Positions 1 to 64,000 of a stretch of DNA of 64,000 bases are shown here, piece after piece. The position numbers were made by a program, and so were the translations under genes. How positions within the stretch are numbered: position 1 is the first letter of the stretch; every line of letters begins with the position of its first letter. Under the pieces are notes generated by a model. That model did no database searches. It worked only from the letters and a program-made list of their open reading frames with translations, and had not been told where the DNA came from. The DNA comes from Candidatus Nanoarchaeia archaeon (GTDB lineage Archaea > Nanobdellota > Nanobdellia > WJKC01), in NCBI GenBank assembly GCA_041653515.1, contig JBAZFG010000002.1:125632-189631 (forward strand), written 5' to 3'.

Positions 1-180
1 AAATATAACTGCGGCAAGCTAATCAGACCATTCATAAAAAAACACAAAAAGGAAGGGGTTAAAAGATTATTGTATAAAAAGTCATTTATAAGTTTTGAAT
101 CATTAAAAAAAGAACCAATTACTTATATGGGCTTTTTATTTATGAAATCTCTGGAGTTTACTGCGTGGTGCTTTGGTATC

Positions 181-1704
181 CTAAGAAGCTTTTTCTGATT
201 TATTACCAGCAATTTTTAACTGCCTTGGTTTAAGTAAATCACTTGTTAGATAAGTTTTTAGTTTTTCAATGCTAAACTTCAAGTTATTGAAACTCATAAG
301 TTTGGGCAATATGTTACTGCAAAAGAAGATTGGATTTAATATATGTTTGATTCTTGTTTTATAAAATCTTTGTCTTGCTTCACCAACCAATTTGTTTAAT
401 TCACTTTCACTGAACTTTTTAGTTGGATAATAAGCATAAGATGTTTCTGCATCAGGAATTTCACTATTTAGCAATCCTTCTTTTTTGTATATATCATACA
501 ACTCAGTTCCTGTATAAGGTTGTGCGATATAAAATATTGCGTGGTCTATTCCAGATTCACAAGCATACTTAATCGTTTTTTCTATATCATCACGTGTTTC
601 ATAGGGGAATCCAATTATAAAATTAGCAGTAGTCCAAATACCTTTTTTGTTCATATATCTAATTAATCTTTTTGTTTTTTCAAGGTCAACAGGTTTTCCA
701 ATGAACTTTAATGTATTCTCAGAGCCGGATTCAATAGGCATACACATTCTATAAAACCCTGCTTTCTTCATTATATCTATTGTTTCTTCATCAAGAATCC
801 ATACACTTAATCCTGCAGGTGCGTTTAAAGTAATCTTCAAATTAGCTTTAATTATCAAATTGCATACTTCTTTAACTCTTTTTTTGTTAAGTATAAATGA
901 GTCGTCATAGATTACTATCTCTTTAGCGCCATATTTGTTATGTAATTCCATTATTTCTTTGAATACTCTTTTTGCAGAGTGAGGCCTCCATCTTCTTCTC
1001 CACATAGTTTTAGTGCTGCAGAAGATGCAGTTGTACGGGCAGCCTCTGCTTGTGACCATGGTACAAATCGGCTGGTTTAAAGCATAATAAAAAGTTTCTT
1101 TACCGTTTTTCATGTAAAAATCCATGTCAAGTGCATCTCTGTCCGGCAATGGAAGTGTATCAATATTATTAATTAGTGGTCTATCTTTGTTTATTATTAC
1201 TCTTCCATTACTTTTGTATGTTAATCCTAACACATTCTTTAAACTTTTCTTGTTACTAATAGCATTGAGTAGCTCTAGAGTTGTTATTTCACCTTCACCT
1301 CTTATTATGTAATCTATATAATTTAGTTTTATCAGGTTCTCATGTTCCATTGTTGGGTGAACCCCGCCGAGGATTATCTTTATAGACTTAAAATTGTCTT
1401 TCAGTACTTTGGCCAAATTAAGAGCATCATCTTTATGTATTGTAAAATTGCTTGATATGCCAATAATATCCGGTTTTATTTTATTTATTTCATTAAAAAT
1501 GTTTTTGTTGTTTATACCCACCCTGTATAAATCTTTCTTTATTCTTGTAACCTTGTTTTGATTTAAGGCTATACAGTCAATTATCTTAACTTTATGTCCG
1601 TTCTTTTTTAAAACTGCAGATATGTATGCTAAACCAAGAGGTTCAGTTATGGTTAATTTTGGGTATTTGCTTATTATTGAGGGTTGTATTAATGCTATTT
1701 TCAT
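181..1704 (-). CDS. B12-binding-domain radical SAM protein (class B rSAM)
   Basis: CxxxCxxC motif 'SRGCPYNCIFCS'; N-terminal 'LGLAYISAVLKKNGHKVKIID' Rossmann-like B12-binding segment; paralogous to 36946..38328. Confidence 0.7.
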   Translation of the reverse strand: MKIALIQPSIISKYPKLTITEPLGLAYISAVLKKNGHKVKIIDCIALNQNKVTRIKKDLYRVGINNKNIFNEINKIKPDIIGISSNFTIHKDDALNLAKVLKDNFKSIKIILGGVHPTMEHENLIKLNYIDYIIRGEGEITTLELLNAISNKKSLKNVLGLTYKSNGRVIINKDRPLINNIDTLPLPDRDALDMDFYMKNGKETFYYALNQPICTMVTSRGCPYNCIFCSTKTMWRRRWRPHSAKRVFKEIMELHNKYGAKEIVIYDDSFILNKKRVKEVCNLIIKANLKITLNAPAGLSVWILDEETIDIMKKAGFYRMCMPIESGSENTLKFIGKPVDLEKTKRLIRYMNKKGIWTTANFIIGFPYETRDDIEKTIKYACESGIDHAIFYIAQPYTGTELYDIYKKEGLLNSEIPDAETSYAYYPTKKFSESELNKLVGEARQRFYKTRIKHILNPIFFCSNILPKLMSFNNLKFSIEKLKTYLTSDLLKPRQLKIAGNKSEKAS

Positions 1705-4430
1705 TTTTTCTCCTTAATAATAAGTTTTCTTATAAACTTAACCAATTGTAAAATCATTAGATAGATTACTATAATTATAAGTGATATGTTTGTAATTAAT
1801 CTTCCTAATCCTATATTATCCTGGTTCTTATGATAAATCCTGATGCTTAATTCTCCTGTTTTATTTATGTAAAAGCTATTCATGAAATAATTAGTTTTTA
1901 TTGAGTTGAATGATTCATTGCCAATAGTGGCAACCCAGTTCTTATCGAAAGTTTCTGTTAAAGTCAAGTAAAAAGGTGAATCTATTGTAATATTCAAAAT
2001 CATTTCTGACGGATTGATTCTTATGAAATTAGTGATGTCAACATTGTTATCTTTGTTTTCATAAGTAGCATTTTCATCAAACATTATTATTGTCTTATTG
2101 CTTAACTCTGAAATCATTTCTTCATAAGTTAATTCATATTCATTATAATCAACTAATTTAATATCATTAATAATATTGTTCTTACCTTGTGAATCAATAG
2201 AAATACAATTATTATTACTGCTTAAATTAATAGTGTAATTAACAATTTTAAATTCATCCTTAATACTAGAAGTTTTGACTTCTTTTATTGTGTTATTAAT
2301 GGAAATAGAAAATCCATCATAATTTGGTCCATCAACATACCTGATTAATAATTCGTATAATCCTTCTTCATTAAGACAGATGTCAAACTTGCTGTTATTT
2401 ATTGTGTAATAACCTTTTGAGTATGTTAATAAAGTAACTATATCCAAGTCATTTAGCATAAAGCGGTATATGCTATCGAAAGACATGTCTTGTATGAACT
2501 GCGGTTTATTTTCTTGAACAATTCTTAATAGATATAAAGCATCATTATTGATTATCCTGTTAATTTCATCACTAAAAGATACTCTGCTGTTTAGCAAACC
2601 GAATAGTAAGTCATTATAACTTTTATTGCAGAATATTATCTTATCCCCGTCTGAATAATTATCAAGAAATTGATTGATAACTCCGTCTTCTTGTTCTCCA
2701 AAGAATATCAAATCATTCTTATCTAAAAAATTGTGATTTAATAATTCTTGATAAGAATCCAATGAACCAATCACTAAATTTTTATGTTCATTTATCTTAA
2801 TTTGTGATACATTATCATTTATGTAAAGAGTGACATCATCACTAAAGCTTTTGTTTTCATATGATTTAAATATTGATTTGTTTATGTACTCTTTATCATC
2901 AAAGAAGTCACCAACTAACATGAAATCATTATGTAATAAAATATATTTTATTCCTAATGCACTAAATAATTTTTTTAATTCTGAAGCATCATTTGAGTTT
3001 AATATATCAAAGTATAGTGACATTATAAACTTGAAATTTAAGTCATTGTAATTATCCTGATAGATAGTATTAAAATACATTGGGAATATTGGTATTGTAT
3101 TATTAGCCCAATCAAATACTAATTGTCCATAACTGAAAGGAAGCCACAAGGCTTTTTGAGTGTCATTTTTGAAGTAATCATTAATATCATAATAACTATT
3201 GGGTATGCTAACTGCTTTAACTTCTCCTTGATTTAATTTAAAATAACCTGATAATAATGGGCAGTTTACTACAATAATTGATACTAATACTATTGATATG
3301 ATAATTTTTTTATACTTTCTTAATTTGTTATTAATCTCCAATAGTCCACTAATAAACTGTGAAAAAAGGAAGGCATAACAAAAGCTTAATACAAAGTTTA
3401 TCTTGTCTGGCTCTCGTATCAACCAAGCCCATGAACCTAATATTGGTATTTTGTTAAGATTTGAATAAATTAATCTTAAAGGCCCAAAAGTTCCTTGGGA
3501 TAATAATAATACTAAAAGTGCTAGTAAAGTGAATGATTTGATTGATTTATCCTTTTTAATTGCTATCGCGCAGAAACTTGCAAATGGCACTATAAATGAC
3601 AATAAATAAGTTATCGGATTACTGTCAGTAGCACCCTTTAAGTAGGATCCTACAAAAAAACCATACAATCTTATTGAATTAGCAATGTTTGAGTTGCTGC
3701 TTAAGAATTCTGATTGACTAAACGGCAGGTGATATATTGTTGTATTTAATCCAGGGAGTACAAAATAACTTATTAATGGAACAAAACAAACAAGAATGAT
3801 GATCATTGTTAAAATTTTGTCTTTGAATTTATGTTTATCAATTAAAATTATGGGTAGCATACACAATGAAGTGTATATTAAATTCCTTGGGTCAAATGAC
3901 ACTATTAGTAACAATAATGACACAACTGGCGAGTATCTTTTATTTTCAAAAGATTTTATCAATGTAAGACAAATTAATGGGGCAATAGAATAACCTAATA
4001 ATATTGCAAAATAACCTAATGATGTTGTATAAACCCAATGATTTAATGTGTAAACCAGGCTTCCTGATAACGCAACTATTATCTTTTGGTTTTGTTTTAA
4101 CTTACCACTTAACTTAATTAGAAGTAAATAAGAACTAAAACTTATCAAGAAATAAACAGAGATGTACAAACATTTTGTTAAGAATTCAAGTGGCAACGGA
4201 ATTGCAGCAATTACCCTCCAAATTAAACTTTGAGGCAAGTCACCACCGCTAGGATAATTGCTTATTGGGTTCCAAGAATAAAAATAATAATTGTTTATGA
4301 TATCCTTATCAAACTGGAATACTAAGTCATTGTACAATGGTAGTCCGGGGTTAAATAATACATTGTGAGTTATTAGAACTGTAAGTAATAGTGAGTAAAC
4401 TAATCCTGTGATTAATATATTATTTTTCAT
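1701..4430 (-). CDS. large polytopic membrane protein, GT-C/YfhO-like putative glycosyltransferase with C-terminal extracytoplasmic domain
   Basis: 909 aa with many N-terminal hydrophobic helices; C-terminal motif 'FDKNWVA...NSFYINKTGELSIRIY' shared with the adjacent 950-aa ORF; 4-nt overlap with the next gene. Confidence 0.45.
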   Translation of the reverse strand: MKNNILITGLVYSLLLTVLITHNVLFNPGLPLYNDLVFQFDKDIINNYYFYSWNPISNYPSGGDLPQSLIWRVIAAIPLPLEFLTKCLYISVYFLISFSSYLLLIKLSGKLKQNQKIIVALSGSLVYTLNHWVYTTSLGYFAILLGYSIAPLICLTLIKSFENKRYSPVVSLLLLIVSFDPRNLIYTSLCMLPIILIDKHKFKDKILTMIIILVCFVPLISYFVLPGLNTTIYHLPFSQSEFLSSNSNIANSIRLYGFFVGSYLKGATDSNPITYLLSFIVPFASFCAIAIKKDKSIKSFTLLALLVLLLSQGTFGPLRLIYSNLNKIPILGSWAWLIREPDKINFVLSFCYAFLFSQFISGLLEINNKLRKYKKIIISIVLVSIIVVNCPLLSGYFKLNQGEVKAVSIPNSYYDINDYFKNDTQKALWLPFSYGQLVFDWANNTIPIFPMYFNTIYQDNYNDLNFKFIMSLYFDILNSNDASELKKLFSALGIKYILLHNDFMLVGDFFDDKEYINKSIFKSYENKSFSDDVTLYINDNVSQIKINEHKNLVIGSLDSYQELLNHNFLDKNDLIFFGEQEDGVINQFLDNYSDGDKIIFCNKSYNDLLFGLLNSRVSFSDEINRIINNDALYLLRIVQENKPQFIQDMSFDSIYRFMLNDLDIVTLLTYSKGYYTINNSKFDICLNEEGLYELLIRYVDGPNYDGFSISINNTIKEVKTSSIKDEFKIVNYTINLSSNNNCISIDSQGKNNIINDIKLVDYNEYELTYEEMISELSNKTIIMFDENATYENKDNNVDITNFIRINPSEMILNITIDSPFYLTLTETFDKNWVATIGNESFNSIKTNYFMNSFYINKTGELSIRIYHKNQDNIGLGRLITNISLIIIVIYLMILQLVKFIRKLIIKEKK

Positions 4431-7279
4431 TTATTATTACCTTTAATTTTTAGTATTACAAATAAGCATAGGGCAAAGTACCCAATAATACCAATTATGC
4501 CACCAATCAATCTGTTAAGTCTTACAATAAAACCTGAAATTATGATTATAAAAAATGATAATGCAAGTAAATTATTATCAGGTTCTTTTAAAAATAAATA
4601 AATTAAATCATTTTTGATTAATTTATTACTAAATTTTTTGAGATTAGTTTTATACACTTTGATTTTTTTTGGATAATCTTTTGCATTTTTGCCATGTTTG
4701 AATGTTAATAATATGTTAAAGCAAATTATTTTGAGAGTTGATATTGTATACACAAAAAATAATTTTATATACTTATACAAGTTTTTAGTGTGATTACTTG
4801 ACAGTATTTTTGGTAATAGGGTAATAATCAATAATATTAAAGTAACTAATGAGATACTTATCCCTGCACTGTAAGTTAATTGTTCAGACTGATACAATCT
4901 AACAGTATAACTACCCGTTTCATTAATATAAAACGCATTAGCGAACCCGTTAACTACAAAATGATTAAATTTAGTGTTATTTGATTCTGCAATCCAGTCC
5001 TCATCATAACTCTCTGAAAAGACTAAGAAGAATGGTTCACTATTGTTTACGTTGATATTGTATTCGGCAGGATTGGTTTTTATGAATGAAATGTCTGCTT
5101 CATGTACTGCATTGTTGTTTTTTTGTTCTATTGTTTCTAGATCATTACTTATTGCAATACTTGCAAGAAGGGCTTCTCCATTGCTTGTAATGTTTATCCT
5201 ATCAGTTGCGCTGCCAAAATAATGCCATGCAATATCAGTTGAATTGCTTGCTATACTATTAGCAATTATACTGCCTGTAAACTTAATGTACAACCCGCCA
5301 GAAGTGTTAATTGGTATTGTAACTATTGAATTTGGCATTAATGTGATTATTGAACTGTCAATGCCGCTGGTGTAAACAACGTTGTACCACCACCAGCCAA
5401 ATGAATAATCAAATAATCTTGCCCAGCCGTTTGAAGCATTGCTTGTTGTTATGAATTCAGAAGGCTTTAATTTAGTTGAATTGATTAACTCAGAATCAAA
5501 GGTGTTGTCATTGATTTCATCAACCAGATTGACAAGCGCGCTGTCATCTTGTTGTATTGCAAAGAAAATCGCGGGTTTTGAACAATTGTAATCAAGCAGG
5601 TTGTTAATATTAGAGTCAACTAATGAGCTGTGCTCTGCAGCGTATATTACTGGAAGACTATTATTAACCTCAAAGACTTTGATATTGTTATAACTATTCA
5701 TTGTTATTTTTGTCTCGTTTAACTGGCTCTTCAAGTAATCAGTTTTAGATAAACCAAATGATGATACAACTTCAGGGTAATTCCTCGCGTATATTGAATA
5801 ATTGCCAAATTCGGAAATAAAATCATCCCTTGATATAACATACTTAATATTTAGTAGTCTTAACAGGCTGCTTAAATTTGAGTCTGACTCACTACGTATT
5901 AAATTTGATAAAAAAGCAGTAACTCTATTGGAATCTGATTCTACACTTATAACTTGATTAAGTGATGATTTTGGTGAGTATGTAATCATAGGGTCAATGC
6001 CTGCATAATCCAATCCTGTCATGCTTATTGGCTGGTCCAAAGGGAAGTAAAGAACCCTATAATCACTAGGGTCATTAATTAATGAATTAGTTATTTCTCC
6101 ATAACCATTACTCCATTGGTAATCTTGTAACTGCCCCATAAAATTTCCTGAAAATAATGGCAGCGCAAACAATATTATTGCAATTGGAAAAAGAATCCTT
6201 TTGCTTTTTAACAGGTTATAACTTGAGCCTAATAACAGTGCATAGCAGAATGCTGGGATAAACAATAAGTGCTGTGATTCCCTAAACAAGCCAATAAGTG
6301 GTATATTCAAGAATGCTTCCCCGAATGGTGGGTTTGGGCCTTTTGATAAGAACAAACCGATTGCAGTGGTTATTATAAAAAACCATATTTGTTTATCCTT
6401 TGATTTAATGTTAGGCAACAGTAGAATTAGTATTAGTGCGCCGCCACCAATTACTGGTATTAACAGCCAGTTCCATATAGCATCAACAAAATATTTGGCA
6501 CCGATTAATAATGGCACTGCAAAAAATGGAGGGGCATTTCTTGTGATTATGTCAATGCTTGTTGAATAATTAATAGTCGAACTTGACGTGCCGAAATTTA
6601 ACAATATTGGCATTAACCAGAATGAATGGGTTAATAACAAACTTGCGGATATAACTAATGAATTAAAAAATAATTTTTTATCTCTCATGAATATAGAATA
6701 ACAAATCATCAACAAAGGCACCATTATAAAGAACTGCAATTGTGTTACAGTAAAAGTTATCAGTATTATTGAGAGAATCAAATTTGTTTTATTGTCCTTT
6801 GATTTTATGAATGACAGGAATAATAATGGTGCAAGCATGTAAGAAAACAAGTAAGTGATGTGGCCTGCGACAACCCTGTTAAAAACAATTGGGTTTAATG
6901 CATATAACAATCCAGATAATATCCCTGCTTTGTTATTCTTTAAGACATGCCTGCTTAATAAAAACATAAAATAAGCACTGCAGAATACAAATGCTACTAT
7001 TAGCATTCTAGTTAAGAAAACACCCCCCAGACCTATTGAGCTTAGTAAACCAAGGCCTGCGTAAAAAAAGAAAACGCTTTGATAGTCCCATGTTGTTCCT
7101 AAATCTCTTTCATTCCATACATAAAAAAGGTTTTCTGATCCCTTGGTTATCATCTCACCAAATTGAGGTATACTCCAGTCATGTCTGTAACCAATTGCTC
7201 CATTTGCAGCCAGAATCCTCCAGGTTACAAGAATGCTTATAATGGCGAATAAGCAGATCACTAAAAAGTTCTTTCTCAC
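4427..7279 (-). CDS. large polytopic membrane protein, tandem paralog of 1701..4430
   Basis: 950 aa, multi-TM; C-terminal 'YDEDWIAE...NAFYINETGSYTVRLY' aligns with the C-terminus of the 909-aa protein. Confidence 0.45.
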   Translation of the reverse strand: MRKNFLVICLFAIISILVTWRILAANGAIGYRHDWSIPQFGEMITKGSENLFYVWNERDLGTTWDYQSVFFFYAGLGLLSSIGLGGVFLTRMLIVAFVFCSAYFMFLLSRHVLKNNKAGILSGLLYALNPIVFNRVVAGHITYLFSYMLAPLLFLSFIKSKDNKTNLILSIILITFTVTQLQFFIMVPLLMICYSIFMRDKKLFFNSLVISASLLLTHSFWLMPILLNFGTSSSTINYSTSIDIITRNAPPFFAVPLLIGAKYFVDAIWNWLLIPVIGGGALILILLLPNIKSKDKQIWFFIITTAIGLFLSKGPNPPFGEAFLNIPLIGLFRESQHLLFIPAFCYALLLGSSYNLLKSKRILFPIAIILFALPLFSGNFMGQLQDYQWSNGYGEITNSLINDPSDYRVLYFPLDQPISMTGLDYAGIDPMITYSPKSSLNQVISVESDSNRVTAFLSNLIRSESDSNLSSLLRLLNIKYVISRDDFISEFGNYSIYARNYPEVVSSFGLSKTDYLKSQLNETKITMNSYNNIKVFEVNNSLPVIYAAEHSSLVDSNINNLLDYNCSKPAIFFAIQQDDSALVNLVDEINDNTFDSELINSTKLKPSEFITTSNASNGWARLFDYSFGWWWYNVVYTSGIDSSIITLMPNSIVTIPINTSGGLYIKFTGSIIANSIASNSTDIAWHYFGSATDRINITSNGEALLASIAISNDLETIEQKNNNAVHEADISFIKTNPAEYNINVNNSEPFFLVFSESYDEDWIAESNNTKFNHFVVNGFANAFYINETGSYTVRLYQSEQLTYSAGISISLVTLILLIITLLPKILSSNHTKNLYKYIKLFFVYTISTLKIICFNILLTFKHGKNAKDYPKKIKVYKTNLKKFSNKLIKNDLIYLFLKEPDNNLLALSFFIIIISGFIVRLNRLIGGIIGIIGYFALCLFVILKIKGNNK

Positions 7280-7287
7280 AACATTTT

Positions 7288-8443
7288 TTACCTTTTTTGT
7301 GTTATAAATGTTTTCTTAACGTTGTTCAGCATGTCAGTTAACTGCAGCATTACTTTTTTGGTTGAGTATTGCTTTGCGTAAGCTTTTAGTCCTGGTCGCG
7401 GTCGCTCTTTTAGTAATTTGATTATTGCGTTAGCCCAATTAATTGCTTTATAAGGCTCGACTAACTCACCGTTTTCCTTGTTTACTAACTCGTTAAGCGG
7501 CCTGACGTTGCTGGCCAGCACTGGCTTGCCAAGAGCCCATGACTCAAGCAATACTAGTCCAAACCCTTCAACAGTGCTTGGGTTAACAACGAATTTTGAT
7601 TCACTGATTATCTTTAATTTATCAGCATGGCTGACCCTGCCAGTAAACGTAATACTGTTATTAACTCCGAGCCTGCGCGCGAGTGCCATTCACTGCTTCT
7701 TCATTGGACCATCACCAACTATTACGAACTTGGCTTTAGGGTCACGGCCGAGCACTGAAAGCATAGCCCTAATTATTGTGTTAACGTTCTTGTAGAAAAC
7801 GTGCCGGCCAATAAAACAAAACTGATTCTTGAGTCCGGCTCGCAGGTTTTTGTAATCAGCCAAGTCAATCATACAAGGCATGACTTTGATTGGCCTCCTA
7901 ATACCAGCCTTAATTAAATTATCCCTGCTGACACTGCTGATAGTGTGAATTAATGCTGGCCTGAATTTGAGGATGATTTTCTCAAGCAATGGACCCATAA
8001 TTCCGAGGCCTTTGCTGACACCTATCTGCCTGCTCCACTTACTTTAGAACGGGCCACTTGAGTAAAAATCAAAGATGCTCATCAAATGAGAGATTTTAAG
8101 AAAATAAGAAACTAAATGAGCACTGACTGCCGGCGTGTAAGTATTAGAGTGAATGACGTCGGAGTCCTTAGCAATTTTCAGGCCAGCCCTGAATGACTTA
8201 ATAATAAATGAAGCATTATTCAACAAGCTCATGTTAAGGTGGCCTTTGTAATCAATTGGCCTGTCAACCAGGTAAACTTGATGCTGTCAATCTTCTCAAA
8301 AGAAGTAGTGCCCCTTAATTGCTGGGTGATAACATTGACTTCATGCTGCGCTTAACTAACTCGCGCGCGTACTGAAAGAACAAGTACTCGCCACCCCCAT
8401 AGATTGCTGGCGGGTATAAGTGAATGAATTGAGTTATTTTCAT
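7288..8443 (-). pseudogene. degraded GT4-family glycosyltransferase (frameshifted copy of 10659..11789)
   Basis: Three collinear ORF fragments (133, 102, 62 aa) plus an N-terminal remnant 'MKITQFIHLYPPAIYGGGEYLFFQYAREL' each align to successive parts of the intact 376-aa GT at 10659..11789, with frame breaks; roughly 75-80% nt identity in aligned stretches. Confidence 0.6.
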
Positions 8444-8489
8444 TATGTGGAATTGATAAAGGAAACCCTAATAAAACTTACGCAAAGTA

Positions 8490-9173
8490 TTACTTTAAAT
8501 GATCCTTGAACTTGAAATAATTACTCGGGGTCCCAATGTCAATATAATAACCTTCGTATACTTCAGTCCGCATACCTTGTTTAATCAATAATGGGAATAC
8601 TTCTTTTTCAAAACTACTATTGCTAGCAGGTAATAAATCAAGCACACTTCTTTTTAGTAACAAGATGCCGGCGTTCATGAACTTATCATCCTCTGTTGGT
8701 TTCTCAGGCCGCTCTTTCAAGCCAGCAATCAGTCCAGCCTCATTAATTTTAATAATAGTCACTTGAGTAGGATTAACAGTCTTTGTTATAACCATAGTGT
8801 TCATTCCTGTTTTATTGAAGTTTTTTTTGAGTTTTTCATAGTCAAGCTCGTGATAATTATCACCATTAATGAGAATGAAGTCATCATCAATCAATTCTTC
8901 AGCATTCTTAATAGCGCCGCCAGTGCCGAGCGGCTCTGTTTCATCAGAGTACTTAATGTTCGCGCCCCACTTACTGCCGTCGCCGAAATAGTTCTTTATT
9001 ACGTCGCTTTTGTAACCTGTTAGGATTATTATTTCATCAAAGTGTTCTTTTAACTGGATTACTAAGTACTCGATTAATGGCTTGCCATTAAACTCAGCCA
9101 TTGGTTTTGGCCTGTCATTAACAATATCCTTTAGCCTCGTGCCCATGCCGCCAGCGAGGATGACTGCTTTCAT
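8490..9173 (-). CDS. sugar-1-phosphate nucleotidyltransferase
   Basis: N-terminal 'AVILAGGMGTRLKDIVNDRPKPM' G-x-G-T-R-L pyrophosphorylase signature. Confidence 0.7.
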   Translation of the reverse strand: MKAVILAGGMGTRLKDIVNDRPKPMAEFNGKPLIEYLVIQLKEHFDEIIILTGYKSDVIKNYFGDGSKWGANIKYSDETEPLGTGGAIKNAEELIDDDFILINGDNYHELDYEKLKKNFNKTGMNTMVITKTVNPTQVTIIKINEAGLIAGLKERPEKPTEDDKFMNAGILLLKRSVLDLLPASNSSFEKEVFPLLIKQGMRTEVYEGYYIDIGTPSNYFKFKDHLK

Positions 9174-9228
9174 TGTATATTCTATTTTAGTTACCTTTTT
9201 AAATATTTGATTGTAATTAGTTAATAAA

Positions 9229-10662
9229 ATGAATGATAATTACTCATCAATGTTTGGCTCTGACAATAATTTTAAGGCCTTTAGTGTGTCGCAGGACATG
9301 TTCCCCTTGACTGTAAACGAGTCAGTTATAAAAACCGCGGTTGATAAGGGTGCGAGTGAGAACAAGTGGGTTCTTGCTTTTGTTATTGGAACAAAGCCGT
9401 GCTTTTACAAGTTTTATGGCTCAATAATAGCTGCCAAGCAAATGGGTATACCTTACATTGTTATTAATGCTAATCAGCATTATGATGATAATCTTACTTA
9501 TGGTATTAAGGAGTTTGTTATTGATGTTGCCTGTAATCTTAATATTCGCGGCGGCTTGCTACAGAAATCTGTTGAGCTAATGCTGAAATTTAATTGGTTA
9601 TCAGATTATTTTAATAAAATAAACCCTAAAGCTAAAGTTGTTCCTGTTGTGCTTGGTGATACAATATTAACTAGTATTGTGCCTGCAGCCTGGATGTTTT
9701 CAAGGAATGAAAAAGCAATACAAAATGAGGCTGGTCTTAGGAGTATGGCGCCATCAGTTTTGAGAGCTAAGAATTTTGATGTTAAGGATTTTTATGAAAA
9801 ACAAGTGACTTGTGATTGGTTCCTATTGAGAAACGAGCCTTTCCCTGAGCAATGGGATACTTTTGTCTCAGCTGCTGGTTGCGAGTATCATTTTACTCCG
9901 TTGGAGCTTAACAAACAACACTTAATAAGAGAAGGTTATCCTGAGGAAAATATATTTGTTACTGGTGGCGTTGTTGTTGACGCTCTTAATTTGAAGTTAA
10001 ATGAAAAACCAACTAAAAGTGTTTTTGATATTTACCCGCAACTTAATGATGGTGACTGGATTCGTATGGATGTTCATCGCAGGGAGAATCTCACGCCATC
10101 AAGGTTTAAGGCTATTATTGGTTCAATTAAAGGTTTGTTAGATAATGGTTTTAAAGTTAATTTTGTTGAGATGAACGCGACTAAATTTGCTATTGATAAA
10201 TATAATTTTAGAAAAACAATTGATGGCCTGAAAATGAATAAGAATTTTTTAATGACTGATGTCTGGCCTGAGTACGCTAATGTTGTTGAGTTTTATAAGT
10301 CAAAGAATTGTTTGACTGCTTTTACTGATAGTGGTGGGGTTCAGGAGGAAATGAATTTATTGGGAAAGCCTTGTTTGACTTGTCGTTTTAACACTGACCG
10401 ACCTGAGACTGTTTTTGATGCCAAGACTAACTTGTTGGTGCCCCCAATTAGCAGTGATTTTATTTTTAATTCAATTAAACATCTGAATGATTCTGGCTTA
10501 TTAAGTAATCTATCAAAAGGCAAGCCAATATATGGCGCTGGTGTTGGTAATAAATTTATGAGCGTCCTTGATGATTTAATGAAGAATAATAAGCGGTTGT
10601 TTACTTGGTCTCATCAGTTCTTGGGTTTTGGTAATGATGATGATGACGCTGATTTTCTTTAA
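9229..10662 (+). CDS. UDP-N-acetylglucosamine 2-epimerase-like protein (WecB family), extended
   Basis: 'NEAGLRS' resembles the conserved H-V-E-A-G-L-R motif of non-hydrolysing UDP-GlcNAc 2-epimerases; the 477-aa length is longer than typical. Confidence 0.4.
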   Translation: MNDNYSSMFGSDNNFKAFSVSQDMFPLTVNESVIKTAVDKGASENKWVLAFVIGTKPCFYKFYGSIIAAKQMGIPYIVINANQHYDDNLTYGIKEFVIDVACNLNIRGGLLQKSVELMLKFNWLSDYFNKINPKAKVVPVVLGDTILTSIVPAAWMFSRNEKAIQNEAGLRSMAPSVLRAKNFDVKDFYEKQVTCDWFLLRNEPFPEQWDTFVSAAGCEYHFTPLELNKQHLIREGYPEENIFVTGGVVVDALNLKLNEKPTKSVFDIYPQLNDGDWIRMDVHRRENLTPSRFKAIIGSIKGLLDNGFKVNFVEMNATKFAIDKYNFRKTIDGLKMNKNFLMTDVWPEYANVVEFYKSKNCLTAFTDSGGVQEEMNLLGKPCLTCRFNTDRPETVFDAKTNLLVPPISSDFIFNSIKHLNDSGLLSNLSKGKPIYGAGVGNKFMSVLDDLMKNNKRLFTWSHQFLGFGNDDDDADFL

Positions 10663-11789
10663 ATTAAAGTTTTGAATATATTTTCTAGTAGTGGCGTGAC
10701 TTTCTTGGTTGAGTATTGTTTGGCGTATTTTTTTATTCCTTGTTTATTTTCTTTTAGCATCTTGTTGATTTTATTTGCCCAGTCGATTGATTTGTAAGGT
10801 TCGGCCAGGTCGCCGTTTTCTTTGTTGATTAATTCATTCATTGGCCTGACATTGCTGGCTATTACTGGTTTGCCTAATGCCCATGACTCGAGTATTATTA
10901 TGCCAAATCCTTCGACTGTGCTTGGGTTGACTACGAATTTTGATTCATTTATTATCCTTAATTTATGCTCGTGACTAACTCGGCCAGTGAATAATACGCT
11001 GCTGCTAACCCCTAATCGTCTGGCTAGTGCCATCCATTGTTTTTTCATTGGTCCGTCACCAACTATTATGAATTTGGTTTTCGGGTTCTTGCCAAGCACT
11101 GATGGCATTGCTTTGATGATTGTGTCAACGTTCTTGTAAAAGACATGCCTACCAACATAACAAAATTGGTTCTTCTCTTCAGTTCTTGGCGTCTTGTAAT
11201 CAGTTAAGTCTATCATGCAGGGCACAACTCTTATTGGTCGCTTAACGCCTGCTTTTATCAAGTCCTCTTTACTGGCGTTGCTGATAGTGTGAATCATTGC
11301 TGGCCTGATTTTTAGTATTATTTTTTCCATTAATGGCCCGATTATACTGAGCCCTTTGCTGACTCCGCGCTGACCACTCCAATTATTCCAGAAACTGCCT
11401 TGAGAGTAAACATCAAAGATGCTGATAACATGGGGTATTTTTAAGCAATAGGATACTGCGTGACCACTTAATGCTGGCGCGTAAGTGTTGGAGTGAATGA
11501 TATCAGAATCCTTAGCTATCTTTAATCCTTTTTTGAATGATTTAATGATGAATGAAGCATTGTTCATTAAACTCATATTCAAGTGGCCTTTGTAATCAAT
11601 TGGTTTGCCGACCCGATGGATTTTAACCCCGTTTAATTCTTCATAGCATTTAGTGCCTTTAAGTCGCTGAGTAATAACATTAACTTCATGGCCTCGTTTG
11701 GCTAATTCTTTAGCGTACTGGAAGAACAAGTACTCGCCGCCGCCGTAGATTGCTGGCGGGTATAATTGACAGAACTGGGTTATTTTCAT
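10659..11789 (-). CDS. GT4-family (GT-B) glycosyltransferase
   Basis: C-terminal 'NPSTVEGFGIIILESWALGKPVIAS' E-x7-E-type motif; N-terminal 'LYPPAIYGGGEY'. Confidence 0.75.
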   Translation of the reverse strand: MKITQFCQLYPPAIYGGGEYLFFQYAKELAKRGHEVNVITQRLKGTKCYEELNGVKIHRVGKPIDYKGHLNMSLMNNASFIIKSFKKGLKIAKDSDIIHSNTYAPALSGHAVSYCLKIPHVISIFDVYSQGSFWNNWSGQRGVSKGLSIIGPLMEKIILKIRPAMIHTISNASKEDLIKAGVKRPIRVVPCMIDLTDYKTPRTEEKNQFCYVGRHVFYKNVDTIIKAMPSVLGKNPKTKFIIVGDGPMKKQWMALARRLGVSSSVLFTGRVSHEHKLRIINESKFVVNPSTVEGFGIIILESWALGKPVIASNVRPMNELINKENGDLAEPYKSIDWANKINKMLKENKQGIKKYAKQYSTKKVTPLLENIFKTLI

Positions 11790-11825
11790 AAGAGGAATGA
11801 AACTAAGATGGTTTAATAAAATTAA

Positions 11826-12827
11826 CTAAATATTAATTATTTCATAGCCTTTGTCATTGAATTCGAATTCAATTTCATTAGCACCTTCTTTTTTTAGCGC
11901 GTTGCTGATATTGTTTTTAGTGTCTTCTTTGCAGGCCCATATCATGCAGCCCCCTCCGCCTGCGCCGCAGAAACGAGCACCAATTGCACCGTTGTCACGC
12001 GCTATTTTGTCTAGTAATTGCATTCTTTTTGTTGTAACACTTGGATTAAGTTTAGTTTTGAACTCCCAGTCCTTGGTGATTAATTCAGCGAATTGGTTAA
12101 TATCTTCATTTATTAGTGCATCCCTTAGTTCAATAGCAATTGCTTTGGTGTCATCAAGGTTCTTGACAGCGAATTCATTATCTTGCTCATACTTGTCTGT
12201 GTGACCTTGAAGCACTTGGCTTACATGCGGCTTGCCTGTGTACGCTAGTATCATGTTGTCATTAAGGTATTTTTTGAATGATGAGCTAATATTTAGTTTA
12301 CTTACTTTAACATTAGCTCCACCAAGGAATTCTATTTGATTAAACCCACCAAAAACACTTGTGTACTGGTCTTGCCTGCCACCAATATTCTTTAAGTCTT
12401 CTCGTTCAATAAGGAAGCCCATTTCAGCTATTTCATGGTCACTTAATGTTATATTCATTAATCCTTTTAGTGCTCCTATCACGCTGGTGCTTAGTGAGGC
12501 GCTTGCGCCTAAGCCTGATTTTGGTGGTATGTCGCTTCTGACAAAAACGTCAATACCATGGTTTGGTTTTAATCGTTTGATTATTGCTTTAATTAAATCA
12601 AGCTCAGTATCATATGTTAAGTCTTCAATTGAGTTTCTTTCGACAATTGTGTTGTAATCGTTTGAGATGATTTTAATTATACTATCATTGCGCTTGCAAG
12701 CGACTGTTCTAACAAATTGGTTTATTGCTGTATTAATAACAAAACCACCATGTTCGGTTGAGTAAGGTTCAATGTCACTTCCACCCCCACCAAAATCAAT
12801 TCGTACTGGTGCTTTGCAAACAATCAT
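11826..12827 (-). CDS. GHMP-family sugar kinase (HddA/galactokinase-like)
   Basis: 'PPKSGLGASASLSTSVIGAL' GHMP ATP-binding motif; N-terminal 'APVRIDFGGGGSD'; C-terminal 'GAGGGGCM'. Confidence 0.7.
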   Translation of the reverse strand: MIVCKAPVRIDFGGGGSDIEPYSTEHGGFVINTAINQFVRTVACKRNDSIIKIISNDYNTIVERNSIEDLTYDTELDLIKAIIKRLKPNHGIDVFVRSDIPPKSGLGASASLSTSVIGALKGLMNITLSDHEIAEMGFLIEREDLKNIGGRQDQYTSVFGGFNQIEFLGGANVKVSKLNISSSFKKYLNDNMILAYTGKPHVSQVLQGHTDKYEQDNEFAVKNLDDTKAIAIELRDALINEDINQFAELITKDWEFKTKLNPSVTTKRMQLLDKIARDNGAIGARFCGAGGGGCMIWACKEDTKNNISNALKKEGANEIEFEFNDKGYEIINI

Positions 12828-12862
12828 TATTATAATATTTTAAATATAAACCTTAATAAAAC

Positions 12863-14770
12863 TTGTGTAGTTTAAGTTGTTTAATGAGGCGGGAGCATTT
12901 ATTATTATTGCTAATTTTGTTGCTTGGCGCTGGCTTGCGTTTGTATTCGTTGCGCAATGAATACTTCACTGGTAATGACGCGTTCATTCATTATAGTGTT
13001 ATCAGGCAGGCCTTGGTTGATGGCAACTTAGTTACTTATGAGCTTAGTTATGGTAATCCTGTTATTCTTGAGCCGTTGGGCTTTTATTTAGTGACACTTA
13101 TCCCATCATTTGTTCTTGGGCTTGACATAGCTTTCCTGTTAATGCCTGTGTTGTCTGGCGTGCTGTGCCTGCTGGTTGCTTATTACTTGTTAAGGGATTT
13201 GTTTGGCGAGCGAGCGGCTTTGATTGCAGTGCTGTTATTATCCTTGTCAATGGCTCATATTTACCGCACGAGCGCTAACACTTATCGGGGTGATGGTTTC
13301 TTCCTGACTGCTTTCTTGTTAACGCTTTATTATTTCAATAAGTCACTTAAGGCATCAGTTAAGTATTCAGTAGTTACTGGCTTGTTAATGACTCTTTGCG
13401 CTTCCTTGTGGAATGGTTATCCATTAGGCGTGATTGTTATTATCAGTGGTTTGATAATTAATTCAACTCTTAAGTTCTTGAAGAATGATTTTGCTAAAAA
13501 GGATTTGACTAATATTTTTGCTTTATTAGTGACTTATTATTTCACTGAGTTAATTCTTATTTTGACTGGCGTTACTAAGCGTTTGTTTTTCACGAGCAAT
13601 AACGCTGTTCACGCGGTCATTACTTTTGCGCCTTTGTTTATTGGGGTGATTTATTATTTCACTAAGCGCGTTAAGAAGTCAAGTGTTCTTGGCGTGCTGG
13701 CGGTTGTTGGGGTAGTCTTGTTGTTGTTGAATATTAATACAGTTTCATCGTTAGTGGCTCAGTCATTGTTTGAGAATACTTTGTTCTATGAAGTTGGTGT
13801 TAGTGAATTATTGCCGCCAACTTTTGATTTGTTGAGCGCGATGCTATCATGGTCTCTTTTCCTGATGTGGCCTGGCTTGTTGTTATTAGTGTTGCTAATC
13901 CTGAAGAAGCGTGACGCGCGCCATATTACTTTTCTTGTTTGGTCAGTTATAACAATTTACTTGATGCTTAATTACTCGCGTTATAATTTCATTGTATCAG
14001 TCAGCGCCGCTGCCTTGTCCGCACTGTTCATTAATTATCTTTATTTAAAGGCAGAGCAGTATCGTAAGAACGCTGGTCTTGTGCTGGTCTTAGTTCTTGT
14101 CCTGCTTTATGTGTTTGTTATTCCTTTAACAGGGTCTGTCACTAATTTGTTTAATAATCTTAACAGTGTTAGTCCGCGCGTGAATGCAGAGTGGGCTGAT
14201 GCCTTGACTTGGATGAGAGATAATCTTGAGCCTGACTTAACTGTTACTTGGTGGGACCATGGCTCTTGGGTTCAGTATTTTGCTGGTTTTCCCACAATTG
14301 CTGATAGTGTTACTGGTCAGGATATTGGCCGGATTACTCGAGTGGCTCAATTCTTGATGACTGCTAAGAATGATACTTTTAGTGACCTTGGCGCTAAGTA
14401 CTTAGTCTTGGGGGCTGATGACGTTCTTTATTCTAATGCAATTGTTAGTATTGCTGATGTTAGGGGTTTTGAGATGTATGGGCTTGACAGTGGTTATTTC
14501 CAATCAAATGATGATGAGTTGTATTTTATTAGCGGCGACCTTGTGCTCGCGCCTCGTTTCGTGTTCTTTGCTAATCAGTCAATTCCGTTGATAGAGTCTA
14601 ATGGCACTGGTTGTTTGATGATTAATTATCTTGAGCCAAGGCCTTATTTATTATTCCTTAATGATTATGCTTGCAATACTAATTATGCTCAATTAATGTT
14701 TGGTCTGGGCTTGCCTGGTTTTGAATTATTGTATCAGAATGATTATGTAGTTGTTTATAGGATTGAATGA
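12863..14770 (+). CDS. short AglB/STT3-superfamily oligosaccharyltransferase-like membrane protein
   Basis: Multi-TM N-terminus with 'GNDAFIHY' first-loop acidic motif and 'WWDHGSWVQY' variant of the STT3 WWDYG motif; start is probably the internal 'MRREH'. Confidence 0.5.
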   Translation: MCSLSCLMRREHLLLLLILLLGAGLRLYSLRNEYFTGNDAFIHYSVIRQALVDGNLVTYELSYGNPVILEPLGFYLVTLIPSFVLGLDIAFLLMPVLSGVLCLLVAYYLLRDLFGERAALIAVLLLSLSMAHIYRTSANTYRGDGFFLTAFLLTLYYFNKSLKASVKYSVVTGLLMTLCASLWNGYPLGVIVIISGLIINSTLKFLKNDFAKKDLTNIFALLVTYYFTELILILTGVTKRLFFTSNNAVHAVITFAPLFIGVIYYFTKRVKKSSVLGVLAVVGVVLLLLNINTVSSLVAQSLFENTLFYEVGVSELLPPTFDLLSAMLSWSLFLMWPGLLLLVLLILKKRDARHITFLVWSVITIYLMLNYSRYNFIVSVSAAALSALFINYLYLKAEQYRKNAGLVLVLVLVLLYVFVIPLTGSVTNLFNNLNSVSPRVNAEWADALTWMRDNLEPDLTVTWWDHGSWVQYFAGFPTIADSVTGQDIGRITRVAQFLMTAKNDTFSDLGAKYLVLGADDVLYSNAIVSIADVRGFEMYGLDSGYFQSNDDELYFISGDLVLAPRFVFFANQSIPLIESNGTGCLMINYLEPRPYLLFLNDYACNTNYAQLMFGLGLPGFELLYQNDYVVVYRIE

Positions 14771-16055
14771 GCTGGACGTATTCTTCTAATGCTTTGTCTG
14801 CTATTAGTCTTTCTTCTGCTTCAATGAATACTTTAACTGTGTGCCTAGTCTGGCTTGGTCTTAATAATACGCTTACTTCATCTGGCCTTGTGAATTTGAT
14901 GCCGTCCATTGTTAGTGCTTGAGTGTTTTCTTGCATTAACCGGTTGATTATTTTGGCCGCGACTTCTTCTTTCTCTTGATGAGTGCTAAACTCAACTTCT
15001 TCTTTGATGACAACTACTTTTGGTAGTTCATCTATTAACTCGCTTAGTTTTTTGCCTGTTTCTTTTATTATTCGCGCCATCATGAGAACGCTTAACGCGC
15101 CATCGCTGAAGGGGTAGTATTCATTCCAGTAGAAATGACTGCTTTCCTCGCCGCCGAATAACCCTTTTTGTTTGACTAATTCTTTTTCAATGAAAGTGTG
15201 ACCAACCTTGCACCAAACCATTGTTCCGCCCATTGGCTTGACTATTTTTGTTTCAATAACGCTTGAAACGCTTGGCGGAGCCACTATTACTCCTTTCTTT
15301 TTTTTGAGTATTTCTTTTGTGAATAACATTGTCATCATGTTACCGTCTATTACTCGGCCTTTATCATCAACGAACACGCTGCGGTCTCCATCCCCATCAA
15401 GTCCTGCGCCAAAGCTGGCGTTTTCACTCAATACTCTTTCCTGTAATTCATGTAAGTTCTTTTCTGATGGCTCTGGACTTTTCCCACCAAAGTCTGATTT
15501 TGGCTCATTGTTTAGGACTGTTGCGTCTAATAATTTATTGAACACACTATTAGTTAATGCGCCAGTACTGCCATTAAGGCAGTCAATAACGCATTTAACT
15601 TCTATTCGGCCAAACTCTTTTTCGAGGAATCGGGCGTAATCATTAGTGGCAGTAATATCTTGTTTTACTGAAGCGCTCTCTACTTTGTTGAAGTTATAAT
15701 TATTGAATAATTCCCTGACTTCTTTTAGTTCTTCTGGCGCAATGCCTGAGCCATCCCTCATTATTATTTTAAAGCCGTTATACTCTTTTGGTAAGTGTGA
15801 GGCTGTGATGAACACGCCAAAATCATAAGTATTTAGTATTTTATAATAGCACACTGGTCCAGGCATAAAACCGCCTTTTGTTACGTTAATGCCTGATGAG
15901 CGTAATCCTTCAATTAAGTGCTCGCCTAGTGCTGGGCTTGATTCCCTGCAATCCCACCCAATAAAACAAGTGCCTTTTAGTTTGGTGCCGAGCGCTCGGC
16001 CAAGAATGAACGACTGGTGCGTCGTGATGCCCCTCCCCCTGACGTCGTACGCCAT
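14679..16055 (-). CDS. phosphoglucomutase/phosphomannomutase (phosphohexomutase)
   Basis: 'TASHLP' active-site serine loop; 'GLDGDGDRSVFVD' metal-binding loop; ATG at 16055 preceded by GGAGGAG Shine-Dalgarno-like sequence; 92-nt convergent overlap with 12863..14770. Confidence 0.75.
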   Translation of the reverse strand: MAYDVRGRGITTHQSFILGRALGTKLKGTCFIGWDCRESSPALGEHLIEGLRSSGINVTKGGFMPGPVCYYKILNTYDFGVFITASHLPKEYNGFKIIMRDGSGIAPEELKEVRELFNNYNFNKVESASVKQDITATNDYARFLEKEFGRIEVKCVIDCLNGSTGALTNSVFNKLLDATVLNNEPKSDFGGKSPEPSEKNLHELQERVLSENASFGAGLDGDGDRSVFVDDKGRVIDGNMMTMLFTKEILKKKKGVIVAPPSVSSVIETKIVKPMGGTMVWCKVGHTFIEKELVKQKGLFGGEESSHFYWNEYYPFSDGALSVLMMARIIKETGKKLSELIDELPKVVVIKEEVEFSTHQEKEEVAAKIINRLMQENTQALTMDGIKFTRPDEVSVLLRPSQTRHTVKVFIEAEERLIADKALEEYVQLIQSYKQLHNHSDTIIQNQASPDQTLIEHN

Positions 16056-16078
16056 AAAAATCTCCTCCTTCAATTAGT

Positions 16079-17236
16079 TCACACCCAGTACTTACTGTTT
16101 TCCAGTTCCTCCTTGTCTTCATTGTATACAATGTTGCCGTCAATAATGCCGCTTGCTTTTAGGAATGGCCAGACTGTTGAGCCTTTAATTAAGTTTGAGT
16201 TCTCTTCTATAACGCTTTTATAACCAATCACGCAGAAGTCATTGATCTTCACGTTGTTTTTAATTACTGTTGTGCCGTCAATGATGCTGTTGTTAATTAT
16301 TGATTTCTGGCCTATGTGAGCGTTATCAAATATCACGCTTCCTTTGATGATTGAGCCCTCGCCTACTGTGACATCATGCATTAAGTGAGTGTTTGGGCCA
16401 ATAACGCAGTTCTTGCCAATAATGCACCCTTCTTCTATGATGACTTTGCCTTTGATTTCAGTGCCTTCTTTTATTACTGTGTTCTCGTGAATTATTGAGT
16501 TTTTTAGTTCGCTCATAACTTTATTGTTTAATTCAATGTAACCTCTTGGTGTTCCAATATCTGCCCAGTCACCTTTAAATTTGAAGCCGTGTAATGTGTC
16601 TTTTTCACAGAAGTACTGCCACATACTGCCAATAGTGTCAATGTTTTGGTTTTCATTAATGTATTCTGGTAATTTTTTATCAACCCATCCTTTGCTAAGA
16701 CCATATATTAGTGTGCTACCCAGTTGTGAGCGCGCTTCATCTGCTCTTGGTTTCTCTTGGAATGATGTTATAATATTGTTTTTTAGTTCTGCGACGCCAA
16801 ATAATTCAACCATGTATTTGTGGGGTAATTCGTATAATGCTATTGTTGCGCTGCTTGGTTTTATTGATTTACTAAACTCTTTTAAGTCAAGTCCATTAAT
16901 GTAATTATCCGCGCCTAGTATTATGAAATCATCACTGCCAACTTTTCCTACAGCATAATTAAGTCCTCCAACACTGCCTAGTTTGCCTTCTTCTTGGTTC
17001 TCAATTATTATGTTAACTTTCTTGTTAATTAGGAAGTCATTAATTTTTAGTTGTTTGTTATTAATGCTGACATAAATTTCATTAATTCCTGCTTCGTTTA
17101 GTTTGTTGATTAAGTGAATGATATTTGGCACGCCTGCTATTGGTAGTAAGCATTTAGGTGTTCTTAGTGTTAGTGGGTGTAATCTTGTTCCGCCGCCGCC
17201 TGCTAGTATTAGTGCTTTCACTGAACGCCACCCCAT
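16079..17236 (-). CDS. bifunctional sugar-1-P nucleotidyltransferase / left-handed beta-helix acyltransferase (archaeal GlmU-like)
   Basis: N-terminal 'LILAGGGGTRLHPLT'; C-terminal hexapeptide repeats 'IKGKVIIEEGCIIGKNCVIGPNTHLMHDVTVGEGSIIKGSVI'. Confidence 0.65.
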   Translation of the reverse strand: MGWRSVKALILAGGGGTRLHPLTLRTPKCLLPIAGVPNIIHLINKLNEAGINEIYVSINNKQLKINDFLINKKVNIIIENQEEGKLGSVGGLNYAVGKVGSDDFIILGADNYINGLDLKEFSKSIKPSSATIALYELPHKYMVELFGVAELKNNIITSFQEKPRADEARSQLGSTLIYGLSKGWVDKKLPEYINENQNIDTIGSMWQYFCEKDTLHGFKFKGDWADIGTPRGYIELNNKVMSELKNSIIHENTVIKEGTEIKGKVIIEEGCIIGKNCVIGPNTHLMHDVTVGEGSIIKGSVIFDNAHIGQKSIINNSIIDGTTVIKNNVKINDFCVIGYKSVIEENSNLIKGSTVWPFLKASGIIDGNIVYNEDKEELENSKYWV

Positions 17237-18051
17237 TCCCTGATAGCCCTCTCGTAACGCTCTGTGTTATCGGTTGGGAGCCATTGGCCTTCGAATGGGT
17301 AACCGTTTAGTTTGCCTTTTTCCTGTATTTTTGGGAAGATGTCATATTCCATTGAGGTAGGGCCTGTTTCATTAATCATGCTGATTATTGATGGGTCAAG
17401 CACGTACACGCCTGCGTTGATTAGTTTACTTACTGGTTCAGTTGGTTTCTCAATGAAATTAGTTATTACTGGGCCTTTTAGTAATGCGACGCCAAAGCTT
17501 GATGGGTCATCAACAGTTGTTAGTGCGATTGTTGCTTGACCTCCATTCTTTCGGTGGAAGTCAAATAAGCTTTCAATATCAATGTTAACTAAGTTGTCGC
17601 CGTTAAGCATTATGAATGGTTCGTTTAGCCATTCTTTGGCTAACCTGAGACAACCTGCTGTTCCTAATGGTTCATCTTCCATTATATATCTTAGTTTGAC
17701 TCCGAACTTGCTGCCGTCTCCAAAGTAATCTTTTACTTTTTCGCCAAGGTACCCGACAGATAGTGTTATGTCGCGAACTTCGTGCTTCCGGAGGAGGCTT
17801 ATTGTGTGTTCGATTAATGGTCTTCCTTGAACAGGTACCATTGGCTTGGGTATTTCGTAAGTTATTGGTCTGAGGCGTGTTCCTTTGCCGCCTGCTAGTA
17901 TTAGTGCTTTTTTAGGGCTTTTTCTGTCAAGGGCTTTTCTTAGTAAAAATTCAATAGCGTGACTGCGGTTCCTAATGCGGACGCCGTCAACAAAAGCATC
18001 AATATCATTTGTAAGTGATTGGTCGACTGTTATAGTGATTCTATCACGCAT
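17218..18051 (-). CDS. sugar-1-phosphate nucleotidyltransferase with N-terminal ribbon-helix-helix (CopG/MetJ-like) domain
   Basis: Residues 1-45 'RITITVDQSLTNDIDAFVDG...NRSHAIEFLLRKAL' fit a beta-strand/helix/helix RHH pattern; then 'ALILAGGKGTRLRPITYEIPKPMV' nucleotidyltransferase core; 19-nt overlap with the downstream gene. Confidence 0.6.
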   Translation of the reverse strand: MRDRITITVDQSLTNDIDAFVDGVRIRNRSHAIEFLLRKALDRKSPKKALILAGGKGTRLRPITYEIPKPMVPVQGRPLIEHTISLLRKHEVRDITLSVGYLGEKVKDYFGDGSKFGVKLRYIMEDEPLGTAGCLRLAKEWLNEPFIMLNGDNLVNIDIESLFDFHRKNGGQATIALTTVDDPSSFGVALLKGPVITNFIEKPTEPVSKLINAGVYVLDPSIISMINETGPTSMEYDIFPKIQEKGKLNGYPFEGQWLPTDNTERYERAIREWGGVQ

Positions 18052-18074
18052 AAAGAGTATGAAAAAGTATTACT

Positions 18075-19508
18075 TTATATACATTTTGTCTTTTTGGCAT
18101 ACAATAAGCTAATTATTTTTTTAATTAACTTAGTGATAAAACCCCTATCCTGCTTGTCAAGCACTTTATAGTAAACCATGAGCGCGTAAAAGACTGCTGC
18201 TAGGCTAAATAAAAGTATTTTCATTATTGGTCCAGTATAAACATTAACCACTATTATTAGTGGCAATGCGCTGATTAATGACTTAACATAACTAACCCAA
18301 TTATGTTTGACATACTTACGCTGTGTTACACTCATTATTATCAGTGCGCTAACCATTAAACCAGTAAATATTATTGATGCGTTAAAAGCATTAATTAAAT
18401 AACTGCTTAGTGCTATGGTGATAATTACTTTTATTATTGAAATCCATAAAACTATTCTCGGCTTGCCTGTGCCATAAGTAATTGATTCATATATCTGATA
18501 AAAAGCCATTGCTGATAAGCCAATAGCCATTACTCTAAAAACACTTATCATCCCCAAGTACTCGCTGCCTAATAATAATGTTATGATAAAATTAGATGCT
18601 GAGAAAAAAATAGTTGCTATTGGCAAAGCGTAAATGAAAACATACTTCATGAACCGGCCGGTTAATTCTTTTATTTCCTCTTTTTTCTTATTAATAATGC
18701 TTGGCAGTAACGCGCTACTGATTGCGCCTGAGATTAATAAAATAAACAATCCTGCTTTGTTTGATAAGTCAAAGAAACTAAGCTCACTTGAATTAAAACC
18801 CAAGTATAAGTTCATCAAATAATTTGATAATGTCATAAAAATTGATGTGAAAAACATTGTTGTTGAGTACTTTAATAATTCTTTTCTCTCAGTAAACTCA
18901 CTGCCTTTGCTTAACTTATTGTAAATGACTGCATAAGCAAATAATACTGTTATTAAGTAACTAATGCCATAACCAATCACTGCGCCAGTGATTCCAAGAC
19001 CAATTATTATTAAGAGTAATGACGCAAACTTTGTGGCACTAAACAATAAGTCAACGTTCATGTAATGCTTCAAATTATTAAACCCTTGAAATATGTAGTA
19101 AGAAATATTCATTAATATGAAGAATGGGATAAACAACGCTGTTAATCTTAAATAACTGCCTAGTTCAGTATTGTTGTAAAAAACACCAATATAATCTGCT
19201 GCTACAAACACTGCTATAGCTGTTATTACACCAATTATTAACCTAACACTTATAATTTTCTTAACTAAACTAGCCATTTGCTCCTTATACTTCTGCATGA
19301 AATAAGGGAGCCCATGCTCTAAACCAAGAGTTGTTAGTTGGTGTGATAATGTTAGTATTGTAATTACTAAAGCGAAAGTTCCGTAATCAGTTGGGCCAAG
19401 TAATCTGGCAAGAAAGAATATTAATACCATTGATAGCACTGTGCTAACTGACTTACCTATTAAGTGCCAAGTAGCGTTCTTACCTACTTTCTTGATTACT
19501 TCTTCCAT
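18075..19508 (-). CDS. Wzx/AglR-like oligosaccharide flippase (polysaccharide biosynthesis protein)
   Basis: 477 aa, ~12-14 hydrophobic helices, sits inside the glycosylation gene context. Confidence 0.55.
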   Translation of the reverse strand: MEEVIKKVGKNATWHLIGKSVSTVLSMVLIFFLARLLGPTDYGTFALVITILTLSHQLTTLGLEHGLPYFMQKYKEQMASLVKKIISVRLIIGVITAIAVFVAADYIGVFYNNTELGSYLRLTALFIPFFILMNISYYIFQGFNNLKHYMNVDLLFSATKFASLLLIIIGLGITGAVIGYGISYLITVLFAYAVIYNKLSKGSEFTERKELLKYSTTMFFTSIFMTLSNYLMNLYLGFNSSELSFFDLSNKAGLFILLISGAISSALLPSIINKKKEEIKELTGRFMKYVFIYALPIATIFFSASNFIITLLLGSEYLGMISVFRVMAIGLSAMAFYQIYESITYGTGKPRIVLWISIIKVIITIALSSYLINAFNASIIFTGLMVSALIIMSVTQRKYVKHNWVSYVKSLISALPLIIVVNVYTGPIMKILLFSLAAVFYALMVYYKVLDKQDRGFITKLIKKIISLLYAKKTKCI

Positions 19509-19511
19509 TAT

Positions 19512-20279
19512 CTACTTAGGATTATTGTGTGACTTATAAATTCTTATGAAATCAATCAAGTACCTGATAGTGCTAAACCATAATTTGGCGTTGCCTTTCC
19601 AGTAGCGTGGGTGGTAATCAAATATTAATATGTATTTGATTAATTGTTTTAAGTAAACCATTATCTCTTTGTTAAACGCTTTATCCTTCTTGACACGCTC
19701 AATGTGCATCATCATGTACTTACCACCTTTATCATACTTGCCTTGCTTTGGGTAATGGAGTGTGTCGCCTTTTAGTTCCTTAATTGTTGCTTGTTTTATG
19801 ATAACTGCCCGCTCGTGGAACTTATTCACAAATTTTATCAAACCTTGTTTTGATAATTTTGGCTCACCCCGAATGAATCGTGTAGTCAGGCAGGCCTGAC
19901 TGTTATCAAATTTGAAGTAGTTCCTTCGCTTGATTAAGTAAACGTCAGCTAATTCCTCTTCTTTTATTCCTTTAATGTTCTTTATTAGTTCTTTTGACAA
20001 AAACTCATCAGTATCAAGATAAAGCACATACCAGCCTTTTTTAACTGATTTTAAACCCTTATTTCTTATTTCTGAGAAGTCCTGAGCCTTACAATTAATT
20101 ACCCTGACTTTCTTTGATGCATTCTTAGCTATTTGTATTGTGTCATCACTTGAATTATCTATCAATACTATCTCATCAGCGATTGATTCAACGTTCCTAA
20201 CCCAGTCTTTAATGTTTTCCCCTTCATTCATTGTTGGCGCCTGGACACTTATCTTCATGTTACTTTCTAATAATAGCAA
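19512..20279 (-). CDS. GT2-family glycosyltransferase
   Basis: 'VLIDNSSDDT' and 'YLDTDEF' DxD motif. Confidence 0.6.
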   Translation of the reverse strand: MLLLESNMKISVQAPTMNEGENIKDWVRNVESIADEIVLIDNSSDDTIQIAKNASKKVRVINCKAQDFSEIRNKGLKSVKKGWYVLYLDTDEFLSKELIKNIKGIKEEELADVYLIKRRNYFKFDNSQACLTTRFIRGEPKLSKQGLIKFVNKFHERAVIIKQATIKELKGDTLHYPKQGKYDKGGKYMMMHIERVKKDKAFNKEIMVYLKQLIKYILIFDYHPRYWKGNAKLWFSTIRYLIDFIRIYKSHNNPK

Positions 20280-20312
20280 CTTTTAAAAAATGATGTCCTC
20301 TATCGTGATTTA

Positions 20313-21041
20313 ATGATTAATAAAGCTGTTATTCTTGCCGGCGGTAAGGGAACCCGCATCGCTAACCCTGACATGCCTAAAGCCATGATTAAACTTAACG
20401 GAACCCCGATACTCGAAAACACCCTGCAATTGCTCGGCGGCTGCGGCATTAACGAGGTATTCATGTTAGTCCATTACCTTAAAGAGCAGATTATTGGTTA
20501 CTTTGGCAGTGATTTTAATGGAATGAAAATTAATTATGTCAACGTTCATGAAATCTTGAAATATGACCAGCCTATTGGTATCGCTGACGTGCTCGGCGTA
20601 ATGGATGGCCGCATTAACGAGCCATTCTTAATGATTCTTGGCGATGAAGTTTACGCTGGCACTAAGCACCCTGATATGCTTAAATCATTTAATCCTGTTT
20701 ATGACGCGATGATTGGTGTCATGCGCACTACTGATGAGCGCGCAATAAAGAAGAATTATACTCTGCGGGTTGATGATGCCTTTAATGTCACTGACCTTGA
20801 AGAGAAGCCTGATGCGCCTTGGAATGACTTGCTTGGCTGCGGCACTTACATCTTTACCCCTAAGGTCTTTGATTATATCAGGCAGACACCGTTGTCTGCT
20901 AAGAGCGGCCGCCGAGAGATTACTGACACGCTTAAGGTGATTGCGGCTAATGGCTTGCTCGCTGCCTTTGACCTTGGCGGCAGTTACGTCAATATTAATT
21001 ATAAAGAAGACATTGCCCTTGCTGAAAAACTTTTTAAGTAG
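20313..21041 (+). CDS. sugar-1-phosphate nucleotidyltransferase
   Basis: 'AVILAGGKGTRIANPDMPKAMIKL'; clearly higher GC than upstream genes. Confidence 0.7.
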   Translation: MINKAVILAGGKGTRIANPDMPKAMIKLNGTPILENTLQLLGGCGINEVFMLVHYLKEQIIGYFGSDFNGMKINYVNVHEILKYDQPIGIADVLGVMDGRINEPFLMILGDEVYAGTKHPDMLKSFNPVYDAMIGVMRTTDERAIKKNYTLRVDDAFNVTDLEEKPDAPWNDLLGCGTYIFTPKVFDYIRQTPLSAKSGRREITDTLKVIAANGLLAAFDLGGSYVNINYKEDIALAEKLFK

Positions 21042-21050
21042 CCCACCCGA

Positions 21051-22289
21051 TTGTTTTACTTAATGAAGGTATGCATTGTTTGTGATTACTTGCCTGAATA
21101 CCATGATACTTGGGGTGGGGGTGAGAAAGCCTCAATCAGCATTGCCCGTTTACTGGCAAGTAAAGGCGAGGCTGTGTCAGTGGTAACTAAGAAACCAAAT
21201 AAGCCTGTTAAAGAGTTGTTTAAGCATTATTCTTTAAGGACTACTGAGGACTTCCTTGGCAGTAAGGCTGGTCTTTATTTCTCGCGCTTCAAGTCAATCT
21301 GGGTTCCGTTTGATTTAATCACTTATTTCTCCGCGCTAAAACTATTCAGGCGTATCAAGCCTGACATTATTAGTCTTGGCAATTTCCGCGAGTTATCACT
21401 TTCTGTTGTCCTTGCCGCGCACAAGCTTAACATACCAGTTGTTTATTCGGTTTATGATTACTGGTTATTCTGCCCTAAGATTGATTTAGTTGATAATAAT
21501 GGTTCTTGCAGTGCCAATTGCAATAAGTGTATTTCAGGCGAGCGCTTTGGCTCATTCAAGCGCTTGTTGGTGCCTTTAAGGAATTTTATTTTTAACCGGA
21601 TTAGTTTTGACCGCGTGATTGCATTGTCAGATAACTCGCGTCAGTTAATAGCCCGGCACGGCGTTAATAAGAATAAGTTAAGGGTTGTCCCGTTGCCGTT
21701 TGGTGACTTAAAGACTGACTTGAAGTCAAGGGTTGACCCTAATCTGATATTATTCATGGGCTGGGTTCATCACCGGAAGGGCCTTAAAATCCTTGTTCAG
21801 GCGATGAACTTGCTTGCCAAGTCAAACCCTAAGGCAAGGCTCGTTGCGCTTGGAATGCCAGCTGATAAGTCTTACGAAACTGCTGTCAGGTCAATCATGG
21901 GTGGTAACGTTGAGTTAGTTATTGGCCGTAAACCGCTTGATGAGGTTAAAAAGTTAGTTGCCCGCGCAGGTATTATTGTTATCCCGGAACAATGGGCTAA
22001 CATGTCGCCGGTGCTGCTTATCGAGTCTATGTTTAATGCCAAGCCAATCATTGCGAGCAGGGTTGGGGGCATCCCGTCATTTATCAAGCATGGTGAGAGC
22101 GGCTTGCTCGCCTGCCATGACAAGCCTGATGACTTCGCGCGACAAATTAAGTTATTGCTTGACAGCCCATCACTGGCCAAGCGCTTTGGGCTTAAAGCCC
22201 GGGAGCAGGCGCTTGATAAATTTAATAAGAACAAGGTTTATTTCAAGCTAATGAGTGTTTATGGCGGTTTACTCAAGCAAAAAGCCTGA
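21051..22289 (+). CDS. GT4-family glycosyltransferase
   Basis: 'MKVCIVCDYLPEYHDTWGGGEKA' N-terminus; C-terminal 'PEQWANMSPVLLIESMFNAKPIIASRVGGIP'; GC-rich codon usage. Confidence 0.7.
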   Translation: MFYLMKVCIVCDYLPEYHDTWGGGEKASISIARLLASKGEAVSVVTKKPNKPVKELFKHYSLRTTEDFLGSKAGLYFSRFKSIWVPFDLITYFSALKLFRRIKPDIISLGNFRELSLSVVLAAHKLNIPVVYSVYDYWLFCPKIDLVDNNGSCSANCNKCISGERFGSFKRLLVPLRNFIFNRISFDRVIALSDNSRQLIARHGVNKNKLRVVPLPFGDLKTDLKSRVDPNLILFMGWVHHRKGLKILVQAMNLLAKSNPKARLVALGMPADKSYETAVRSIMGGNVELVIGRKPLDEVKKLVARAGIIVIPEQWANMSPVLLIESMFNAKPIIASRVGGIPSFIKHGESGLLACHDKPDDFARQIKLLLDSPSLAKRFGLKAREQALDKFNKNKVYFKLMSVYGGLLKQKA

Positions 22290-23286
22290 AGAAGTTTATG
22301 GCAAGTTATTCTCCGATGTTAAGGGCAAGCGGGTAATAATTAAGCCTAACTTAGTTACTGACTTGCCGGCTAATAGCGGCGTCACCACTGACCTGCGCTT
22401 AGTGTCAAAACTAATTAAGTTCCTTAAGGGTCGTGGCGCCAAAGTAATTGTGGCTGAATCAGGTCTTGCTCACACTGATAGTATCATTAAGAAACTTAAA
22501 CCATCATTTAAAGTGGTTAACCTTGACAACTGTGATCGCGTGCCTGTCAAGTCACTGACTGGCTTGATATTAAAGGAGTTCCGCCTGCCAAAAATCGTTG
22601 TTGAAGCGGACTTAATCATTAGTTTTGCTAAGATGAAGACTCACGCTCTCACTACTGTCACGCTGTCAATCAAGAACTTATTTGGCTTGTTATGTCAGGG
22701 CGAGCGGAAGAAATCTCACGTGCAGGGATTAAATGAGTCAATTGTTGATTTATTCTCAGCCCTGCCAAAAGTAGTTGGTTTGGTTGATGGCCTGATCGCT
22801 CTTGACGGCAAGTTCGGGCCAGTCAGCGGTTCGCCCCGCAAAGTAGGGCTGGTCATTGGCTCAACCGACCCGCTTGCTTGTGATTCTTATTGCGCTAAAT
22901 TAATGGGTGCTAACCCTAATAAAATCACTCACATGCGCTTGTGCGCTAAAAATTGTCTTGGCAGTTTTGATGATACTGATGTTAAGGGCTTGTCATTTGA
23001 CTTGCCGCCTTTCTTCATGCCATTAGCCAGCAAGTTATTGGAGCGTTATCGCCGGCGCAAGCCTTATTTGATGAGCCCTGATAATTGCGTTAAGTGCCTT
23101 GAGTGCGTTAATAATTGTCCTGTTAAGGCTATCTCAAAGTCAATTGAGTTTGATTACAATAAGTGTATTGGCTGCATGGTCTGCGTTGAGTCATGCAAGC
23201 ATAAAGCGCTTGGGTATAAACTTAGCCTGCCAACGAGGGTGATTCATTACTTGTTTAAGACTTTCTTTAAGAGACGGCGCAAGTAA
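22255..23286 (+). CDS. DUF362 domain protein fused to 2x[4Fe-4S] ferredoxin domain
   Basis: N-terminal region similar to 32819..33880 (DUF362-like); C-terminal 'CVKCLECVNNCP' and 'CIGCMVCVESCK' CxxCxxCxxxCP clusters. Confidence 0.55.
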   Translation: MFMAVYSSKKPEEVYGKLFSDVKGKRVIIKPNLVTDLPANSGVTTDLRLVSKLIKFLKGRGAKVIVAESGLAHTDSIIKKLKPSFKVVNLDNCDRVPVKSLTGLILKEFRLPKIVVEADLIISFAKMKTHALTTVTLSIKNLFGLLCQGERKKSHVQGLNESIVDLFSALPKVVGLVDGLIALDGKFGPVSGSPRKVGLVIGSTDPLACDSYCAKLMGANPNKITHMRLCAKNCLGSFDDTDVKGLSFDLPPFFMPLASKLLERYRRRKPYLMSPDNCVKCLECVNNCPVKAISKSIEFDYNKCIGCMVCVESCKHKALGYKLSLPTRVIHYLFKTFFKRRRK

Positions 23287-24356
23287 TACTTTATTGTGTA
23301 AGGCCTCATTGACTGGGTCATCTTGTAGATTGCTTCCTGCTGTTCTTTTGGGTAAGCATCTGATTGTGGTTTGGCGTGCTCGCCATAAAAAGTCATGTCT
23401 GCCCGGCTATCATCAGTTGGCGGGATAAAATAAGAGAAGTGGCCGTTGACGCCTTCATTTTTAACCCACTCAACGTTCGCTAGGTCACTCTTGTATGTTG
23501 AGCCCGGCAAGCCAATGATGAAATAACAATTAACACTCCTGAAGTATTTTTTCGCAATCCTGACCGCTTTCTTCACTTGTTCTGGTTTCAAGCCTTTCTT
23601 AATGTTCTTTAATACAACCAGACTTAGGCTCTCCACCCCGAAACTAACGTGATTGCAGCCGGAGCCTGAGATTGCCTTGGCTTGCTCCTTGTTGAATAAG
23701 TCAGCGCGCAAGCCGTTGGTGCAAAACCACTTTAAGTTTAATGGTTTTATCAATTCGCAAAACTCAATAACCCTCTTGTTGACTGCGTTAAAGCAGTCAT
23801 CAATTATCTGAAATGACTTAATGTCATACTCCTTTTTTGCTTTCTTTATTTCTTCATAACAATTCTTGGCGCTTCTCATCCTTAAACGCCTGTTCCTTGA
23901 CGCGCAGTAAATGCACTGGAACGGGCAGCCAAGGCTCGTCAGCACTGGGTAAGCCCACTTGCCGCTTGACCAGTTATCCCTGAACGTCTCGTATGAGTCA
24001 AATAGGGAGTAATCAGGGAATGGCAGTTTGTCATTAAAATCATTGTTAATGTTAACATTGCTCTTGAATTGGTTGAATGGGTAGCAGCACTGGACGTCAA
24101 CAACCCCTGTCACTGACTTGACTCTTGATTTTGGGTGAGCCCGCTTGTACTCAGCCTTTATCCTTTTACTTTCATTGTAAGCGGCTGAGCGGATTGAGAT
24201 TAGTGCTGTGTCATCATTAACTTTTAAGTACCTTTTTTTTGGTTTTTGCTTAGTATTAAGGTCAATTACCCGGCTTTTCTTGAGCGTGGCAATGTAAGCA
24301 AGGCTCATGTTTGGCAGGTCCCTGTTAATCCCAGAATTAGGGTTTATCAGTATCAT
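23247..24356 (-). CDS. radical SAM protein (B12-binding-like N-terminus)
   Basis: 'SLGCPFQCIYCAS' CxxxCxxC; N-terminal 'LINPNSG...MSLAYIATLKK' resembles the B12-binding segment of the two flanking class-B rSAMs. Confidence 0.65.
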   Translation of the reverse strand: MILINPNSGINRDLPNMSLAYIATLKKSRVIDLNTKQKPKKRYLKVNDDTALISIRSAAYNESKRIKAEYKRAHPKSRVKSVTGVVDVQCCYPFNQFKSNVNINNDFNDKLPFPDYSLFDSYETFRDNWSSGKWAYPVLTSLGCPFQCIYCASRNRRLRMRSAKNCYEEIKKAKKEYDIKSFQIIDDCFNAVNKRVIEFCELIKPLNLKWFCTNGLRADLFNKEQAKAISGSGCNHVSFGVESLSLVVLKNIKKGLKPEQVKKAVRIAKKYFRSVNCYFIIGLPGSTYKSDLANVEWVKNEGVNGHFSYFIPPTDDSRADMTFYGEHAKPQSDAYPKEQQEAIYKMTQSMRPYTIKYYLRRLLKKVLNK

Positions 24357-25465
24357 TTTTTCCTGACCGTTTTTTTGTAGATTGAGCAGTTAGCGCATGG
24401 GGCTGGCACTTTGCCTTTCCTTAAGCCTTCCCTTAATTCTTTGTAGTCCTTCCCAAACCAAATCTCTTTTAGTGAAAGTTCCTTAATGTTGCCAAGCGAT
24501 GTTTTCTTCTGGAAATCCCTTTGATTGGCCTCGTTTCCGACGCAGCAGGGAATAACATGTCCTGTTACGAATACGAAAGGCATTATCCATTCAATGCACT
24601 TATCCATTGGTTCCTTGTCATCTGGTACGTTGGCCCCATAGTGCATTCTTATACCATAAGAATTGGCCTTAGCCTTGACTTGCCTAAAATAAGTGTTAGG
24701 CACTTTAGTTACGAGGTTCTTTATCTCCTTGAATGGGTGTAATAATAATGTGTATATGACTTTAACGTCATCATTCATCTTAATGCTGTTAACGTAGTCC
24801 ATGAATAACGGCACTTCCTTGACGTTTATTTTGTTGACAATGAAGTGAAAGTTGACTTCCGGGAATGGTTTTTTCATTTCCTTTTTTAGTTCTATTAGCT
24901 TCTTGATGTTCTTTGTTACTACGTCAAAATTTGAGCCAACCCTTATTTTCTCGTAAGTCTCCTTTGTGGCTCCGTCAATCGAAGCCAGTATCCTATCAAC
25001 TCCTAATTCAATCAGTTTTCTTGCAATCTTTTCATTGAGGAAGATAAATGAGTCATATATCTCGACGTATATCTTCTTTTTCTTGACGTACTCTATCATC
25101 TTAAGGTAATCTTTATTTAGGAACGCTTCCCCTATCCCTGTCAGACCTATCCATTTCAAGTGTGGGAACTGGTCAATTATTCTCTTAAATTCCTCAAAGT
25201 TCATGTCCCTTGCGGGTTCACTCCAGTACGTGTGCTCGCATATTTTGCATTTGAGGTTGCACTTGGTTGTGACTTCTATTTCCATGAAAGGGGGGGTTAT
25301 ATTAAAGAACCTGCCAAGTTTTATTAGTAGCAGGTTGCTCCAGAATTTTGATTGCCATAATAAGTAGAACCATGTGTAATTATATGTTGCTTTTAGTCCT
25401 TGATGCCTTAACATGTTGTAAATAAATTTTGAGTACCTCTTGACTTTCATTATTACCTGTTTCAT
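24353..25465 (-). CDS. radical SAM / SPASM-like domain protein
   Basis: 'TTKCNLKCKICEH' CxxxCxxC; C-terminal Cys-rich 'CCVGNEAN...CANCS' auxiliary-cluster-like region. Confidence 0.6.
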   Translation of the reverse strand: MKQVIMKVKRYSKFIYNMLRHQGLKATYNYTWFYLLWQSKFWSNLLLIKLGRFFNITPPFMEIEVTTKCNLKCKICEHTYWSEPARDMNFEEFKRIIDQFPHLKWIGLTGIGEAFLNKDYLKMIEYVKKKKIYVEIYDSFIFLNEKIARKLIELGVDRILASIDGATKETYEKIRVGSNFDVVTKNIKKLIELKKEMKKPFPEVNFHFIVNKINVKEVPLFMDYVNSIKMNDDVKVIYTLLLHPFKEIKNLVTKVPNTYFRQVKAKANSYGIRMHYGANVPDDKEPMDKCIEWIMPFVFVTGHVIPCCVGNEANQRDFQKKTSLGNIKELSLKEIWFGKDYKELREGLRKGKVPAPCANCSIYKKTVRKK

Positions 25466-25490
25466 TATGATCTTTTATGATTATTTTCTT

Positions 25491-26573
25491 TTAAATCTTT
25501 TTATTGGCTTTGAATTCCTTTGAGTACTTTCTGGTTAGTTTAATGTATTCATTTCCGTACTCGTGGCTTGGCTCTATCTCGGTTCCCTCGTGCCACTCGT
25601 TGAAGCTAGTGATTGACACTACTTGAGGGTTCTTCTTTATAGCTGCTTCCCAGCAGCGTTTGTAAACACTGCCTTTTTCCCTTGACACGACTGCGTAATG
25701 CTTGATGCCGAGTGTTATTAATATCCACTTGAAGTCGCCCCTGGCTAATCGCTTGAGTAATTTGACAAATAAAGTCCACACCCGTTTGATTGAGAAATTG
25801 CTTTTTAACCCTTCAGCTAACTCGCCGATGAATTCTTTTGGTATCTCTTTGACCCCTGAGTCATCATAGCCTGGCATGACTGTCAGCACGCAAATCTTCT
25901 TGTGCTTGTCGCACATGCCTTTTATTTTTGAGTACTCAGTGAACATGTTTTTCTTGTTGAATAAAGCGTCAAGGTAAGTGTACCTGAAAGCGCCGTCAAA
26001 ATTACTAACCCATTCTTCATACTTGGAGTCAACTATTAAGTAAGCGCCGGTCGCTTTCTTAACTAAATCCCTGACTACCAGCCACTTGTTGAGTCCTAAT
26101 TGCATTAGCACTCTTGCGTATAATATGATGAACGGCTTGCCGTTAACCCTGAAAAATGATTTGTGCTTGCCATACTTGTTAATCAGTCCAATTAAGTGTT
26201 TGGCCACTTTCTCCGGCTCAAAACTATTGGGCAGGTCCTCGTAATAGAATGTTAGTTTAACGCCGGGCGTCTTGTCAGCGATGCTTAGCATTTTTTCGAA
26301 GTTTTTGTGCGTGTGAGTCATCTTCTGCTCCCAGATTGAGACGAGTAACGCGTTAATGCCTGCTTCTTTTGCCATCCTTAAGTGCTCTTTTATCACTGCT
26401 GGGTCGCTTGAGTCATAAGCGCCGAGTAACGGGTGGTCGGCTGACGCAATATCAGGCAAGCCCTTTATTTTCCTGTCAGGGTCATGGCCGCCTTGTTTCC
26501 ATTTAAGCCATTGCTTTGAGTGTTTTGGGCTGCCAAACCATGGGTAATAAAAAGCGAGCACTTTCTTGTTCAT
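25491..26573 (-). CDS. glycoside-hydrolase-like TIM-barrel protein (GH99/GH71-like)
   Basis: N-terminal 'AFYYPWFG...W.KW' motif reminiscent of the GH99 endo-alpha-mannosidase family; weak. Confidence 0.3.
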   Translation of the reverse strand: MNKKVLAFYYPWFGSPKHSKQWLKWKQGGHDPDRKIKGLPDIASADHPLLGAYDSSDPAVIKEHLRMAKEAGINALLVSIWEQKMTHTHKNFEKMLSIADKTPGVKLTFYYEDLPNSFEPEKVAKHLIGLINKYGKHKSFFRVNGKPFIILYARVLMQLGLNKWLVVRDLVKKATGAYLIVDSKYEEWVSNFDGAFRYTYLDALFNKKNMFTEYSKIKGMCDKHKKICVLTVMPGYDDSGVKEIPKEFIGELAEGLKSNFSIKRVWTLFVKLLKRLARGDFKWILITLGIKHYAVVSREKGSVYKRCWEAAIKKNPQVVSITSFNEWHEGTEIEPSHEYGNEYIKLTRKYSKEFKANKKI

Positions 26574-27634
26574 AGAACTTTTTTGAAATTGCTTCCATTT
26601 ATAATTATTCTGTTTAATCCTTTCATGTGCGCTTTGACCCCAAATCTTTCTGCGTTTTTTTTGCAGTCGCTTGCCTTGAATTTATTATGCCAGTTCTGCA
26701 ATACCCTGATTAAGTTCTCCTCGTATGGCTCGTTTATTAGCACGCCTGTTTTGTTAGTGATTGTTTCCTTGAACCCTCCGTCATTGACTGCGATGACTGG
26801 TTTGCCTGACGCATTAGCTTCAACTGGCACTAAGCCAAAGTCCTCGCCTTTGTTTAATTGGATGACTGCCTTGCACTCTGAGTAATATTTTCTTAATTCA
26901 GTCTCACTTAACCGGCCGAGTAACTTAATGTTTTTGTTAGCCATTGCTTTTAGTTCTTCCATCATCATGCCAGTGCCTGCTATCATTAATTCTTGTCCTG
27001 TCTTATTGAACACTTTGATTAGTGTGTCAATGCGCTTGACTGGCTCGAGTCTTGATACGCAAAAGAAGTAATCTTTTGACTTGGCTTGTTTGTAGTCTTT
27101 TAGTTCGGTTGGCGGGTAAATCACTATTATTTTTTTGTCTGGGTAAATCTTTTGCATAATATTTTTCATGTAATAACTGTTAGCGATTACAACATCAATT
27201 TTCTTGACTGCTTTTTGGTCTGCTCTTATTGTTAATTTACTTACTAAGTTGACTAACCAATTCTTTTTTTCCAATCCATAACTGACTTTGTTTGGGTGTT
27301 CTGAGTACCAGATTGTTTTTTTACCTGACTTGCTTGCAACAACGTGACTGTTAGGTGTTTCAGCAAGCACTAAATCATATTGCTTTAGGAACGAGCCTTT
27401 TTTCAGGCACCAGAATAAGTTTACTATTGTCCTAAACATTGGCAGTTTTCGTGCCCAAGGCATTAATTCTATTATTCTTGCTTCCTTGAAGTATTCTGGA
27501 TAAACTTTTGAGTCATAGACGCTGGTATAAATTGTCACGTCATGTTTTTTTGATAATTCCTGATAGTGAATACCTGTTACTTTTTCTGCCCCGCCAATAT
27601 TTGTTAGGAATGGCACGATTATTGCTATTTTCAC
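26570..27634 (-). CDS. GT4-family glycosyltransferase
   Basis: 'EDFGLVPVEANASGKPVIAVNDGG' E-x7-E motif. Confidence 0.7.
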   Translation of the reverse strand: MKIAIIVPFLTNIGGAEKVTGIHYQELSKKHDVTIYTSVYDSKVYPEYFKEARIIELMPWARKLPMFRTIVNLFWCLKKGSFLKQYDLVLAETPNSHVVASKSGKKTIWYSEHPNKVSYGLEKKNWLVNLVSKLTIRADQKAVKKIDVVIANSYYMKNIMQKIYPDKKIIVIYPPTELKDYKQAKSKDYFFCVSRLEPVKRIDTLIKVFNKTGQELMIAGTGMMMEELKAMANKNIKLLGRLSETELRKYYSECKAVIQLNKGEDFGLVPVEANASGKPVIAVNDGGFKETITNKTGVLINEPYEENLIRVLQNWHNKFKASDCKKNAERFGVKAHMKGLNRIIINGSNFKKVL

Positions 27635-27683
27635 GTTATTTATAATTAATGCAAACTTTTTAAATACTTTTTATTCATTAATA

Positions 27684-28736
27684 ATGAGTATGCGTATTGC
27701 TTTCGTTATTATTGGTTACCACCCAACTATTGGAGGTTATGGCAGGCATGTTAAACTGGTTTCTGATGAGCTTCGCAGGCGGGGCCACGAAGTCACTATT
27801 TTGACTACTAATTTTAGCCCTGGGCTTGTTGAAGCTGAGTCAGGCGTTATTAGGTTTAAACATGACCCTTTGTTTAAGATTACGCCGTCGCTTTTCTCGC
27901 ACTTGCTTCATAATGATTATGACCTTGTTCACGTTTTTGGTTATCAGAGTTTCCAGCCGTCAATTACTGCTTTGGCTAAGTGTTTTAAGAAATTCCCGTT
28001 AGTGTTTACTCCTCATTATCACCCATTCGGCCATAAGCCAATGTCATTGAGGAAATTGTTTGATGTCACGTTTGGTAATTACTCGCTTAGTCATGCTGAT
28101 TACGTTGTTACTACTACAGATTATGAGATGCGATTGCTTCGCCATCGCGCTAATCATATTAAAGTGATTCCTAATCCTTTAGAGGTTGATAAGCTCAAGA
28201 AGTTGAAAGGTTTTAAGCGCAAGTATGGCCTGAAGGGTGATTTTGTCTTGTTTGTTGGCCGGATTGAGCAGGATAAGGGTTTGCAGTACTTGATTCCGGC
28301 TGTTAAGGGCCTTGATACTACTTTGGTCGTGATTGGCAATGACGCTGGCTTTAAAGCTGAGTTACCAGTTCAGGGTAATGTCTTGTTTACTGGGCCTTTA
28401 TCGCAGGATGATTTGATGCGGGCTTATAATGAGTGCGCGTTTTTAGTGTTGCCGAGCCGTTATGAATCATTTGGGTTAGTGTTAATTGAAGCTATGCATT
28501 ATTCTAAGCCAGTGATTGCTTCGCGTGTTGGTCCTGTTCCATCGATTGTTAAGGATACTGGTTTAGTCGTGCCTTATGGCGATGTTAATGGGTTGCGTTT
28601 AGCTGTTACTAAATTATTGTCTGATAAGAAGTTGCGCCAATCAATGGGCCGTTATGCTTACCGTAACTCACTTGTTTATGGGGTTGATAATGTTGTTGAT
28701 AAATTATTAATGATTTATAATAAGGTGATTGAGTGA
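27684..28736 (+). CDS. GT4-family glycosyltransferase
   Basis: 'ESFGLVLIEAMHYSKPVIASRVGPVP'; N-terminal 'GGYGRHV'. Confidence 0.7.
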   Translation: MSMRIAFVIIGYHPTIGGYGRHVKLVSDELRRRGHEVTILTTNFSPGLVEAESGVIRFKHDPLFKITPSLFSHLLHNDYDLVHVFGYQSFQPSITALAKCFKKFPLVFTPHYHPFGHKPMSLRKLFDVTFGNYSLSHADYVVTTTDYEMRLLRHRANHIKVIPNPLEVDKLKKLKGFKRKYGLKGDFVLFVGRIEQDKGLQYLIPAVKGLDTTLVVIGNDAGFKAELPVQGNVLFTGPLSQDDLMRAYNECAFLVLPSRYESFGLVLIEAMHYSKPVIASRVGPVPSIVKDTGLVVPYGDVNGLRLAVTKLLSDKKLRQSMGRYAYRNSLVYGVDNVVDKLLMIYNKVIE

Positions 28737-29581
28737 AATACACTATTGGTGTCCCTGCCTATAAGGAGATTAGTATTACTAAGTGCTTGCAATCACTCTT
28801 AGCTGAGCAGTTGCCGTCGTCTGAGATAATTGTTGTCTGCCCTGATGATGAGACTGCTTTGCTTGTTAAGTCATTTAAGGGTGTTAAATTAATTAAAGAG
28901 AAGAGTAAGCAGGGCAAGCCCGCGGCTGTTAATAAGATTCTGAAGGCAGCTAAGGGTGATGTTATTATCCTGACTGACGCTGACATGTTCATTAATAATG
29001 GTAGTCTGCGCAAGTTAGTTTCTCATTTTAAGGATAAGAGTGTTGGTGTTGTCTGCGGTCACCCGGTCGTTATTCCGCAGAAGGGCATGCTTGGTTATTG
29101 GGGCAGTGTGTTGTATGACTTGGCTCATCAGTCGCGTTTGGCTGGCGCTAATCACTTATCAACTAATTTGTGTGCTTTTCGCAGGGGTTTAGTTAAGTCT
29201 ATTCCGCTTGAGTCATTGGTTGATGATTATGTTATTGGGCTTGAAGCATCAAAGAAGCATTCTTTTATTTATGAGCCAAGAGCAATTGTTAATGTTAGGT
29301 TCCCGTCCACTACTCGTGATTTTCTTAAGCAGCGGGTTAGGACTTTTGCTGGTTACATGCAAGTCAAGGATTGGTATGGTAGTAGTGAGCGCTCGTTTGG
29401 CAGTGAGGCGCGCGCAGCTAACAGTGTTTTATCCTATGTTAAATCGCCTAAAAACTTGTTTTGGGTTGTTTGTTTGGCTTTTTATCGCTTGCGCGCTTGG
29501 CTGGGCGCTTACTGGGTTTATCGTGTGAAGAAGAAAAGCCTGAAGGATGTTTGGGTTCCTGCTTTGAGCACTAAAAAGTAA
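28733..29581 (+). CDS. GT2-family glycosyltransferase
   Basis: 'IIVVCPDDE...VIILTDADM' DxD motif; 4-nt overlap with the upstream GT4. Confidence 0.6.
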   Translation: MKYTIGVPAYKEISITKCLQSLLAEQLPSSEIIVVCPDDETALLVKSFKGVKLIKEKSKQGKPAAVNKILKAAKGDVIILTDADMFINNGSLRKLVSHFKDKSVGVVCGHPVVIPQKGMLGYWGSVLYDLAHQSRLAGANHLSTNLCAFRRGLVKSIPLESLVDDYVIGLEASKKHSFIYEPRAIVNVRFPSTTRDFLKQRVRTFAGYMQVKDWYGSSERSFGSEARAANSVLSYVKSPKNLFWVVCLAFYRLRAWLGAYWVYRVKKKSLKDVWVPALSTKK

Positions 29582-29614
29582 TCTTTTTAAGTTATTAATT
29601 GTGAGTAATATCTT

Positions 29615-31162
29615 ATGTATTTTAAGGAGCATCAATTGTTTTACTTGTTTCTCGCTGTGTTCACTCTTTTTTCTTTGTTTAATATTGATTTTACTCACTT
29701 GAATTCTGATGAGGGTTCTTATGCTTTGACTGCTGTGTTCTTTAATCGGTTGGTTGGTGATTGGCTGGCTAATCCTACAATTGACCCGTCTGCGTTGTTC
29801 TCTTACGCTAAAGCTTACTACGTGTTCTACCCTAAGTTCATGTTCCTTAATGGCCCGTTGCTTAATTTGATTAACGCGCCAATCTCTTTCTCGCCGCTAC
29901 TGATGAAGTTGGTCACGCTTGCGTTCTCTATTGGCACTATCATTGTTTTGTATCATTTTGTGTTATTATTCTTTAAGAAGGAGCCTGACGCACCACAACT
30001 TGCTTTATTGTCTGCTGTCCTGACTGCTACTTCCAGCGTCTTTTTTTATTCATCTATCACTATCATGCTTGACGTGCCGAGTATTTTCTTTTTTGTGCTC
30101 GCTTTGTTCTTGTTTTTTAAGAATAAGCCTTTGTTGACTGGTTTGTGTCTTGGCTTGAGTGTTTTGATGAAGGATGTTGCCCTGCCTTACGTGGCTATTT
30201 TCTGCTTGCTTATTATTAGGGATTTCCGCAAGCAGTGGAAGTTATTCCTCATGCTTGGCTTGTCATTGTTGCCTTATATTATTTTGATTGCTGCTTCTGG
30301 CGGGCTTGACATTTTTGCCCAATACCCTGCAAAACAATTATGGTATGTTGAGCGTCAGGGCGACCCTCAGTGGTATGATTTGTCCGGCTGGCTTTATTAC
30401 TGGCAGACTATTGTGGCTAATTATTCATTAGTGGTCCTGCCGTTCCTGTTCTTTGGTATGTATTACGCTTACAAGAGTGGCCATGGTTTCATAGTCTTAT
30501 TCATCTTATTATCATTCTTAGTTGTTACTCTTATGAGTGATAAGGCTGAGCGCCGAGTGCTTAACTCAGTGATGTTCTTGTCGCCGTTGATTGCTTTGGG
30601 CGCGGCCCGTTTTTATAATCATATTAAGTCACCTAATAGTCGTTTCTTATTATTGTTCATAATCACTTTGATGTTAGTGGTTCAACTGCCGTTGTTTAAT
30701 CAGCATCTTAGCGTGCCAATGGCTGAGGTGGCTATTGATTTGGTTAATGATTGTCCTGACTGCACTGTGTTAATTGCAAGCGAGACTGGTAATGCTTACT
30801 CTAGTTTCTTAATGTATGAGTCATTAATCCGTGATGAGAACGTGTCTTTGCGTTTCATCAGGCCGGCTGTGTTTGAGTCAATGAGCGCGCTTGAAGTGAT
30901 TAATTCTGAGCGCGTTAATCGCGTTGTAGTGATTGGTGATTTTGATTACTTATGGGCTAATTATGATTACCCTGTTTACTTGCCTCAGATTAATTTCATT
31001 GTTAACCGCTATCAGTTAATCAAGGCTTATGAGTCTGATGTTGTGGGCCACATCTTTGTTTTTGATACTGGTATCACTGACCATAAGGCTTTGCCGTTGT
31101 GCGTCTCGTCGCCGTCACTGGGTTCATCGTTTTGCACTGATGCTAAGCCTTCTTTTGCATAA
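29615..31162 (+). CDS. GT-C fold membrane glycosyltransferase (ArnT/PMT, GT39/83-like)
   Basis: Multi-TM; first-loop 'NSDEGSYALTAVFF' acidic DE motif typical of the ArnT/PMT family. Confidence 0.5.
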   Translation: MYFKEHQLFYLFLAVFTLFSLFNIDFTHLNSDEGSYALTAVFFNRLVGDWLANPTIDPSALFSYAKAYYVFYPKFMFLNGPLLNLINAPISFSPLLMKLVTLAFSIGTIIVLYHFVLLFFKKEPDAPQLALLSAVLTATSSVFFYSSITIMLDVPSIFFFVLALFLFFKNKPLLTGLCLGLSVLMKDVALPYVAIFCLLIIRDFRKQWKLFLMLGLSLLPYIILIAASGGLDIFAQYPAKQLWYVERQGDPQWYDLSGWLYYWQTIVANYSLVVLPFLFFGMYYAYKSGHGFIVLFILLSFLVVTLMSDKAERRVLNSVMFLSPLIALGAARFYNHIKSPNSRFLLLFIITLMLVVQLPLFNQHLSVPMAEVAIDLVNDCPDCTVLIASETGNAYSSFLMYESLIRDENVSLRFIRPAVFESMSALEVINSERVNRVVVIGDFDYLWANYDYPVYLPQINFIVNRYQLIKAYESDVVGHIFVFDTGITDHKALPLCVSSPSLGSSFCTDAKPSFA

Positions 31163-31183
31163 TATTTAAAAGATAGTTATTAT

Positions 31184-32422
31184 TTGAATTTTTTCGTGAA
31201 GATTGTTATTCTGGGCGCTGGGTTGACTGGCTTAGCTGCTAGTCAGTTATTATCTCATGAGCATGACGTGCTCGTTCTTGAGAAGGGTGACCAGCCCGGT
31301 GGGTTAGCTGCTAGTTTTCGCCAGGATGGTTTTGACATCCCGTTCTTTTATCATCACGTGTTCAAGCAGGAGCTTGTTACGCAGGATTACTTAGCTAAGG
31401 CAGGTATTATTATTAATAATTGGTCTAAGGTTCGGATGGGCATTAATGTTGGTGAGGGCACTGTTAATTTCTCTAACCCGCTTGAATTAATTAAATGGCC
31501 TTATTTATCATTTGGTGGCCGCATTCGTTTTGGCTTGTTTGGCGCTCAATTCTTCATGCCGCAGAACTGGTCTCGGTTGAGGGGTGTTAATGCTGAGGCT
31601 TGGCTTTTAAAAGCAGCTGGTAATGAAGTGACTAGTAAGATTTTTGCGCCGTTAATGTTTAACAAGTTTGGCATGCCTCTTAGTAAGATTAGTGCTGAGT
31701 GGTTAGCAACTCGGTTGGCTGCTCGTGAGGCTCAGAGTTTCTTTGGTTACCCTAAGGGTGGTGTGGCTCGTTTGGTTGATTACTTGGTTAAGGATAATAA
31801 CTCGCAGATTATCCTGAAGGCGCGTTTATCTGGTGTTGACTTGAAAGCTAAGACTGTATCCTATAATGGTAAGAAAGTCAAGTATGATGTGTTAATTAAT
31901 ACTATTCCGATGCCTGTGTTCTTGCCGTTAGTTAGTGGTTTGCCTGATAAGTTGCGCAAGCAGTGGTCGCGCGTTAAGTTCATTAAGCATTTGAGTTTGG
32001 TCGTGGCTCATGATAAGTTGTTGGAGGATTTTTATTGGATTAATGTTTTTGGCAAGGATTTTGGTGGCATTATCCAGCATTCTTATTTGAATGATGCTTA
32101 CCCGTTCAAGTTATCGTTCGTGTTTAGTTACGCGCCTAGTGACGCTATTTGGGGTTTGTCTGATAAAGCGGTTCAGTCTTTGTTCCTGAAGCGACTTAAG
32201 GAGTTATACCCTCACGTCAAGCCTAAGTGGTCTAGGGTTACTCGCGCAATCTATGCTGACCCTTTCTGTGATGAAGCGTATAAGTCTTATCGGCCTGATT
32301 ACGAGACTGGCGTTAAGGGTTTTTATAATGCTGGCATCCAAGTCACTAGTCCTGATTACATGCGAAGCATGAATAATTCACTGCTAAGCGGTCAGACGAT
32401 TGCAAAGAAAGTGTTAGGGTAG
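31184..32422 (+). CDS. FAD-dependent oxidoreductase, UDP-galactopyranose-mutase/amine-oxidase-like
   Basis: N-terminal 'IVILGAGLTGLAASQLL...VLVLEKGDQPGGLAAS' dinucleotide-binding fold. Confidence 0.5.
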   Translation: MNFFVKIVILGAGLTGLAASQLLSHEHDVLVLEKGDQPGGLAASFRQDGFDIPFFYHHVFKQELVTQDYLAKAGIIINNWSKVRMGINVGEGTVNFSNPLELIKWPYLSFGGRIRFGLFGAQFFMPQNWSRLRGVNAEAWLLKAAGNEVTSKIFAPLMFNKFGMPLSKISAEWLATRLAAREAQSFFGYPKGGVARLVDYLVKDNNSQIILKARLSGVDLKAKTVSYNGKKVKYDVLINTIPMPVFLPLVSGLPDKLRKQWSRVKFIKHLSLVVAHDKLLEDFYWINVFGKDFGGIIQHSYLNDAYPFKLSFVFSYAPSDAIWGLSDKAVQSLFLKRLKELYPHVKPKWSRVTRAIYADPFCDEAYKSYRPDYETGVKGFYNAGIQVTSPDYMRSMNNSLLSGQTIAKKVLG

Positions 32423-32457
32423 TAAATCTTTTATTAGCTTGCTTCCTTTATTCTATT

Positions 32458-32775
32458 ATGCGTTACTTGCCCTTGCTTGGTTTGTTGTTGATTCTTGGTT
32501 GCACTAGTGTTGATGAGTGTAACTCAGGCGATGCTTGCACTGATTTTGAGTGTCAGGTGACTAATTGTTGGTGCGCTCATGAAGGGGTTTTATATGAGTC
32601 AGGGGTTATGGTGGTTAGTAATGTTACTGCGGCGAGCGTTGTTAGTGATTACCTTGGCGTTAGTGTTGACCGCGCGGTCAGTATTAGTGATGACTTCTAT
32701 AACGTGTTCGTTGAAGATGAAGCTTATACAGTGTATAAGGATGGAACAATAATAATGACTCAATGCGGCGTTTAA
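32458..32775 (+). CDS. small secreted Cys-rich protein (possible lipoprotein)
   Basis: Signal peptide 'MRYLPLLGLLLILGC' with a lipobox-like LGC; seven Cys. Confidence 0.3.
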   Translation: MRYLPLLGLLLILGCTSVDECNSGDACTDFECQVTNCWCAHEGVLYESGVMVVSNVTAASVVSDYLGVSVDRAVSISDDFYNVFVEDEAYTVYKDGTIIMTQCGV

Positions 32776-32818
32776 ACTTTAAGACCGCCTCTTCTGTTGC
32801 TTTAGCGAAGGCGTGGTC

Positions 32819-33880
32819 TTATACTTTTAACCCACCACGTCTGCATAATGGCCTGTATAGTGTTTTTAGCCAGCTGTTCTGGCAGACGTTCTTGGCGTAT
32901 TTCTTGCCGTGCAGGTTGTACCAGATGATTGTGTTATAGATCGTGGCGCCCCAGGCTGGTATCTTGAATATTGGTGTGTCAAAGATTAACCATTTGAGGC
33001 CTGGCACTTTCCTCAAGCTCATCTCTAGTAAAAATATTGGTTGTGAGTTGGCTTTAGGAGGCTTGAATGGGTCAGTGTAGAATTTATCCCCGATAATCTC
33101 GTATTTCATCTCACCCACACCCATCTCTTGAGCATTAATGAGCATTTTATTATCATCTGTTGGTAAGCCCATGAAATTACTGCCTGCAGTGTCAATTGAT
33201 ACTCGGTCGTGGCTAGCCATTATTAAGTCGCATTGTTTTGGCACGCCTGTGCGTGGCGCGTTGCCTTCCATGACCATTGTAACATCCATGACTGCGAACT
33301 GGATTTTCTTTAAGTAAGCGTTAATGTCAGCAATACACTGATTAGCCCTAGTGTGGTATTGGTGTCTGACTCGTGGCACAATGCCCCACTGGTTCTTTAA
33401 GCCGCCGGTTAATCGGGTTAAGCAGTGAGTTTTTAGTATTGGCAGTGTGATTATGACATCAGCGTCAACAACTGTTTTAGGTAAGTCCAGTTCCTTGAAT
33501 ACTTTGCCACCAACCTTGACTTTAACCATCTTATCCTTGCTAAGGTTGATGAATGGCGCGTTGTATTTCTCGCCTAATTGTTTGAAACCCCATGCTTGGA
33601 TTGCTTCATCCAAGTGCTCTGATGCTGCTAGGTCAGCGTCGCCCATAGTGATTTGGGCTTTAGGCAATTCTTTTCTTATCTTCATTAAGACTGCCTCAAC
33701 CACCCAAGGACTGGTGCACTGGCCAGGCACTACTTGGTTGCTCATAGCATTAACTTTAAGGAATATCTTATTGCCTTTAACGTATTTTTTCCAGTCAGCT
33801 AATTCCATTGCGCGCCAAACTGTCTCGAACACGCCTGTACGGCTTCTCTTCTTGATTTTACAGAAAGCTACTTTACTCAT
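32819..33880 (-). CDS. DUF362 domain protein
   Basis: Aligns with the N-terminal two-thirds of 22255..23286, e.g. 'VKGNKIFLKVN'/'VKGKRVIIKPN' and 'LPILKTHCLT'/'FAKMKTHALT'. Confidence 0.5.
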   Translation of the reverse strand: MSKVAFCKIKKRSRTGVFETVWRAMELADWKKYVKGNKIFLKVNAMSNQVVPGQCTSPWVVEAVLMKIRKELPKAQITMGDADLAASEHLDEAIQAWGFKQLGEKYNAPFINLSKDKMVKVKVGGKVFKELDLPKTVVDADVIITLPILKTHCLTRLTGGLKNQWGIVPRVRHQYHTRANQCIADINAYLKKIQFAVMDVTMVMEGNAPRTGVPKQCDLIMASHDRVSIDTAGSNFMGLPTDDNKMLINAQEMGVGEMKYEIIGDKFYTDPFKPPKANSQPIFLLEMSLRKVPGLKWLIFDTPIFKIPAWGATIYNTIIWYNLHGKKYAKNVCQNSWLKTLYRPLCRRGGLKV

Positions 33881-33958
33881 TATTAAGAAACCTTCACTGG
33901 CGAACTGTTTATTAATTTTTCTATACTATACGCTTTTAAATTAATCTTTCATTAGTTT

Positions 33959-35506
33959 TTGTTAATGCTAGATAAGTTATGGCAGTACGTAGTTGATAAT
34001 AAAGCGTTCTTCATAGTTATTCCATTAATATTGTTATGGACTCGTTTTGATTACGAGTCTTTTGCGATGAGCGTGACCCCGTTTGGCGTGCCGTTAGATG
34101 ATGCTTATATTGGTTATCAGTTCGCGCGCAACTTTGCTCAGGGCAGAGTATTAGAATATAATGTTGGCGAGCAGACTACTGGCGCGTCAACCTTGTTATG
34201 GCCTTTGGTGATGGCATTGATTTACTTATTGACTGGTTACTTATACCCTAATTACGTGATTGCTTTTCTAGTCATATCAAAAGTCACTGCCACAATCCTT
34301 TACTTCTTGTCAATCACTGGCATTTATTATTTGAGCCAGAAGTATTATTTCAAGAATAAGTTTGCTAGCGTGATGCTCTGCTCGTTCCTTGCTTTAGAGT
34401 TGCACATGCTTTGGGGCACGCTGAGTGGGATGGAGATGTCATTGTTTGCTTTCCTAATAACGTTCATGCTGATTGCTTTGCGTGAGAATAAGATTAAGCT
34501 TGGCGCAGTGCTTGGTGGTTTGATTGGTTTAACAAGACCTGAGGGCATGGTTTTGTACCCTGGGTTAATTCTCTTATTATTCTTCTTTAAGTTAGTTAAG
34601 ACTAAGAAAATAGTTTTTAGGGAAGTTAAAGAATTATTATTGCAATTAATTATTTTTGTTGTGATAATGATCCCTTGGCCAATCCTTAATTACATGATTT
34701 CAGGCAAGCCTTTGCCAGCGACTTTTTACATGAAAGGCGGCGTGGTTAGTCTTGCTAATTTGTTGGGTGGTTTCACGTTCGTGTTTGACGTGCTTAATTT
34801 GTTTGGCAGTGATTACGCTTTGTCATTATTATTCGTGGCTGGCGTGATTATTTATTTTGCGCTGAAGAAAGAGTTCAGTCCTGAGGCCTTACTTGCTATA
34901 ATCTTCATGGTTCTTTACGGCACAGCAATCCCTAACCTGACTGGTTTTGGTCGTTATTACATGCCTGTTTTCCCAATAATCGCTTTGGTTGCTTTCTACT
35001 CATTCAAGTTAATTGAGGGTGTTTTACCTTCTAAGTTTAAGAAGTTTGGTTCAGCGTTATTAATGCTCGTGCCAATGATAATAATCACTGTTGTGGCTTC
35101 ACCAATGGCTAATTATCAATTAAGTAATTATGATGTTTGGAAACAAGTTTATGGACATAACGTTTATAGTATTAATCATTTTGAGGTGGCAATGGCTTAC
35201 TGGTTGATTGATAATTCACAAATAACTGATGTTGTTGGCACTTGTGATATTGGTGCGCCTAGTTTTATTGCTAACCGCTACTTGGTTGATGTGTTTGGTT
35301 TGATTGGGCCTGAGGTCAGGTCTTGGAATGGAACTTATGATAGTTACTTGCGTTATCGCAACGTTACTTATTATATTGATTACCCTGCTAACGCTAATGA
35401 TAAAGTTAAGGCTAATTGCACTATTGTTTACAATACTACTTACTTGTCAATGATTACTATTACTGCCGGTTACCAGATGGCTATCTATAAATGCGAGTGG
35501 CTTTAA
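33959..35506 (+). CDS. polytopic membrane protein, GT-C-like
   Basis: About 12 TM helices; 'PLDDAYIGYQFARN' acidic loop motif near the N-terminus. Confidence 0.4.
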   Translation: MLMLDKLWQYVVDNKAFFIVIPLILLWTRFDYESFAMSVTPFGVPLDDAYIGYQFARNFAQGRVLEYNVGEQTTGASTLLWPLVMALIYLLTGYLYPNYVIAFLVISKVTATILYFLSITGIYYLSQKYYFKNKFASVMLCSFLALELHMLWGTLSGMEMSLFAFLITFMLIALRENKIKLGAVLGGLIGLTRPEGMVLYPGLILLLFFFKLVKTKKIVFREVKELLLQLIIFVVIMIPWPILNYMISGKPLPATFYMKGGVVSLANLLGGFTFVFDVLNLFGSDYALSLLFVAGVIIYFALKKEFSPEALLAIIFMVLYGTAIPNLTGFGRYYMPVFPIIALVAFYSFKLIEGVLPSKFKKFGSALLMLVPMIIITVVASPMANYQLSNYDVWKQVYGHNVYSINHFEVAMAYWLIDNSQITDVVGTCDIGAPSFIANRYLVDVFGLIGPEVRSWNGTYDSYLRYRNVTYYIDYPANANDKVKANCTIVYNTTYLSMITITAGYQMAIYKCEWL

Positions 35507-36897
35507 GCAGAGTTATTAATGTAGAATACTATTAGTTGCGCTTGAGCTGCTGATGGGTATGCTTTGATTGGCATGATGAACGAGTAGTTAAGAGTGTAAG
35601 CATAAGCAGGGTATTGTTCGTAAGCGCTGATAACTAGGAATGAGTAATTACTTACTTGTTGGAGGAATAATTCTTCAGTGGCTGGGAACGCGTCAACTGT
35701 TTTCTCGCTGTAATAAGTTAGTTGTGGCACGCTGTTAGCCATGACGTTGCCTTCGTAAGGCAGTAAGAACTCGCCTGCTTGCTTGACATATAAGTATGAA
35801 TCCTTAGCATTATTAATGCTTGTTAACCCTGTTGGCAGGTTCTCAATAATAATGATTATTGTTATTATCGCTAACGCGTAATTAATGATTTGCTTGTTTT
35901 TACTCACGTAACTAATAATGAAGCTTGCGCCAAGAATAGCTGATAAGCAAGCAAAAGGCAGTAAGTGTATTAGGAACCTAACTTCTTTGACGCTGGTTAA
36001 CAATGAGTAGAACGCTAAGTAAATGAATAAATTAAGTGCTATGAACTGCACTTTCTTATTCTTTAATTTGAAGATGATTGGTATGATGCCAATGAACACT
36101 AGTAAACCCATTAATATACCATAATTAAACAGCATGCTAGTTATGTAATAGAACATGTCACCTGCTTGCGCTCCACCAGTCGCGTTAACATTAAATGATA
36201 GGAATGATAGTGGCGTGTATACTGGGTTGTTGAATACTATGATGTCATAAATCATTAGTGGCGCGTAACCGATTAACGCGCCAAACAACCAATAATAATC
36301 CTTTAATTTTTTCTCTTTATTAATTAATGAGTAAGCAAGGTATACTACGCTCCCAATTATTGCCGTGAACTTAATACTAGCTGCTAAACCCAATAATAAA
36401 CCACTAGGCAACCGCTTGCCTTTAATGAATAATAACGCGCTTAGCACTAATAGGAACGCGCTTGGCACATCAATAGTGAACCGTAGTGACCAGTAAAGGA
36501 AGACCCATTGAAAACACATTATTAACCCTGTAATAATCCCATACTTCTCGCCTAATAATTCCTTACCTAAGTAATAAGACGCGATTGTTAAGCCCAACCC
36601 GAATAAGATGTTAATGAACCTGATTACTAATTCATTATAACCAAAAGGCAATGATAACCCATATAATATTGCTGGGTAAACGATTGACCTGCCATCCCAC
36701 CAACCAGTTGTTGGCGTGCCAATAAACAAGCTTTTAGTCATCACTAAGTATTGAGCCTCATCCCACCAGACAGTGCTATAAGCACTAATTAATGGCAGTC
36801 TTGTTATCAGGAAGACCGCACTGATTAAACCAACCCAGAAGTACTTATTATTCACTAAATCCTTTAAGTTAATCTCGTCATTATCATTCATATTCAA
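35503..36897 (-). CDS. GT-C fold membrane glycosyltransferase (ArnT/PMT-like)
   Basis: 'WWDEAQYLVMTKS' DE motif in the first loop; multi-TM. Confidence 0.5.
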   Translation of the reverse strand: MNMNDNDEINLKDLVNNKYFWVGLISAVFLITRLPLISAYSTVWWDEAQYLVMTKSLFIGTPTTGWWDGRSIVYPAILYGLSLPFGYNELVIRFINILFGLGLTIASYYLGKELLGEKYGIITGLIMCFQWVFLYWSLRFTIDVPSAFLLVLSALLFIKGKRLPSGLLLGLAASIKFTAIIGSVVYLAYSLINKEKKLKDYYWLFGALIGYAPLMIYDIIVFNNPVYTPLSFLSFNVNATGGAQAGDMFYYITSMLFNYGILMGLLVFIGIIPIIFKLKNKKVQFIALNLFIYLAFYSLLTSVKEVRFLIHLLPFACLSAILGASFIISYVSKNKQIINYALAIITIIIIIENLPTGLTSINNAKDSYLYVKQAGEFLLPYEGNVMANSVPQLTYYSEKTVDAFPATEELFLQQVSNYSFLVISAYEQYPAYAYTLNYSFIMPIKAYPSAAQAQLIVFYINNSA

Positions 36898-36945
36898 TCA
36901 CTTCTTTATTATTAATAGTCATTCTTAGTTAATAGTTTTAACCTT

Positions 36946-38328
36946 TTAGTTTAAGAGAATCTTTGAAGGTTTAAAGAAATTATTCAGAATGTTCCTAATA
37001 GGTGCTTCCCTGTGTGAGATATTATTGAATATATAAGCTAGTTTGGTAAAGTCTATTAACTCATCGAATGGAATCTTTTCTTTCAGCAGGTAAGTGCCTT
37101 TCCTAATCATGTTGTCATAATCAAGCCATTCCATTGGTTTGATAACACCTTTCTTCTTGAGTAATTCATAATAATCTGCGCCAGGGTCAGGGGTAAATAC
37201 GTAGAAATGAGCAAAGTTAGTTTTATTCTTAATGGCAAAATTAATTGTTTTAATTATAGAATCCCTTGTTTCACCTGGTGCCCCAATGATGTGGCTTGCA
37301 CTAATTTCTATACCAAAAGCCTTTAATTTTTCAATACCTTGGCTTATCTGCCTGATTGTTAAGCATTTGTTCATTGACTTAAGTATTTCATCATCCCCTG
37401 ATTCAACCCCAACAAAAGCTCTCTTGTAACCTGTTTTATGCATTATATTGAGCAAGTCATTATTTATTGTGTCAAGCCGAGTGTTACTGCCCCATGTGAT
37501 GTCAAGTTTTTCTTTTTTAATTAGACTTGTGAATTCAGTGATAAACTTATGATTAGCTGTCATTGTATCATCATAAAACATAATCTTATTGGATTTAGTG
37601 ACGTCAATAACCTGTTTTATTTCATTGATAACACTTGATGGGCTTCTAAAATTAACCTTTTTTCCAAACATTTTTTTAGAAGCACAAAACTTGCAACCAA
37701 AAGGGCATCCTCTTGAAGCTATTAATACATTATAAGTATCTTCTGCCCCAAGTTTTCTATGATTACTTGGTTTGTATTTATCTAATGGGAATAAATCTCT
37801 GGCTGGGAAAGGCAGGTCATTCAGGTCAGTACTGGTTGGTTTTGTGGGGTTTAGGATGATCTTCTTGCCTTTTTTGAATACAATACCATTAACCTCTTCT
37901 AACCTTTGGTTAGCCAGTATCTTAACAATGGTTTCTTCTCCTTCACCTAGCACGCCTATATCAAAACAGTTTAATGAAATGGTTTCTAAAGGTTCTGATG
38001 TGATGTGAATGCCGCCTAGAATTATCTTTGCATTAGTTTTTGATTTTATTTCACTGGCTATCTTAATCGTATTCTTCATAAGAGGGGTTGTTGATGTAAG
38101 ACCTATAAACTTAATGTCCTTTGAGTTAATCCTTTTTATTACATCCTCAATAGTGAATTCTTCAACATTTAAGTCAAGGCATTCAACCCTATAACCTGCT
38201 TTTCTTACGCTTGCGGCAATGTATGCTAGTCCAAGGGGTAAGCTTACTGTTTGGTTTTCCTGTCTTGAGATGTTGAAATGTTTTTTTTCAAAAAAATCTT
38301 TTTGCGGGGGATTAATGAGCAATAACAT
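36946..38328 (-). CDS. B12-binding-domain radical SAM protein (class B rSAM)
   Basis: 'SRGCPFGCKFCAS'; N-terminal 'LPLGLAYIAASVRKAGYRVECLD'; paralog of 181..1704. Confidence 0.7.
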   Translation of the reverse strand: MLLLINPPQKDFFEKKHFNISRQENQTVSLPLGLAYIAASVRKAGYRVECLDLNVEEFTIEDVIKRINSKDIKFIGLTSTTPLMKNTIKIASEIKSKTNAKIILGGIHITSEPLETISLNCFDIGVLGEGEETIVKILANQRLEEVNGIVFKKGKKIILNPTKPTSTDLNDLPFPARDLFPLDKYKPSNHRKLGAEDTYNVLIASRGCPFGCKFCASKKMFGKKVNFRSPSSVINEIKQVIDVTKSNKIMFYDDTMTANHKFITEFTSLIKKEKLDITWGSNTRLDTINNDLLNIMHKTGYKRAFVGVESGDDEILKSMNKCLTIRQISQGIEKLKAFGIEISASHIIGAPGETRDSIIKTINFAIKNKTNFAHFYVFTPDPGADYYELLKKKGVIKPMEWLDYDNMIRKGTYLLKEKIPFDELIDFTKLAYIFNNISHREAPIRNILNNFFKPSKILLN

Positions 38329-38417
38329 ACTAGAAATTAGTTTAATTAGTATTATAAGACTTTTTTAAAATTTTTTTAGAATCATAAAATTTATTTTATA
38401 AAAACTCTAAAGATGAA

Positions 38418-38573
38418 ATGCGTAAGTACAAGCCAAAGTATTTGTACTTAATTAAACAATTAAAAGATAGAGGTGTTGTGCATACTAAAATAAGGAGTGA
38501 TAAACAGTTATGCATTAAGTTAACACCTACTGGTCATTTTCTGTTAAAAATTTTGAACAAAGCGGGTAATTAA
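38418..38573 (+). CDS. small (51 aa) putative winged-helix DNA-binding protein
   Basis: Below the 60-aa ORF cut-off; 'MRKYKPKYLYLIKQLKDRGVVHTKIRSDKQLCIKLTPTGHFLLKILNKAGN'; TATA-like 'TTTATAAAA' ~25 nt upstream. Confidence 0.25.
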   Translation: MRKYKPKYLYLIKQLKDRGVVHTKIRSDKQLCIKLTPTGHFLLKILNKAGN

Positions 38574-38986
38574 TTCCGTATTAAATTGATGAAATCAATT
38601 ATACCTGGTAATAACTCGTCTTCCTTTAATTTATTAATTTCAATCCATTTTAGGTCCTTTGTTTTATGGTCATCAAGGTTTGGTTGCCCGCTGATTAATT
38701 GTGATTCATAGCATAGTACAATAACGTGTTTTCTATGGTCAGGGTAATCCCATATATTTGTATGAACATATGGAATCATTTGTTTTGGTTTAACAATATA
38801 ACCTGTTTCTTCTAATACTTCTCTGGCCACAGCATCTTCAGGTTTCTCGCCAAAATCAATTTTTCCACCTGGTAATTCCCATTTTAAATGCGCGCCCGGC
38901 ATAATTTCTTCATCCCTTAGTAAAAGTAGTATTTCATTACCTCTTTTAATTAGGGCTGTCGCGACAATAATTATTTGGTCATTCAT
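38570..38986 (-). CDS. NUDIX hydrolase
   Basis: Nudix box 'GGKIDFGEKPEDAVAREVLEETGY'. Confidence 0.7.
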   Translation of the reverse strand: MNDQIIIVATALIKRGNEILLLLRDEEIMPGAHLKWELPGGKIDFGEKPEDAVAREVLEETGYIVKPKQMIPYVHTNIWDYPDHRKHVIVLCYESQLISGQPNLDDHKTKDLKWIEINKLKEDELLPGIIDFINLIRN

Positions 38987-39121
38987 GAATTAAAAATTAC
39001 CAGATAATCCATTAAGTATTTTGTGATTACCTTTTTTAAATTTGATGTTGGTCAGTGATGATTAAACCAACCCAGAAGTACTTATTATTCATTAGGTCTT
39101 TTAGGTTTATTTCATCTTCAT

Positions 39122-40141
39122 TCATATTGTCATCCTCGCTATGATGAATGCTGCCACGCAGAATAATGATTCAATCATCATTAAGAATGGAGTGATGTAT
39201 TCTTCTCGTTTTACTAATCTCATAGCTAAGTGTGTTAGTGAGTAAGTCTTCTTGTACTTAGGTTTTAGTGTGCCATCTTTCTGTAGTTCACCAAGACTGC
39301 TGGCCTTGAATTTCTTACGAGCTTTTAATGCAAACTCAATGAACCAAGGCGCGAACGCTATTAGCGCGAACTTCTCAATATTACCAATAATGATTGACGC
39401 GCCAAACACTGTGCCAACTAAGTATGGCAGTGTGTCGCCTGGCAGGAAACTCGCTGGGTACTTGTTGAATTTAAGGAAGCCTGCAAGACAAGCAGCTGTT
39501 GTTAAAGCAAGTATTGCGCCTTCAATCGTGCCGTAAAAATATGAGTATAAGCCAGTGCCAGTGAGTAATACTAAGCCTAAGCCTGTTTCTAAACCATTCA
39601 TGCCCGCGAGCATATTAGTCGCGTTGCCGCTGAAAATAATGATTAATGGCACAATGATTAGTGGGTAAATAATACCAATATTAACTGGCCCAACAAATGG
39701 AATGCTCACTAAGCTTTGGCCAGCGTTAATAGCCATTAATGGCACAGCAGCTATTAGTGAGATAATCACTTTATGCCATTGTTTTAATCCGATCCGCGTG
39801 TCAATCTCATCCTTATTAGTTCGTTGTTCTGGTTGAATGTTAATATCATCAAGGGTTATTAGTAAGGTTATTGTTAACACGCTTGTTAGGCCGGCGAATA
39901 ATAATGTTAAATTAGTTCCTGCGTTAGTGACAAAGACTGTGATGAAAATATAAGCCATTAAAGCTGTTAGTAAACCAATTGCTATTGGTATGCCACCACT
40001 GGTCGCCATCTTAGGCTTATTTTTCTTCTGGATATCCATTGCCTTCATACCTATTTTCTCAAGGAATCGCTTCAAGTAAGGGGCTATTATTATTGTGGCC
40101 ACAAAACCAGTTATTATTGTTATGATTAATGATTCATCCAT
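39122..40141 (-). CDS. MraY/WecA-family UDP-GlcNAc:dolichyl-P GlcNAc-1-P transferase (AglH-like)
   Basis: 339-aa polytopic protein; 'KPKMATSGGIPIA' P-x-GG loop; 'TLDDIN' DDxxD-like motif; adjacent to aglB. Confidence 0.5.
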   Translation of the reverse strand: MDESLIITIITGFVATIIIAPYLKRFLEKIGMKAMDIQKKNKPKMATSGGIPIAIGLLTALMAYIFITVFVTNAGTNLTLLFAGLTSVLTITLLITLDDINIQPEQRTNKDEIDTRIGLKQWHKVIISLIAAVPLMAINAGQSLVSIPFVGPVNIGIIYPLIIVPLIIIFSGNATNMLAGMNGLETGLGLVLLTGTGLYSYFYGTIEGAILALTTAACLAGFLKFNKYPASFLPGDTLPYLVGTVFGASIIIGNIEKFALIAFAPWFIEFALKARKKFKASSLGELQKDGTLKPKYKKTYSLTHLAMRLVKREEYITPFLMMIESLFCVAAFIIARMTI

Positions 40142-40178
40142 TAAGGAAATGTTAGGGTGATTAGTTTTTTAATTGTTT

Positions 40179-40339
40179 GCCCCCGCAGTTTGGAATAAAC
40201 TTTTTTCAATAAGCAGGGGGATCAGGAAATGCCTAAAACTGAGGGGGATGTGCCCCCGCGGTTTGGAATAAACTTTTTTCAATAAGCAGGGGGATCAGGA
40301 AATGCCTAAAACTGAGGGGGATGTGCCCCCGCGGTTTGG
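40179..40339. repeat. tandem direct repeat, 73-bp unit x 2.2, GC-rich hairpin element
   Basis: Units 40179-40251 and 40252-40324 differ at one position (a/g); a third partial unit 40325-40339 ends at the aglB stop codon; the reverse complement matches the elements at 57371 and 62941. Confidence 0.85.
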
Positions 40340-42958
40340 TTACCAGGCAGGACTGCCGTTATCAACCCATGGCATCATTGCAGTATAATTAATGTGATAA
40401 ATATTAATGTTGGTTGGGTCGTATTGTGATATTAATCCTCTTATGTTTAGTGAGTTACTTGAGTAGACTAATTCAAAACCAGGTATTGTTTCGTTCAATA
40501 AGTATAAGTGAGTCATGAAACGATCATTTAAGTCTGATGGGATGTGAATTAAGCCTCCTTCAATGAATTCAATACAAGAGTCAATGCCGTTAGTCTCATT
40601 AAAGTAAGTGCAGCCATTACCATAATCACAAACGCAATTGTATGGGTGAAGCGTGTTACTGCCCGTAGCTAAGTTATAAACTACTGCTTGTGGCTGACCA
40701 AAAGATTGGTCTTCAGCCATTGGTATTAAAACGTTTACTATGTAACTCTCGCCTTTAGGGAATAATACACCATCAATGATTGTGTCAGCGCCAACATAAC
40801 CTGGTGAGGCTAAGTAATTGAAAACTAGTAGTGTGCTGAATTGTTCAGGATTATACAAGTTATTATCCACTTGCTGGCTGTAAGTGTAAGGTGCGTAATA
40901 ACCTGGCCTGCCACCAATATTAGCCATCTGAACATATTTTAGTATATCATCATCCATGACTAATAAATAATTAGGCCTATTGCCTGTTTCATTATTCTTG
41001 AAGTAATCAAGTGAGTCATAAACCTCTGTCATGTTAAAGCCGCTAAACATTTGGCCGCCAATAACTTCATCCCATACTACTTGGAAGTTACCCCCATCAA
41101 CTGTTGTTGCCCGCTCGCCCATGGTTTGAACCCAGTAACCATAATCCCACCAATGAGTGAATACAGCGTTAGTGTCAGTGTTATTCCTAACCCAACTCAT
41201 TGATTCGCCCCAATCATTAGTGAAGCTTGGAATCATTGTTGAAGCATCTTCAACAATAACATAGTAACTCCATATTACTAATAGTATTGCGACTGCGTAA
41301 ATAGCTGTTGAGTAAACTTTATCACTTGTTATTTTGCTGATTAAATTATTTATCCGCTCAATAGCGTAAGCAGCTAATAACACGAATATTGGGGTGCTAG
41401 CAAAGACAATTCTTATTGCGCCCCTAGTTGCAATAACACTTAAAGCAAACCATAAGATGATTATTAGTTTACTTGGCGTTAACTCACCCCACTTACTGCT
41501 CTTATGGAATTTAATGTAAAATAATATTACTGTTAAAGCCAATAATGGCAGTGTTAGTAAGTAAGTGTTCTCAAAGAATAAATTAATTGCTTCATAACCG
41601 TTTAAGTTAACGAATTTGCTAAACATGAAGAATAAGATGAACACAGTAAACATTATCACTACTGATGTGGCTTTCTTGCCAAACTTACCTAATACTTCTT
41701 GAACTAATAATGCTCCACCAATAACAAATAATGGCACAAACCATTGAAGCCTATGCCACCAGTCAACCCCGTTAGGGTCATAGAACCATGGGGCTTGGTT
41801 TTCAGTAACTGAGACGCAGAAAGCACAAGTGCCAAAAGGGTTTAGTATTGTATCAAGAGCGCCTTGTAGTTTGGCGCCAACATCAAATAATCCAGTTAAT
41901 TGCATTACTGGCAGACCAACCATTATTAATACTGCCATCATTATTACGAAATAAAAATTATCAGGCCACTTCTTGTTCTTGATTAAGTTACTGATGAATA
42001 AATCATAAACAATTTTTAATCCAAGCACTAACGCTGTGATAGTTGGTATTAAGAACATATCAATCATGATTAAACCAAAACCATTATAGCGCAGGGTCAT
42101 TGTAGCGTTCATTAATATTATTGGGATGAACCACGCAAAGTAAGTGATTACGTTTTTATTGCTTAATTTACCCATTAAAGCAAGGAATAGGAATGCTAAG
42201 CCAATGCTGAAGAATAAGAAGTTAGCCCCACCCCAAGTCAGGCTTGATAAGCCAGCTAATACGCCTGATATTAACCCGTAAATTAATGCTTGTTTAGTCT
42301 TATTTGCCCTAATTGATTTGACTAATGCATAAATCATGCTAAACCAAAAGACTGTTGCAAGCGCTTCCTTATCACTAAACCCTGCCATGGTCCTGAATAA
42401 ATATGATGGGATTAATGATAAAAACGCTGTGGCAATTAACGCTGTTTTCTTGTTGAATATTTCTTTAGTCATTAAGAAAAAGAATATCATGCTTATTACA
42501 AACGCAACAACTGGGTAAATCATTGAATAACTCATTAGTTCGCCGCCAAATAATGGGTGAAATATTGTGTATAATCCTGCAACAAAGTAAGACACTAATT
42601 GGTGCTCCTTGAAAGTGCTAAAACCTTCTGGAAAATAACGAAATGAATCCATTTCAGGCAGGGTGCCCTGCTCCACTAGTGTTTCAGTGTAGCGGTAAAA
42701 AACATACGGGTCAAGACCAAGCAATAAACCATTGTATAATGGTATGCTTAGCATCCTAACCCAAGCCCCAACTAATATAATACTAATTAATGCTGCGTAT
42801 AATATTATCTTCTTATTTTCTTTGAGGAATTTTACTGCTTCGCCAAAATTAAGTTCATCCTCATCAGTGGTTGCTGGTTTTTTCTCTTTCTTATCACTGC
42901 TAAACCAGCCTTTAATCTTTCGCCCTATCTCCCCGAAATCAATTTCTTCATCACTCAA
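40340..42958 (-). CDS. aglB: archaeal oligosaccharyltransferase AglB (STT3 family)
   Basis: 'FTHWWDYGYWVQTMG' canonical WWDYG motif; N-terminal 'GLDPYVFYRY' first-loop DxD-type motif; ~13 TM helices plus a C-terminal soluble domain. Confidence 0.85.
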   Translation of the reverse strand: MSDEEIDFGEIGRKIKGWFSSDKKEKKPATTDEDELNFGEAVKFLKENKKIILYAALISIILVGAWVRMLSIPLYNGLLLGLDPYVFYRYTETLVEQGTLPEMDSFRYFPEGFSTFKEHQLVSYFVAGLYTIFHPLFGGELMSYSMIYPVVAFVISMIFFFLMTKEIFNKKTALIATAFLSLIPSYLFRTMAGFSDKEALATVFWFSMIYALVKSIRANKTKQALIYGLISGVLAGLSSLTWGGANFLFFSIGLAFLFLALMGKLSNKNVITYFAWFIPIILMNATMTLRYNGFGLIMIDMFLIPTITALVLGLKIVYDLFISNLIKNKKWPDNFYFVIMMAVLIMVGLPVMQLTGLFDVGAKLQGALDTILNPFGTCAFCVSVTENQAPWFYDPNGVDWWHRLQWFVPLFVIGGALLVQEVLGKFGKKATSVVIMFTVFILFFMFSKFVNLNGYEAINLFFENTYLLTLPLLALTVILFYIKFHKSSKWGELTPSKLIIILWFALSVIATRGAIRIVFASTPIFVLLAAYAIERINNLISKITSDKVYSTAIYAVAILLVIWSYYVIVEDASTMIPSFTNDWGESMSWVRNNTDTNAVFTHWWDYGYWVQTMGERATTVDGGNFQVVWDEVIGGQMFSGFNMTEVYDSLDYFKNNETGNRPNYLLVMDDDILKYVQMANIGGRPGYYAPYTYSQQVDNNLYNPEQFSTLLVFNYLASPGYVGADTIIDGVLFPKGESYIVNVLIPMAEDQSFGQPQAVVYNLATGSNTLHPYNCVCDYGNGCTYFNETNGIDSCIEFIEGGLIHIPSDLNDRFMTHLYLLNETIPGFELVYSSNSLNIRGLISQYDPTNINIYHINYTAMMPWVDNGSPAW

Positions 42959-42965
42959 TTTAACA

Positions 42966-43784
42966 TCATACTCCTAATGAAATGTAAACCTCTAATAATC
43001 CCCCGATTATTAATACAATGCTTGCAAGCACTATTAAATCAATGGAATCAAGTAATACCTCTTTAAATTTATTACTCTTAGGGTCATGCCTTATTACTGC
43101 TGCACTAATAATGCCTCCTGCAATGCCTGCGAGGAAGTAAGCAATTAATTCTGGCAGACCATGAACTAAGTAACGACCAAACCCTAGTGGCACTGCCTGA
43201 AAATAAGAAGACCAATTACTAATATTGGTTTTAATTGCGTTGCCAATAGCGACGCCGAGCACGCTTGAGTTCCACGTGATAATAAATATTGCGCCCGCCC
43301 CGTATAATAAGCTAAATATTAAGCAGAAGAGTAATACTTTGAAGTTATTGGCTAATATTATTTTTAATAAATCTGTTTGCACTGCATTGCCTTGAATGGC
43401 TGATGAGTTAATGCTTCTGATAGTGTTTATTTGCTCTGAGAATATTTTTGCGTTAAGGCTGTCAGGCATTATGACATACCATGTGGTGAATGTTATTAAT
43501 AATCCCATTGACATGAAGAATATTACGCCGAGCACATCTTTATGATTGCCAATTAAGGGGTATTGTTTTTTGGTGAAATCCTCTGATTCCTCTCGTTTTA
43601 GCACGTTAACTAGTAATGGCACGCCAGCCATTGTTGTAAGAAAAACCATACTTAATGACGGGTCTGATGGGAATAACCACATGCTGACTACTAAGCCAAG
43701 GCTCGCGTATATCACGCCTAATATTGTCATTTTCCAAGGCTTGGCTCTAACTTCTTTACTGCTTAATATTGACTCAAAAACCAT
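42966..43784 (-). CDS. integral membrane protein (SpoIIM/DUF95-like)
   Basis: 272 aa, about six hydrophobic helices; no catalytic motif recognised. Confidence 0.35.
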   Translation of the reverse strand: MVFESILSSKEVRAKPWKMTILGVIYASLGLVVSMWLFPSDPSLSMVFLTTMAGVPLLVNVLKREESEDFTKKQYPLIGNHKDVLGVIFFMSMGLLITFTTWYVIMPDSLNAKIFSEQINTIRSINSSAIQGNAVQTDLLKIILANNFKVLLFCLIFSLLYGAGAIFIITWNSSVLGVAIGNAIKTNISNWSSYFQAVPLGFGRYLVHGLPELIAYFLAGIAGGIISAAVIRHDPKSNKFKEVLLDSIDLIVLASIVLIIGGLLEVYISLGV

Positions 43785-44838
43785 TAATCACCTCTAATTT
43801 TCGGCTCCTGCCTTGGAATCCTTCGCCAGTATCAGTTGCTTTGATTAGTCCTTGTTTTCTTAATCGGTTAATGTAGCGCCTAAAACTCCTAATGCTTAAT
43901 TCGCCATGTATCTCGCGGTAATTCTTGTAAGCATCGCCGCTAATAATATTAGGGTTCTCTTTTATGATGTTAATTATTTTTTCTTCATGGTCGCTTAATT
44001 CCTGAGGTAAGTTAATAGTTATTGTCTTAATTGCTTCTTCAACGTGCTTGACTGTTATTTTCCTGCTAGCATCCCGCTCAGCCCTGCGTCCAGCTTCTAA
44101 TAATAAGTTGATTGCTTTCCTAACATCTGTGCCTGAATTAATACTTACTTCATGGACTACTCCTTCGCTTACAACACTTGGGTGGAACGCTTGTTTGGCC
44201 CTGCGTTCAATAATGTTTTTCATCTCGCGCGTAGTGTATGGCTTGAACTCCATGTTATTAAGGTTTAATCGCGACATTAATCGTGGTTCAATATAATTCT
44301 TGTACTTAGGGTTGTTAGTGACCATTAAGATGCATACCCGTTCTAAGTTTAGTAATGAGTATATTATGTCAAGGTCTTTTATTTTATCCACTTCATCAAG
44401 GCAGACTACTGCTCCTTTTTCCCTTAGTTTTCTCATCGCGTTATTAAGTATTTCTTCGGTCGGCACACCTTTAGGGGGATAGAGCATGCCTAATCGTCGC
44501 GCTATCTCTAAAGCTATTGTGTGAGTGGTCTGGCTTTCCCAGCAATTAATGAATACTGGTACAATATCGCTGGTCTCTTTTAATTCGTTAAAAATATATT
44601 TGATGCTCGCTGTCTTGCCAAGCCCAGGCATGCCGTGGATGAATACATTACTCCCTAAGCGATTTTGTAATAATGGTTTGATGAAACTAGCTATTTCTTT
44701 AATCTCATTGTCCCGTTCAGGCATTTCTTCTGGTTGGAATTTATAATCGAGAATAGTTTCATCCTTGAACAAAGTCTCGTTGTCCATCAGGATATCTTTG
44801 AATAAGCCCCCCATAATAGTAAGGGACACGCTAATCAT
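43774..44838 (-). CDS. orc1: Orc1/Cdc6 replication initiator (AAA+)
   Basis: Walker A 'GMPGLGKTAS'; 'VCLDEVD' Walker B; C-terminal winged-helix region. Confidence 0.85.
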   Translation of the reverse strand: MISVSLTIMGGLFKDILMDNETLFKDETILDYKFQPEEMPERDNEIKEIASFIKPLLQNRLGSNVFIHGMPGLGKTASIKYIFNELKETSDIVPVFINCWESQTTHTIALEIARRLGMLYPPKGVPTEEILNNAMRKLREKGAVVCLDEVDKIKDLDIIYSLLNLERVCILMVTNNPKYKNYIEPRLMSRLNLNNMEFKPYTTREMKNIIERRAKQAFHPSVVSEGVVHEVSINSGTDVRKAINLLLEAGRRAERDASRKITVKHVEEAIKTITINLPQELSDHEEKIINIIKENPNIISGDAYKNYREIHGELSIRSFRRYINRLRKQGLIKATDTGEGFQGRSRKLEVINGF

Positions 44839-44892
44839 TATTAAAGGTTCCGATAATAAGTCTTAAATAATTGTTAAGCACAATAATTAATC

Positions 44893-45384
44893 ATGGCAAA
44901 GGAGTTTTCAGATAATTTAGGTGATAAAGCTAATGAGGATTATCAGCAAACACTTGAGATTATTTTTAGCTCAATTCTTGACCCATTGTTTGAGTTACAA
45001 AACGATGTTTTTGAGTTAAAGGGTTATGTGACTAATGTGCTGCCTGATTATATTAAAAAGTTAGTTACAACTGGTGTTGAAGAATTATACGTTAAAATAA
45101 TTGCATTCTTTAATGAGCGTGACCGAAAAATAAATGATTATTTTGACCAACAAAGAGGTCAGATTAATCAGCCAACTAATATTCCTGTTAATAGTTATGT
45201 TGTAGGTAACACTGCTATTGGTTTTAAGACGCTTGATGATTTAACCCCGCCACCGCCGCCTAAGAAGCTTGATCAATCATTTGAGAGTTCTATGTGTGAA
45301 GTAAAAAATAAACAGGATACTGTTCGTAAAAATATTATTGATGAATTAAAAGAATTGTTTACTAAGCGCGGCCCAATTGATTAA
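44893..45384 (+). CDS. hypothetical protein
   Basis: 163-aa ORF, acidic, 'PPPPPKK' linker; AT-rich. Confidence 0.4.
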   Translation: MAKEFSDNLGDKANEDYQQTLEIIFSSILDPLFELQNDVFELKGYVTNVLPDYIKKLVTTGVEELYVKIIAFFNERDRKINDYFDQQRGQINQPTNIPVNSYVVGNTAIGFKTLDDLTPPPPPKKLDQSFESSMCEVKNKQDTVRKNIIDELKELFTKRGPID

Positions 45385-45848
45385 TTTCTTAGTATATTAA
45401 CTGCTTTGATTGCTTTAATGAGCATTTTCTTGTTGACTGGTTTATTGCTTTTTAATGCGTTTTGTTGTTGTTTCCTATGCAATTCATTTATTGAGTAGCT
45501 TAGTATTACTTCAACACTTTTATCATAGTAACCGCTGGTTTTTAAGTAATAAGTGCCGTTTCCGAAATAAGTTATTCTAATATTATACTCATCGGTTTTA
45601 CTAAGCCCTACTGCTGTGAATGAATTCTTTGCTGGTGTCTTAATTGATTGATTAATCATCTGTTCTAACTGGCTGATTGATAACTCTTTTTGGTTAAGTG
45701 TTTTAAGGCTTTTTTCTTTAGCACTGATTAATTCAAGTGTTAACCCGCTTAGCCAGCCAATTGCAACGTATGTTTTTCCTGTTATTGCTTTGCTCATTTC
45801 TTGAGCAACGAATAACTCATCATCAAATTTTAGTGATGTGTACATCAT
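45381..45848 (-). CDS. hypothetical protein
   Basis: 155-aa ORF with no recognisable motif. Confidence 0.4.
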   Translation of the reverse strand: MMYTSLKFDDELFVAQEMSKAITGKTYVAIGWLSGLTLELISAKEKSLKTLNQKELSISQLEQMINQSIKTPAKNSFTAVGLSKTDEYNIRITYFGNGTYYLKTSGYYDKSVEVILSYSINELHRKQQQNALKSNKPVNKKMLIKAIKAVNILRN

Positions 45849-45877
45849 TAATTGTTTCTTTTTATTATCTTATATAC

Positions 45878-46393
45878 TTAATTGGTTGATTCAAATAAGT
45901 TGTTGAGTGTTTTGTAATCAATTATTAGGCTTTTTTTTAGCTGAAATTTTGTTGTGTTAATTAATTGTTCTTGGTTTAAGTCTTTGATTTTGTTTACTTT
46001 GATGATTACATCATCCTCGTTCTTGATTATTACTGAGTCAATAGTATTGTATTGGGTAAACGTATTAGTTCTTAACTCAAATTGTTTGTTCTTCTTAACT
46101 ATTTTAAGGAAACTAAAATAACCTTCATCAAATAAAGGTTCTTTCATTGAATCATTAATTATGTTGTTAAACTCATTTTTGTTAATAAATTTATATGGGT
46201 TAATTATTATTAATCTAACCTCATCTAATCTTAACATACCTATTAATTGCTCTCTTCTTCTTCCCATTAATGCTGCTAAATTGATTGGTCCATGGTTGAA
46301 ATCATACCAGTAGTTAGTAATTAATTTATGGTCATTGCTCTCTCTAATCTTATGATTAACATCTGGTTTTGGTTTGTATTGGCCATTATTCAT
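45878..46393 (-). CDS. hypothetical protein
   Basis: 171-aa ORF with no recognisable motif. Confidence 0.4.
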   Translation of the reverse strand: MNNGQYKPKPDVNHKIRESNDHKLITNYWYDFNHGPINLAALMGRRREQLIGMLRLDEVRLIIINPYKFINKNEFNNIINDSMKEPLFDEGYFSFLKIVKKNKQFELRTNTFTQYNTIDSVIIKNEDDVIIKVNKIKDLNQEQLINTTKFQLKKSLIIDYKTLNNLFESTN

Positions 46394-46444
46394 ATTCTTT
46401 ATTACCCATAATCTTTTTTATAACAATTACTGTCCTACAATCCC

Positions 46445-47440
46445 ATGGGTGTTAATATTCGCGATTTAGTTACGCCAGTTAGGACAGACCTTAAGTCTTT
46501 ATCTGGCTGTAAGATTGGGGTTGACGCTTTTAACTGGTTATACCAGTTTATCTCAACTATCCGCCAGCCTGACGGCACGCCGTTAATGGATTCTAAAGGC
46601 AGGGTGACTAGTCATTTAACTGGCTTATTTTATCGGGTGTTTAAGTTGCTTGAGTATGGGATTAAGCCTTGTTTTGTTTTTGACGGCAAAGCGCCTGATT
46701 TTAAGTTAGTGACTGCTGAGCGTGTTAAGCGTAAGGTTGAGGCTAAGCGTAAGTATGCGCAAGCGTTGGCTGAGGAGGATTTTGTTCGCGCCCGCAGTCT
46801 GGCAGGTCAGACGAGCCGATTAACTGGTGAAATGGTATCTCAGGCTAAGGAGTTAATCATTGCTATGGGCTTGCCTGTTATTCAGGCGCCAAGCGAGGGC
46901 GAGGCCCAGATTGCTTATATGACTAGTCAGGGTGATTTTTGGGCTAGTGCTAGTCAGGATTATGATACTTTGTTGTTTGGTAGTCCGCGGTTGGTTAAGA
47001 ATATTAATATTGTTGGCAAGAAGCGCTTGCCTCGTGGTGGTTTTGTTGAGGTTGTGCCTGAAGTGATTGAATTAAAATCATTACTTGAATCACTTGGCTT
47101 GTCCCGAGAGCAATTAATTCAGCTTGGCGTATTAGTTGGTACTGATTTTAATCCTGGCGGGGTTAAGGGTGTTGGGCCTAAGACTGCGCTTAAATTAGTC
47201 CGCGCTCATACTAATCCTTTTACGCAAGTTGATTGGGTATCCAGTATTAAACCTGAGTTTATTATTGATTTTTTCCTTCATCCACCAGTGATTAAGGATT
47301 ACAAACTGGTTTGGTCTGCGCCTGATTTTGATAAAGTTAAGTCAATCTTAACTTCATTTGAGTTTAGTGAGACAAGGATTGAGAATGTTTTTAAGAAATT
47401 CCGTGAGTCAGGTCAATCACAATTAAATAAGTGGTTTTAG
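46445..47440 (+). CDS. fen1: flap endonuclease FEN-1
   Basis: 'MGVNIRDLV...CKIGVDAFNWLYQF...KPCFVFDGKAP' N-domain; 'GTDFNPGGVKGVGPKTALKL' H3TH motif. Confidence 0.85.
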   Translation: MGVNIRDLVTPVRTDLKSLSGCKIGVDAFNWLYQFISTIRQPDGTPLMDSKGRVTSHLTGLFYRVFKLLEYGIKPCFVFDGKAPDFKLVTAERVKRKVEAKRKYAQALAEEDFVRARSLAGQTSRLTGEMVSQAKELIIAMGLPVIQAPSEGEAQIAYMTSQGDFWASASQDYDTLLFGSPRLVKNINIVGKKRLPRGGFVEVVPEVIELKSLLESLGLSREQLIQLGVLVGTDFNPGGVKGVGPKTALKLVRAHTNPFTQVDWVSSIKPEFIIDFFLHPPVIKDYKLVWSAPDFDKVKSILTSFEFSETRIENVFKKFRESGQSQLNKWF

Positions 47441-48112
47441 TTATTTTCTTTTTTTCTTGAAAAAACTCTTAGCAGGTCCTTCCTTGATCGCCCAGCCAAA
47501 ACCAATGCCAATAGCAAGGCTAATACCAAGACTAACCCCTAATACAATATACTTAAAAGTGTCTTCGAGTAAGCTTGTGTTAGTTAGGCCGAATTTTGGT
47601 AAAGCCATTACCACTGCAAAGAATAATATAATGCCATAAACAATTTCTGCTATTGTCTCGTTGAATGGTATTGCGTTGCTCTTGATTTTCTTGCGCACGA
47701 AGTCAGCAAATACCATTGCAATAATTATTATTCCTGCCCCAACGCTTACTTCTGGTATTGCTCTTATTATGCCGTCAAATAATTCTGCCAAGAAAGTTAG
47801 GCTGGTCCTGACAGCTGCTTCTTTGAGGAATATAATGATAATGTAATACTTAACTATTAAGCTGACCGCATTAGTTACTGATATATTATAGAGTGATTCT
47901 TTTAGTTTCATTTTTTTTAGCCATTCATCAATTTGTGAGGCAGTCATTAATTTCTTGATTATTACTTCACTTATTTTTGCCACAACCCAACCGAGTAGTA
48001 ATATTAGTAATGCAGTGATTATTTTTGGCAAAGCTAGTATTAATGCTGTGGCTGATTCTTGTAATGCTTGAGCTGGTAATTCAACAATATTTAGTAAAGT
48101 ATCATTAACCAT
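47441..48112 (-). CDS. integral membrane protein
   Basis: Multi-TM; the likely start is the internal 'MVNDTLLNIV' rather than the upstream extension that overlaps the next gene. Confidence 0.4.
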   Translation of the reverse strand: MVNDTLLNIVELPAQALQESATALILALPKIITALLILLLGWVVAKISEVIIKKLMTASQIDEWLKKMKLKESLYNISVTNAVSLIVKYYIIIIFLKEAAVRTSLTFLAELFDGIIRAIPEVSVGAGIIIIAMVFADFVRKKIKSNAIPFNETIAEIVYGIILFFAVVMALPKFGLTNTSLLEDTFKYIVLGVSLGISLAIGIGFGWAIKEGPAKSFFKKKRK

Positions 48113-48170
48113 TATTCTTGTCTTAATGACCGTTAATTTTAAAACGTTTACTAATACTATTATTATTTGT

Positions 48171-48443
48171 ATGGAGCTTGATTCACAGTTAGAAAAAGAG
48201 TACGCGCGCACTGTTTTCGCGTTTAAAGAGTTATCAGTGACTGACTCACAGCAAGCGCGTGAATTATATGAGCTGGTTAAATCTTATTATGATGACGCGC
48301 TTCACTTTTACAATAAGGGCTTGAAATTAGAATCTTTTGAGTTATTCGCTTATGTTTGGGGTTTGCTTGACGCTGGCGCCAGGCTTGGTTTGTTTGACCC
48401 TGGTGCTGCGCGCCAGCACTATAAGATAGAGCAACATATTTAA
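48171..48443 (+). CDS. conserved hypothetical protein
   Basis: ORF from 'MELDSQLEKEY...'. Confidence 0.3.
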   Translation: MELDSQLEKEYARTVFAFKELSVTDSQQARELYELVKSYYDDALHFYNKGLKLESFELFAYVWGLLDAGARLGLFDPGAARQHYKIEQHI

Positions 48444-48469
48444 ACCATTAATCTTTCTTTTTTCTTTTA

Positions 48470-48634
48470 ATGGTAAAGCATTGTGTTTCTTGTGGTAAGG
48501 ATGTTAGCACTATCAATAATAGTGTTGTTTTTGATTGCCCTAAGTGCGGTAAGGGTAAGATTGTTCGTTGTGGTAAGTGTCGCAGGTTAGGGATTAGTTA
48601 CTCGTGTGTTGAATGCGGGTTTAAGGGGTTGTGA
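48470..48634 (+). CDS. Zn-ribbon protein (COG2888-like) upstream of aEF-1beta
   Basis: 54 aa, 'CVSCG..18..CPKCG..7..CGKCRR..9..CVECG' (four CxxC pairs); the stop overlaps the start of the next gene. Confidence 0.45.
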   Translation: MVKHCVSCGKDVSTINNSVVFDCPKCGKGKIVRCGKCRRLGISYSCVECGFKGL

Positions 48635-48910
48635 TTGTTTATGCCAAATAAAGTTATTATGACTGTTAGAGTAATGCCTGAGGGGCTTGAAGTTAATCTT
48701 GATGAATTAAAACAAGCTATTACTAATGCTTTAAAGGGCGTGGCTGAACCTGGTATTACAATTAAGAAGGAGCCGATTGCTTTTGGTCTTAATGCGCTTG
48801 ATGTTACGTTCGTGACTGATGAGGTTACTGGTTCTAGTATTATTGATGATAAATTAGCTGTTTTGTCAGGGGTTCAAACTGCTAGTTTATCCAGTGTTAG
48901 TTTGTTTTAG
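48635..48910 (+). CDS. translation elongation factor aEF-1 beta
   Basis: 'VIMTVRVMPEGLEVNLDELK...EPIAFGLNALDVTFV' matches the archaeal EF-1beta pattern. Confidence 0.75.
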   Translation: MFMPNKVIMTVRVMPEGLEVNLDELKQAITNALKGVAEPGITIKKEPIAFGLNALDVTFVTDEVTGSSIIDDKLAVLSGVQTASLSSVSLF

Positions 48911-49274
48911 TTAGCATTACTGCTCGCGCGTCATTAAATACTCCGTCAATAATTGATTGTTTTTTGAAGCCAGCTGACTCAAGTATTTTTATTCGCCCTT
49001 CATTGCTTTCTTGTTCTGCTGCTGCTATTGGGCCATTAATTTTTCTAGTTATTGCTTTTAGTAATAATGAGTGCTCTGGGTTCAAGTGCCAAGCGCTTAA
49101 CTCGTTTAGTGCGCCTAGTTTTTTTATTAACGCAAACCCTTTGATGCCATCATCTTCTATTACTATTTTGTTGATTGCATTATTGAATAAATTAGTTATT
49201 ATGTCTGTGTTAGTGTTGGTTAAATCTTTAATATATTTAATATCATCTCGTGTCATTTCCCGTAATCTTATCAT
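48897..49274 (-). CDS. GNAT-like acetyltransferase (tentative)
   Basis: C-terminal 'ILESAGFKKQ' resembles a GNAT motif-B ending; weak. Confidence 0.3.
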   Translation of the reverse strand: MIRLREMTRDDIKYIKDLTNTNTDIITNLFNNAINKIVIEDDGIKGFALIKKLGALNELSAWHLNPEHSLLLKAITRKINGPIAAAEQESNEGRIKILESAGFKKQSIIDGVFNDARAVMLTKTN

Positions 49275-49294
49275 AATCCTTATATGCGCATCCT

Positions 49295-50197
49295 GTGTAT
49301 AAAAGACTTATGTTGTCGCGGGTCGCATCTGATATTAAGGCGTTGCGCATTCAGGGTGCGACTAATATTGCTTATGCCAGTCTTAGTGCTTTGCGCTACG
49401 TGATGAGTAAATCTGTTAAGTCATCCAAATCTTTATTCGTTAAAGAATTATTGTCTGCGCGTAAATTATTGTTTAATGCCCGGCCTAATGAGCCAATGAT
49501 GTTTAACGCGCTTAATCACGTTATTAATAGTATTAATGATTATAGTGGTCTTGACTTCAAGGTTTATGGCTTGAGTGTTCTTGACTCGTTGAAGTCAAGG
49601 GTTGATTTAGCTAAAACTGCGATGACTAAGGTTGGGGCTGGTTTGTTAAAGAAGAATAGTGTGTTATTCACTCATTGCCACTCGAGCAGTGTGATGAGTA
49701 TTATTAAGTCAGCTAAGCCAAGAGAAGTGTATTGCACTGAGAGCAGGCCTCGTTATCAGGGTCGCATTACTGCCACTGAATTAATTAAGGCAGGGCTGAA
49801 GGTTAATATGATTGTTGATTCAGCGGTTGCTGATTATGTTAAGAAAGCTGATTGCTTCCTGATTGGTTGTGATGTTATCACGTCAACTAATATTATTAAT
49901 AAGGTTGGCTCGCGAATGATTTCTATTCTCTGCGATAAGTATGATATCCCATTGTACGTCTGCTCGTTGAGTTATAAGTTCGAGCCTGGCTCGATTGATG
50001 GTTTTATTAGCGCTGTTGAGGAGCGTAACACTAAGGAGGTCTGGGATAAACCACCGCGTGGACTGCAGATTCATAACCCTGCATTTGACGTGGTTGACTT
50101 TGAGGCTATATCTGGTTTCATCACTGACTTAGGGGTTTTGCCGCCTAATTCTTTTATTAATGCGATGCGACAAAAGAAAGGTAAGTTGTTTGATTAA
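49295..50197 (+). CDS. ribose-1,5-bisphosphate isomerase (eIF-2B alpha/beta/delta family)
   Basis: 'VLFTHCHSSSVMSII', 'FLIGCDVITSTNIINKVGSRMISILCDKYDIPLYVC' e2b2-family motifs; adjacent to AMP phosphorylase. Confidence 0.75.
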   Translation: MYKRLMLSRVASDIKALRIQGATNIAYASLSALRYVMSKSVKSSKSLFVKELLSARKLLFNARPNEPMMFNALNHVINSINDYSGLDFKVYGLSVLDSLKSRVDLAKTAMTKVGAGLLKKNSVLFTHCHSSSVMSIIKSAKPREVYCTESRPRYQGRITATELIKAGLKVNMIVDSAVADYVKKADCFLIGCDVITSTNIINKVGSRMISILCDKYDIPLYVCSLSYKFEPGSIDGFISAVEERNTKEVWDKPPRGLQIHNPAFDVVDFEAISGFITDLGVLPPNSFINAMRQKKGKLFD

Positions 50198-50204
50198 TAA
50201 TTCA

Positions 50205-50217
50205 TTTTTTTTTTTTT
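50205..50217 (+). terminator. 13-nt oligo-T tract (archaeal-type terminator), followed by a TATA-like 'TTTATAAGG'
   Basis: T13 run just 3' of the R15P isomerase stop; ~45 nt upstream of the AMP phosphorylase start. Confidence 0.4.
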
Positions 50218-50260
50218 ATAAGGGTAATATCTTTAAATCCTGATATGTTAAGAAACATTA

Positions 50261-51748
50261 ATGAGGTTTAAGGTTAAGGATTTGAATATTTCTGGTGGCA
50301 GTCATTATGTTGTGGTGATGAGTGAGGAGACTGCTGCGCTTGAAGGAGTTCATGTTAGTAGTCGTGTTAGGTTAGCTGACCATACTAAGAATATTATTGC
50401 AGTGGTTGATATTGCTGAGAAGGGCGTGCTCGACCGTTATGAATTAGGCTTGTTTAATGAGGTTGCTGAAGTCTTGCGTGTTAAGAATGGTGATTATGTT
50501 GAGGCTGTGCCTGTATCCCAGCCTAAGAGCATTGAGTATATTAAGAAGAAATTAGATGGCTTGGAGTTAACTGCGCTTGAGATTGAAGCAATTGTTAGTG
50601 ATATAATTAAGAATCGCTTGAGTCAGGTTGAGATGAGTGCTTTCGTGACTGCTTGTTATACACGTGAGTTAACAATGAATGAGACTTATTATTTGACTCG
50701 GAGCGTGGTTGATACTGGTTGTGTTATTAATTTTGGCAAAGGGGTTATTGCTGATAAGCATTGTGTTGGTGGCATTAGTGGTAATCGGACTACGATGGTG
50801 TTAGTGCCTATTATTGCCAGTCTTGGTCTTACTATTCCTAAGACTAGTAGTCGGAGTATTACTAGCCCGTCAGGTACAGCTGATACAATGGAAGTGTTTG
50901 CGCCTGTTGAATTAACTTTAAAGCGGATTAAGAGTGTTGTTAAGAAAGCAGGTGGTTGTATTGTCTGGGGTGGCAACATGAACTTGGCTGCGGCTGATGA
51001 TAAATTAATTAGTATTCGCCATCCATTATCGCTTGACCCGTTGGGTTTGATGCTGGCTAGTATTATGGCTAAGAAGAAAGCGGTTGGTAGCACTCATGTG
51101 ATTATTGATATTCCTTTGGGTGTTGGGGCTAAAACTAAGAGTATTGGTGAAGCCAAGTACCTTGGCGGTCAGTTTGAGGAGTTAGGTAAGCGTTTGGGTA
51201 TTAATGTTAAAGTGTTAATTACTGAGGGCAATAAGCCTATTGGTCGTGGTATCGGGCCCTCGCTTGAGGCCCGTGACGTTGCTTGGGTGTTAGAAGGTGA
51301 CCCTCAGGGTCCAATTGATTTGCGGGATAAGAGTCTTTATTTAGCAGGGGAATTACTTGAGTTGTGCGGTAAAGCTAGTCCTGGCGAGGGCTTATTAATG
51401 GCTCGTGAAGCGTTGGATAGTGGTCGTGCATTAGCTAAGTTTAAGGAGATTGTTAAGTTGCAGGGCGGTAAGTACAAGTCTGGGGCATCATTAAAGCCTG
51501 GTAAGTTTTCTCAGGAAGTTAAGTCAACCCGTAAGGGTATGATTATGTCAATTAATGATGACTTAATCTCTATTGTCGCGCGAATGGCAGGCGCGCCGTT
51601 GGATAAAGGGGCAGGAGTTTACTTGCATAAGACTGTTGATGAGTACGTGCTTAAGGGTCAGTTATTAATGACTGTTTACGCTGATAACGAGCGATTACTC
51701 AAGGAAGCGGTTAATAAGGTTAGTAAGGGCTTGTTTGTGATTAAGTAA
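50261..51748 (+). CDS. AMP phosphorylase (thymidine phosphorylase family)
   Basis: 'DKHCVGGISGNRTTMVLVPIIASLG' and 'SPSGTADTMEV' TP-family motifs; N-terminal extension typical of archaeal AMPpase. Confidence 0.8.
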   Translation: MRFKVKDLNISGGSHYVVVMSEETAALEGVHVSSRVRLADHTKNIIAVVDIAEKGVLDRYELGLFNEVAEVLRVKNGDYVEAVPVSQPKSIEYIKKKLDGLELTALEIEAIVSDIIKNRLSQVEMSAFVTACYTRELTMNETYYLTRSVVDTGCVINFGKGVIADKHCVGGISGNRTTMVLVPIIASLGLTIPKTSSRSITSPSGTADTMEVFAPVELTLKRIKSVVKKAGGCIVWGGNMNLAAADDKLISIRHPLSLDPLGLMLASIMAKKKAVGSTHVIIDIPLGVGAKTKSIGEAKYLGGQFEELGKRLGINVKVLITEGNKPIGRGIGPSLEARDVAWVLEGDPQGPIDLRDKSLYLAGELLELCGKASPGEGLLMAREALDSGRALAKFKEIVKLQGGKYKSGASLKPGKFSQEVKSTRKGMIMSINDDLISIVARMAGAPLDKGAGVYLHKTVDEYVLKGQLLMTVYADNERLLKEAVNKVSKGLFVIK

Positions 51749-51782
51749 AGTTTTTAAACCAATCATTGTTTTCTTTTCTTTC

Positions 51783-52025
51783 ATGGGTCGAATAAGAACT
51801 AATGAGATAAAGACAATAACTAAACTTGTTGTTGATAAATATGGATTAGATTCATTCTCTGATGATTTTGATAAGAATAAAGAATCCTTGAAGTCATTGG
51901 CAGAGGAGTTCCCGAGCCATCAAGTATTGAATAAAGTGGCTGGTTGCATAGTTAATTTAGTTAAGGATGCTAGGATTGAAGCCAAAGCCCTTGCAGCGCC
52001 CTCAGTGGTTAATGAGGATGAGTGA
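51783..52025 (+). CDS. 30S ribosomal protein S17e
   Basis: 'MGRIRTNEIKTITKLVVDKYG...FDKNKE' matches the S17e N-terminus. Confidence 0.7.
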   Translation: MGRIRTNEIKTITKLVVDKYGLDSFSDDFDKNKESLKSLAEEFPSHQVLNKVAGCIVNLVKDARIEAKALAAPSVVNEDE

Positions 52026-52132
52026 TTACTAAAATTTATAAATAATAAAGTCTATTATTATTTTTTATGAAAACTAAATGTGATTGTCTCTGGCAATGAT
52101 TTAGTTAGTCTTACTCTTAGTGGTGTTTTCTT

Positions 52133-52462
52133 ATGATTGACTTGCGCGAGTTTTATGGTGTTTTTAGCGAGCAAGTAGTGCGCGCGTATGATTGTGCTCC
52201 TGATAAGTATGTGACTAAGTCAATTAATGATGGTTTGATTGTTTATGACTTTGTTAGTTTTGATTCAATTGACTTAAAAATATTGGCTGGTACTAAGCGC
52301 TCAATGAAGGAGTTAATTAACCCAATTAGTTGTTGTAATTTATTCATTAAAGTTCCTGCAAGTCTTGATGGTTATATTAGTGATTTGGAGTCAATTGGTT
52401 TTAAGGTTCAAGCTGGCAAAGACTTATTATTACTCAGGCGCTTAGGTGATAGTAATGGCTGA
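52133..52462 (+). CDS. hypothetical protein
   Basis: 109-aa ORF; 17-nt overlap with TrpRS. Confidence 0.3.
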   Translation: MIDLREFYGVFSEQVVRAYDCAPDKYVTKSINDGLIVYDFVSFDSIDLKILAGTKRSMKELINPISCCNLFIKVPASLDGYISDLESIGFKVQAGKDLLLLRRLGDSNG

Positions 52463-53534
52463 TAATGTTGTTAGTGCTTTTGGTACTAGTGAGATAAGAG
52501 ATTATGATAAATTGTTGCGCGAGTTCGGGGTTGAATCATTTAGTAAAGTTAAGTTGTCTGAGCCATTAATTATTATGCGCCGAGCCAAGGTCTTTGGTCA
52601 GCGCGACTTAAAGTCAGTTATTAATGCAATGAAGAATGGCAAGCGCTTCGCAGTTGTTAGTGGTATTAAGCCAAGCAGTCAATTGCATATTGGTTCTAAA
52701 TTAATTGTTGACCAGATTGTTTACTTTCAGAATCATGGCGGACTGGTTTATTACCCGATTGCTGATTTAGAATCATTGGTTGATAATGGTCTTGAATTAG
52801 ACAAAGCGCGTTTGCTGGCTCGTGATAATTTATTGGACTTAGCTGCATTAGGTATTGATTTTAAGAAAGCGCGGATTTACTTCCAGTCAGAGGAAGTGAA
52901 GGTTCAGCGATTAGCTTATGTTTACTCGCGTAACGTGACTAATAATATGCTTAAAGCAATTTATGGCGAGCATCCAATTGGGATGTATATGGCTGCTTTA
53001 ATTCAAGTGGCTGATATTTTATTGCCACAAATCGAGCATGGGCCAATGCCTGTGGTCGTGCCAGTTGGTTTTGACCAGGACCCTCATATTCGTTTGACGC
53101 GTGATATAGCAGTTAAGCATGGCTTGGTGCCTCCGTCATCAACTTATGTTAAGTTCATTAGTTCTTTATTGGGTGTTGAGCGTAAGATGAGTAAGCGCGA
53201 GCCTCAGGGCATGATTATGCTTAGTGAGTCACCTAAGGATGCTCGTAAGAAAATAATGAAGTACGCTTTTAGTGGCGGTCAGGCAACGGTTGAGGCTCAC
53301 CGCAAGAAGGGTGGTGACCCTGATGTTGACGTTGCTTATCAGTACTTAACTTATTTTGAGTCTGATGATAAGAAGTTAAAGAAAGTTTTTGATGATTATA
53401 AGGCAGGCCGATTATTGAGCGGTGAATTAAAAGTTATTCTTGCTGATAAAATAGAGTCTTTCTTAATTGAGCATCAAGCTAAGCGTAAGAAAGCTGAAGT
53501 AATGGTTGATAAATTCTTGAAGAAAACTTTATAA
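52446..53534 (+). CDS. tryptophanyl-tRNA synthetase (class Ic; TyrRS not excluded)
   Basis: HIGH-like 'PSSQLHIGS'; 'KMSKREP' KMSKS motif; length and 'P-S-S-x-LHIG' pattern favour archaeal TrpRS. Confidence 0.6.
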   Translation: MIVMADNVVSAFGTSEIRDYDKLLREFGVESFSKVKLSEPLIIMRRAKVFGQRDLKSVINAMKNGKRFAVVSGIKPSSQLHIGSKLIVDQIVYFQNHGGLVYYPIADLESLVDNGLELDKARLLARDNLLDLAALGIDFKKARIYFQSEEVKVQRLAYVYSRNVTNNMLKAIYGEHPIGMYMAALIQVADILLPQIEHGPMPVVVPVGFDQDPHIRLTRDIAVKHGLVPPSSTYVKFISSLLGVERKMSKREPQGMIMLSESPKDARKKIMKYAFSGGQATVEAHRKKGGDPDVDVAYQYLTYFESDDKKLKKVFDDYKAGRLLSGELKVILADKIESFLIEHQAKRKKAEVMVDKFLKKTL

Positions 53535-53556
53535 ACTCCTTAAATAAATTCTTATT

Positions 53557-54126
53557 TTGATGAAAAAAGTTGCTTTGGTTGACTGGGGTAAGGGTGTTAC
53601 TGGTTTAGATGGGTTGCCTGCGTTCCTGGCTGATATTTTTCCAGTTAAAGCTTGCGATGACGTTCTTAAAGTCAGGCAATTATTAACAAAGCCTTTTAAT
53701 CACTGGCTTAAATCGCTTGACTCTAAGATTTGCCGTGAGTACAGCGACGTTATTGGTGTGGCGTTAATGCCTTACGTACCTAGCACAAAGGCGTTGTATG
53801 GCAATAATTTTGATAACGCTTCATTAATCCTTAATATTGCTGTTAATTCACATAATTATAATGGTTCGTTAATCTCAATTGACGTTAATACTATTGGGCC
53901 TGACCGCGCCAAAACGATTAGTATTCATGAGTTATTTGAGGTCTTTCATGGCCGGCATGAGACTCATGATGGCCGGGGCCAGCCTTGCGCTAATAATGGT
54001 GACTTGAGTAAATTAAGTTTTTGCTGCAGTCTTGAGAACACGCTTAATTATATTGATTCATTAAGCCCTTTCTTGTGCGGTCATTGTGATTATAAAGTTA
54101 AAAAGTCACGATTAATTGATTATTAA
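53557..54126 (+). CDS. hypothetical protein (His/Cys-rich C-terminus)
   Basis: 'HELFEVFHGRHETHDGRG' and 'CGHCDY'. Confidence 0.4.
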   Translation: MMKKVALVDWGKGVTGLDGLPAFLADIFPVKACDDVLKVRQLLTKPFNHWLKSLDSKICREYSDVIGVALMPYVPSTKALYGNNFDNASLILNIAVNSHNYNGSLISIDVNTIGPDRAKTISIHELFEVFHGRHETHDGRGQPCANNGDLSKLSFCCSLENTLNYIDSLSPFLCGHCDYKVKKSRLIDY

Positions 54127-55597
54127 TCACTGCGTATAATTCTTTAGCATTATTATGTAATTGTTTTATTATTGCTGATACGTAATCAATACTGCTTATT
54201 ACTTCTTTTTTGTTTATTTCAAGTACTCGCATTTCCTCTGCGTTCCTGAAACCAAATCCCCTTCCTTCGCGGAATATTGGTGCAATGAATACTTCGTTTT
54301 CATTAAGGCCTGGGAGTACTTTGTTTGTTATTCCAATTGTTGTTCCAAGGTATTTTCTTGCAAATTCTTCGTTAATTAATACTGATGTTGTTTGATTAAT
54401 TCTCTCGCTTATTTCATTTAGGCTTTTGTTTCTAAGAACCATTTCACTTTTGAATTTTTGAGGCAGGCCAATCACAAAAGTACCTTTTGTTGCGATTGGT
54501 ATTTTTTCAATTCCAGTGCATTTATTATTCTTGAAAAATAGTCGTAGTAATCCCTTGCTGCTATTGAATGCAAGGACGTTTTTATCTGACCTTTTTTTTA
54601 TGTAATTGGGTTTACTGCTTAAGTAATCCTTGAATAATTCATTTATTTTTTTATCTGTCATTGGGTAAAAATTTATTCTTTCATATTCATCCGGATTAAT
54701 GCCACTTTCATTAATAGTTATTCTTTTATAATCACTTATGATTATTTTTTTTGCTTTCATTATTTCTTTGATGAATTCTACTTTCAATAAGTTCTCATCT
54801 AATTTGTTTGTGTAAGCTTCAAGCCATGCCGGCCTGAAGTCAATACTTAATGGTTTGCTGTCAGTGACTTGTATTACTATGTCCTGGCTTTTGTAATTGA
54901 ACATGAACAAGTTTTTCCATTCGCGCCAGCCAGTCTTGATTAGTAATTCGCTGATAGATTGGCCTGGGCTGAGTTCGTAAGAATAAGGGTTTATTCGCCT
55001 GACTGTTGCTGGTTTAGTGGTTGATTCTGTCATCACTGTTTTAGTTTCTTGTTTTGGCAGTTTCTGCGGGTATAATCCTACTTGCGCTACTGCCGCGCCC
55101 GCTTCATTATCCTGGTTTAATAATTTGTTAAGCACTAATTTTAGGAAACCATAAGCTTTTGTTTCTGTTATTTTTTCTTTGAATAATTGTTTCACTTCAT
55201 TGTTAATGCCTGTTTTCTTGAATGTGTTTTTTAATTCATTAATAAGTGTTTTTGAGTAATGCTCAAACATGAATTCATTGTAGTATTTGCTGAAGAAAAT
55301 ATTATCCTGGTTTAAGTCCTTAAGTGAGTTAATTGCTTTTAGTGTTTTGAAGTCATTGGTGTTAAAAATCTTCTTGCGTCTCATTGAGTGAAGTATTTTT
55401 TCTTCAACAATTTTTTGCTTAGCAGGGTTCATAACAGTGTTGGCTATCCTGATAAGCCATTTGAATAAGTTGTAATTAATTGAGTTGTTTGAAAGGTTTT
55501 TTAATTGCTCGGCTGACGCATTAATGATGGTGATTAATTCTTCATTACTTAAATTAAGACTGCTCTTCCTGCTGTTAAACCTGAAGTTAACTATCAT
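54098..55597 (-). CDS. hypothetical protein, 499 aa
   Basis: Long ORF with no recognised motif; C-terminal 'IFREGRGFGFRNAEEMRVLEI'. Confidence 0.45.
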   Translation of the reverse strand: MIVNFRFNSRKSSLNLSNEELITIINASAEQLKNLSNNSINYNLFKWLIRIANTVMNPAKQKIVEEKILHSMRRKKIFNTNDFKTLKAINSLKDLNQDNIFFSKYYNEFMFEHYSKTLINELKNTFKKTGINNEVKQLFKEKITETKAYGFLKLVLNKLLNQDNEAGAAVAQVGLYPQKLPKQETKTVMTESTTKPATVRRINPYSYELSPGQSISELLIKTGWREWKNLFMFNYKSQDIVIQVTDSKPLSIDFRPAWLEAYTNKLDENLLKVEFIKEIMKAKKIIISDYKRITINESGINPDEYERINFYPMTDKKINELFKDYLSSKPNYIKKRSDKNVLAFNSSKGLLRLFFKNNKCTGIEKIPIATKGTFVIGLPQKFKSEMVLRNKSLNEISERINQTTSVLINEEFARKYLGTTIGITNKVLPGLNENEVFIAPIFREGRGFGFRNAEEMRVLEINKKEVISSIDYVSAIIKQLHNNAKELYAVINNQLIVTF

Positions 55598-55621
55598 ATA
55601 ATTGATTTAGCATTTTTTTGT

Positions 55622-56797
55622 TTAAGTAATTAGTCTTTCCCTGATTTTAGTGACTTCGTTTCTTAGTTTTTCTTCATTAATGCCCAATAAGTTCTTGCCA
55701 TCACGAACAATTTCTTTTCCTTTTAAGTAAACGCTTTTGATTGCGTTCTTATTCATTATTTTAGCTACAAATTCACTAACTGTCTTAAATGGTTTTAATT
55801 GGCTCATATCAATTAGTGAGAAACTAGCTTCGCTTTCTGGCCCGAATGGCTCATGAGTCATAGTGTATGCTTGATTAATTGTTACGCCAGTGAGCTCGTA
55901 GGACTCCCATGCTTCATTTAATATTGATGATGATGGGTTCCAAGCGTAACTGTCAGTGCCTAGTAACATTTTAACATTATTATTAAGCATTACTTTGTTT
56001 GGCGGCGCGTTATCACTAATCGCTTTATTGCTCGTCGGGCAGTGCATTACTTGAACGTTATTTTCAGCTAACATTAATATGTCCTTGCTGTCAGCGTAAG
56101 TGCAATGAGCTAACCTTAAGTCATGCTCAAGCATTCCAAGACTATTCAAGTAATCAATTGTTCTCATGCCAGTTAATTTCTTTATATGCTTAACATCCTC
56201 AAGTGTCTCGCATGCGTGCATGTGAATTGGCAGGTCATTTTCCTGTGCAAACAATAATCCTTCTTTTATTAATTGTGGTGTGCATTCATACTCGTTAGCT
56301 AAGCCTAACATTATTTTATTGCCGTACTTCTTTTTTAATTCAAGCGTTTGGTTGAATTGTTTGCTAATACTGCTTTTCTCTTTATGAGCATCCTTGACTG
56401 CAAGGCAAGCAGTGTAACCTAACTTGCATTTATTAATTGCTTTAATTACTGGCTCAGGGTTCATGTCCATGGTGTCAACATGAGTCACGCCTTCCTTGAT
56501 TGATTCAAGGCAGGCTAACAGTGATGCTTTGTAAACATCAATTGTTTTGCGCCTGTCATGAACCTTAAAACCAATATTATCAAAATACTCATATTTTTTC
56601 AAGCCAAGCGCAGCCCCACTCACTGCTCGACTACCAAGGTGAACGTGAGCGTTAGTTAATCCTGGCAGTAAGAATAAGCCAGTGCAATCAACGCCTTTAC
56701 TCAGGTTGTTCTTAATGTAATGAACTGATTGGTCAAAGAATATGTCTGTCTTGATTAACCGACCACCTTTCAGAATAGTGATATTATTGAGTATCAT
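55622..56797 (-). CDS. amidohydrolase (MTA/SAH-deaminase or cytosine/guanine-deaminase-like)
   Basis: 'LPGLTNAHVHL' HxH metal site; 'HMHACE' and 'GTDSYAWN' later motifs. Confidence 0.65.
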   Translation of the reverse strand: MILNNITILKGGRLIKTDIFFDQSVHYIKNNLSKGVDCTGLFLLPGLTNAHVHLGSRAVSGAALGLKKYEYFDNIGFKVHDRRKTIDVYKASLLACLESIKEGVTHVDTMDMNPEPVIKAINKCKLGYTACLAVKDAHKEKSSISKQFNQTLELKKKYGNKIMLGLANEYECTPQLIKEGLLFAQENDLPIHMHACETLEDVKHIKKLTGMRTIDYLNSLGMLEHDLRLAHCTYADSKDILMLAENNVQVMHCPTSNKAISDNAPPNKVMLNNNVKMLLGTDSYAWNPSSSILNEAWESYELTGVTINQAYTMTHEPFGPESEASFSLIDMSQLKPFKTVSEFVAKIMNKNAIKSVYLKGKEIVRDGKNLLGINEEKLRNEVTKIRERLIT

Positions 56798-56823
56798 TGA
56801 TTAATCTTTAAGTATTTTAATGC

Positions 56824-57300
56824 TTAAATAATATATTTCTCAAACAAGTTGCCTGGTCCTTTACTTGTTTTATAAAGCGTGTGTTTTTTTAGCCAATTAA
56901 TTAAGTTCATAGTTTTCTTATTATTAGTTAAGTGCAAGCCCCATGTTGATGGGTCACAAATGTATTCTTCTTCTTGATAAGTAAATTTATTCCAAACGTG
57001 ACTTAATGGTTCATTAAAGAACTCATTTGTAAGTAAGTAATTTCTGCCTTCAATGATTTTATTGTAAGCTTTACCCATTATCATAATTGTTTTAAATTGT
57101 TTATTCTCTGATAAGACGTTGTTTAGGAATTGTGCGAAGTGATTGCATAAACCTCCTTTATTTATGAATTCATTAGTGGTGGTTTCCCAATTATTTGGCG
57201 CGCAATAAGGGATATTAGCAATCGTTTCTTCAAGAAATAATTCTAATTCCTTTATGTTATTTATTTTTTTATGATAAGTGTTGTCAATTATATCATTCAT
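56824..57300 (-). CDS. transglutaminase-like cysteine peptidase domain protein
   Basis: Putative Cys-His-Asp triad in order: 'GGLCNHFAQF', 'SHVWNKF', 'ICDPSTW'. Confidence 0.4.
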   Translation of the reverse strand: MNDIIDNTYHKKINNIKELELFLEETIANIPYCAPNNWETTTNEFINKGGLCNHFAQFLNNVLSENKQFKTIMIMGKAYNKIIEGRNYLLTNEFFNEPLSHVWNKFTYQEEEYICDPSTWGLHLTNNKKTMNLINWLKKHTLYKTSKGPGNLFEKYII

Positions 57301-57336
57301 GTTAAATTAACTTTTTTTTAGTATTTTTAAAGTTTT

Positions 57337-57488
57337 TTAGAAATCACTGAGTTTTTTCTGCTTAGTCCCTAACCGCAGGGAGGGGTGACCCCTCCCTTCA
57401 GTTTTAGGGTAATCCTGATTCCCACCCCCCTACGATTGTAATTATGCCAGAGACATGTTAGAAATCACTGAGTTTTTTCTGCTTAGTC
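57337..57488. repeat. GC-rich hairpin element (57371-57430) bracketed by a perfect 31-bp direct repeat (57337-57367 / 57458-57488)
   Basis: 'ttagaaatcactgagttttttctgcttagtc' occurs twice; the second copy is the last 10 codons plus stop of nucS; between them lies 'aaccgcagggaggggtgacccctcccttcagttttagggtaatcctgattcccacc'. Confidence 0.8.
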
Positions 57489-58210
57489 TTATCAACTATG
57501 TTCCTGTTTGGTGGTTCTACTTGGCAGAACTTAAAGCTCCAGTCATGGAGCATTTGTTCAGCGTTCTTAGTGATGCCTGGCGCTGCGATGTAACCAATGA
57601 CTTTGTCAATTCCTTTAGCTGCCTTGATTCTCTCAACGTAGCGCCTTAGTTGTTGGACCGCGCTAAGCCCGGCAGTCACTCGCTTACACTCAATAATTAT
57701 TAATGCTCCTTCACCATCATGGCCCATCACGTCAATAAAACCATATTTTGTTTGTTCTTCAAGGCTGACTGGCCTAAAGTCAATGCTAATAATATGTGGG
57801 TGCTCATAAATCATGCGCGCCATGTCAGCTTCACTGCCCATAATCATTACTTCTTCATCATCGCTTAGTTGGCCTGAGATTAGTAAGTCAATGCTGGTTA
57901 TTTTAATGACCATTTGTTCTCTTGGGTTGATTGATTCAGCAGTGATGAATAATGAGTCGCCAGCTTCAACCCTGATGCTCGCGCCTTCTTTTATCCAGTT
58001 AACTGGGTTCCTGCCTGTTGGTTTGTGAACTAATAGTGTTTTGTCTGTTTTGATGGTGACTGCCCTGCCGCCCCGCTCGAGCTTTGAGTAAGCCCTGCCT
58101 TCATACTTAACCTCGCACTCGCAGTAAAGTGTGATTAACTCGTTTCGCTTGAGTGCTTGGTCTAATACGTTCTTGGTTGTATCAAAATCAGGTTTAACAT
58201 AATTGCTCAT
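57458..58210 (-). CDS. nucS: endonuclease NucS/EndoMS
   Basis: C-terminal RecB-like nuclease motif 'GFIDVMGHDGEGALIIIECKR'; N-terminal dimerisation/ssDNA-binding-like region. Confidence 0.7.
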   Translation of the reverse strand: MSNYVKPDFDTTKNVLDQALKRNELITLYCECEVKYEGRAYSKLERGGRAVTIKTDKTLLVHKPTGRNPVNWIKEGASIRVEAGDSLFITAESINPREQMVIKITSIDLLISGQLSDDEEVMIMGSEADMARMIYEHPHIISIDFRPVSLEEQTKYGFIDVMGHDGEGALIIIECKRVTAGLSAVQQLRRYVERIKAAKGIDKVIGYIAAPGITKNAEQMLHDWSFKFCQVEPPNRNIVDKTKQKKLSDF

Positions 58211-58263
58211 CTAATTCTTTATCTCGATACACATATAAATTGATTTTGTTATCTTTATTATTC

Positions 58264-58647
58264 ATGGAAGTTATTGTTGACATTTTTGATCCTAGCAAAC
58301 AGGAGTTCATTATTGGTGACCGTAGATTACCAAGCTACTTTGTTGGTAATGTAATTGGTCATTTAAAGGGTTATAAATTGTTAGGGGATGATAGTGTCCA
58401 GCAGATGCTTCCGTTACTTAATGAAATTGAATTAAATATGTATAAAACGCTTGATGATAAAACTACTCAATTAAGATTCTTGGCTTCTAAGCTGGTTGAG
58501 AAATTAACTTTTTTTGGCTCATATGACGAGCGAGTTATTATCTTAGAGGATTTCATTAACTCTGAATGTGATATGTATGTTAAGAAATTAAGGATTGATG
58601 ACCAGACTAAGAAAGAGTTAAAGCGCTTAATGGCTCTTACTCGATAA
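58264..58647 (+). CDS. hypothetical protein
   Basis: ORF taken from 'MEVIVDIF'; no motif recognised. Confidence 0.3.
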   Translation: MEVIVDIFDPSKQEFIIGDRRLPSYFVGNVIGHLKGYKLLGDDSVQQMLPLLNEIELNMYKTLDDKTTQLRFLASKLVEKLTFFGSYDERVIILEDFINSECDMYVKKLRIDDQTKKELKRLMALTR

Positions 58648-61456
58648 GTATTCCTGGTTTGCATGGCATTGCTTTCGGGTTATCTGCTTTGACTACATCA
58701 ACTTCTGTGTTATACTCTTGTTCAAGGAATTTGATTGCTTCGTTTAGTGATTGGTACTCACCATTCCTGTCTGGCGCGCTTAATGGCACGCGGCTTGGGT
58801 TCCTGATTAATGACTGGATGATGCCTGTCGCGTCCTTGGCGTGAGCTTTGACTGAAGCGTTCTTTAAGGCATTAGTAATTAATTCTTTTAAGTCATGCTT
58901 GTTCTTTGACTTAACCACTGATTTGTATAAGTCATACTTCCATTGGTCAGCGATGAATAATGTTATCTTTTTTGGTTTTGTTTTTATTATGCTTAATAAA
59001 CCATTAATGTCCTTGATTGTGTTCATTATTATTGATTCGTTCTGCTCAATTGATTGGTTAATCATTGATTCATTGATTTTTGGGAATCGGGCTAGTGAGA
59101 CAAACCCTTTGTTAATTTTGCTCCAAGCCTCCTCGCAGATGTGGGGTATTAATGGCTCGAGTGCTATCAGCCAGTCAGCTAGGAAAGTCCTGATTACACT
59201 ATTAAATTGTTGCGCGCTCACTCTTTTCTTGTAGTAGTTAAGCTCGTTCATGAACTCAAAGAAAATGTTAATTGCGTAAGGCCTAATCATGATATTACAT
59301 CCCTGCTCGTAAGCTTCTTTTATTCTTGAGTAAAAACGGCTGGTAATCCACTTGTCGATGCTGGTTAATTTCTTGGCTGGCAGCGCTTTACTTGCTGTCA
59401 GCACTAGATTAGCAAAATTAGTTATTTTTGTTTTGACGCTGGCAACCTCGTTCTCGCGCCAGTCAACTACTGAGTCAATGTCGCTTGAGCTTAATAAGAA
59501 CATTCTTAGTAAGTCAGCGCTGTACTTTTCAGCTACTTCAGCTAATGGTATAACGTTGCCTTTGCTCTTACTCATCTTAACCCCTTCGCGGATGACCATT
59601 TCGTTGAAACTTATTTCTTTTGGCCAGTACTTTTTGGGGAATATCTTGGTGTGGTGGAATAAGAAGAATGTTAGGTGGTTGCTGATGTGTGCTGGCGCAG
59701 TGTGGCGGTGGTCAAGTGGGTACCAATAAGTGAAATCTTCACGCATCTCACGCGCCCATTTAACTTTAAACTCACCTTTACCTAGGAATACATAATCAAA
59801 TAATTCAGGGGTTAATTGTTCTGGTTTTATTTTCTCGCGGTGAATAATGTTAATGATTGTGTAAAATGCCATGTAAATCGTTGAGTCGCTTAAGCTTTCA
59901 ATAACCCACTTGTCATCATAAGGCAGTTTTGTGCCTAAGCCTCTTTTGCGCGCGCAAGGTCTTTTCTCAAGCCAGTCAACCGTGTCAATGAATGACTTGC
60001 GGTACTTGTCAGGTATTATTGTCATATCATTAATTAATCTTCTAGTCTTGTCTTTCCATTCTTTGCTTGTGTAATCAAGGAACCATTGATCGTTAAGCAC
60101 TGCCACTATTACCTTGCCAGTGCAACGGCACTCAGCTTTGCGGCTGGTCTCGTAGAATGTGAAAGCGTCGCCTTGGCTTATTAGTTTGTTCCTGACACGG
60201 TCTTTAATTTCATTTATCTTGAGTCCTTTGAATTCAGCGCACTTTTCATTAAGCACTCCTTTGTAGAATTCATCTTTGTAAACCCTCTTGGTTGCTTGTT
60301 CTATTAGTTCCTTGTTGCGTTGGTTTTTAACGCCTAATTTGTTAATCATTTCAACTGCAGGTTCATTGCTGTAACCCTCAATGTTAATGATTGTTATTGG
60401 CTTAATTGACTTGATTTCCTTACTGTCAAGCCCGTAATCAGTTATGCCCTTGCTATCATTTTGCAAGTCTCTTAATGCTGCGTAATCAAACGGTGCGTGG
60501 GCTGGCACTGAGTAAACAATGCCTGTGGCCACGTCTGGGTCAACGAACTGACCTGGAAGTATTGGTACTTCAGTTCCTAATGGGGTGGTGACGTGTTTGC
60601 CTATTAGCTCTGTGCCAGCTAGTTCCCTTGTTTTCTTTAATCCTGTTTGCTGGTATTTTAATTTGTTGAATGCTTCAACGCTTATGATTAAGTTATTATT
60701 AGTCTCAACGTACAATGATTCAGGGTTAACCCATAAGTTAGTAATGCCATAAATTGTTTCAGGCCTTAGTGTACCTGCTACTAATTGTTTGCTGCCTAAA
60801 TCGAATTTGATTGCAGTGAACTCATTAATGCTTACTTTATCAGCGTCACCATCCTTAATATCATCCTCGCCAACAGCGTTGTCACAGTTAACACAGAAAT
60901 TAATTGGGTAACTACCCTGGGTTAATGCTTTGCCTTGTTTTAGTTTTTTAAACTGCCATTCAATAAATTTATTGTACTCTTTGTCGCCAGTGGTGAATTG
61001 TCTTGTCCAATCAACGCTGACCCCAATACTCTCAAAGTCTTGTCTGATAACGCTGGCGAAGTGCTTGGCAACGTTCATTGGTTCCTTGAATGACTCAATT
61101 ATCTTCTTGACTTTACTTTCATCTTTTTCTCTTAAGCGGACGTAATTAGTGAATAACTCGATGTAATTCTTATCACCTTTCCTTATGCGGTCGCTGATAG
61201 CTAATATTGGCGTGCCTGAGATGTGATAAGCCATGGGCCATAAGACATTATAACCTTGCTTTCGCTTGAAGCGCGCAATGAAGTCGCCGATACTGTAAGT
61301 CCTGCCGTGGCCAATATGGTAAGGGCCACTGGTATATGGGTATGGTACTGTGAAGAAATACTTCTTGCCTGTTTTTTTGGGCTCAAAGATTTTATCCTTA
61401 ACCCATTGCTTCTGCCACTTACGCTCTATTTTAGATAAATCCATCTTGTTAATCAC
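58637..61456 (-). CDS. leuS: leucyl-tRNA synthetase (archaeal type)
   Basis: 'PYPYTSGPYHIGHGRTY' HIGH; 'KMSKSKGNV' KMSKS; 939 aa with a CP1 editing-domain insertion. Confidence 0.9.
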   Translation of the reverse strand: MINKMDLSKIERKWQKQWVKDKIFEPKKTGKKYFFTVPYPYTSGPYHIGHGRTYSIGDFIARFKRKQGYNVLWPMAYHISGTPILAISDRIRKGDKNYIELFTNYVRLREKDESKVKKIIESFKEPMNVAKHFASVIRQDFESIGVSVDWTRQFTTGDKEYNKFIEWQFKKLKQGKALTQGSYPINFCVNCDNAVGEDDIKDGDADKVSINEFTAIKFDLGSKQLVAGTLRPETIYGITNLWVNPESLYVETNNNLIISVEAFNKLKYQQTGLKKTRELAGTELIGKHVTTPLGTEVPILPGQFVDPDVATGIVYSVPAHAPFDYAALRDLQNDSKGITDYGLDSKEIKSIKPITIINIEGYSNEPAVEMINKLGVKNQRNKELIEQATKRVYKDEFYKGVLNEKCAEFKGLKINEIKDRVRNKLISQGDAFTFYETSRKAECRCTGKVIVAVLNDQWFLDYTSKEWKDKTRRLINDMTIIPDKYRKSFIDTVDWLEKRPCARKRGLGTKLPYDDKWVIESLSDSTIYMAFYTIINIIHREKIKPEQLTPELFDYVFLGKGEFKVKWAREMREDFTYWYPLDHRHTAPAHISNHLTFFLFHHTKIFPKKYWPKEISFNEMVIREGVKMSKSKGNVIPLAEVAEKYSADLLRMFLLSSSDIDSVVDWRENEVASVKTKITNFANLVLTASKALPAKKLTSIDKWITSRFYSRIKEAYEQGCNIMIRPYAINIFFEFMNELNYYKKRVSAQQFNSVIRTFLADWLIALEPLIPHICEEAWSKINKGFVSLARFPKINESMINQSIEQNESIIMNTIKDINGLLSIIKTKPKKITLFIADQWKYDLYKSVVKSKNKHDLKELITNALKNASVKAHAKDATGIIQSLIRNPSRVPLSAPDRNGEYQSLNEAIKFLEQEYNTEVDVVKADNPKAMPCKPGILIE

Positions 61457-61545
61457 TTATTAACTCCTCTTTTTTTAACGTTGCGTAATTATTATCGCAT
61501 TATTTTTTTAAGATTTTTCCCAAGAAGACTTTAAATAATCCTAAT

Positions 61546-62748
61546 GTGTGTTCATTATTCATGCGCAATAATCTTAATAATTTCTTTGTTGAGCGCGTGA
61601 AGCACTTTAAGCACATGGCTTCATTATCCAATACTTTTTTCTTTTACTTGTTCGCCTGGGGTCTAGTCACGCCAATATTTAATATTCATATTAATGAAGT
61701 GACTAATTCACTTTTCTTGTCCGGCATTATCTTTTCTGTGTTTGGTTTTGCTAGAATATTTTTTGACCCGTCAATCGGTTTGTTATGCGACCGCGTTAAC
61801 CCTAAGAGATTATTGCAGGGTAGTCTATTGTCTTATACATTAATATTTTTCTTATACACGATTGCTAATAATTTTTATTTATTATTAATCGTGCGAGTAT
61901 TGCACGCAATTGCTTGTGCCATGCTCTGGATTTCTGGTTGGACTTTAGTTAGATTAAAGAGTAAAGGTAATTCTGCTCAGGAAGAGATTAGTGTTTGGTA
62001 CTCAGTTCAGTACATTGCTTATGTTATTGCTCCTTTAATTGGTGGCTCGTTGATAACAATGTTTTCGTGGCAACCTGTTTATTACTTAGCGTCAATAACT
62101 GCTTTTATTGCTTTTGTTTACGCTTCAATTAATGTTAAGAGTGTTCATACAAGTAATAATAGTAAGAAGCGGTTTAGGGATTTATGGCACCAGTTCTTCA
62201 TAAATAAATCATCATCAATTAGGCTAGTATTATTAACATTCCTTGAAATATTAATCGTGATTGGTTTCTATGAGTTCATGCCATTATTATTAGATCAGGC
62301 TGGGCTTAATATTGAGGAGATTAGCGTTGTGTTTGCTTTGGCTTATACTACCCCATTTATTTTATTCCCAGTAATTATTGGAGTTATTAGTGATAAGTAT
62401 GGTCGCAAAATACCAACTGCTATTGGTTTGATAATCATTAGCTTTGGGTTATTATTGTTCTGCAACGCCAGTACTTTTACTCAATTCCTGTTTTATACTT
62501 TCATTATTGTTACTGGTGATGCGTTTGTTAACTTAAGTTTTAACGCAGAGCTTAATGATATGACACCAAAAAACAGTGCTGGTGGTTTTACTGGTATTTT
62601 TGAGATGATTAAGGATTTGGCTGTGGCCATCGGCCCGTTGTTAGTTGGTGTTTTAAGTGCTGTAACTAATATTTCATTTGCTTTTATAATAATGAGTGTG
62701 ATGTCATTAGGCACTATATTAGTGCTTAAAGGGTTTAAGAATTTCTAA
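61546..62748 (+). CDS. MFS transporter
   Basis: About 12 TM helices; 'DRVNPKR' loop 2-3 motif region. Confidence 0.6.
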   Translation: MCSLFMRNNLNNFFVERVKHFKHMASLSNTFFFYLFAWGLVTPIFNIHINEVTNSLFLSGIIFSVFGFARIFFDPSIGLLCDRVNPKRLLQGSLLSYTLIFFLYTIANNFYLLLIVRVLHAIACAMLWISGWTLVRLKSKGNSAQEEISVWYSVQYIAYVIAPLIGGSLITMFSWQPVYYLASITAFIAFVYASINVKSVHTSNNSKKRFRDLWHQFFINKSSSIRLVLLTFLEILIVIGFYEFMPLLLDQAGLNIEEISVVFALAYTTPFILFPVIIGVISDKYGRKIPTAIGLIIISFGLLLFCNASTFTQFLFYTFIIVTGDAFVNLSFNAELNDMTPKNSAGGFTGIFEMIKDLAVAIGPLLVGVLSAVTNISFAFIIMSVMSLGTILVLKGFKNF

Positions 62749-62791
62749 AAGCAAGCCTTAAAAAGTAATTAATTCTTTTCTAAATATTAGT

Positions 62792-62935
62792 GGGCCCGTA
62801 GCGCAGTTTGGATAGCGCGACAGGCTTCTACACTCGACGCTTCGCGTCTCGTTCCGTCCTTCGGACGGCCGCTCGCTTAAAACGAGCGGGGGTGAGGATA
62901 CCTGTAGGTCGTGGGTTCAAATCCCTCCGGGCTCG
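62792..62935 (+). tRNA. tRNA-Arg(TCT) with 69-nt intron at canonical position 37/38
   Basis: Acceptor GGGCCCG/CGGGCTC, D-stem GCGC/GCGC, anticodon stem ACAGG/CCTGT separated by 'CTTCTA'+intron+'A'; T-loop TTCAAAT; one T-stem mismatch; the intron carries two hairpins (ccgtcc-ttc-ggacgg; gctcg-cttaaaa-cgagc). Confidence 0.7.
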
Positions 62936-62940
62936 CACGA

Positions 62941-62995
62941 AAACCGCAGGGAGGGGAGACCCCTCCCTTCAGTTCATCTCCTGATTCCCACCTCC
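62941..62995 (+). repeat. GC-rich hairpin element, copy immediately 3' of tRNA-Arg
   Basis: 'aaccgcagggaggggagacccctcccttcagtt...cctgattcccacc' is nearly identical to 57371-57430; 9-bp stem agggagggg/cccctccct. Confidence 0.8.
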
Positions 62996-63179
62996 TTGAC
63001 AATTTGCGCCAGGGGTGCTGAAATATTAATCTGCACGAAGTTTTGGATGATTAGTCCAATTTACTCCGGGCTCACACTCAAACTCGGCTACGCCTCGTTT
63101 TCGTTCTGTTTCGCTAGAAGGCTTGTTGTTTTTTAGAGCTACAAACTTATAATTATTAATTGCATTGTTTTTTAACTGG

Positions 63180-64000
63180 ATGAAAGTTGTTGAGCAGTTT
63201 CTTGGTAGTAAGAAAGGTGACTTATCTGTTTGTGAGGATAATTTAATATTATCTAATCGTTATATTGGCGTTGTTGATGGTGGGACTGATAAGTCTGGGC
63301 TTGATTGGGGTGGTCAGCTTGGCGGTAAATTATTATCTGATTTAGTGAAGCGCGTTTTTGAGACTAATGACTTGCCTGTTGATAAGATTGAAGCTTTAAT
63401 TAGAACTGAGTTCGGGCGCTTGGCTCGTGGGTTTGGCATTGATTTGGGCAATAAGTTTAACTTACCTGATGCTGCGTTGGTTGTTTATGATAGTGTTAAG
63501 CAGTTGGTTTATTATGTTGGTGATTGCAAGCTGCGTTTTGTTTATGATGATGGTTCATTAAGCGAGCAATTAATCCCTGAGTTAAAGATTGATTTGATTA
63601 ATGCTTCCTTGCGCAAAGCAGTTATTGACTCATTTAAGCAGTTAGGCTTTGACCCGTTTAAGGGTGGTTTTGATTATGGTCGCGAGTTCATTAAGCCATT
63701 ATTATTAAAGCAGTCATTGCTAGCTAACTCTAAGCAGGTTGGTGAGTGGTTTATGGGTATTCCTTACGAGTTAGTTAAGTTTAGTATTATCAATGGTGTT
63801 GATAAGATAGTTTTTAATGAGTTAAGAGTGCCTAAGAATGTTAGTCAGTTAATAATGGGTTCTGATGGTTTTATTGAATTGAAGCGGACGTTAAAGCAGA
63901 GTCTTAATCATTTGAAAAAGACAATAAGTATTGACCCTCATCGGTGCGGCAAGTACCCGTCAACCAAAGGGGTTAGTCAGGGGATGGCTTATCCTGATGA
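63180..64000 (+). CDS. hypothetical protein, 3'-truncated by window end (possible PPM/PP2C-like phosphatase)
   Basis: Open frame from ATG 63180 to the window end; 'VVDGGTDKSG' and 'LIMGSDGF' loosely resemble PPM metal-binding motifs. Confidence 0.35.
   Translation, partial: MKVVEQFLGSKKGDLSVCEDNLILSNRYIGVVDGGTDKSGLDWGGQLGGKLLSDLVKRVFETNDLPVDKIEALIRTEFGRLARGFGIDLGNKFNLPDAALVVYDSVKQLVYYVGDCKLRFVYDDGSLSEQLIPELKIDLINASLRKAVIDSFKQLGFDPFKGGFDYGREFIKPLLLKQSLLANSKQVGEWFMGIPYELVKFSIINGVDKIVFNELRVPKNVSQLIMGSDGFIELKRTLKQSLNHLKKTISIDPHRCGKYPSTKGVSQGMAYPD

What the first reader, a model, noticed from the sequence alone, without database searches (positions are those of the whole stretch)
181..38328. Glycosylation island bracketed by two paralogous B12-binding radical SAM genes, four rSAM in total
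The class-B rSAM paralogs at 181..1704 and 36946..38328 have the same orientation and share the N-terminal 'LGLAYIA' B12 segment plus CxxxCxxC. They sit at both edges of the ~38-kb glycan locus. A third B12-like rSAM (23247..24356) and a SPASM rSAM (24353..25465) lie inside it. Cobalamin-dependent rSAM enzymes are typically C-methyltransferases or ring-forming enzymes. Their enrichment in an archaeal surface-glycan locus suggests unusual methylated or branched sugars, or a connection to lipid-carrier modification.
Basis: partly seen in the sequence, partly recalled or inferred. Interest (0 to 1): 0.6.

Follow-up and report, generated by a model that had tools for sequence, protein, structure and literature searches.

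The report
Radical-SAM sugar-tailoring modules in glycan island
A surface-glycan gene island of an uncultured DPANN (Nanoarchaeia) archaeon carries at least five radical-SAM enzymes in separate modules, and two of them belong to an undescribed four-gene cassette, shared with more than a dozen bacterial phyla, that probably makes and attaches an unusual sugar.

Summary
All four radical-SAM (rSAM) genes exist at the stated coordinates, all on the minus strand. A (181-1704) and D (36946-38328) are true B12-binding + rSAM proteins and share the LGLAYI and CxxxCxxC motifs. They are only 33% identical, and each has closer relatives in other phyla.

The "bracketing" does not hold. The island runs at least 10 kb past the window start, where a fifth B12-rSAM lies, and on the right it reaches a second STT3 gene at 42958.

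B (23247-24356) has no Pfam B12 domain. Its model shows a reduced B12-like fold, and its best structural match is AprD4, a sugar diol dehydratase that does not bind cobalamin. C (24353-25465) is a reduced SPASM/twitch-type rSAM.

The main result is a conserved cassette, C-B-GT4-sugar-1-phosphate nucleotidyltransferase. It occurs in 26 loci from more than 12 bacterial phyla and DPANN archaea, always in polysaccharide loci, and I found no paper describing it.

A is translationally coupled to two GT-C-like membrane proteins. D's conserved partner is a NUDIX hydrolase, not a glycosyltransferase.

The sugar-tailoring reading is supported. C-methylation, cobalamin use and the actual chemistry remain inferred.

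The parts
181..1704 (-). rSAM-A. Class-B type radical SAM protein: full B12-binding domain, rSAM core and a roughly 100-aa helical C-terminal tail.
1701..4430 (-). 909-aa polytopic membrane protein (about 9 TM segments). No Pfam family. Paralog of the next gene and co-operonic with rSAM-A.
   Evidence: No Pfam, NCBIfam or PDB sequence hit. 25-28% identical to the 950-aa neighbour. Homologous to a 939-aa protein that sits between two B12-rSAMs in a Pseudomonadota MAG (E 5e-21) and to the 829-aa protein left of the window. GC 27%.
4427..7279 (-). 950-aa polytopic membrane protein (about 11 TM segments), weakly GT-C/AftD-like. First gene of the 950-909-rSAM-A unit.
   Evidence: Weak Pfam GT-C_AftD hit (E 4.7e-5, below cutoff). 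NCBIfam MmpA 35.9 bits. Weak match to DUF6311 in L001. 4-nt overlap with the next gene.
20313..21041 (+). Cassette sugar-1-phosphate nucleotidyltransferase (242 aa).
   Evidence: Pfam NTP_transferase. It is the specific best window match of the cassette NTP genes of L010-L012 (28-43% identity). A homolog is present in 20 of 26 B loci. Closest NCBIfam is AglF UDP-glucose pyrophosphorylase at 130 bits, cutoff 400.
21051..22289 (+). Cassette glycosyltransferase GT4a (412 aa).
   Evidence: Pfam Glycos_transf_1 and Glyco_transf_4. Specific ortholog of the GT4 that follows B in other loci (32-35% identity over the full length, against 22-28% for other window GT4s). Present in 24 of 26 B loci.
22255..23286 (+). 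DUF362 protein fused to a 2x[4Fe-4S] ferredoxin domain, wedged between GT4a and rSAM-B. Specific to this window, not part of the conserved cassette.
   Evidence: Pfam DUF362 plus Fer4 families. No homolog in the 26 cassette loci at E<1e-10. DUF362 shares Pfam clan CL0471 with LarA-type epimerases (PMC11770544).
23247..24356 (-). rSAM-B. AprD4-like radical SAM protein with a reduced B12-like N-terminal domain and an invariant CCYP motif.
24353..25465 (-). rSAM-C. Radical SAM protein with a reduced SPASM/twitch-type C-terminal domain, translationally coupled to B.
   Evidence: Pfam Radical_SAM plus SPASM. rSAM motif C69/C73/C76 plus only five conserved auxiliary Cys in 20 orthologs. Best PDB sequence match is BtrN, E 1e-8. 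Orthologs of 41-52% identity lie directly upstream of B in other loci. 4-nt overlap with B.
25491..26573 (-). GH99 / WbsX-like protein, immediately upstream of C in the same transcription direction.
   Evidence: Pfam Glyco_hydro_99 at 141 bits and Glyco_tran_WbsX. 25-nt gap to C. Not found in the other cassette loci.
26570..27634 (-). GT4 glycosyltransferase, first gene of the GT4-WbsX-C-B unit.
   Evidence: Pfam Glycos_transf_1 and Glyco_transf_4. 4-nt overlap with the next gene.
35503..36897 (-). GT-C type GT22/PMT_2 membrane glycosyltransferase, 48 nt downstream of rSAM-D.
   Evidence: Pfam Glyco_transf_22 and PMT_2. Nine TM segments. A D-like rSAM lies near GT22/PMT_2 genes in DPANN locus L009.
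36946..38328 (-). rSAM-D. Class-B type radical SAM protein (B12-binding domain plus rSAM core).
   Evidence: Pfam B12-binding at residues 31-137 and Radical_SAM at 203-365. Below all NCBIfam cutoffs; best are HpnJ 177, BchE 164 and PhpK 150 bits. Close orthologs (44-51% identity) occur in DPANN and CPR genomes outside glycan loci.
38570..38986 (-). MutT-like NUDIX hydrolase, the conserved neighbour of the D subfamily.
   Evidence: Pfam NUDIX. 39% identical (E 7e-34) to the NUDIX gene adjacent to the D ortholog in a Patescibacteria MAG, and 31-34% identical to NUDIX genes near the D ortholog in L172/L173.
12863..14770 (+). STT3/AglB-type oligosaccharyltransferase number 1 (635 aa). Marks the island as a protein-glycosylation locus.
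   Evidence: Pfam STT3 and STT3-PglB_core. NCBIfam archaeo_STT3 at 98 bits, below cutoff.
18075..19508 (-). Wzx-type flippase.
   Evidence: Pfam Polysacc_synt_3 and Polysacc_synt, 12 TM segments.
39122..40141 (-). PF00953 (WecA/AglH-type) priming phosphosugar transferase. Lies to the right of D, so the island extends beyond D.
   Evidence: Pfam Glycos_transf_4 at 86 bits.
40340..42958 (-). STT3 paralog number 2 (872 aa), the right-hand limit of glycan genes seen in the window.
   Evidence: Pfam STT3. Followed by SpoIIM-like, Orc1/Cdc6 and FEN1 housekeeping genes.

Best explanation
The region is a mosaic surface/N-glycan biosynthesis island of a DPANN (Nanoarchaeia) archaeon. Its radical-SAM genes are not a bracketing pair. 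They belong to at least three separate modules.

Module 1 (20313-25465, plus the two upstream genes to 27634). This is a conserved sugar-tailoring cassette.
- A dedicated nucleotidyltransferase activates a sugar-1-phosphate.
- The translationally coupled pair C (BtrN-like core, reduced SPASM/twitch domain) and B (AprD4-like, reduced B12-like domain, probably no cobalamin) carry out radical chemistry on unactivated sugar carbons. The most likely reactions are oxidation, dehydration or epimerisation, giving a deoxy, keto or rearranged sugar.
- The dedicated GT4a transfers that sugar onto the lipid-linked glycan.
- In this window a DUF362-ferredoxin fusion has been inserted. It may supply electrons to the clusters or add an epimerisation step.

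Module 2 (181-7279). Two GT-C-like polytopic membrane proteins are translationally coupled to rSAM-A, a full class-B enzyme. A probably modifies the sugar or glycan handled by those membrane proteins. Methylation is the commonest class-B reaction. The fifth rSAM, E, left of the window is a similar add-on.

Module 3 (35503-38986). This is NUDIX, rSAM-D and a GT22/PMT_2 gene. D's conserved partner across DPANN and CPR genomes is the NUDIX hydrolase, so D most likely acts on a nucleotide-linked substrate. It is only loosely tied to the island.

Shown: domain content, folds, gene order, and conservation of the cassette and of the D-NUDIX pair.
Inferred: the substrates, the reaction types, cobalamin use, and the order of steps.
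For: Island identity: STT3 x2, Wzx, a PF00953 primer, many GT2/GT4/GT-C genes, NTP-transferases and PGM/PMM. The organism is a Candidatus Nanoarchaeia MAG.

Cassette:
- L010-L012 show C-B-GT4-NTP_transferase with overlapping or adjacent genes in an archaeon, a Nitrospirae MAG and a Margulisiibacteriota MAG.
- The window orthologs are specifically 24353-25465, 23247-24356, 21051-22289 and 20313-21041.
- Among 26 loci holding a B ortholog, 22 have C, 24 have GT4a, 20 have the NTP-transferase and at least 13 have extra class-B rSAMs.
- Of the 113 other neighbours, 24 are GT4, 10 GT2, 8 SDR epimerase/dehydratases, 6 Wzx and 6 methyltransferases.

Folds:
- AprD4 does not bind cobalamin (PMC12931638).
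- C's best solved relative is BtrN.
- Both AprD4 and BtrN act on aminoglycoside sugars or cyclitols. This is established knowledge, not tested here.

A module:
- 4-nt overlaps link the 950-aa gene, the 909-aa gene and A.
- A homologous 939-aa protein lies between B12-rSAMs in L004, and a DUF6311 protein follows one in L001.
- A has a full B12-binding fold.

D: its orthologs in L007, L008 and L172-174 lack glycosyltransferase neighbours. A NUDIX gene recurs, 39% identical between the CPR MAG and the window.
Against: - There is no biochemical evidence for any member of these families, and none of the loci comes from a cultured organism. No glycan structure can therefore be matched to the cassette.
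- No AprD3-like reductase is a conserved cassette member, and none was seen in the window.
- C and B could act on the glycan after transfer, or on a non-sugar substrate.
- D is only 48 nt from a GT22 gene. More distant D-like proteins (27-41% identity) are strongly glycan-associated, so D may still be a glycan enzyme.
- The D-NUDIX pairing rests on only four loci.
- The GT-C assignment of the 909-aa and 950-aa proteins is weak and below Pfam cutoffs.
Confidence: 0.55

Rival explanations
1. All the B12-like rSAMs (A, B, D and E) are cobalamin-dependent C-methyltransferases, and they give the glycan C-methylated or branched sugars.
For: A and D (and E, by precomputed Pfam) have true B12-binding domains. 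A's N-terminal domain superposes on MetH and corrinoid-protein domains. C-methyltransferases are the largest characterised class-B group, and carbohydrates are known substrates (PMC12931638). Class-I methyltransferases co-occur in many homologous loci, which fits heavily methylated glycans.
Against: No rSAM reaches the cutoff of any methylase family. The top sub-threshold hits include the non-methylases BchE and HpnJ. B lacks a Pfam B12 domain and the GGxH and GEGE motifs shared by A and D, and its best structural match is the non-cobalamin dehydratase AprD4. Cobalamin acquisition by this DPANN organism is unknown.
Confidence: 0.25
2. rSAM-D and the NUDIX hydrolase form a nucleotide-directed pair, for nucleoside or nucleotide modification or salvage, or a defence-type function. 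The pair merely lies next to the glycan island.
For: The three closest D orthologs lie beside NDK plus NUDIX (L007), an ATP-cone protein (L008), or an overlapping P-loop kinase-like gene plus IMPase, HAD and NUDIX (L172-174). None has a glycosyltransferase neighbour. The NUDIX genes are 39% identical between the CPR MAG and the window. There are weak PADLOC candidate-system hits, PDC-M51A for D and PDC-S07 for the NUDIX. OxsB/OxsA is a precedent for a class-B rSAM working with a phosphohydrolase on nucleotides; this comes from established knowledge and was not tested here.
Against: D sits 48 nt upstream of a GT22 gene on the same strand. Broader D-like proteins are glycan-associated. The PADLOC scores are low and generic. 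NUDIX enzymes also hydrolyse NDP-sugars, so the pair could still serve glycan synthesis. Only three independent contexts were seen.
Confidence: 0.3
3. The rSAMs act on the lipid carrier or on membrane lipids, in the manner of GrsA, Tes or the ladderane enzymes, rather than on sugars.
For: C's rSAM core weakly matches the GDGT synthase Tes (7tol, E 4e-4). A and D hit the 'lipid biosynthesis B12-binding/radical SAM' model at 122-126 bits. A phytoene-desaturase-like FAD oxidoreductase lies in the island at 31184-32422.
Against: Those scores are far below the cutoff of 360 and lower than for other class-B families. The conserved partners are a GT4 and a sugar nucleotidyltransferase. The cassette occurs mostly in bacteria, which use undecaprenol and have no archaeal lipids.
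Confidence: 0.05
4. C, as a SPASM-type enzyme, together with B matures a peptide or protein (a RiPP or an S-layer protein), and the glycosyltransferases then decorate the product.
For: SPASM and twitch enzymes are mostly peptide or protein maturases. C's best NCBIfam hits are maturase families such as the W-cofactor oxidoreductase maturase at 155 bits. GT4a weakly hits TIGR04157 glyco_rSAM_CFB, a glycosyltransferase family named for its rSAM association.
Against: All those hits are below cutoff. No conserved small ORF or precursor gene appears in the cassette. The conserved fourth member is a sugar nucleotidyltransferase, and the loci are Wzx-type polysaccharide loci. C's best solved relative, BtrN, is a carbohydrate dehydrogenase.
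Confidence: 0.07

Closest known systems
AprD4 (PDB 6fd2), the radical SAM 1,2-diol dehydratase of apramycin biosynthesis
   Different: By sequence B is not a member: NF033070 scores 43.9 bits against a cutoff of 500. B's N-terminal domain is shorter (83 alignable residues) and carries an invariant CCYP motif plus three further invariant Cys. B is paired with a SPASM/twitch rSAM, a GT4 and a nucleotidyltransferase in cell-surface polysaccharide loci, not with an AprD3-type reductase in an antibiotic cluster.
Class-B (cobalamin-dependent) radical SAM enzymes: MgmA (9ccb), TsrM, CysS, TokK, and the BchE, HpnJ, PhpK and Sden_1168 families
   Different: Every curated model is missed by a wide margin. 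The best are 219 of 575 bits for A and 177 of 578 for D. The gene context is polysaccharide/N-glycan loci, GT-C-like membrane proteins or a NUDIX gene, which is not described for any characterised member. The 2026 review lists no polysaccharide-locus enzyme.
BtrN (PDB 4m7t), the twitch-domain radical SAM dehydrogenase of butirosin biosynthesis
   Same: It is the best solved sequence relative of C (E 1e-8 over the rSAM core). Like a twitch enzyme, C keeps too few auxiliary Cys (five) for two full SPASM clusters. BtrN oxidises a carbohydrate-type secondary alcohol.
   Different: The similarity is limited to residues 59-170. C is 100 aa longer, with an N-terminal extension and a Pfam-recognisable SPASM domain. 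No structural model of C could be made, because no permitted alignment was available.
Archaeal Agl N-glycosylation loci and bacterial Wzx/Wzy O-antigen and capsule loci
   Same: AglB/STT3, a flippase, a priming PF00953 transferase, GT2/GT4 genes and nucleotide-sugar genes are clustered. The island is mosaic in GC content, 27-44%, as is typical of variable glycan loci.
   Different: The described Agl pathways use class-I SAM methyltransferases and SDR-type sugar enzymes. To my knowledge, and in the literature searches run here, no radical-SAM step has been reported in them.

Membership tests
Radical SAM superfamily | CxxxCxxC cluster motif within a PF04055 domain scoring above the gathering threshold | tested here: met
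   A scores 106 bits, D 94.2, B 70.3 and C 60.0, against a cutoff of 29.5. Motifs: CPYNCIFC in A, CPFGCKFC in D, CPFQCIYC in B, and C69/C73/C76 in C.
Class-B (B12-binding) radical SAM | N-terminal PF02310 B12-binding domain above the gathering threshold | tested here: met
   This row covers A and D only. A scores 75.4 bits and D 76.9 bits, cutoff 32.1. E carries PF02310 in the precomputed annotation. B is covered by the next row.
Class-B (B12-binding) radical SAM, applied to rSAM-B (23247-24356) | Recognisable B12-binding domain by sequence or fold | tested here: inconclusive
Class-B (B12-binding) radical SAM | Actual binding and use of cobalamin | not testable with these tools
   This needs purified protein (UV-vis spectroscopy, metal analysis). 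No cobalamin uptake or salvage genes were recognised in the 64-kb window or the 10-kb flank.
Defined class-B equivalogs (BchE, HpnJ, HpnR, PhpK, Sden_1168, MgmA/MJ_0865, ladderane/lipid, BzaD, KedN5, TsrM-type) | Score above the NCBIfam curated cutoff | tested here: not met
   The best for A is 219.5 of 575 bits (Sden_1168), for D 176.9 of 577.6 (HpnJ), and for B 93.5 of 577.6 (HpnJ, core only).
AprD4 family radical SAM diol dehydratase | Sequence membership (NF033070, cutoff 500) and an AprD3-type reductase partner | tested here: not met
SPASM-domain radical SAM | PF13186 domain, plus the seven to eight Cys that ligate two auxiliary [4Fe-4S] clusters | tested here: inconclusive
   PF13186 scores 49.3 bits, cutoff 21.5. 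Only five auxiliary Cys (C290, C307, C308, C357, C360) are conserved at 90% or more in 20 orthologs. That fits one cluster, twitch-like, better than two.
   A scores 35-46 bits and D 37-58 bits on MiaB/RimO/MtaB models whose cutoffs are 251-357. That is far below their class-B scores. HemN-type hits for B are about 26 bits.
Archaeal N-glycosylation (Agl-type) locus | AglB/STT3 oligosaccharyltransferase clustered with a flippase, a priming transferase, glycosyltransferases and nucleotide-sugar genes | tested here: met
   STT3 at 12863-14770 and 40340-42958, Wzx at 18075-19508, PF00953 at 39122-40141, more than 8 GT2/GT4 genes, and 4 NTP-transferases. The archaeo_STT3 model is matched below its cutoff, 98 of 450 bits.
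Conserved C-B-GT4-NTP cassette (defined in this analysis) | Orthologs of all four genes within a few kb, with C directly upstream of B | tested here: met
   All four window genes lie within 20313-25465, and C overlaps B by 4 nt. In the window the GT4a-NTP half is inverted relative to C-B and a DUF362-ferredoxin gene is inserted.

The most novel reading that the evidence does not exclude
The C-B-GT4-nucleotidyltransferase cassette encodes a so-far undescribed radical route to an unusual sugar in primary cell-surface glycans. The product would be deoxygenated, keto, epimerised or rearranged. An AprD4-like, cobalamin-free rSAM and a twitch-like rSAM would do the chemistry, and a dedicated GT4 would install the sugar. 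The cassette has spread by horizontal transfer across more than 12 bacterial phyla and DPANN archaea. Full class-B rSAMs such as A, D and E would be modular add-ons that further alkylate the glycans of uncultivated microbes.
Probability: 0.3. Interest if true: 0.7.

Novelty: new variant of a known kind. Interest (0 to 1): 0.55.

Why it matters
Radical-SAM tailoring of sugars is known almost only from antibiotic pathways, in enzymes such as AprD4, BtrN, GenK and DesII. Here relatives of those enzymes form a tightly conserved cassette with its own nucleotidyltransferase and glycosyltransferase. The cassette sits inside ordinary surface-polysaccharide and N-glycan loci of many uncultivated bacterial phyla and of DPANN archaea.

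If the cassette makes a new sugar, three things follow.
- It would add a reaction type to cell-envelope glycobiology.
- It would explain some unidentified residues in environmental glycans. One candidate is the 174-Da unit of the anammox S-layer glycan; this is a lead only.
- It would give rSAM enzymologists a four-gene system that can be tested directly.

The work also corrects the picture of the island. The rSAM genes are modular, horizontally acquired add-ons, not a bracketing pair of duplicates.

Tried and rejected
- Local duplication or 'bracket' idea. Rejected. A, D and E are 28-33% identical to each other, and each is closer to foreign proteins. The flank L005 shows the island continuing past the window start.
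- Assignment to a named class-B family through NCBIfam. No cutoff was reached.
- PDB sequence searches for the 909-aa and 950-aa proteins. No hit at E<1.
- Defence-system reading through PADLOC. Only weak, generic hits.
- Literature searches for B12-rSAM or SPASM enzymes in polysaccharide, O-antigen, capsule or DPANN glycosylation contexts, and for AprD4 homologs. Nothing relevant was found.
- The metagenome scan for close D orthologs returned only relatives of 27-41% identity. The D-NUDIX pairing therefore rests on the few contigs found by exact look-up.
- tRNA scan of the window. No tRNA genes.
- DUF362 as a conserved cassette member. Rejected: it is absent from all 26 loci.
- Foldseek against AFDB, to look for cultured-organism homologs of B. 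The library was unavailable.
- A structure of C could not be predicted with an alignment.
- The Kuenenia S-layer glycan paper (PMC5088730). It reports methylated HexNAc and a 174-Da unit but gives no genetic link. I kept it as a lead only.

Full report
**1. What is in the sequence**

- A is 181-1704 (507 aa), D is 36946-38328 (460 aa), B is 23247-24356 (369 aa) and C is 24353-25465 (370 aa).
- Pfam gives B12-binding plus Radical_SAM for A and D, Radical_SAM alone for B, and Radical_SAM plus SPASM for C.
- A and D align over 407 residues at 33% identity (E 1e-59). The alignment includes PLGLAYISA / PLGLAYIAA and the CxxxCxxC motifs.
- B matches A and D only over the rSAM core, at 29-30% identity, apart from a short MSLAYIA stretch. 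C is unrelated to B.

The surrounding genes confirm a glycan island.
- Transfer and export genes: STT3/AglB, a Wzx flippase, GT2, GT4 and GT-C genes, and a GH99/WbsX-like protein.
- Nucleotide-sugar genes: four sugar nucleotidyltransferases, PGM/PMM, an HddA-like GHMP kinase and a WecB-like epimerase.
- Also present are two DUF362 proteins.

Exact matches in the protein database name the source as a 'Candidatus Nanoarchaeia archaeon' MAG, a DPANN archaeon, on a 191,793-bp contig. Housekeeping genes further right are archaeal: Orc1/Cdc6, FEN1, NucS and aIF-2B family.

**2. The bracketing is not real**

- A Logan contig of the same organism (L005) extends about 10 kb beyond the window start. It continues with a GT2, two class-I methyltransferases, a GT4, an 829-aa paralog of the 909/950-aa proteins, a thymidylate-kinase-like gene, a fifth B12-rSAM (E, 456 aa) and a GT1.
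- To the right of D come a NUDIX gene, a PF00953 priming transferase and a second STT3 ending at 42958.
- A, D and E are 28-33% identical to each other. A reaches 47-48% identity to bacterial proteins and D reaches 49-51% to DPANN and CPR proteins.
- Gene GC content is mosaic: 27-32% for the A unit, 43-44% for most of the B cassette, and 34% for D and the NUDIX gene.
- These are separately acquired family members, not a flanking duplication.

**3. The B/C pair belongs to a conserved cassette**

- The B family is about 50% identical over its whole length, including the N-terminus. None of the 120 listed members has a precomputed Pfam B12 domain.
- Three contexts were read: an archaeon with an STT3 gene, a Nitrospirae MAG and a Margulisiibacteriota MAG. 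All show SPASM-rSAM, then B, then a GT4, then an NTP-transferase.
- BLAST shows the window counterparts are specifically C, B, the GT4 at 21051-22289 and the nucleotidyltransferase at 20313-21041, not the other window paralogs.
- A scan of GTDB species genomes added 23 more loci with B orthologs, all from MAGs. The taxa include Omnitrophota, Nitrospirae, Margulisiibacteriota, Gammaproteobacteria, Planctomycetota/Brocadiaceae, Elusimicrobia, Gemmatimonadota, Actinomycetes, Vulcanimicrobiota, Desulfobacterales, TA06, Pacebacteria and Micrarchaeia.
- Over the 26 loci, C is present in 22, the GT4 in 24 and the nucleotidyltransferase in 20. Several of the misses are contig ends. At least 13 loci also carry full-length class-B rSAMs, usually just upstream of C.
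- The other neighbours are dominated by GT4 (24 of 113), GT2 (10), SDR epimerase/dehydratases (8), Wzx (6) and methyltransferases (6).
- In the window the cassette is split into two convergent halves, with a DUF362-2x[4Fe-4S] gene inserted. One half is NTP, GT4a and DUF362-Fdx on the plus strand. The other is GT4, WbsX-like, C and B on the minus strand.

**4. Folds**

- The B model is confident (pLDDT 92.5).
- A and D share the GGxH and GEGE motifs. B lacks both. B instead has an invariant CCYP and three more invariant Cys.
- C keeps the rSAM triad plus only five conserved auxiliary Cys, and its best solved relative is BtrN.
- The 2026 review states that AprD4 does not bind cobalamin and lists no polysaccharide-locus enzyme. 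9ccb is MgmA.
- None of the four proteins reaches any NCBIfam cutoff. Class-B models outscore MiaB, RimO and HemN models by a wide margin.

**5. A and D contexts**

- A is translationally coupled to the 909-aa and 950-aa polytopic proteins by 4-nt overlaps. These two are paralogs. They are homologous to a 939-aa protein lying between B12-rSAMs in a Pseudomonadota MAG, and weakly to DUF6311 and GT-C_AftD.
- A-family loci L001, L003 and L004 are polysaccharide loci with up to five class-B rSAMs. L006 is not.
- D's close orthologs lie next to different genes, and none has a glycosyltransferase neighbour.
  - L007 (Patescibacteria): NDK and NUDIX.
  - L008: an ATP-cone protein.
  - L172-174: an overlapping P-loop kinase-like gene with IMPase, HAD and NUDIX genes nearby.
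- The L007 NUDIX is 39% identical to the window NUDIX directly upstream of D.
- More distant D-like proteins (27-41% identity) are clearly glycan-associated and often occur in groups of class-B rSAMs.

**6. Interpretation**

The best-supported view is a modular one.
- A conserved radical sugar-tailoring and transfer cassette: C, B, GT4a and the NTP-transferase.
- A class-B rSAM coupled to GT-C-like membrane proteins: A, with E as a similar add-on.
- A D-NUDIX pair, probably acting on a nucleotide-linked substrate.

The general sugar-tailoring inference is well supported by conserved gene order. The specific chemistry is inferred from the nearest solved relatives and is unproven. That covers dehydration, oxidation or epimerisation for B and C, and methylation for A, D and E.

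The rivals are discussed with their evidence in the rival-explanations section: all-methylases, lipid or carrier modification, peptide maturation, and a D-NUDIX pair unrelated to glycans.

**7. Novelty**

Six literature searches found no description of these cassettes. The Kuenenia S-layer glycan has methylated HexNAc and an unidentified 174-Da residue, and Brocadiaceae MAGs carry the cassette. This is a lead, not evidence.

I rate the finding a new variant of a known kind. It is radical-SAM sugar tailoring, but it takes the form of a conserved cassette in primary cell-surface glycan loci.

Noticed in passing
L005:19018-20388 (minus strand in L005; about 7.5-9 kb beyond the window start): A fifth B12-binding rSAM (E, 456 aa; 32% identical to A, 28% to D) lies between a GT1 gene and a thymidylate-kinase-like gene whose start overlaps it. 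The island therefore has at least five rSAM genes.
   Followed up: partly
window 7288-7998 (minus strand): Two abutting in-frame ORFs of 102 aa and 133 aa are separated by a single stop codon. The 133-aa ORF has only the C-terminal part of a GT1/GT4 domain. This looks like a decayed glycosyltransferase pseudogene at the junction between the low-GC A unit and the rest of the island. It is followed by about 490 nt with no ORF of at least 100 aa.
   Followed up: partly
window 22255-23286 (+) and 32819-33880 (-): The island holds two DUF362 proteins, one of them fused to a 2x[4Fe-4S] ferredoxin domain. DUF362 shares Pfam clan CL0471 with the LarA (nickel-pincer) 2-hydroxy-acid racemases/epimerases (PMC11770544). 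They could be sugar or sugar-acid epimerases, or redox partners. They are absent from the other cassette loci.
   Followed up: partly
window 12863-14770 (+) and 40340-42958 (-): There are two divergent STT3/AglB paralogs of 635 aa and 872 aa, about 26 kb apart. This suggests two oligosaccharyltransferases with different glycan or acceptor specificities.
   Followed up: no
window 1-7300 compared with 20300-24400: GC content differs strongly: 27-32% for the 950-909-rSAM-A unit against 43-44% for the cassette genes. Wzx plus GT2 (18075-20279) are 32-35%, and D plus NUDIX are 34%. The mosaic points to repeated horizontal acquisition.
   Followed up: partly
window 36946-38986; L007:8001-9897; L172/L173: The class-B rSAM plus NUDIX gene pair is conserved between a Patescibacteria (CPR) MAG and DPANN archaea. 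The rSAMs are 44-50% identical and the NUDIX genes up to 39%. In other loci the pair has nucleotide-kinase-type neighbours (NDK, AAA_18/AAA_28, an ATP-cone protein). This may be a nucleotide-directed function shared by small-genome symbionts.
   Followed up: partly
window 11826-12827 (-) and 8490-9173 (-): An HddA-like GHMP sugar kinase (218 bits, cutoff 600) and an HddC-like guanylyltransferase (158 bits, cutoff 300) are present, both below cutoff. They suggest a kinase/nucleotidyltransferase salvage route to an NDP-heptose or a related sugar.
   Followed up: no
window 31184-32422 (+): An FAD amine-oxidase/phytoene-desaturase-like protein is the only island protein that passes an NCBIfam cutoff (PRK07233 'hypothetical protein', 273 bits against 252). 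Its role in a glycan locus is unknown. It might act on a polyprenol or on a sugar.
   Followed up: no
L028 and L031 (Brocadiaceae MAGs): Anammox-family MAGs carry the B-GT4-NTP cassette, and L028 also carries C. The Kuenenia stuttgartiensis S-layer O-glycan contains an unidentified 174-Da residue and methylated HexNAc (PMC5088730). No link was tested.
   Followed up: no
window 43774-44838 (-): An Orc1/Cdc6 gene lies directly beside the right end of the glycan island, next to a SpoIIM-like membrane protein. A replication origin may be nearby. It was not examined.
   Followed up: no
window 21051-22289 (+): The cassette GT4a gives a weak hit (39.6 bits, cutoff 400) to TIGR04157 'glyco_rSAM_CFB', a glycosyltransferase family named for its association with a radical SAM gene in Bacteroidota. 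This may be a distant parallel system.
   Followed up: no

What the first reader, a model, noticed from the sequence alone, without database searches (positions are those of the whole stretch)
12863..42958. Two AglB/STT3-type oligosaccharyltransferases, one canonical (WWDYGYW) and one short (WWDHGSW)
The 872-aa protein has the textbook archaeal AglB motif. The 635-aa protein keeps the multi-TM core and a degenerate WWDxG motif but lacks most of the C-terminal domain. This could mean two OST activities with different glycan or sequon specificity, or a regulatory or inactive paralog. Both sit in the same island.
Basis: partly seen in the sequence, partly recalled or inferred. Interest (0 to 1): 0.5.

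Follow-up and report, generated by a model that had tools for sequence, protein, structure and literature searches.

The report
Two AglB oligosaccharyltransferase paralogs, one island
A DPANN (Nanoarchaeia) archaeon carries a canonical long and a compact short STT3/AglB-type N-glycosylation enzyme in one sugar-biosynthesis island; both look catalytically intact, which is an ordinary long/short paralog arrangement already known from Archaeoglobus and Thermococcales, with a few unusual motif substitutions in the short copy.

Summary
ORF 40340-42958 (-) encodes an 872-aa STT3/AglB with WWDYGYW. ORF 12863-14770 (+), whose real start is probably the ATG at 12884 (628 aa), encodes a second STT3/AglB with WWDHGSW. 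They are the only two STT3 genes in the window.

The short protein is neither degenerate nor mostly truncated. It keeps the multi-TM core, the EL1 Asp (D32), the EL5 Glu (E308), the conserved Args (R128, R366), WWDxG, and a ~212-aa C-terminal domain (296 aa in the long one) that includes the central-core unit. Its model matches STT3/AglB/PglB structures far better than other GT-C folds.

It differs at three places:
- R135-G-D137 replaces the second DXD/DXE motif.
- DSVTGQ replaces DGGK.
- Tyr516 replaces the DK-motif Lys.

R-G-[DE] also occurs in a large archaeal clade that includes Thermococcales AglB-L orthologs and Thermococcus short STT3s, so it does not indicate inactivity.

The pair and its gene order recur in about five related DPANN genomes. 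The two copies share only ~20% identity and diverge in parallel.

Most likely both are active N-OSTs with different donor and/or acceptor preference. This is a new member of a known kind, of modest interest.

The parts
12884..14770 (+). Short STT3/AglB paralog, 628 aa (the ORF is open from the TTG at 12863; the ATG at 12884 matches deposited protein P0001 and all homologs)
   Evidence: Pfam STT3 33.7 bits, above the gathering score. Profile against PDB: AfAglB-L at 2.9e-9 and the AfAglB-S1 C-terminal domain at 3.5e-6. Foldseek top 19 hits are all STT3/AglB/PglB.
12971..12979 (+). Short: first 'DXD' motif, G30-N31-D32 (equivalent to AfAglB G-N-D47)
   Evidence: Invariant in the family. Aligned to AfAglB D47. 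Universal across 179 homologs. Coordinates checked.
13286..13294 (+). Short: R135-G136-D137 at the position of the second DXD/DXE/DXH motif
   Evidence: hhalign aligns R135 with long D196 and D137 with long E198 (in which the long protein is numbered one lower). Invariant in the family. The same R-G-[DE] is present in Thermococcales AglB-L orthologs.
13796..13807 (+). Short: EL5 motif G-V-S-E308 (TIXE/SVSE equivalent)
   Evidence: Aligned to AfAglB T-I-A-E360. Invariant.
13979..13981 (+). Short: R366, equivalent to AfAglB R426
   Evidence: Aligned to AfAglB N425-R426. Present in 173 of the 179 homologs aligned (five have Lys, one Ser).
14249..14263 (+). Short: W456-W-D-H-G460 (WWDXG motif)
   Evidence: Invariant in all 11 family members.
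14303..14320 (+). Short: D474-S-V-T-G-Q479 at the position of the DGGK motif
   Evidence: DS[VI]xGQ is shared by most of the R-G-[DE] clade.
14420..14443 (+). Short: D513-V-L-Y516-S-N-A-I520 at the DK-motif position (Tyr replaces the signature Lys)
   Evidence: hhalign aligns Y516 with long K674 and I520 with long M678. BLASTP to Thermococcales AglB-L pairs DDVLYSNAI with ADWIKFNAI. Tyr is invariant in 11 sequences.
40340..42958 (-). Long canonical AglB, 872 aa
   Evidence: Pfam STT3 55.4 bits. PDB sequence hits to STT3 and AfAglB-L at 1e-13. Identical to deposited P0011.
42710..42718 (-). Long: G81-L-D83 (first DXD motif)
42365..42373 (-). Long: D196-K-E198 (second motif, DXE type as in eukaryotic STT3)
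41801..41812 (-). Long: S383-V-T-E386 (SVSE/TIXE motif of EL5)
41138..41152 (-). Long: W603-W-D-Y-G607
40925..40948 (-). Long: D671-I-L-K674-Y-V-Q-M678, the canonical DK motif DxxKxxx(M/I)
   Evidence: Consensus taken from PMC3703281.
14679..19508 (-). Cassette conserved next to the short gene: PGM/PMM (14679-16073), GlmU-like sugar-1-P nucleotidyltransferase (16079-17236), nucleotidyltransferase (17218-18051), Wzx/MOP flippase (18075-19508)
   Evidence: Pfam. Same order beside the short gene in L001, L004 and L006; in L005 the three enzyme genes abut the short gene and only a weaker Wzx match (26% identity) lies about 4 kb further on.
9229..12827 (.). Upstream neighbours: UDP-GlcNAc 2-epimerase-like (9229-10662, +), GT4 (10659-11789, -), HddA-like GHMP sugar kinase (11826-12827, -)
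   Evidence: Pfam and NCBIfam. Epimerase, GT4 and kinase are conserved in L001.
35503..40141 (-). Neighbours of the long gene: AglH/Alg7-like polyprenyl-P HexNAc-1-P transferase (39122-40141) and an Alg9/PMT_2-like GT-C (35503-36897), with NUDIX and B12-radical SAM genes between them
   Evidence: Pfam PF00953 and PF03901. AglB, AglH-like and GT-C are contiguous in L003.

Best explanation
The island encodes two single-subunit N-oligosaccharyltransferases of the STT3/AglB family (GT66). They come from two deeply diverged AglB lineages.

The long enzyme is canonical. It carries D83, D196-x-E198, E386, WWDYG and a Lys-type DK motif. It sits next to an AglH/Alg7-like initiating phosphotransferase and an Alg9/PMT-like GT-C.

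The short enzyme has the multi-TM catalytic core plus a minimal C-terminal domain (the central-core unit and a small beta part). It keeps D32, D137, E308, R128, R366 and WWD. It has Arg instead of the first Asp of the second DXD motif, DSVTGQ instead of DGGK, and Tyr instead of the DK Lys. It sits in a conserved cassette with phosphohexomutase and two sugar-1-P nucleotidyltransferases, with a Wzx-type flippase beyond them.

Inferred mechanism: each enzyme takes a flipped dolichol-(pyro)phosphate-linked glycan on the outer membrane face and transfers it to Asn of N-X-S/T sites. The acidic residues and a divalent cation do the chemistry, and WWD binds the +2 Ser/Thr. The differences in the LLO-proximal motif and in the Ser/Thr pocket give the two enzymes different donor and/or acceptor preferences.

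Shown here: family membership, motif content, conservation and synteny. Inferred: catalytic activity, Asn as the acceptor, and divergent specificity.
For: Family membership:
- Pfam STT3 is above its cut-off for both proteins.
- Both hit AglB/STT3 structures by sequence or profile.
- The Foldseek top 19 hits for the short model are all STT3/AglB/PglB, at E 1e-13 to 2e-10.
- hhalign of the short family against the long family gives probability 99.3%, E 7.5e-21, over 502 columns.

Catalytic residues:
- D32, R128, E308 and R366 are invariant in the 11-member short family. D32 and E308 are universal, and R128 and R366 nearly so, across the 179 homologs.
- They map to AfAglB D47, R154, E360 and R426. 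The roles of D47, D161, H163, E360 and R154 are described in PMC8342417 and PMC7226087.
- R-G-D is also present in Thermococcales AglB-L orthologs. P0089's C-terminal domain scores 505 bits to 3wov/2zag/3vu1, and BLASTP of the short protein against P0089 gives 3e-32 over the full length. P. furiosus AglB-L is active in vitro (PMC3703281).

Purifying selection:
- The central-core unit is the best-conserved part of the short family (59% mean identity, against 49% for the TM region).
- Divergence of the short copy tracks that of the long copy across five genome pairs.

Context:
- The short-PGM-NTP-NTP string, with a Wzx flippase beyond it, recurs in L001, L004, L005 and L006.
- Long-AglH-GT-C recurs in L003.
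- Both genes are 14 kb apart on one contig of GCA_053993175.1.

Precedent: A. fulgidus has AglB-L (868 aa) and S1/S2 (591/593 aa) at 25% identity, and S1/S2 have only the central-core unit (PMC3703281). More than 30 archaea carry multiple aglB copies with WWDXG variants (PMC5131992).
Against: - There is no biochemical data for any member of the short family or for Thermococcales short STT3s.
- The first metal-ligand Asp is replaced (AfAglB D161, PglB D154).
- The DK/MI signature residue is neither Lys nor Ile. This contradicts the published rule that paralogs in one organism share one pocket type (PMC3703281).
- The DGGK motif is absent.
- Within the wider R-G-[DE] clade many members have lost WWD entirely, so the clade may include enzymes with other acceptors.
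- The AF2 model has low confidence in EL1, EL2 and EL5 (pLDDT below 50 at residues 26-67, 127-136 and 292-321), so active-site geometry could not be checked.
- The presence of R-G-D in P. furiosus AglB-L itself is inferred from orthologs, not read from its sequence.
Confidence: 0.6

Rival explanations
1. The short protein is an active GT-C of STT3 ancestry, but it does not glycosylate Asn in N-X-S/T. It might transfer the flipped glycan to another acceptor, such as Ser/Thr/Tyr (an O-OST-like role), a lipid, or a growing surface polymer.
For: The Ser/Thr-pocket signature Lys is replaced by Tyr and the DGGK motif by DSVTGQ. Related R-G-[DE] proteins have widely degenerate or missing WWD, for example LWPDG and WRDDA. 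The gene sits with the flippase and sugar-activation genes rather than with the initiating AglH-like enzyme.
Against: WWD, the part that hydrogen-bonds the +2 Ser/Thr hydroxyl, is invariant in all 11 family members. So are the EL5 V-S-E and D32, which hold the acceptor carboxamide in known OSTs. Thermococcales AglB-L orthologs share the R-G-D TM core and belong to a bona fide N-OST lineage. No STT3 homolog is known to me to use a non-Asn acceptor (own knowledge).
Confidence: 0.17
2. The two enzymes are functionally redundant N-OSTs acting on the same lipid-linked glycan and the same sequons. The short copy would be a back-up or a differently regulated isoform.
For: Both are in one island with a single obvious flippase. 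AglBs are known to be promiscuous towards donors (reference list of PMC11407970; PMC5131992). Not all AglB copies are constitutively expressed in archaea that have several (PMC5131992).
Against: The two share only ~20% identity and differ at every substrate-proximal motif (second DXD, DGGK, DK). Both have been retained side by side at 37-62% identity across about five small DPANN genomes, which argues against simple redundancy.
Confidence: 0.15
3. The short protein is a catalytically dead or regulatory STT3 paralog, for example a lectin-like or scaffold subunit.
For: The first Asp of the second DXD motif and the DK Lys are lost. It is a shortened protein.
Against: All other catalytic residues are invariant. 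The R-G-D variant occurs in an active OST lineage. The central-core unit is the most conserved region, and the short copy evolves only slightly faster than the long one. The ORF is intact in all 11 cluster representatives.
Confidence: 0.06

Closest known systems
Archaeoglobus fulgidus AglB-L (AF_0380, 868 aa) together with AglB-S1/S2 (AF_0329 and AF_0040, 591/593 aa)
   Same: One organism has a long and a short AglB at ~20-25% identity. The short one has a minimal C-terminal domain built on the central-core unit with WWDxG and the kinked-helix motif. The short profile matches the AfAglB-S1 C-terminal structure 3vgp (E 3.5e-6) and full-length AfAglB-L (E 2.9e-9). First motif is G-N-D, as in AfAglB-L.
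   Different: AfAglB-L has D-H-H at the second motif, and all three Af paralogs have a Lys-type (insertion-variant) DK motif and WWDYG (PMC3703281). The window's short protein has R-G-D, WWDHG, Tyr at the Lys position, and an extra ~100-aa beta-rich tail after the central-core unit. Here the two paralogs sit in one island.
Thermococcales AglB-L and short STT3 paralogs (Pyrococcus/Thermococcus; structures 2zag, 3vu1, 3wov for the AglB-L C-terminal domain)
   Same: The TM core has the same R-T-x5-R-G-D motif. There is full-length similarity: BLASTP 3e-32 to the AglB-L ortholog P0089. WWDHG is also found in Thermococcus short STT3s (P0093, P0142). The DK helix aligns residue for residue: DWIKFNAI against DVLYSNAI.
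   Different: The Thermococcales proteins keep Lys in the DK motif. AglB-L has large IS/P1/P2 units (about 950 aa) and a DGGH motif. Identity is only ~24-30%.
Eukaryotic STT3 / TACK-type AglB (compared with the long protein)
   Same: D-x-E second motif, S-V-[ST]-E EL5 motif, WWDYGYW, canonical DxxKxxxM. The best PDB sequence hits include STT3 subunits.
   Different: It has DGGN rather than the DNXTZNXS/T double sequon. It is presumably a single-subunit enzyme. It scores below the cut-off for TIGR04154 archaeo_STT3.
Trypanosoma brucei STT3A/B/C and mammalian STT3A/STT3B
   Same: [quoted passage not shown] They are cited as the model for AglB paralogs in PMC3703281 and PMC5131992.
   Different: Those paralogs are much more similar to each other and keep all canonical motifs. 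Their specificity differences have been shown experimentally.

Membership tests
STT3/AglB/PglB oligosaccharyltransferase (Pfam PF02516, CAZy GT66) | Significant match to the STT3 N-terminal domain model | tested here: met
   Short 33.7 bits and long 55.4 bits, against a gathering score of 24.5. The STT3-PglB core domain PF21436 scores 23.4 bits (cut-off 23) for the short protein and 18.8 bits for the long.
STT3/AglB/PglB oligosaccharyltransferase (Pfam PF02516, CAZy GT66) | Overall fold: multi-TM (13 TM) GT-C core plus a C-terminal mixed alpha/beta domain, closest to solved OSTs rather than to other GT-C families | tested here: met
   Short model (pLDDT 70, pTM 0.64): the Foldseek top 19 hits are all STT3/AglB/PglB, at E 1e-13 to 2e-10 and TMq 0.53-0.64. 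DPY19 scores 3.5e-5, AftA 4e-4 and ArnT 6e-4. The exact TM count was not established. The long protein was not modelled; sequence evidence only.
STT3/AglB/PglB oligosaccharyltransferase (Pfam PF02516, CAZy GT66) | Asp of the first DXD (xxD) motif in EL1 (AfAglB D47, PglB D56) | tested here: met
   Short G-N-D32, long G-L-D83. Aligned to AfAglB D47. Asp in every homolog that covers the column (176 of 179; three lack that part of the sequence).
STT3/AglB/PglB oligosaccharyltransferase (Pfam PF02516, CAZy GT66) | Second DXD/DXE/DXH motif in EL2 (AfAglB D161-H-H163, PglB D154-x-D156, yeast D166-x-E168) | tested here: not met
   The long protein meets it (D196-K-E198). The short does not in canonical form: R135-G-D137, so the first acid is Arg and the second is kept. 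The same variant occurs in Thermococcales AglB-L orthologs and about 120 other cluster representatives, so it is a lineage variant, not an exclusion from the family.
STT3/AglB/PglB oligosaccharyltransferase (Pfam PF02516, CAZy GT66) | Glu of the TIXE/SVSE motif in EL5 (AfAglB E360) | tested here: met
   Short G-V-S-E308 is aligned to T-I-A-E360. Long S-V-T-E386.
STT3/AglB/PglB oligosaccharyltransferase (Pfam PF02516, CAZy GT66) | WWDXG motif in the C-terminal domain | tested here: met
   Short WWDHG456-460, long WWDYG603-607. X is known to vary (PMC11407970, PMC5131992).
STT3/AglB/PglB oligosaccharyltransferase (Pfam PF02516, CAZy GT66) | DK motif DxxKxxx(M/I) or MI motif MxxIxxx(I/V/W) on the kinked helix (Ser/Thr pocket) | tested here: not met
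   The long protein meets it (D671-I-L-K674-Y-V-Q-M678). The short has D513-V-L-Y516-S-N-A-I520: the first and third signature positions fit, but the second is Tyr. This is invariant in 11 sequences. The spatial equivalence of Tyr516 was not verified in 3D.
STT3/AglB/PglB oligosaccharyltransferase (Pfam PF02516, CAZy GT66) | DGGK motif (euryarchaeal AglB and PglB) or double sequon (Eukarya, TACK, Asgard) | tested here: not met
   The long protein has D-G-G-N (close to DGGK). The short has D-S-V-T-G-Q. Only the Asp is shared.
STT3/AglB/PglB oligosaccharyltransferase (Pfam PF02516, CAZy GT66) | Transfer of a lipid-linked oligosaccharide to Asn of N-X-S/T | not testable with these tools
   This needs an enzyme assay or glycoproteomics.
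Short AglB with a CC-only C-terminal domain (A. fulgidus AglB-S1/S2 type) | About 590 aa, with a C-terminal globular domain consisting only of the central-core unit | tested here: inconclusive
   Residues 421-529 of the short profile align to residues 1-123 of the 164-aa AfAglB-S1 domain (E 3.5e-6). The protein has about 100 further beta-rich residues (530-628) that also align with the C-terminus of the long paralog. It is therefore compact but not CC-only.
TIGR04154 archaeo_STT3 (archaeosortase A-associated OST) | Score at or above the curated cut-off (450 bits) | tested here: not met
   Short 98 bits, long 92.9 bits.
Other GT-C families (PMT, ArnT, DPY19, Alg9-like) | A better match to these than to STT3 | tested here: not met
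   The PMT_2 Pfam hit (31 bits) is weaker than the STT3 hit and covers only TM2-TM6. Structural matches are 8 or more orders of magnitude weaker than those to OSTs.

The most novel reading that the evidence does not exclude
The short paralog could define a 'Tyr-type' Ser/Thr pocket OST, with R-G-D and DSVxGQ in place of DXD and DGGK. Its acceptor motif and/or lipid carrier would differ from those of the canonical long AglB. One version: a Dol-P-linked glycan started by a GT2 enzyme for the short, and a Dol-PP-HexNAc-based glycan started by the AglH-like enzyme for the long. A genome-reduced DPANN archaeon would then run two orthogonal N-glycosylation pathways from one island, breaking the published rule that paralogous OSTs in one organism share one pocket type.
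Probability: 0.25. Interest if true: 0.5.

Novelty: new member of a known kind. Interest (0 to 1): 0.3.

Why it matters
Multiple AglB paralogs are common in archaea, but their division of labour is almost unstudied. This locus offers a clean, syntenically conserved long/short pair in DPANN archaea, whose cell surface mediates their symbiotic life style. It also offers natural variants at three substrate-proximal motifs: R-G-D, DSVxGQ and Tyr for the DK Lys. Those variants could be used to probe how OSTs choose donors and sequons. As it stands, the finding extends known biology rather than changing it.

Tried and rejected
1. HMMER alignment of the short profile to AfAglB-L in EL2 is shifted by one residue and opens a 4-residue gap. 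I did not rely on it. I used the anchor Arg (R128 = R154), the STT3B alignment, MAFFT, BLASTP and hhalign, which agree with each other.

2. P0163 (967 aa, R-G-D plus WWDYGYW) was suspected to be P. furiosus AglB-L. It is not: it has no match to 2zag/3vu1. P0089 is the Thermococcales AglB-L ortholog.

3. P0093 (Thermococcus short STT3) has no solved relative.

No distance or geometry claims are made, and a second model was not run for that reason.

5. The genome-contig scan used only two peptide patterns and found 3 species. It is a lower bound on distribution.

6. The literature search for PF0411/PF0156 returned only Pfam-number noise.

7. The two 515-aa unknown membrane ORFs are not paralogs of each other. 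Neither they nor the 950-aa ORF are STT3.

8. Base composition gives no sign that either OST gene is a recent foreign insertion: GC is 0.37-0.40 at both genes.

9. hhalign and MAFFT disagree on which long-protein Arg (R512 or R516) matches short R366. This is left open.

Full report
**Observation.** The window has an ORF at 12863-14770 (+) and one at 40340-42958 (-). Their translations contain WWDHGSW and WWDYGYW respectively. Both exceed the Pfam gathering score for the STT3 domain (33.7 and 55.4 bits against 24.5). Both hit A. fulgidus AglB-L and eukaryotic STT3 chains in the PDB by sequence. An STT3 profile searched against all six-frame ORFs finds only these two. The deposited identical proteins are P0001 (628 aa) and P0011 (872 aa), both labelled 'MAG: STT3 domain-containing protein [Candidatus Nanoarchaeia archaeon]' and both from a 191,793-bp contig. 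The short gene therefore most likely starts at the ATG at 12884, since all homologs start M-[RK]-[RK]-E. Orc1/Cdc6, FEN1 and an intron-containing tRNA confirm an archaeal context.

**Anatomy of the long protein.** In 872-aa numbering it carries:
- G-L-D83
- R189 followed by D196-K-E198
- S-V-T-E386
- R516
- WWDYG603-607
- D-G-G-N621-624
- D671-I-L-K674-Y-V-Q-M678

. This is a complete canonical set: first DXD, second DXE, SVSE/TIXE Glu, WWDYG, a DGGK-like motif, and the DK motif DxxKxxx(M/I) as defined in PMC3703281.

**Anatomy of the short protein.** In 628-aa numbering it carries:
- G-N-D32
- R128
- R135-G-D137
- G-V-S-E308
- R366
- WWDHG456-460
- D-S-V-T-G-Q474-479
- D513-V-L-Y516-S-N-A-I520

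. A profile of nine family members aligns D32 to AfAglB D47, E308 to E360 and R366 to R426. PMC8342417 and PMC7226087 describe D47, D161, H163 and E360 as the metal and carboxamide ligands, and R154 as a further conserved residue at the metal site.

At the second motif, four alignments agree: the STT3B alignment, MAFFT, BLASTP and hhalign. All place R135 opposite the first Asp (AfAglB D161, long D196) and D137 opposite the second ligand (H163, E198). At the DK position, hhalign and MAFFT pair Y516 with long K674 and I520 with long M678. BLASTP to a Thermococcales AglB-L ortholog lines up DDVLYSNAI with ADWIKFNAI.

The short family is thus canonical at four of the catalytic positions and at WWD. 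It is non-canonical at three substrate-proximal places.

**Is it truncated?** A hydropathy scan puts the last TM at about residue 415 in the short protein and about 576 in the long one. That leaves soluble domains of ~212 and ~296 aa. Residues 421-529 of the short profile align to the A. fulgidus AglB-S1 C-terminal domain (3vgp, E 3.5e-6), which is a bare central-core unit (PMC3703281). The remaining ~100 residues are predicted beta strands, and their end aligns with the end of the long paralog. Most of the 244-aa length difference lies in the long protein's N-terminal tail and longer loops. 'Lacks most of the C-terminal domain' is therefore wrong.

**Fold.** An AF2 model (pLDDT 70, pTM 0.64) matches STT3A, AfAglB-L, yeast STT3 and PglB at E 1e-13 to 1e-10. 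The next GT-C folds are at 3.5e-5 (DPY19) or worse.

**Relatives.** The short family proper is small: 11 clusters at 37-55% identity in a 5.8-billion-protein collection, and three species genomes in the pattern-limited GTDB scan. The exhaustive search finds 621 relatives at E below 1e-3.

I aligned 179 of them. D32 and E308 are universal, and R128 and R366 nearly so. The second motif splits the set into a D-x-[ED] group, which holds the long protein and its DPANN relatives, and a large R-G-[DE] group. The R-G-[DE] group includes:
- Thermococcales AglB-L orthologs. P0089's C-terminal domain scores 505 bits to 3wov, 2zag and 3vu1. P0134 and P0135 also belong here.
- Named Thermococcus short STT3s: P0062, P0087, and P0093 with WWDHGHW.
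- A Nanoarchaeota protein (P0055).

P. furiosus AglB-L has in vitro activity (PMC3703281). R-G-D is therefore a lineage variant compatible with catalysis. This step rests on orthologs, not on the P. furiosus sequence itself.

The short protein is much closer to the Thermococcales AglB-L ortholog (3e-32, full length) than to its own neighbour (5e-10, in fragments). The two paralogs therefore stem from different AglB lineages rather than a recent duplication.

**Conservation and context.** The long and short genes co-occur in the window and in four other cases:
- isolate GF352 (P0003 and P0012)
- GCA_053993175.1, where they are 14 kb apart on one contig
- contigs of matching length 136,604 bp (P0047 and P0014)
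- contigs of matching length 726,884 bp (P0048 and P0018)

They probably also co-occur on the 103,823-bp contig (L006 and P0020).

The short gene is followed by convergent PGM/PMM and two nucleotidyltransferase genes in L001, L004, L005 and L006. A Wzx flippase comes directly after them in L001, L004 and L006; in L005 only a weaker Wzx match lies about 4 kb further on. The long gene sits in the string Orc1/Cdc6, SpoIIM-like, AglB, AglH-like, GT-C.

Within the short family the central-core unit is the best-conserved region (59% mean identity against 49% for the TM part). Short-short identities track long-long identities across genome pairs, for example 0.52 with 0.62 and 0.39 with 0.52. This pattern indicates vertical co-inheritance under purifying selection and argues against a decaying or inert copy.

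**Mechanism.** The best-supported reading is two active single-subunit N-OSTs. Each would use a flipped dolichol-linked glycan built by the island's GT2/GT4 enzymes from sugars activated by the adjacent PGM, nucleotidyltransferase, epimerase and kinase genes. The differing DGGK-position and DK-position residues suggest different donor and/or sequon preferences. Activity, acceptor and specificity are inferences.

A more speculative split assigns a Dol-PP-HexNAc glycan to the long enzyme (next to the AglH-like gene) and a Dol-P-hexose glycan to the short one (euryarchaeal-type lineage). The known phylogenetic division of lipid carriers makes this consistent (PMC11407970), but it is untested.

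**Comparison with the known.** Long/short AglB paralogs at ~25% identity, with a CC-only short form, are described for A. fulgidus (PMC3703281). More than 30 archaeal genomes hold multiple aglB copies with WWDXG variants (PMC5131992). The X position is known to vary in Euryarchaeota (PMC11407970).

What appears unreported in the papers I could read is a Tyr at the DK Lys position. A Lys-type long paralog in the same organism goes against the 'same pocket type in all paralogs' rule of PMC3703281. This is a modest variant and is not verified in 3D.

**Verdict.** This is a new member of a known kind. Interest 0.3.

Noticed in passing
window 40340-42958 (-), motifs at 41801-41812 and 42365-42373; homologs P0012-P0022: The long AglB and its closest DPANN relatives carry S-V-[ST]-E in EL5 and D-K-E as the second motif. 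PMC8342417 and PMC7226087 describe these as the eukaryotic (SVSE, DXE) types. They combine them with a euryarchaeal/bacterial DGGK-like D-G-G-N. More distant DPANN homologs have T-V-A-E instead.
   Followed up: partly
proteins P0066, P0078, P0080 and others (not in the window): A large subclade of the R-G-[DE]/DS[VI]xGQ STT3 relatives (dozens of 50%-identity clusters, about 730-990 aa) has L-W-P-D-G-S in place of WWDxG and Glu at the DK-Lys position. It keeps all the TM catalytic residues. WWD-less STT3 homologs may have a different acceptor.
   Followed up: no
window 4427-7279 (-) and 1701-4430 (-): Two very large ORFs (950 and 909 aa), the 950-aa one with the weak membrane-protein family hits below, in a low-GC stretch (0.27-0.30). 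The 950-aa one has only sub-threshold hits to GT-C_AftD (22 bits against 26) and to MmpA. It is conserved close to the short STT3 in L001, L005 and L006. The 909-aa one has no family hit.
   Followed up: partly
window 29615-31162 (+) and 33959-35506 (+): Two 515-aa multi-TM ORFs with no Pfam family. They are not related to each other (BLASTP E above 1). They may be further GT-C or polymerase-like enzymes of the island.
   Followed up: partly
window about 20000-34000: A segment with higher GC (0.40-0.45) encodes two DUF362 proteins (one with 4Fe-4S domains), two radical SAM enzymes (one SPASM; a B12-binding one lies further on at 36946-38328), a GH99-like protein, an amine oxidase and extra GTs. 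Apart from a GT4 and a GT2, it has no counterpart in the compact version of the island in GCA_053993175.1. It looks like a variable glycan-tailoring module.
   Followed up: partly
window 14679-14770: The short STT3 gene and the convergent PGM/PMM gene overlap by 92 nt at their 3' ends. The overlap is 16 nt in the related locus L001.
   Followed up: no
window 62792-62935 (+): A 144-nt tRNA match (Rfam RF00005, 49.7 bits) that ARAGORN did not report. It is presumably an intron-containing archaeal tRNA.
   Followed up: no
window 39122-44838 (-): Orc1/Cdc6, a SpoIIM-like membrane protein, the long AglB and the AglH-like transferase form a co-directional string. The string is conserved in GCA_053993175.1 (L003).
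   Followed up: no

What the first reader, a model, noticed from the sequence alone, without database searches (positions are those of the whole stretch)
17218..18051. Ribbon-helix-helix DNA-binding domain fused to a sugar-1-P nucleotidyltransferase
The first ~45 residues ('RITITVDQSL...IDAFVDGV...NRSHAIEFLLRKAL') have the strand-helix-helix pattern of CopG/Arc/MetJ repressors and are followed by a complete nucleotidyltransferase. This NikR-like architecture would let the enzyme double as a metabolite-responsive transcription factor for the glycosylation locus. The gene overlaps the GlmU-like gene by 19 nt, implying coupled expression.
Basis: partly seen in the sequence, partly recalled or inferred. 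Interest (0 to 1): 0.55.

Follow-up and report, generated by a model that had tools for sequence, protein, structure and literature searches.

The report
Self-regulating sugar-nucleotide enzyme with DNA-binding head
A sugar-activating enzyme of a tiny (DPANN) archaeon carries a small DNA-binding domain at its front end, and a matching conserved DNA motif sits in its own promoter in archaea and in CPR bacteria alike, so the enzyme very probably also controls its own gene; this family has not been described in the papers I could search.

Summary
[quoted passage not shown] The window sequence alone is sub-threshold for Pfam RHH_1 (17.2 vs 20.5 bits). A profile of 47 homologues hits the NikR RHH domain at E=2.9e-6, and AlphaFold gives a confident strand-helix-helix.

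The fusion is a conserved family of more than 120 clusters in DPANN, Altiarchaeota and Asgard archaea, and it also occurs in Patescibacteria.

New here: the promoters of these genes carry a conserved tandem repeat, TCATAC-N4-TCATAC (10-bp period). It is present at ≤1 mismatch in 18 of 37 loci. The only other hit in 263 kb of those loci is also upstream of a fused gene, and there are none in 277 kb of unfused-homologue loci. The window has a single copy (18057-18072), between a TATA-like box and the ATG. TCATAC is the E. coli NikR half-site, and the DNA-facing strand residues (R-x-T-x-T) match NikR.

Best reading: a PutA/NikR-style trigger enzyme that represses its own promoter. Ligand control is inferred and untested, and no wider regulon is visible. 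This is a new variant of a known kind.

The parts
17218..18051 (-). Gene for the RHH-nucleotidyltransferase fusion protein (277 aa)
   Evidence: ORF list and sequence. An identical protein is in public data, named 'sugar phosphate nucleotidyltransferase [Candidatus Nanoarchaeia archaeon]'.
17917..18051 (-). Ribbon-helix-helix domain, residues 1-45 (strand about 3-9, helix 11-20, helix 29-40)
   Evidence: Pfam RHH_1 sub-threshold alone. Family profile vs NikR RHH E=2.9e-6. 29/47 relatives hit RHH_1. AF2 topology. Foldseek top hit is H. pylori NikR RHH (prob 0.93, TM 0.69, rmsd 1.8 A), with a non-significant E-value for a 48-aa query.
18028..18042 (-). Codons for the beta-strand residues R4-I5-T6-I7-T8. 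The alternate residues R4, T6 and T8 are the predicted DNA-reading face.
   Evidence: Across 111 relatives: position 4 is R 90 / K 15 / Q 6; position 6 is T 70 / S 41; position 8 is T 110. They align with R3/T5/T7 of E. coli NikR.
17254..17910 (-). Sugar-1-phosphate nucleotidyltransferase domain, residues 48-266
   Evidence: PF00483 E=3.4e-46. Closest solved enzymes are GDP-mannose pyrophosphorylases VTC1/GMPPB, E about 1e-43 and 33-38% identity.
17845..17892 (-). Nucleotide-binding signature G54-G-K-G-T-R-L-R-P-I-T-Y-E-I-P-K69
   Evidence: G54, G55, G57, P62, T64, E66, P68 and K69 are invariant in 91 relatives. D152 is nearly invariant (>=90%), and E201-K202-P203 are invariant.
18057..18072 (-). 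Predicted operator: two boxes one helical turn apart, TAATAC (18072-18067) - TTTT - TCATAC (18062-18057), ending 5 nt before the ATG
   Evidence: It is the only match to TCATACN4TCATAC at <=1 mismatch in the 64-kb window (0.23 expected). The same tandem is conserved upstream of the orthologous gene in 18/37 loci and absent elsewhere.
18073..18081 (-). TATA-like box TATATAAAG, centred about 26 nt upstream of the ATG and overlapping the stop codon (18075-18077) of the upstream flippase gene
   Evidence: Read directly from the sequence. Conserved in the 79%-identical relative L003 (TATATAAAGTAATATTTTATCATAC). Its promoter function is inferred from position only.
16079..17221 (-). Downstream GlmU-like nucleotidyltransferase/acetyltransferase (NTP_transferase + hexapeptide repeats), probably co-transcribed. 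Start is GTG 17221 (4-nt overlap) or ATG 17236.
   Evidence: Pfam. Gene call on the identical contig L001. Same order in L002/L003.
14679..16073 (-). Phosphogluco/phosphomannomutase, third gene of the probable sugar-nucleotide unit
   Evidence: Pfam PGM_PMM_I/II/III. A PGM/PMM gene follows the fused gene, directly or one gene further on, in L002/L003, L006, L008 and L009.

Best explanation
The gene encodes a bifunctional 'trigger enzyme'. Its body is an active short-form sugar-1-phosphate nucleotidyltransferase, most like GDP-mannose pyrophosphorylases. Its N-terminal 45 residues form a ribbon-helix-helix DNA-binding domain. Two chains pair through their N-terminal strands to make one RHH dimer, which reads a TCATAC-type hexamer with R4, T6 and T8. 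Two such dimers (a tetramer, or two cooperating dimers) occupy the two boxes TAATAC-N4-TCATAC, spaced one helical turn apart at 18057-18072. In this window the boxes lie between the TATA-like box and the start codon of what is probably a leaderless or short-leader transcript. Bound protein should therefore block polymerase recruitment and repress its own gene, and most likely also the GlmU-like and phosphomutase genes transcribed with it. The linker is short (about 6 residues) and the RHH sits directly in front of the nucleotide-binding glycine loop. This makes it plausible, but unproven, that substrate or product (NTP, sugar-1-P, NDP-sugar) changes DNA affinity, giving feedback control of sugar-nucleotide supply. 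Shown: the domain identities, intact catalytic motifs, conservation of the fusion, and conservation and specificity of the cis-element. Inferred: that the RHH is what binds the boxes, the sign of regulation, the oligomeric state and the ligand control.
For: The RHH identity rests. The enzyme identity and intact motifs rest. The fusion is conserved: all 120 best homologues (275-318 aa) carry the same N-terminal domain with no internal Met before the enzyme domain, and it is found in about 33 species-level genomes, including 6 loci from bacterial or CPR-labelled genomes. DNA-facing residues are conserved. For the cis-element, an unbiased 6-mer count in the 150 nt upstream of 37 fused genes ranks TCATAC/GTATGA first (21 loci vs 3.1 expected, p about 1e-13), ahead of TATA-box words. 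The tandem TCATACN4TCATAC is exact in 12 and within 1 mismatch in 18 of 37 loci inside 200 nt upstream. The only other hit in 263 kb of those loci lies 237 nt upstream of that locus's own fused gene. There are no hits at <=1 mismatch in 277 kb around 47 unfused homologues. Same-orientation box spacing is 10 bp in 21 cases, and every other spacing occurs <=3 times. The window has a single hit, exactly in front of this gene. In the reverse test, 3 of 120 arbitrary metagenome matches to a 14-base version of the motif lie upstream of a fused gene. The boxes travel with the gene through different neighbourhoods and through both archaeal TATA/BRE and bacterial TTGAC-type promoters. In class-A archaeal loci they lie upstream of the TATA box, hence outside the transcript, so they act as DNA. 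TCATAC is the published half-site of E. coli NikR (GTATGA-N16-TCATAC; PMC7055735). NikR's RHH is the closest relative and shares the R-x-T-x-T strand. Two relatives with a degenerate catalytic loop (L027, L038) keep the boxes.
Against: There is no experiment, so binding of this protein to these boxes is inferred from co-occurrence only. About 11 of 37 fused loci (Altiarchaeota-type, Asgard-type, two Roizmanbacteria and others) show no recognisable box within 600 nt. The window's first box is a variant (TAATAC), and a <=1-mismatch hit somewhere in 64 kb is expected 0.23 times by chance, so the window site is convincing only together with the comparative data. A two-fold symmetric RHH dimer on a non-palindromic hexamer arranged as direct repeats is less common than palindromic operators. 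In most archaeal relatives the boxes lie just upstream of BRE/TATA, a position that can also mean activation, so the sign of regulation is uncertain. Foldseek E-values for the 48-aa domain are not significant. The window sequence alone is below Pfam's RHH_1 threshold. The substrate is unknown: the best NCBIfam model (mannose-1-P guanylyltransferase) scores 186 bits against a cut-off of 440.
Confidence: 0.72

Rival explanations
1. The protein is mainly a transcription factor. The nucleotidyltransferase fold serves as a ligand-sensing domain and contributes little or no catalysis, as the ACT-like domain does in NikR.
For: A profile of the RHH segment finds many relatives in which the glycine-rich catalytic loop is degenerate or deleted while the RHH stays well conserved. 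About 45 of 57 full-length representatives are of this kind, and two have no Pfam match at all after the RHH. L027 and L038 have such loops and still keep the boxes. The window encodes three other NTP_transferase paralogues that could supply the chemistry.
Against: In the window protein and its 90 closest relatives, every signature residue of active enzymes is invariant or nearly so: G54 G55 G57 T58 R59 P62 K69, D152, E201 K202 P203. It is 33-38% identical to characterised GDP-mannose pyrophosphorylases. The gene repeatedly sits next to phosphomannomutase/phosphoglucomutase, and once next to a mannose-6-P isomerase-type cupin, as a pathway enzyme would.
Confidence: 0.12
2. The RHH is only an oligomerisation module. 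It would replace the C-terminal beta-helix that holds long-form enzymes together, and it would not bind DNA. The TCATAC boxes would then be bound by some other factor or be a promoter peculiarity.
For: The protein lacks the C-terminal left-handed beta-helix present in its closest solved relatives, and RHH domains are obligate dimers. A third of the fused loci have no recognisable box.
Against: The solvent-exposed strand residues R4, T/S6, T8 and the N28-R29-S30 helix cap, which have no role in dimer packing, are the best-conserved positions. The boxes are found only in front of fused genes, in unrelated neighbourhoods and in both domains of life, so the fused gene is the only constant partner. 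The box equals the half-site of the nearest RHH relative.
Confidence: 0.1
3. Annotation artefact or chance: a small separate RHH gene (for example an antitoxin) has been read through into the enzyme gene, or the N-terminal extension only looks like an RHH.
For: The window sequence alone is below the Pfam threshold. RHH antitoxins next to 'nucleotidyltransferases' are common in the literature hits.
Against: The reading frame is continuous in more than 120 clusters from independent assemblies, with no start codon at the domain boundary. The family profile is significant against solved RHH domains. The enzyme is a PF00483 sugar nucleotidyltransferase, not a Pol-beta-type minimal nucleotidyltransferase toxin or antitoxin partner. 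No split RHH gene lies next to unfused homologues in 47 loci.
Confidence: 0.02

Closest known systems
PutA (trifunctional proline utilisation A) of E. coli/Salmonella
   Same: An enzyme with an N-terminal RHH domain that moonlights as the autogenous repressor of its own regulon (PMC5293562). It is the closest known analogue in logic: RHH at the N-terminus of a metabolic enzyme, with the operator in its own control region.
   Different: The enzyme domains are unrelated (flavin proline dehydrogenase / P5C dehydrogenase, about 1300 aa, versus a 230-aa sugar nucleotidyltransferase). PutA is proteobacterial, and its switch is flavin reduction plus membrane binding. The operator sequences are different.
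NikR (nickel-responsive regulator)
   Same: It is the nearest RHH domain by sequence and fold. It has the same R-x-T-x-T strand and N-R-S helix cap. Its published half-site GTATGA/TCATAC (PMC7055735) is identical to the box found here. Its architecture is also RHH plus a ligand-binding body that assembles two RHH dimers.
   Different: NikR's C-terminal domain is an ACT-like nickel-binding tetramerisation domain, not an enzyme. Its half-sites are inverted and 16 bp apart, whereas here they are direct repeats 4 bp apart (10-bp period).
Arc/Mnt/CopG, MetJ and omega repressors (stand-alone RHH proteins)
   Same: RHH dimers bind to sites on successive turns or in tandem arrays (own knowledge). CopG is a weak profile hit (E=0.028). 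Omega binds non-palindromic heptads in direct or inverted orientation (own knowledge). This resembles the mix seen here: direct repeats in most loci and inverted repeats in L011, L020 and L030.
   Different: These are small stand-alone repressors with no fused enzyme, and MetJ is the only one with a small-molecule co-repressor.
Other enzyme-regulator fusions: BirA (HTH + biotin ligase), NadR (HTH + NMN adenylyltransferase)
   Same: An enzyme of a pathway carries a DNA-binding domain and represses the pathway genes according to substrate or product level (own knowledge).
   Different: They use helix-turn-helix rather than RHH domains. The catalytic folds are different, and they are bacterial model-organism systems.
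GDP-mannose pyrophosphorylases / short-form sugar-1-P nucleotidyltransferases (VTC1, GMPPB, RmlA, MurU)
   Same: The catalytic domain is homologous and all signature motifs are present.
   Different: None of the solved or curated relatives covers residues 1-47. The long forms carry a C-terminal beta-helix that this protein lacks.

Membership tests
Ribbon-helix-helix (CopG/Arc/MetJ) superfamily, Pfam RHH_1 PF01402 | Significant sequence similarity to RHH profiles or solved RHH domains | tested here: met
   The window sequence alone scores 17.2 bits, below the 20.5 cut-off. The family profile hits NikR RHH at E=2.9e-6, PhNikR at 0.0036 and CopG at 0.028. 29/47 relatives hit RHH_1 at E<=0.01.
Ribbon-helix-helix (CopG/Arc/MetJ) superfamily, Pfam RHH_1 PF01402 | About 45-residue strand - helix - helix topology | tested here: met
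   AF2 gives an extended segment 1-10, H11-20 and H29-40/42, with pLDDT 85-95. Best fold matches are NikR RHH (TM 0.69, rmsd 1.8 A) and SvtR (TM 0.75), with E-values that are not significant for so short a query.
Ribbon-helix-helix (CopG/Arc/MetJ) superfamily, Pfam RHH_1 PF01402 | Strand with alternating hydrophobic (core) and polar/basic (DNA-facing) residues, and a polar N-cap on helix 2 | tested here: met
   R4/T6/T8 alternate with I/V/L at positions 5/7/9, and N28-R29-S30 is conserved.
Ribbon-helix-helix (CopG/Arc/MetJ) superfamily, Pfam RHH_1 PF01402 | Homodimer through an antiparallel two-stranded sheet; sequence-specific DNA binding | not testable with these tools
   Only monomer prediction is available. 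DNA binding is inferred from the conserved promoter boxes.
NikR | C-terminal ACT-like metal-binding tetramerisation domain | tested here: not met
   Residues 48-266 are PF00483 NTP_transferase. The NikR alignment ends at residue about 45.
NikR | Operator made of two inverted half-sites GTATGA-N16-TCATAC | tested here: not met
   The hexamer is the same, but it is arranged as direct repeats with a 4-nt spacer. The NikR operator is taken from PMC7055735.
Sugar-1-phosphate nucleotidyltransferase (Pfam NTP_transferase PF00483) | Profile match above the curated threshold over the whole domain | tested here: met
   158.3 bits against a cut-off of 21.2, covering profile positions 1-235 of 245.
Sugar-1-phosphate nucleotidyltransferase (Pfam NTP_transferase PF00483) | Catalytic signature GxGTRLxPxT...PK, plus the acidic metal-binding residue and the EKP motif | tested here: met
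   The sequence reads LAGGKGTRLRPITYEIPKP, with D152 and E201-K202-P203. These are invariant or nearly invariant in 91 relatives.
Sugar-1-phosphate nucleotidyltransferase (Pfam NTP_transferase PF00483) | Measured nucleotidyltransferase activity and substrate specificity | not testable with these tools
   There are only indirect hints for GDP-mannose: the best PDB relatives are GMPPs, and the neighbours include PMM/PGM and, in L009, a mannose-6-P isomerase cupin.
Mannose-1-phosphate guanylyltransferase (NCBIfam NF052502) | Score above the curated cut-off over the full model, including the C-terminal beta-helix | tested here: not met
   186.5 bits against a cut-off of 440. Only model positions 2-219 of 352 are matched, and there is no beta-helix domain.
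PutA-type trigger enzyme (RHH + enzyme, autogenous regulator) | N-terminal RHH fused in one chain to a catalytic domain | tested here: met
PutA-type trigger enzyme (RHH + enzyme, autogenous regulator) | Operator sites in the control region of its own gene | tested here: inconclusive
   A conserved, gene-specific tandem box lies in the gene's own promoter, but binding has not been demonstrated.
PutA-type trigger enzyme (RHH + enzyme, autogenous regulator) | Homology of the enzyme part to PRODH/P5CDH | tested here: not met
   The enzyme part is PF00483. The protein is an analogue of PutA, not a member of its family.
RHH antitoxin / minimal nucleotidyltransferase toxin-antitoxin modules | Pol-beta-type minimal nucleotidyltransferase or another toxin partner, in a two-gene module | tested here: not met
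   It is a single ORF. The fused domain is a Rossmann-like sugar nucleotidyltransferase sitting in a glycosylation locus.

The most novel reading that the evidence does not exclude
This is the founding example of an undescribed family of one-component regulators shared between DPANN/Asgard archaea and CPR bacteria. In it a sugar-nucleotide enzyme senses its own substrate or product pool and sets transcription of its operon through an RHH head that reads TCATAC boxes. The same protein-operator pair works on archaeal TATA/BRE promoters and on bacterial sigma-70-type promoters. The family has repeatedly decayed into pseudoenzyme regulators that keep the DNA-binding head and the sensing fold.
Probability: 0.45. 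Interest if true: 0.72.

Novelty: new variant of a known kind. Interest (0 to 1): 0.6.

Why it matters
DPANN archaea and CPR bacteria have tiny genomes, are almost all uncultured, and have hardly any transcription factor with a known binding site. This finding offers three things.

- **A testable pair.** A regulator and a precise, phylogenetically footprinted operator can be tested entirely in vitro, using EMSA with and without nucleotide sugars.
- **A new trigger enzyme.** It is a second, independent case beside PutA of an RHH-headed enzyme that regulates itself. It links the supply of activated sugars for surface glycosylation, which matters for the cell-cell contact these symbionts live by, directly to gene expression.
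- **A cross-domain element.** The same protein-operator pair sits in front of archaeal and bacterial promoter types. That makes it a natural experiment on how a regulator survives transfer between domains. The many relatives with decayed catalytic loops show an enzyme turning into a sensor.

If binding fails experimentally, what remains is an ordinary nucleotidyltransferase with an unusual dimerisation tag.

Tried and rejected
- **Palindromic operators.** The window has AAAGTA-A-TACTTT (18064-18076) overlapping box 1, but it is not conserved as such. The conserved signal is the direct repeat.
- **Wider regulon.** The other promoters of the locus (20280-20312, 12828-12862) have no box. Single hexamers occur at chance level in the window. 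The 2-mismatch hits at 8141, 25465 and 52233 were not pursued, because they are expected by chance.
- **Toxin-antitoxin reading.** Rejected because the fused domain is the wrong nucleotidyltransferase fold and the gene is a single ORF.
- **Split-gene search.** I looked for a separate RHH gene next to unfused homologues and found none in 47 loci.
- **Covariation test with the Asgard-type variants** (strand K-x-S-x-T, NLSQ cap). Five loci were aligned. They share a TATA-like CTTATATT about 170 nt upstream, but no clear alternative box emerged. The result is inconclusive.
- **Reverse motif-to-gene scan of metagenomes.** This is supportive but weak.
- **Foldseek on the isolated 48-aa model.** The right folds came out on top, but with non-significant E-values.
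- **afdb50 fold library.** Unavailable.
- **Literature.** Eight full-text searches found no paper that links an RHH domain to a sugar nucleotidyltransferase. An open-access source for the NikR Arg3/Thr5/Thr7 contacts was not found, so that point rests on my own knowledge of the NikR-operator structure (PDB 2HZV).
Full report
**What is there**

On the minus strand, 17218-18051 is a 277-codon ORF that begins at the first ATG after a stop. The identical protein exists in public data as 'sugar phosphate nucleotidyltransferase [Candidatus Nanoarchaeia archaeon]'. Residues 48-266 are a complete Pfam NTP_transferase domain (E=3.4e-46, profile 1-235/245).

The closest curated and solved relatives are mannose-1-phosphate guanylyltransferases. 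These are NCBIfam NF052502 at 186 bits (below its 440-bit cut-off, because the C-terminal beta-helix is missing) and PDB VTC1/GMPPB at E about 1e-43 and 33-38% identity. The glycine-rich loop and lysine (G54 G55 x G57 T R L x P62 ... P68 K69) and E201-K202-P203 are invariant in 91 relatives, and D152 is nearly invariant. The enzyme therefore looks active. No solved structure covers residues 1-47.

**The N-terminal domain**

- Alone, residues 1-48 match Pfam RHH_1 end to end, but below threshold (E=0.0048, 17.2 vs 20.5 bits). Their best PDB match is the RHH domain of E. coli NikR.
- A profile of 47 homologous N-termini (A1) raises this to E=2.9e-6 for NikR, 0.0036 for P. horikoshii NikR and 0.028 for CopG.
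- 29 of the 47 segments hit RHH_1 individually.
- AlphaFold2 predicts an extended segment 1-10, helix 11-20 and helix 29-40 with pLDDT 85-95, both in the full-length model (mean pLDDT 93.3) and in the isolated domain (87.0). An unpaired strand is what an RHH monomer should look like.
- Foldseek puts H. pylori NikR (prob 0.93, TM 0.69, rmsd 1.8 A) and the archaeal-virus RHH protein SvtR on top, although E-values are not significant for 48 residues.

**The fusion is a family, not an accident**

- All 120 best database hits are 272-318 aa, cover 96-100% of the query, and begin with the same [KR]-E-R-x-[TS]-x-T ... D-G ... N-R-S-H-A-x-E pattern. None has a start codon at the domain junction.
- In one genome per species (GTDB) the fused form occurs in about 33 species. 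These are Nanoarchaeia, Woese-, Alti-, Aenigmat-, Parv-archaeota, Diapherotrites, and also Patescibacteria/Roizmanbacteria on contigs of 380-940 kb. An Asgard genome (Atabeyarchaeum) carries it too.
- The outward-facing strand residues are the most conserved: position 4 is R in 90/111, position 6 is T/S in 111/111, position 8 is T in 110/111, and N28-R29-S30 is conserved. They align with R3/T5/T7 and N-R-S of NikR. By my own knowledge of the NikR-operator structure, these are the DNA-contacting residues.

**The new evidence: a conserved operator**

Reading the 150-200 nt upstream of the fused genes showed a recurring word.

- An unbiased 6-mer count over 37 loci ranks TCATAC/GTATGA first: 21 loci versus 3.1 expected from random windows of the same loci, p about 1e-13. 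This is ahead of the TATA-box words.
- The word comes as a tandem, TCATAC-N4-TCATAC. It is exact in 12 loci and within one mismatch in 18 of 37, inside 200 nt upstream.
- The only other hit in all 263 kb of those loci lies 237 nt upstream of that locus's own fused gene.
- There is no hit at <=1 mismatch in 277 kb around 47 unfused homologues.
- Same-orientation spacing is 10 bp in 21 cases and any other value in at most 3, which is one helical turn.
- In the 64-kb window the pattern (<=1 mismatch) occurs once, TAATAC-TTTT-TCATAC at 18072-18057, ending 5 nt before this gene's ATG. The whole window is expected to hold 0.23 such hits. By my arithmetic, the chance of one landing in these 30 nt is about 1e-4.
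- The 79%-identical relative L003 has TAATAT-TTTA-TCATAC at the same place.

**Where the boxes sit**

- In most archaeal loci the second box ends 11-13 nt before the TATA box, abutting the purine-rich BRE-like stretch (for example L009 ATCATACTTTATCATAC-CAAAACCAAAAGA-TTTATATA). There they are not transcribed, so they act as DNA rather than RNA.
- In the window, L003, L017, L032 and L035, and in reverse orientation L010 and L024, the boxes lie between the TATA-like box and the ATG.
- L011 and L020 have an inverted repeat of the TAATAC variant in that position.
- In several of the Patescibacteria-type loci (L030, L031, L036, and the metagenome loci L107 and L152) the boxes are in the opposite orientation; L030, L031, L107 and L152 show TTGAC-type -35 elements next to them.

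The gene neighbourhood varies: flippase/GlmU-like/PGM here and in L003; PGM/PMM in L006, L008 and L009; alone beside AglB in Asgard. The only constant partner of the boxes is therefore the fused gene itself. Finally, TCATAC is exactly the published E. coli NikR half-site (GTATGA-N16-TCATAC; PMC7055735). The nearest RHH relative, with the same reading residues, reads the same hexamer.

**Mechanism proposed for the window**

The TATA-like TATATAAAG (18081-18073) overlaps the stop codon of the upstream flippase gene and is centred about 26 nt before the ATG. That is the usual TATA-to-start-site distance in archaea (own knowledge), so the transcript is probably leaderless or nearly so. The boxes fill the space between TATA and the start site. 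Two RHH dimers on successive turns would then block polymerase recruitment and repress the gene.

The next two genes would probably be repressed with it. These are the GlmU-like gene, which overlaps by 4 nt if the GTG at 17221 is used as on the identical contig L001, and PGM/PMM, 5 nt further on. Spacing of about one turn is what cooperative RHH dimer pairs such as Arc or CopG use (own knowledge).

The sign of regulation is less certain for the relatives with boxes upstream of BRE. In archaea that position can activate, as with TrmB-family sites (own knowledge).

Ligand control is an inference. It rests on the architecture (a 6-7-residue linker directly before the nucleotide-binding loop) and on the analogy with NikR and PutA.

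**Limits**

- About 11 of 37 fused loci have no recognisable box within 600 nt. These are Altiarchaeota-type, Asgard-type, two Roizmanbacteria, L022 and L045.
- Five Asgard-type loci gave no clear alternative motif.
- No other promoter in the window carries the boxes, and single hexamers occur at chance frequency.
- The reverse scan of metagenomes was swamped by chance matches: 3 of 120 hits lay next to a fused gene.

**A wider family**

Searching 1.84 billion representatives with the RHH profile gives 242 hits at E<=1e-10. Among the 57 full-length hits in the top 150, about 45 have a degenerate or deleted glycine loop. Eight of ten tested still match PF00483, and two have lost any Pfam match. 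The RHH stays strongly conserved in all of them. L027 and L038 have degenerate loops and keep the boxes. This looks like repeated decay of the enzyme into a sensor, and it argues that the DNA-binding function is selected in its own right.

**Comparison with what is known**

- The logic is that of PutA, an enzyme with an N-terminal RHH that represses its own regulon (PMC5293562). More loosely, it is the logic of BirA and NadR.
- The RHH domain itself is NikR-like.
- It is not a member of the NikR family (no ACT-like metal domain, different operator geometry) or of the PutA family (unrelated enzyme).
- It is not a toxin-antitoxin RHH.
- Eight full-text searches found no paper that links an RHH domain with a sugar nucleotidyltransferase. 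Database records simply name these proteins NDP-sugar pyrophosphorylases.

**Verdict**

- Observation: confirmed.
- Interpretation: partly supported.
- Novelty: new variant of a known kind, an RHH-headed trigger enzyme with a newly recognised operator shared across domains.
- Confidence in the fusion and the fold is about 0.95.
- Confidence in autoregulation through the TCATAC boxes is about 0.7-0.8.
- Confidence in repression in this window is about 0.6.
- Confidence in metabolite control is about 0.4.
- Interest: 0.6.

Noticed in passing
proteins P0121-P0269; loci L027:about 3001-3846 and L038:about 3001-3837: There is a large radiation of RHH + nucleotidyltransferase-like proteins whose catalytic glycine loop is degenerate or deleted (for example LLAGGPLKIGLGKSKK, ILASKIEPFRIL), while the RHH stays highly conserved. 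These are probable pseudoenzyme regulators. Two representatives (P0191, P0199) have no Pfam match after the RHH.
   Followed up: partly
L030, L031, L036, L039, L041, L044; L107, L152: The fused gene also occurs in Patescibacteria/CPR bacteria (contigs up to 940 kb). In L030, L031, L036, L107 and L152 the same boxes lie in reverse orientation; in L030, L031, L107 and L152 they sit next to TTGAC-type -35 elements; L039, L041 and L044 show no tandem box. This implies transfer of gene plus operator between domains. L152 has a long leader containing a GC-rich palindromic insert.
   Followed up: partly
L005, L211-L214 (Asgard, Atabeyarchaeum-like): The synteny AglB(STT3) - two DUF131 genes <-> RHH-NTP - M20 peptidase - an approximately 1100-aa TrmB/apolipoprotein-like protein is strictly conserved. 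The RHH variant has K-x-S-x-T and N-L-S-Q in place of R-x-T-x-T and N-R-S-H, and there is no tandem TCATAC box. The promoter-like CTTATATT lies about 170 nt upstream.
   Followed up: partly
window 8490-9173(-), 16079-17236(-), 17218-18051(-), 20313-21041(+): There are four NTP_transferase paralogues within 13 kb of one glycosylation locus, and only one carries the RHH head. The one at 20313-21041 is most like the haloarchaeal AglF UDP-glucose pyrophosphorylase model (130 bits, below its cut-off).
   Followed up: partly
window 12863-14770(+), 11826-12827(-), 9229-10662(+), 10659-11789(-), 19512-20279(-), 18075-19508(-): The surrounding locus is an N-glycosylation / surface-polysaccharide island. 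It holds an AglB/STT3-like oligosaccharyltransferase, a GHMP kinase, a UDP-GlcNAc 2-epimerase-like protein, GT4 and GT2 glycosyltransferases and a Wzx-type flippase.
   Followed up: partly
window 23247-24356(-), 24353-25465(-), 22255-23286(+), 25491-26573(-): A radical SAM gene and a radical SAM/SPASM gene sit back to back, next to a DUF362 + 4Fe-4S ferredoxin-domain protein and a GH99/WbsX-like protein. A weak (2-mismatch) box-like TCATAAAAGATCATAA lies directly in front of the SPASM gene's ATG (25465-25480). It is probably a chance match in AT-rich DNA.
   Followed up: no
window 14679-14770: The convergent ORFs 12863-14770(+) and 14679-16073(-) overlap by 92 nt at their 3' ends as listed.
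   Followed up: no
L011:about 2975-3000, L020:about 240-263: In the 'RERISLTID' subgroup, the place between TATA and ATG is occupied by an inverted repeat, GTATTAC-N3-5-GTAATA(C/T), instead of the direct repeat. The same box variant (TAATAC) forms the first box in the window.
   Followed up: partly
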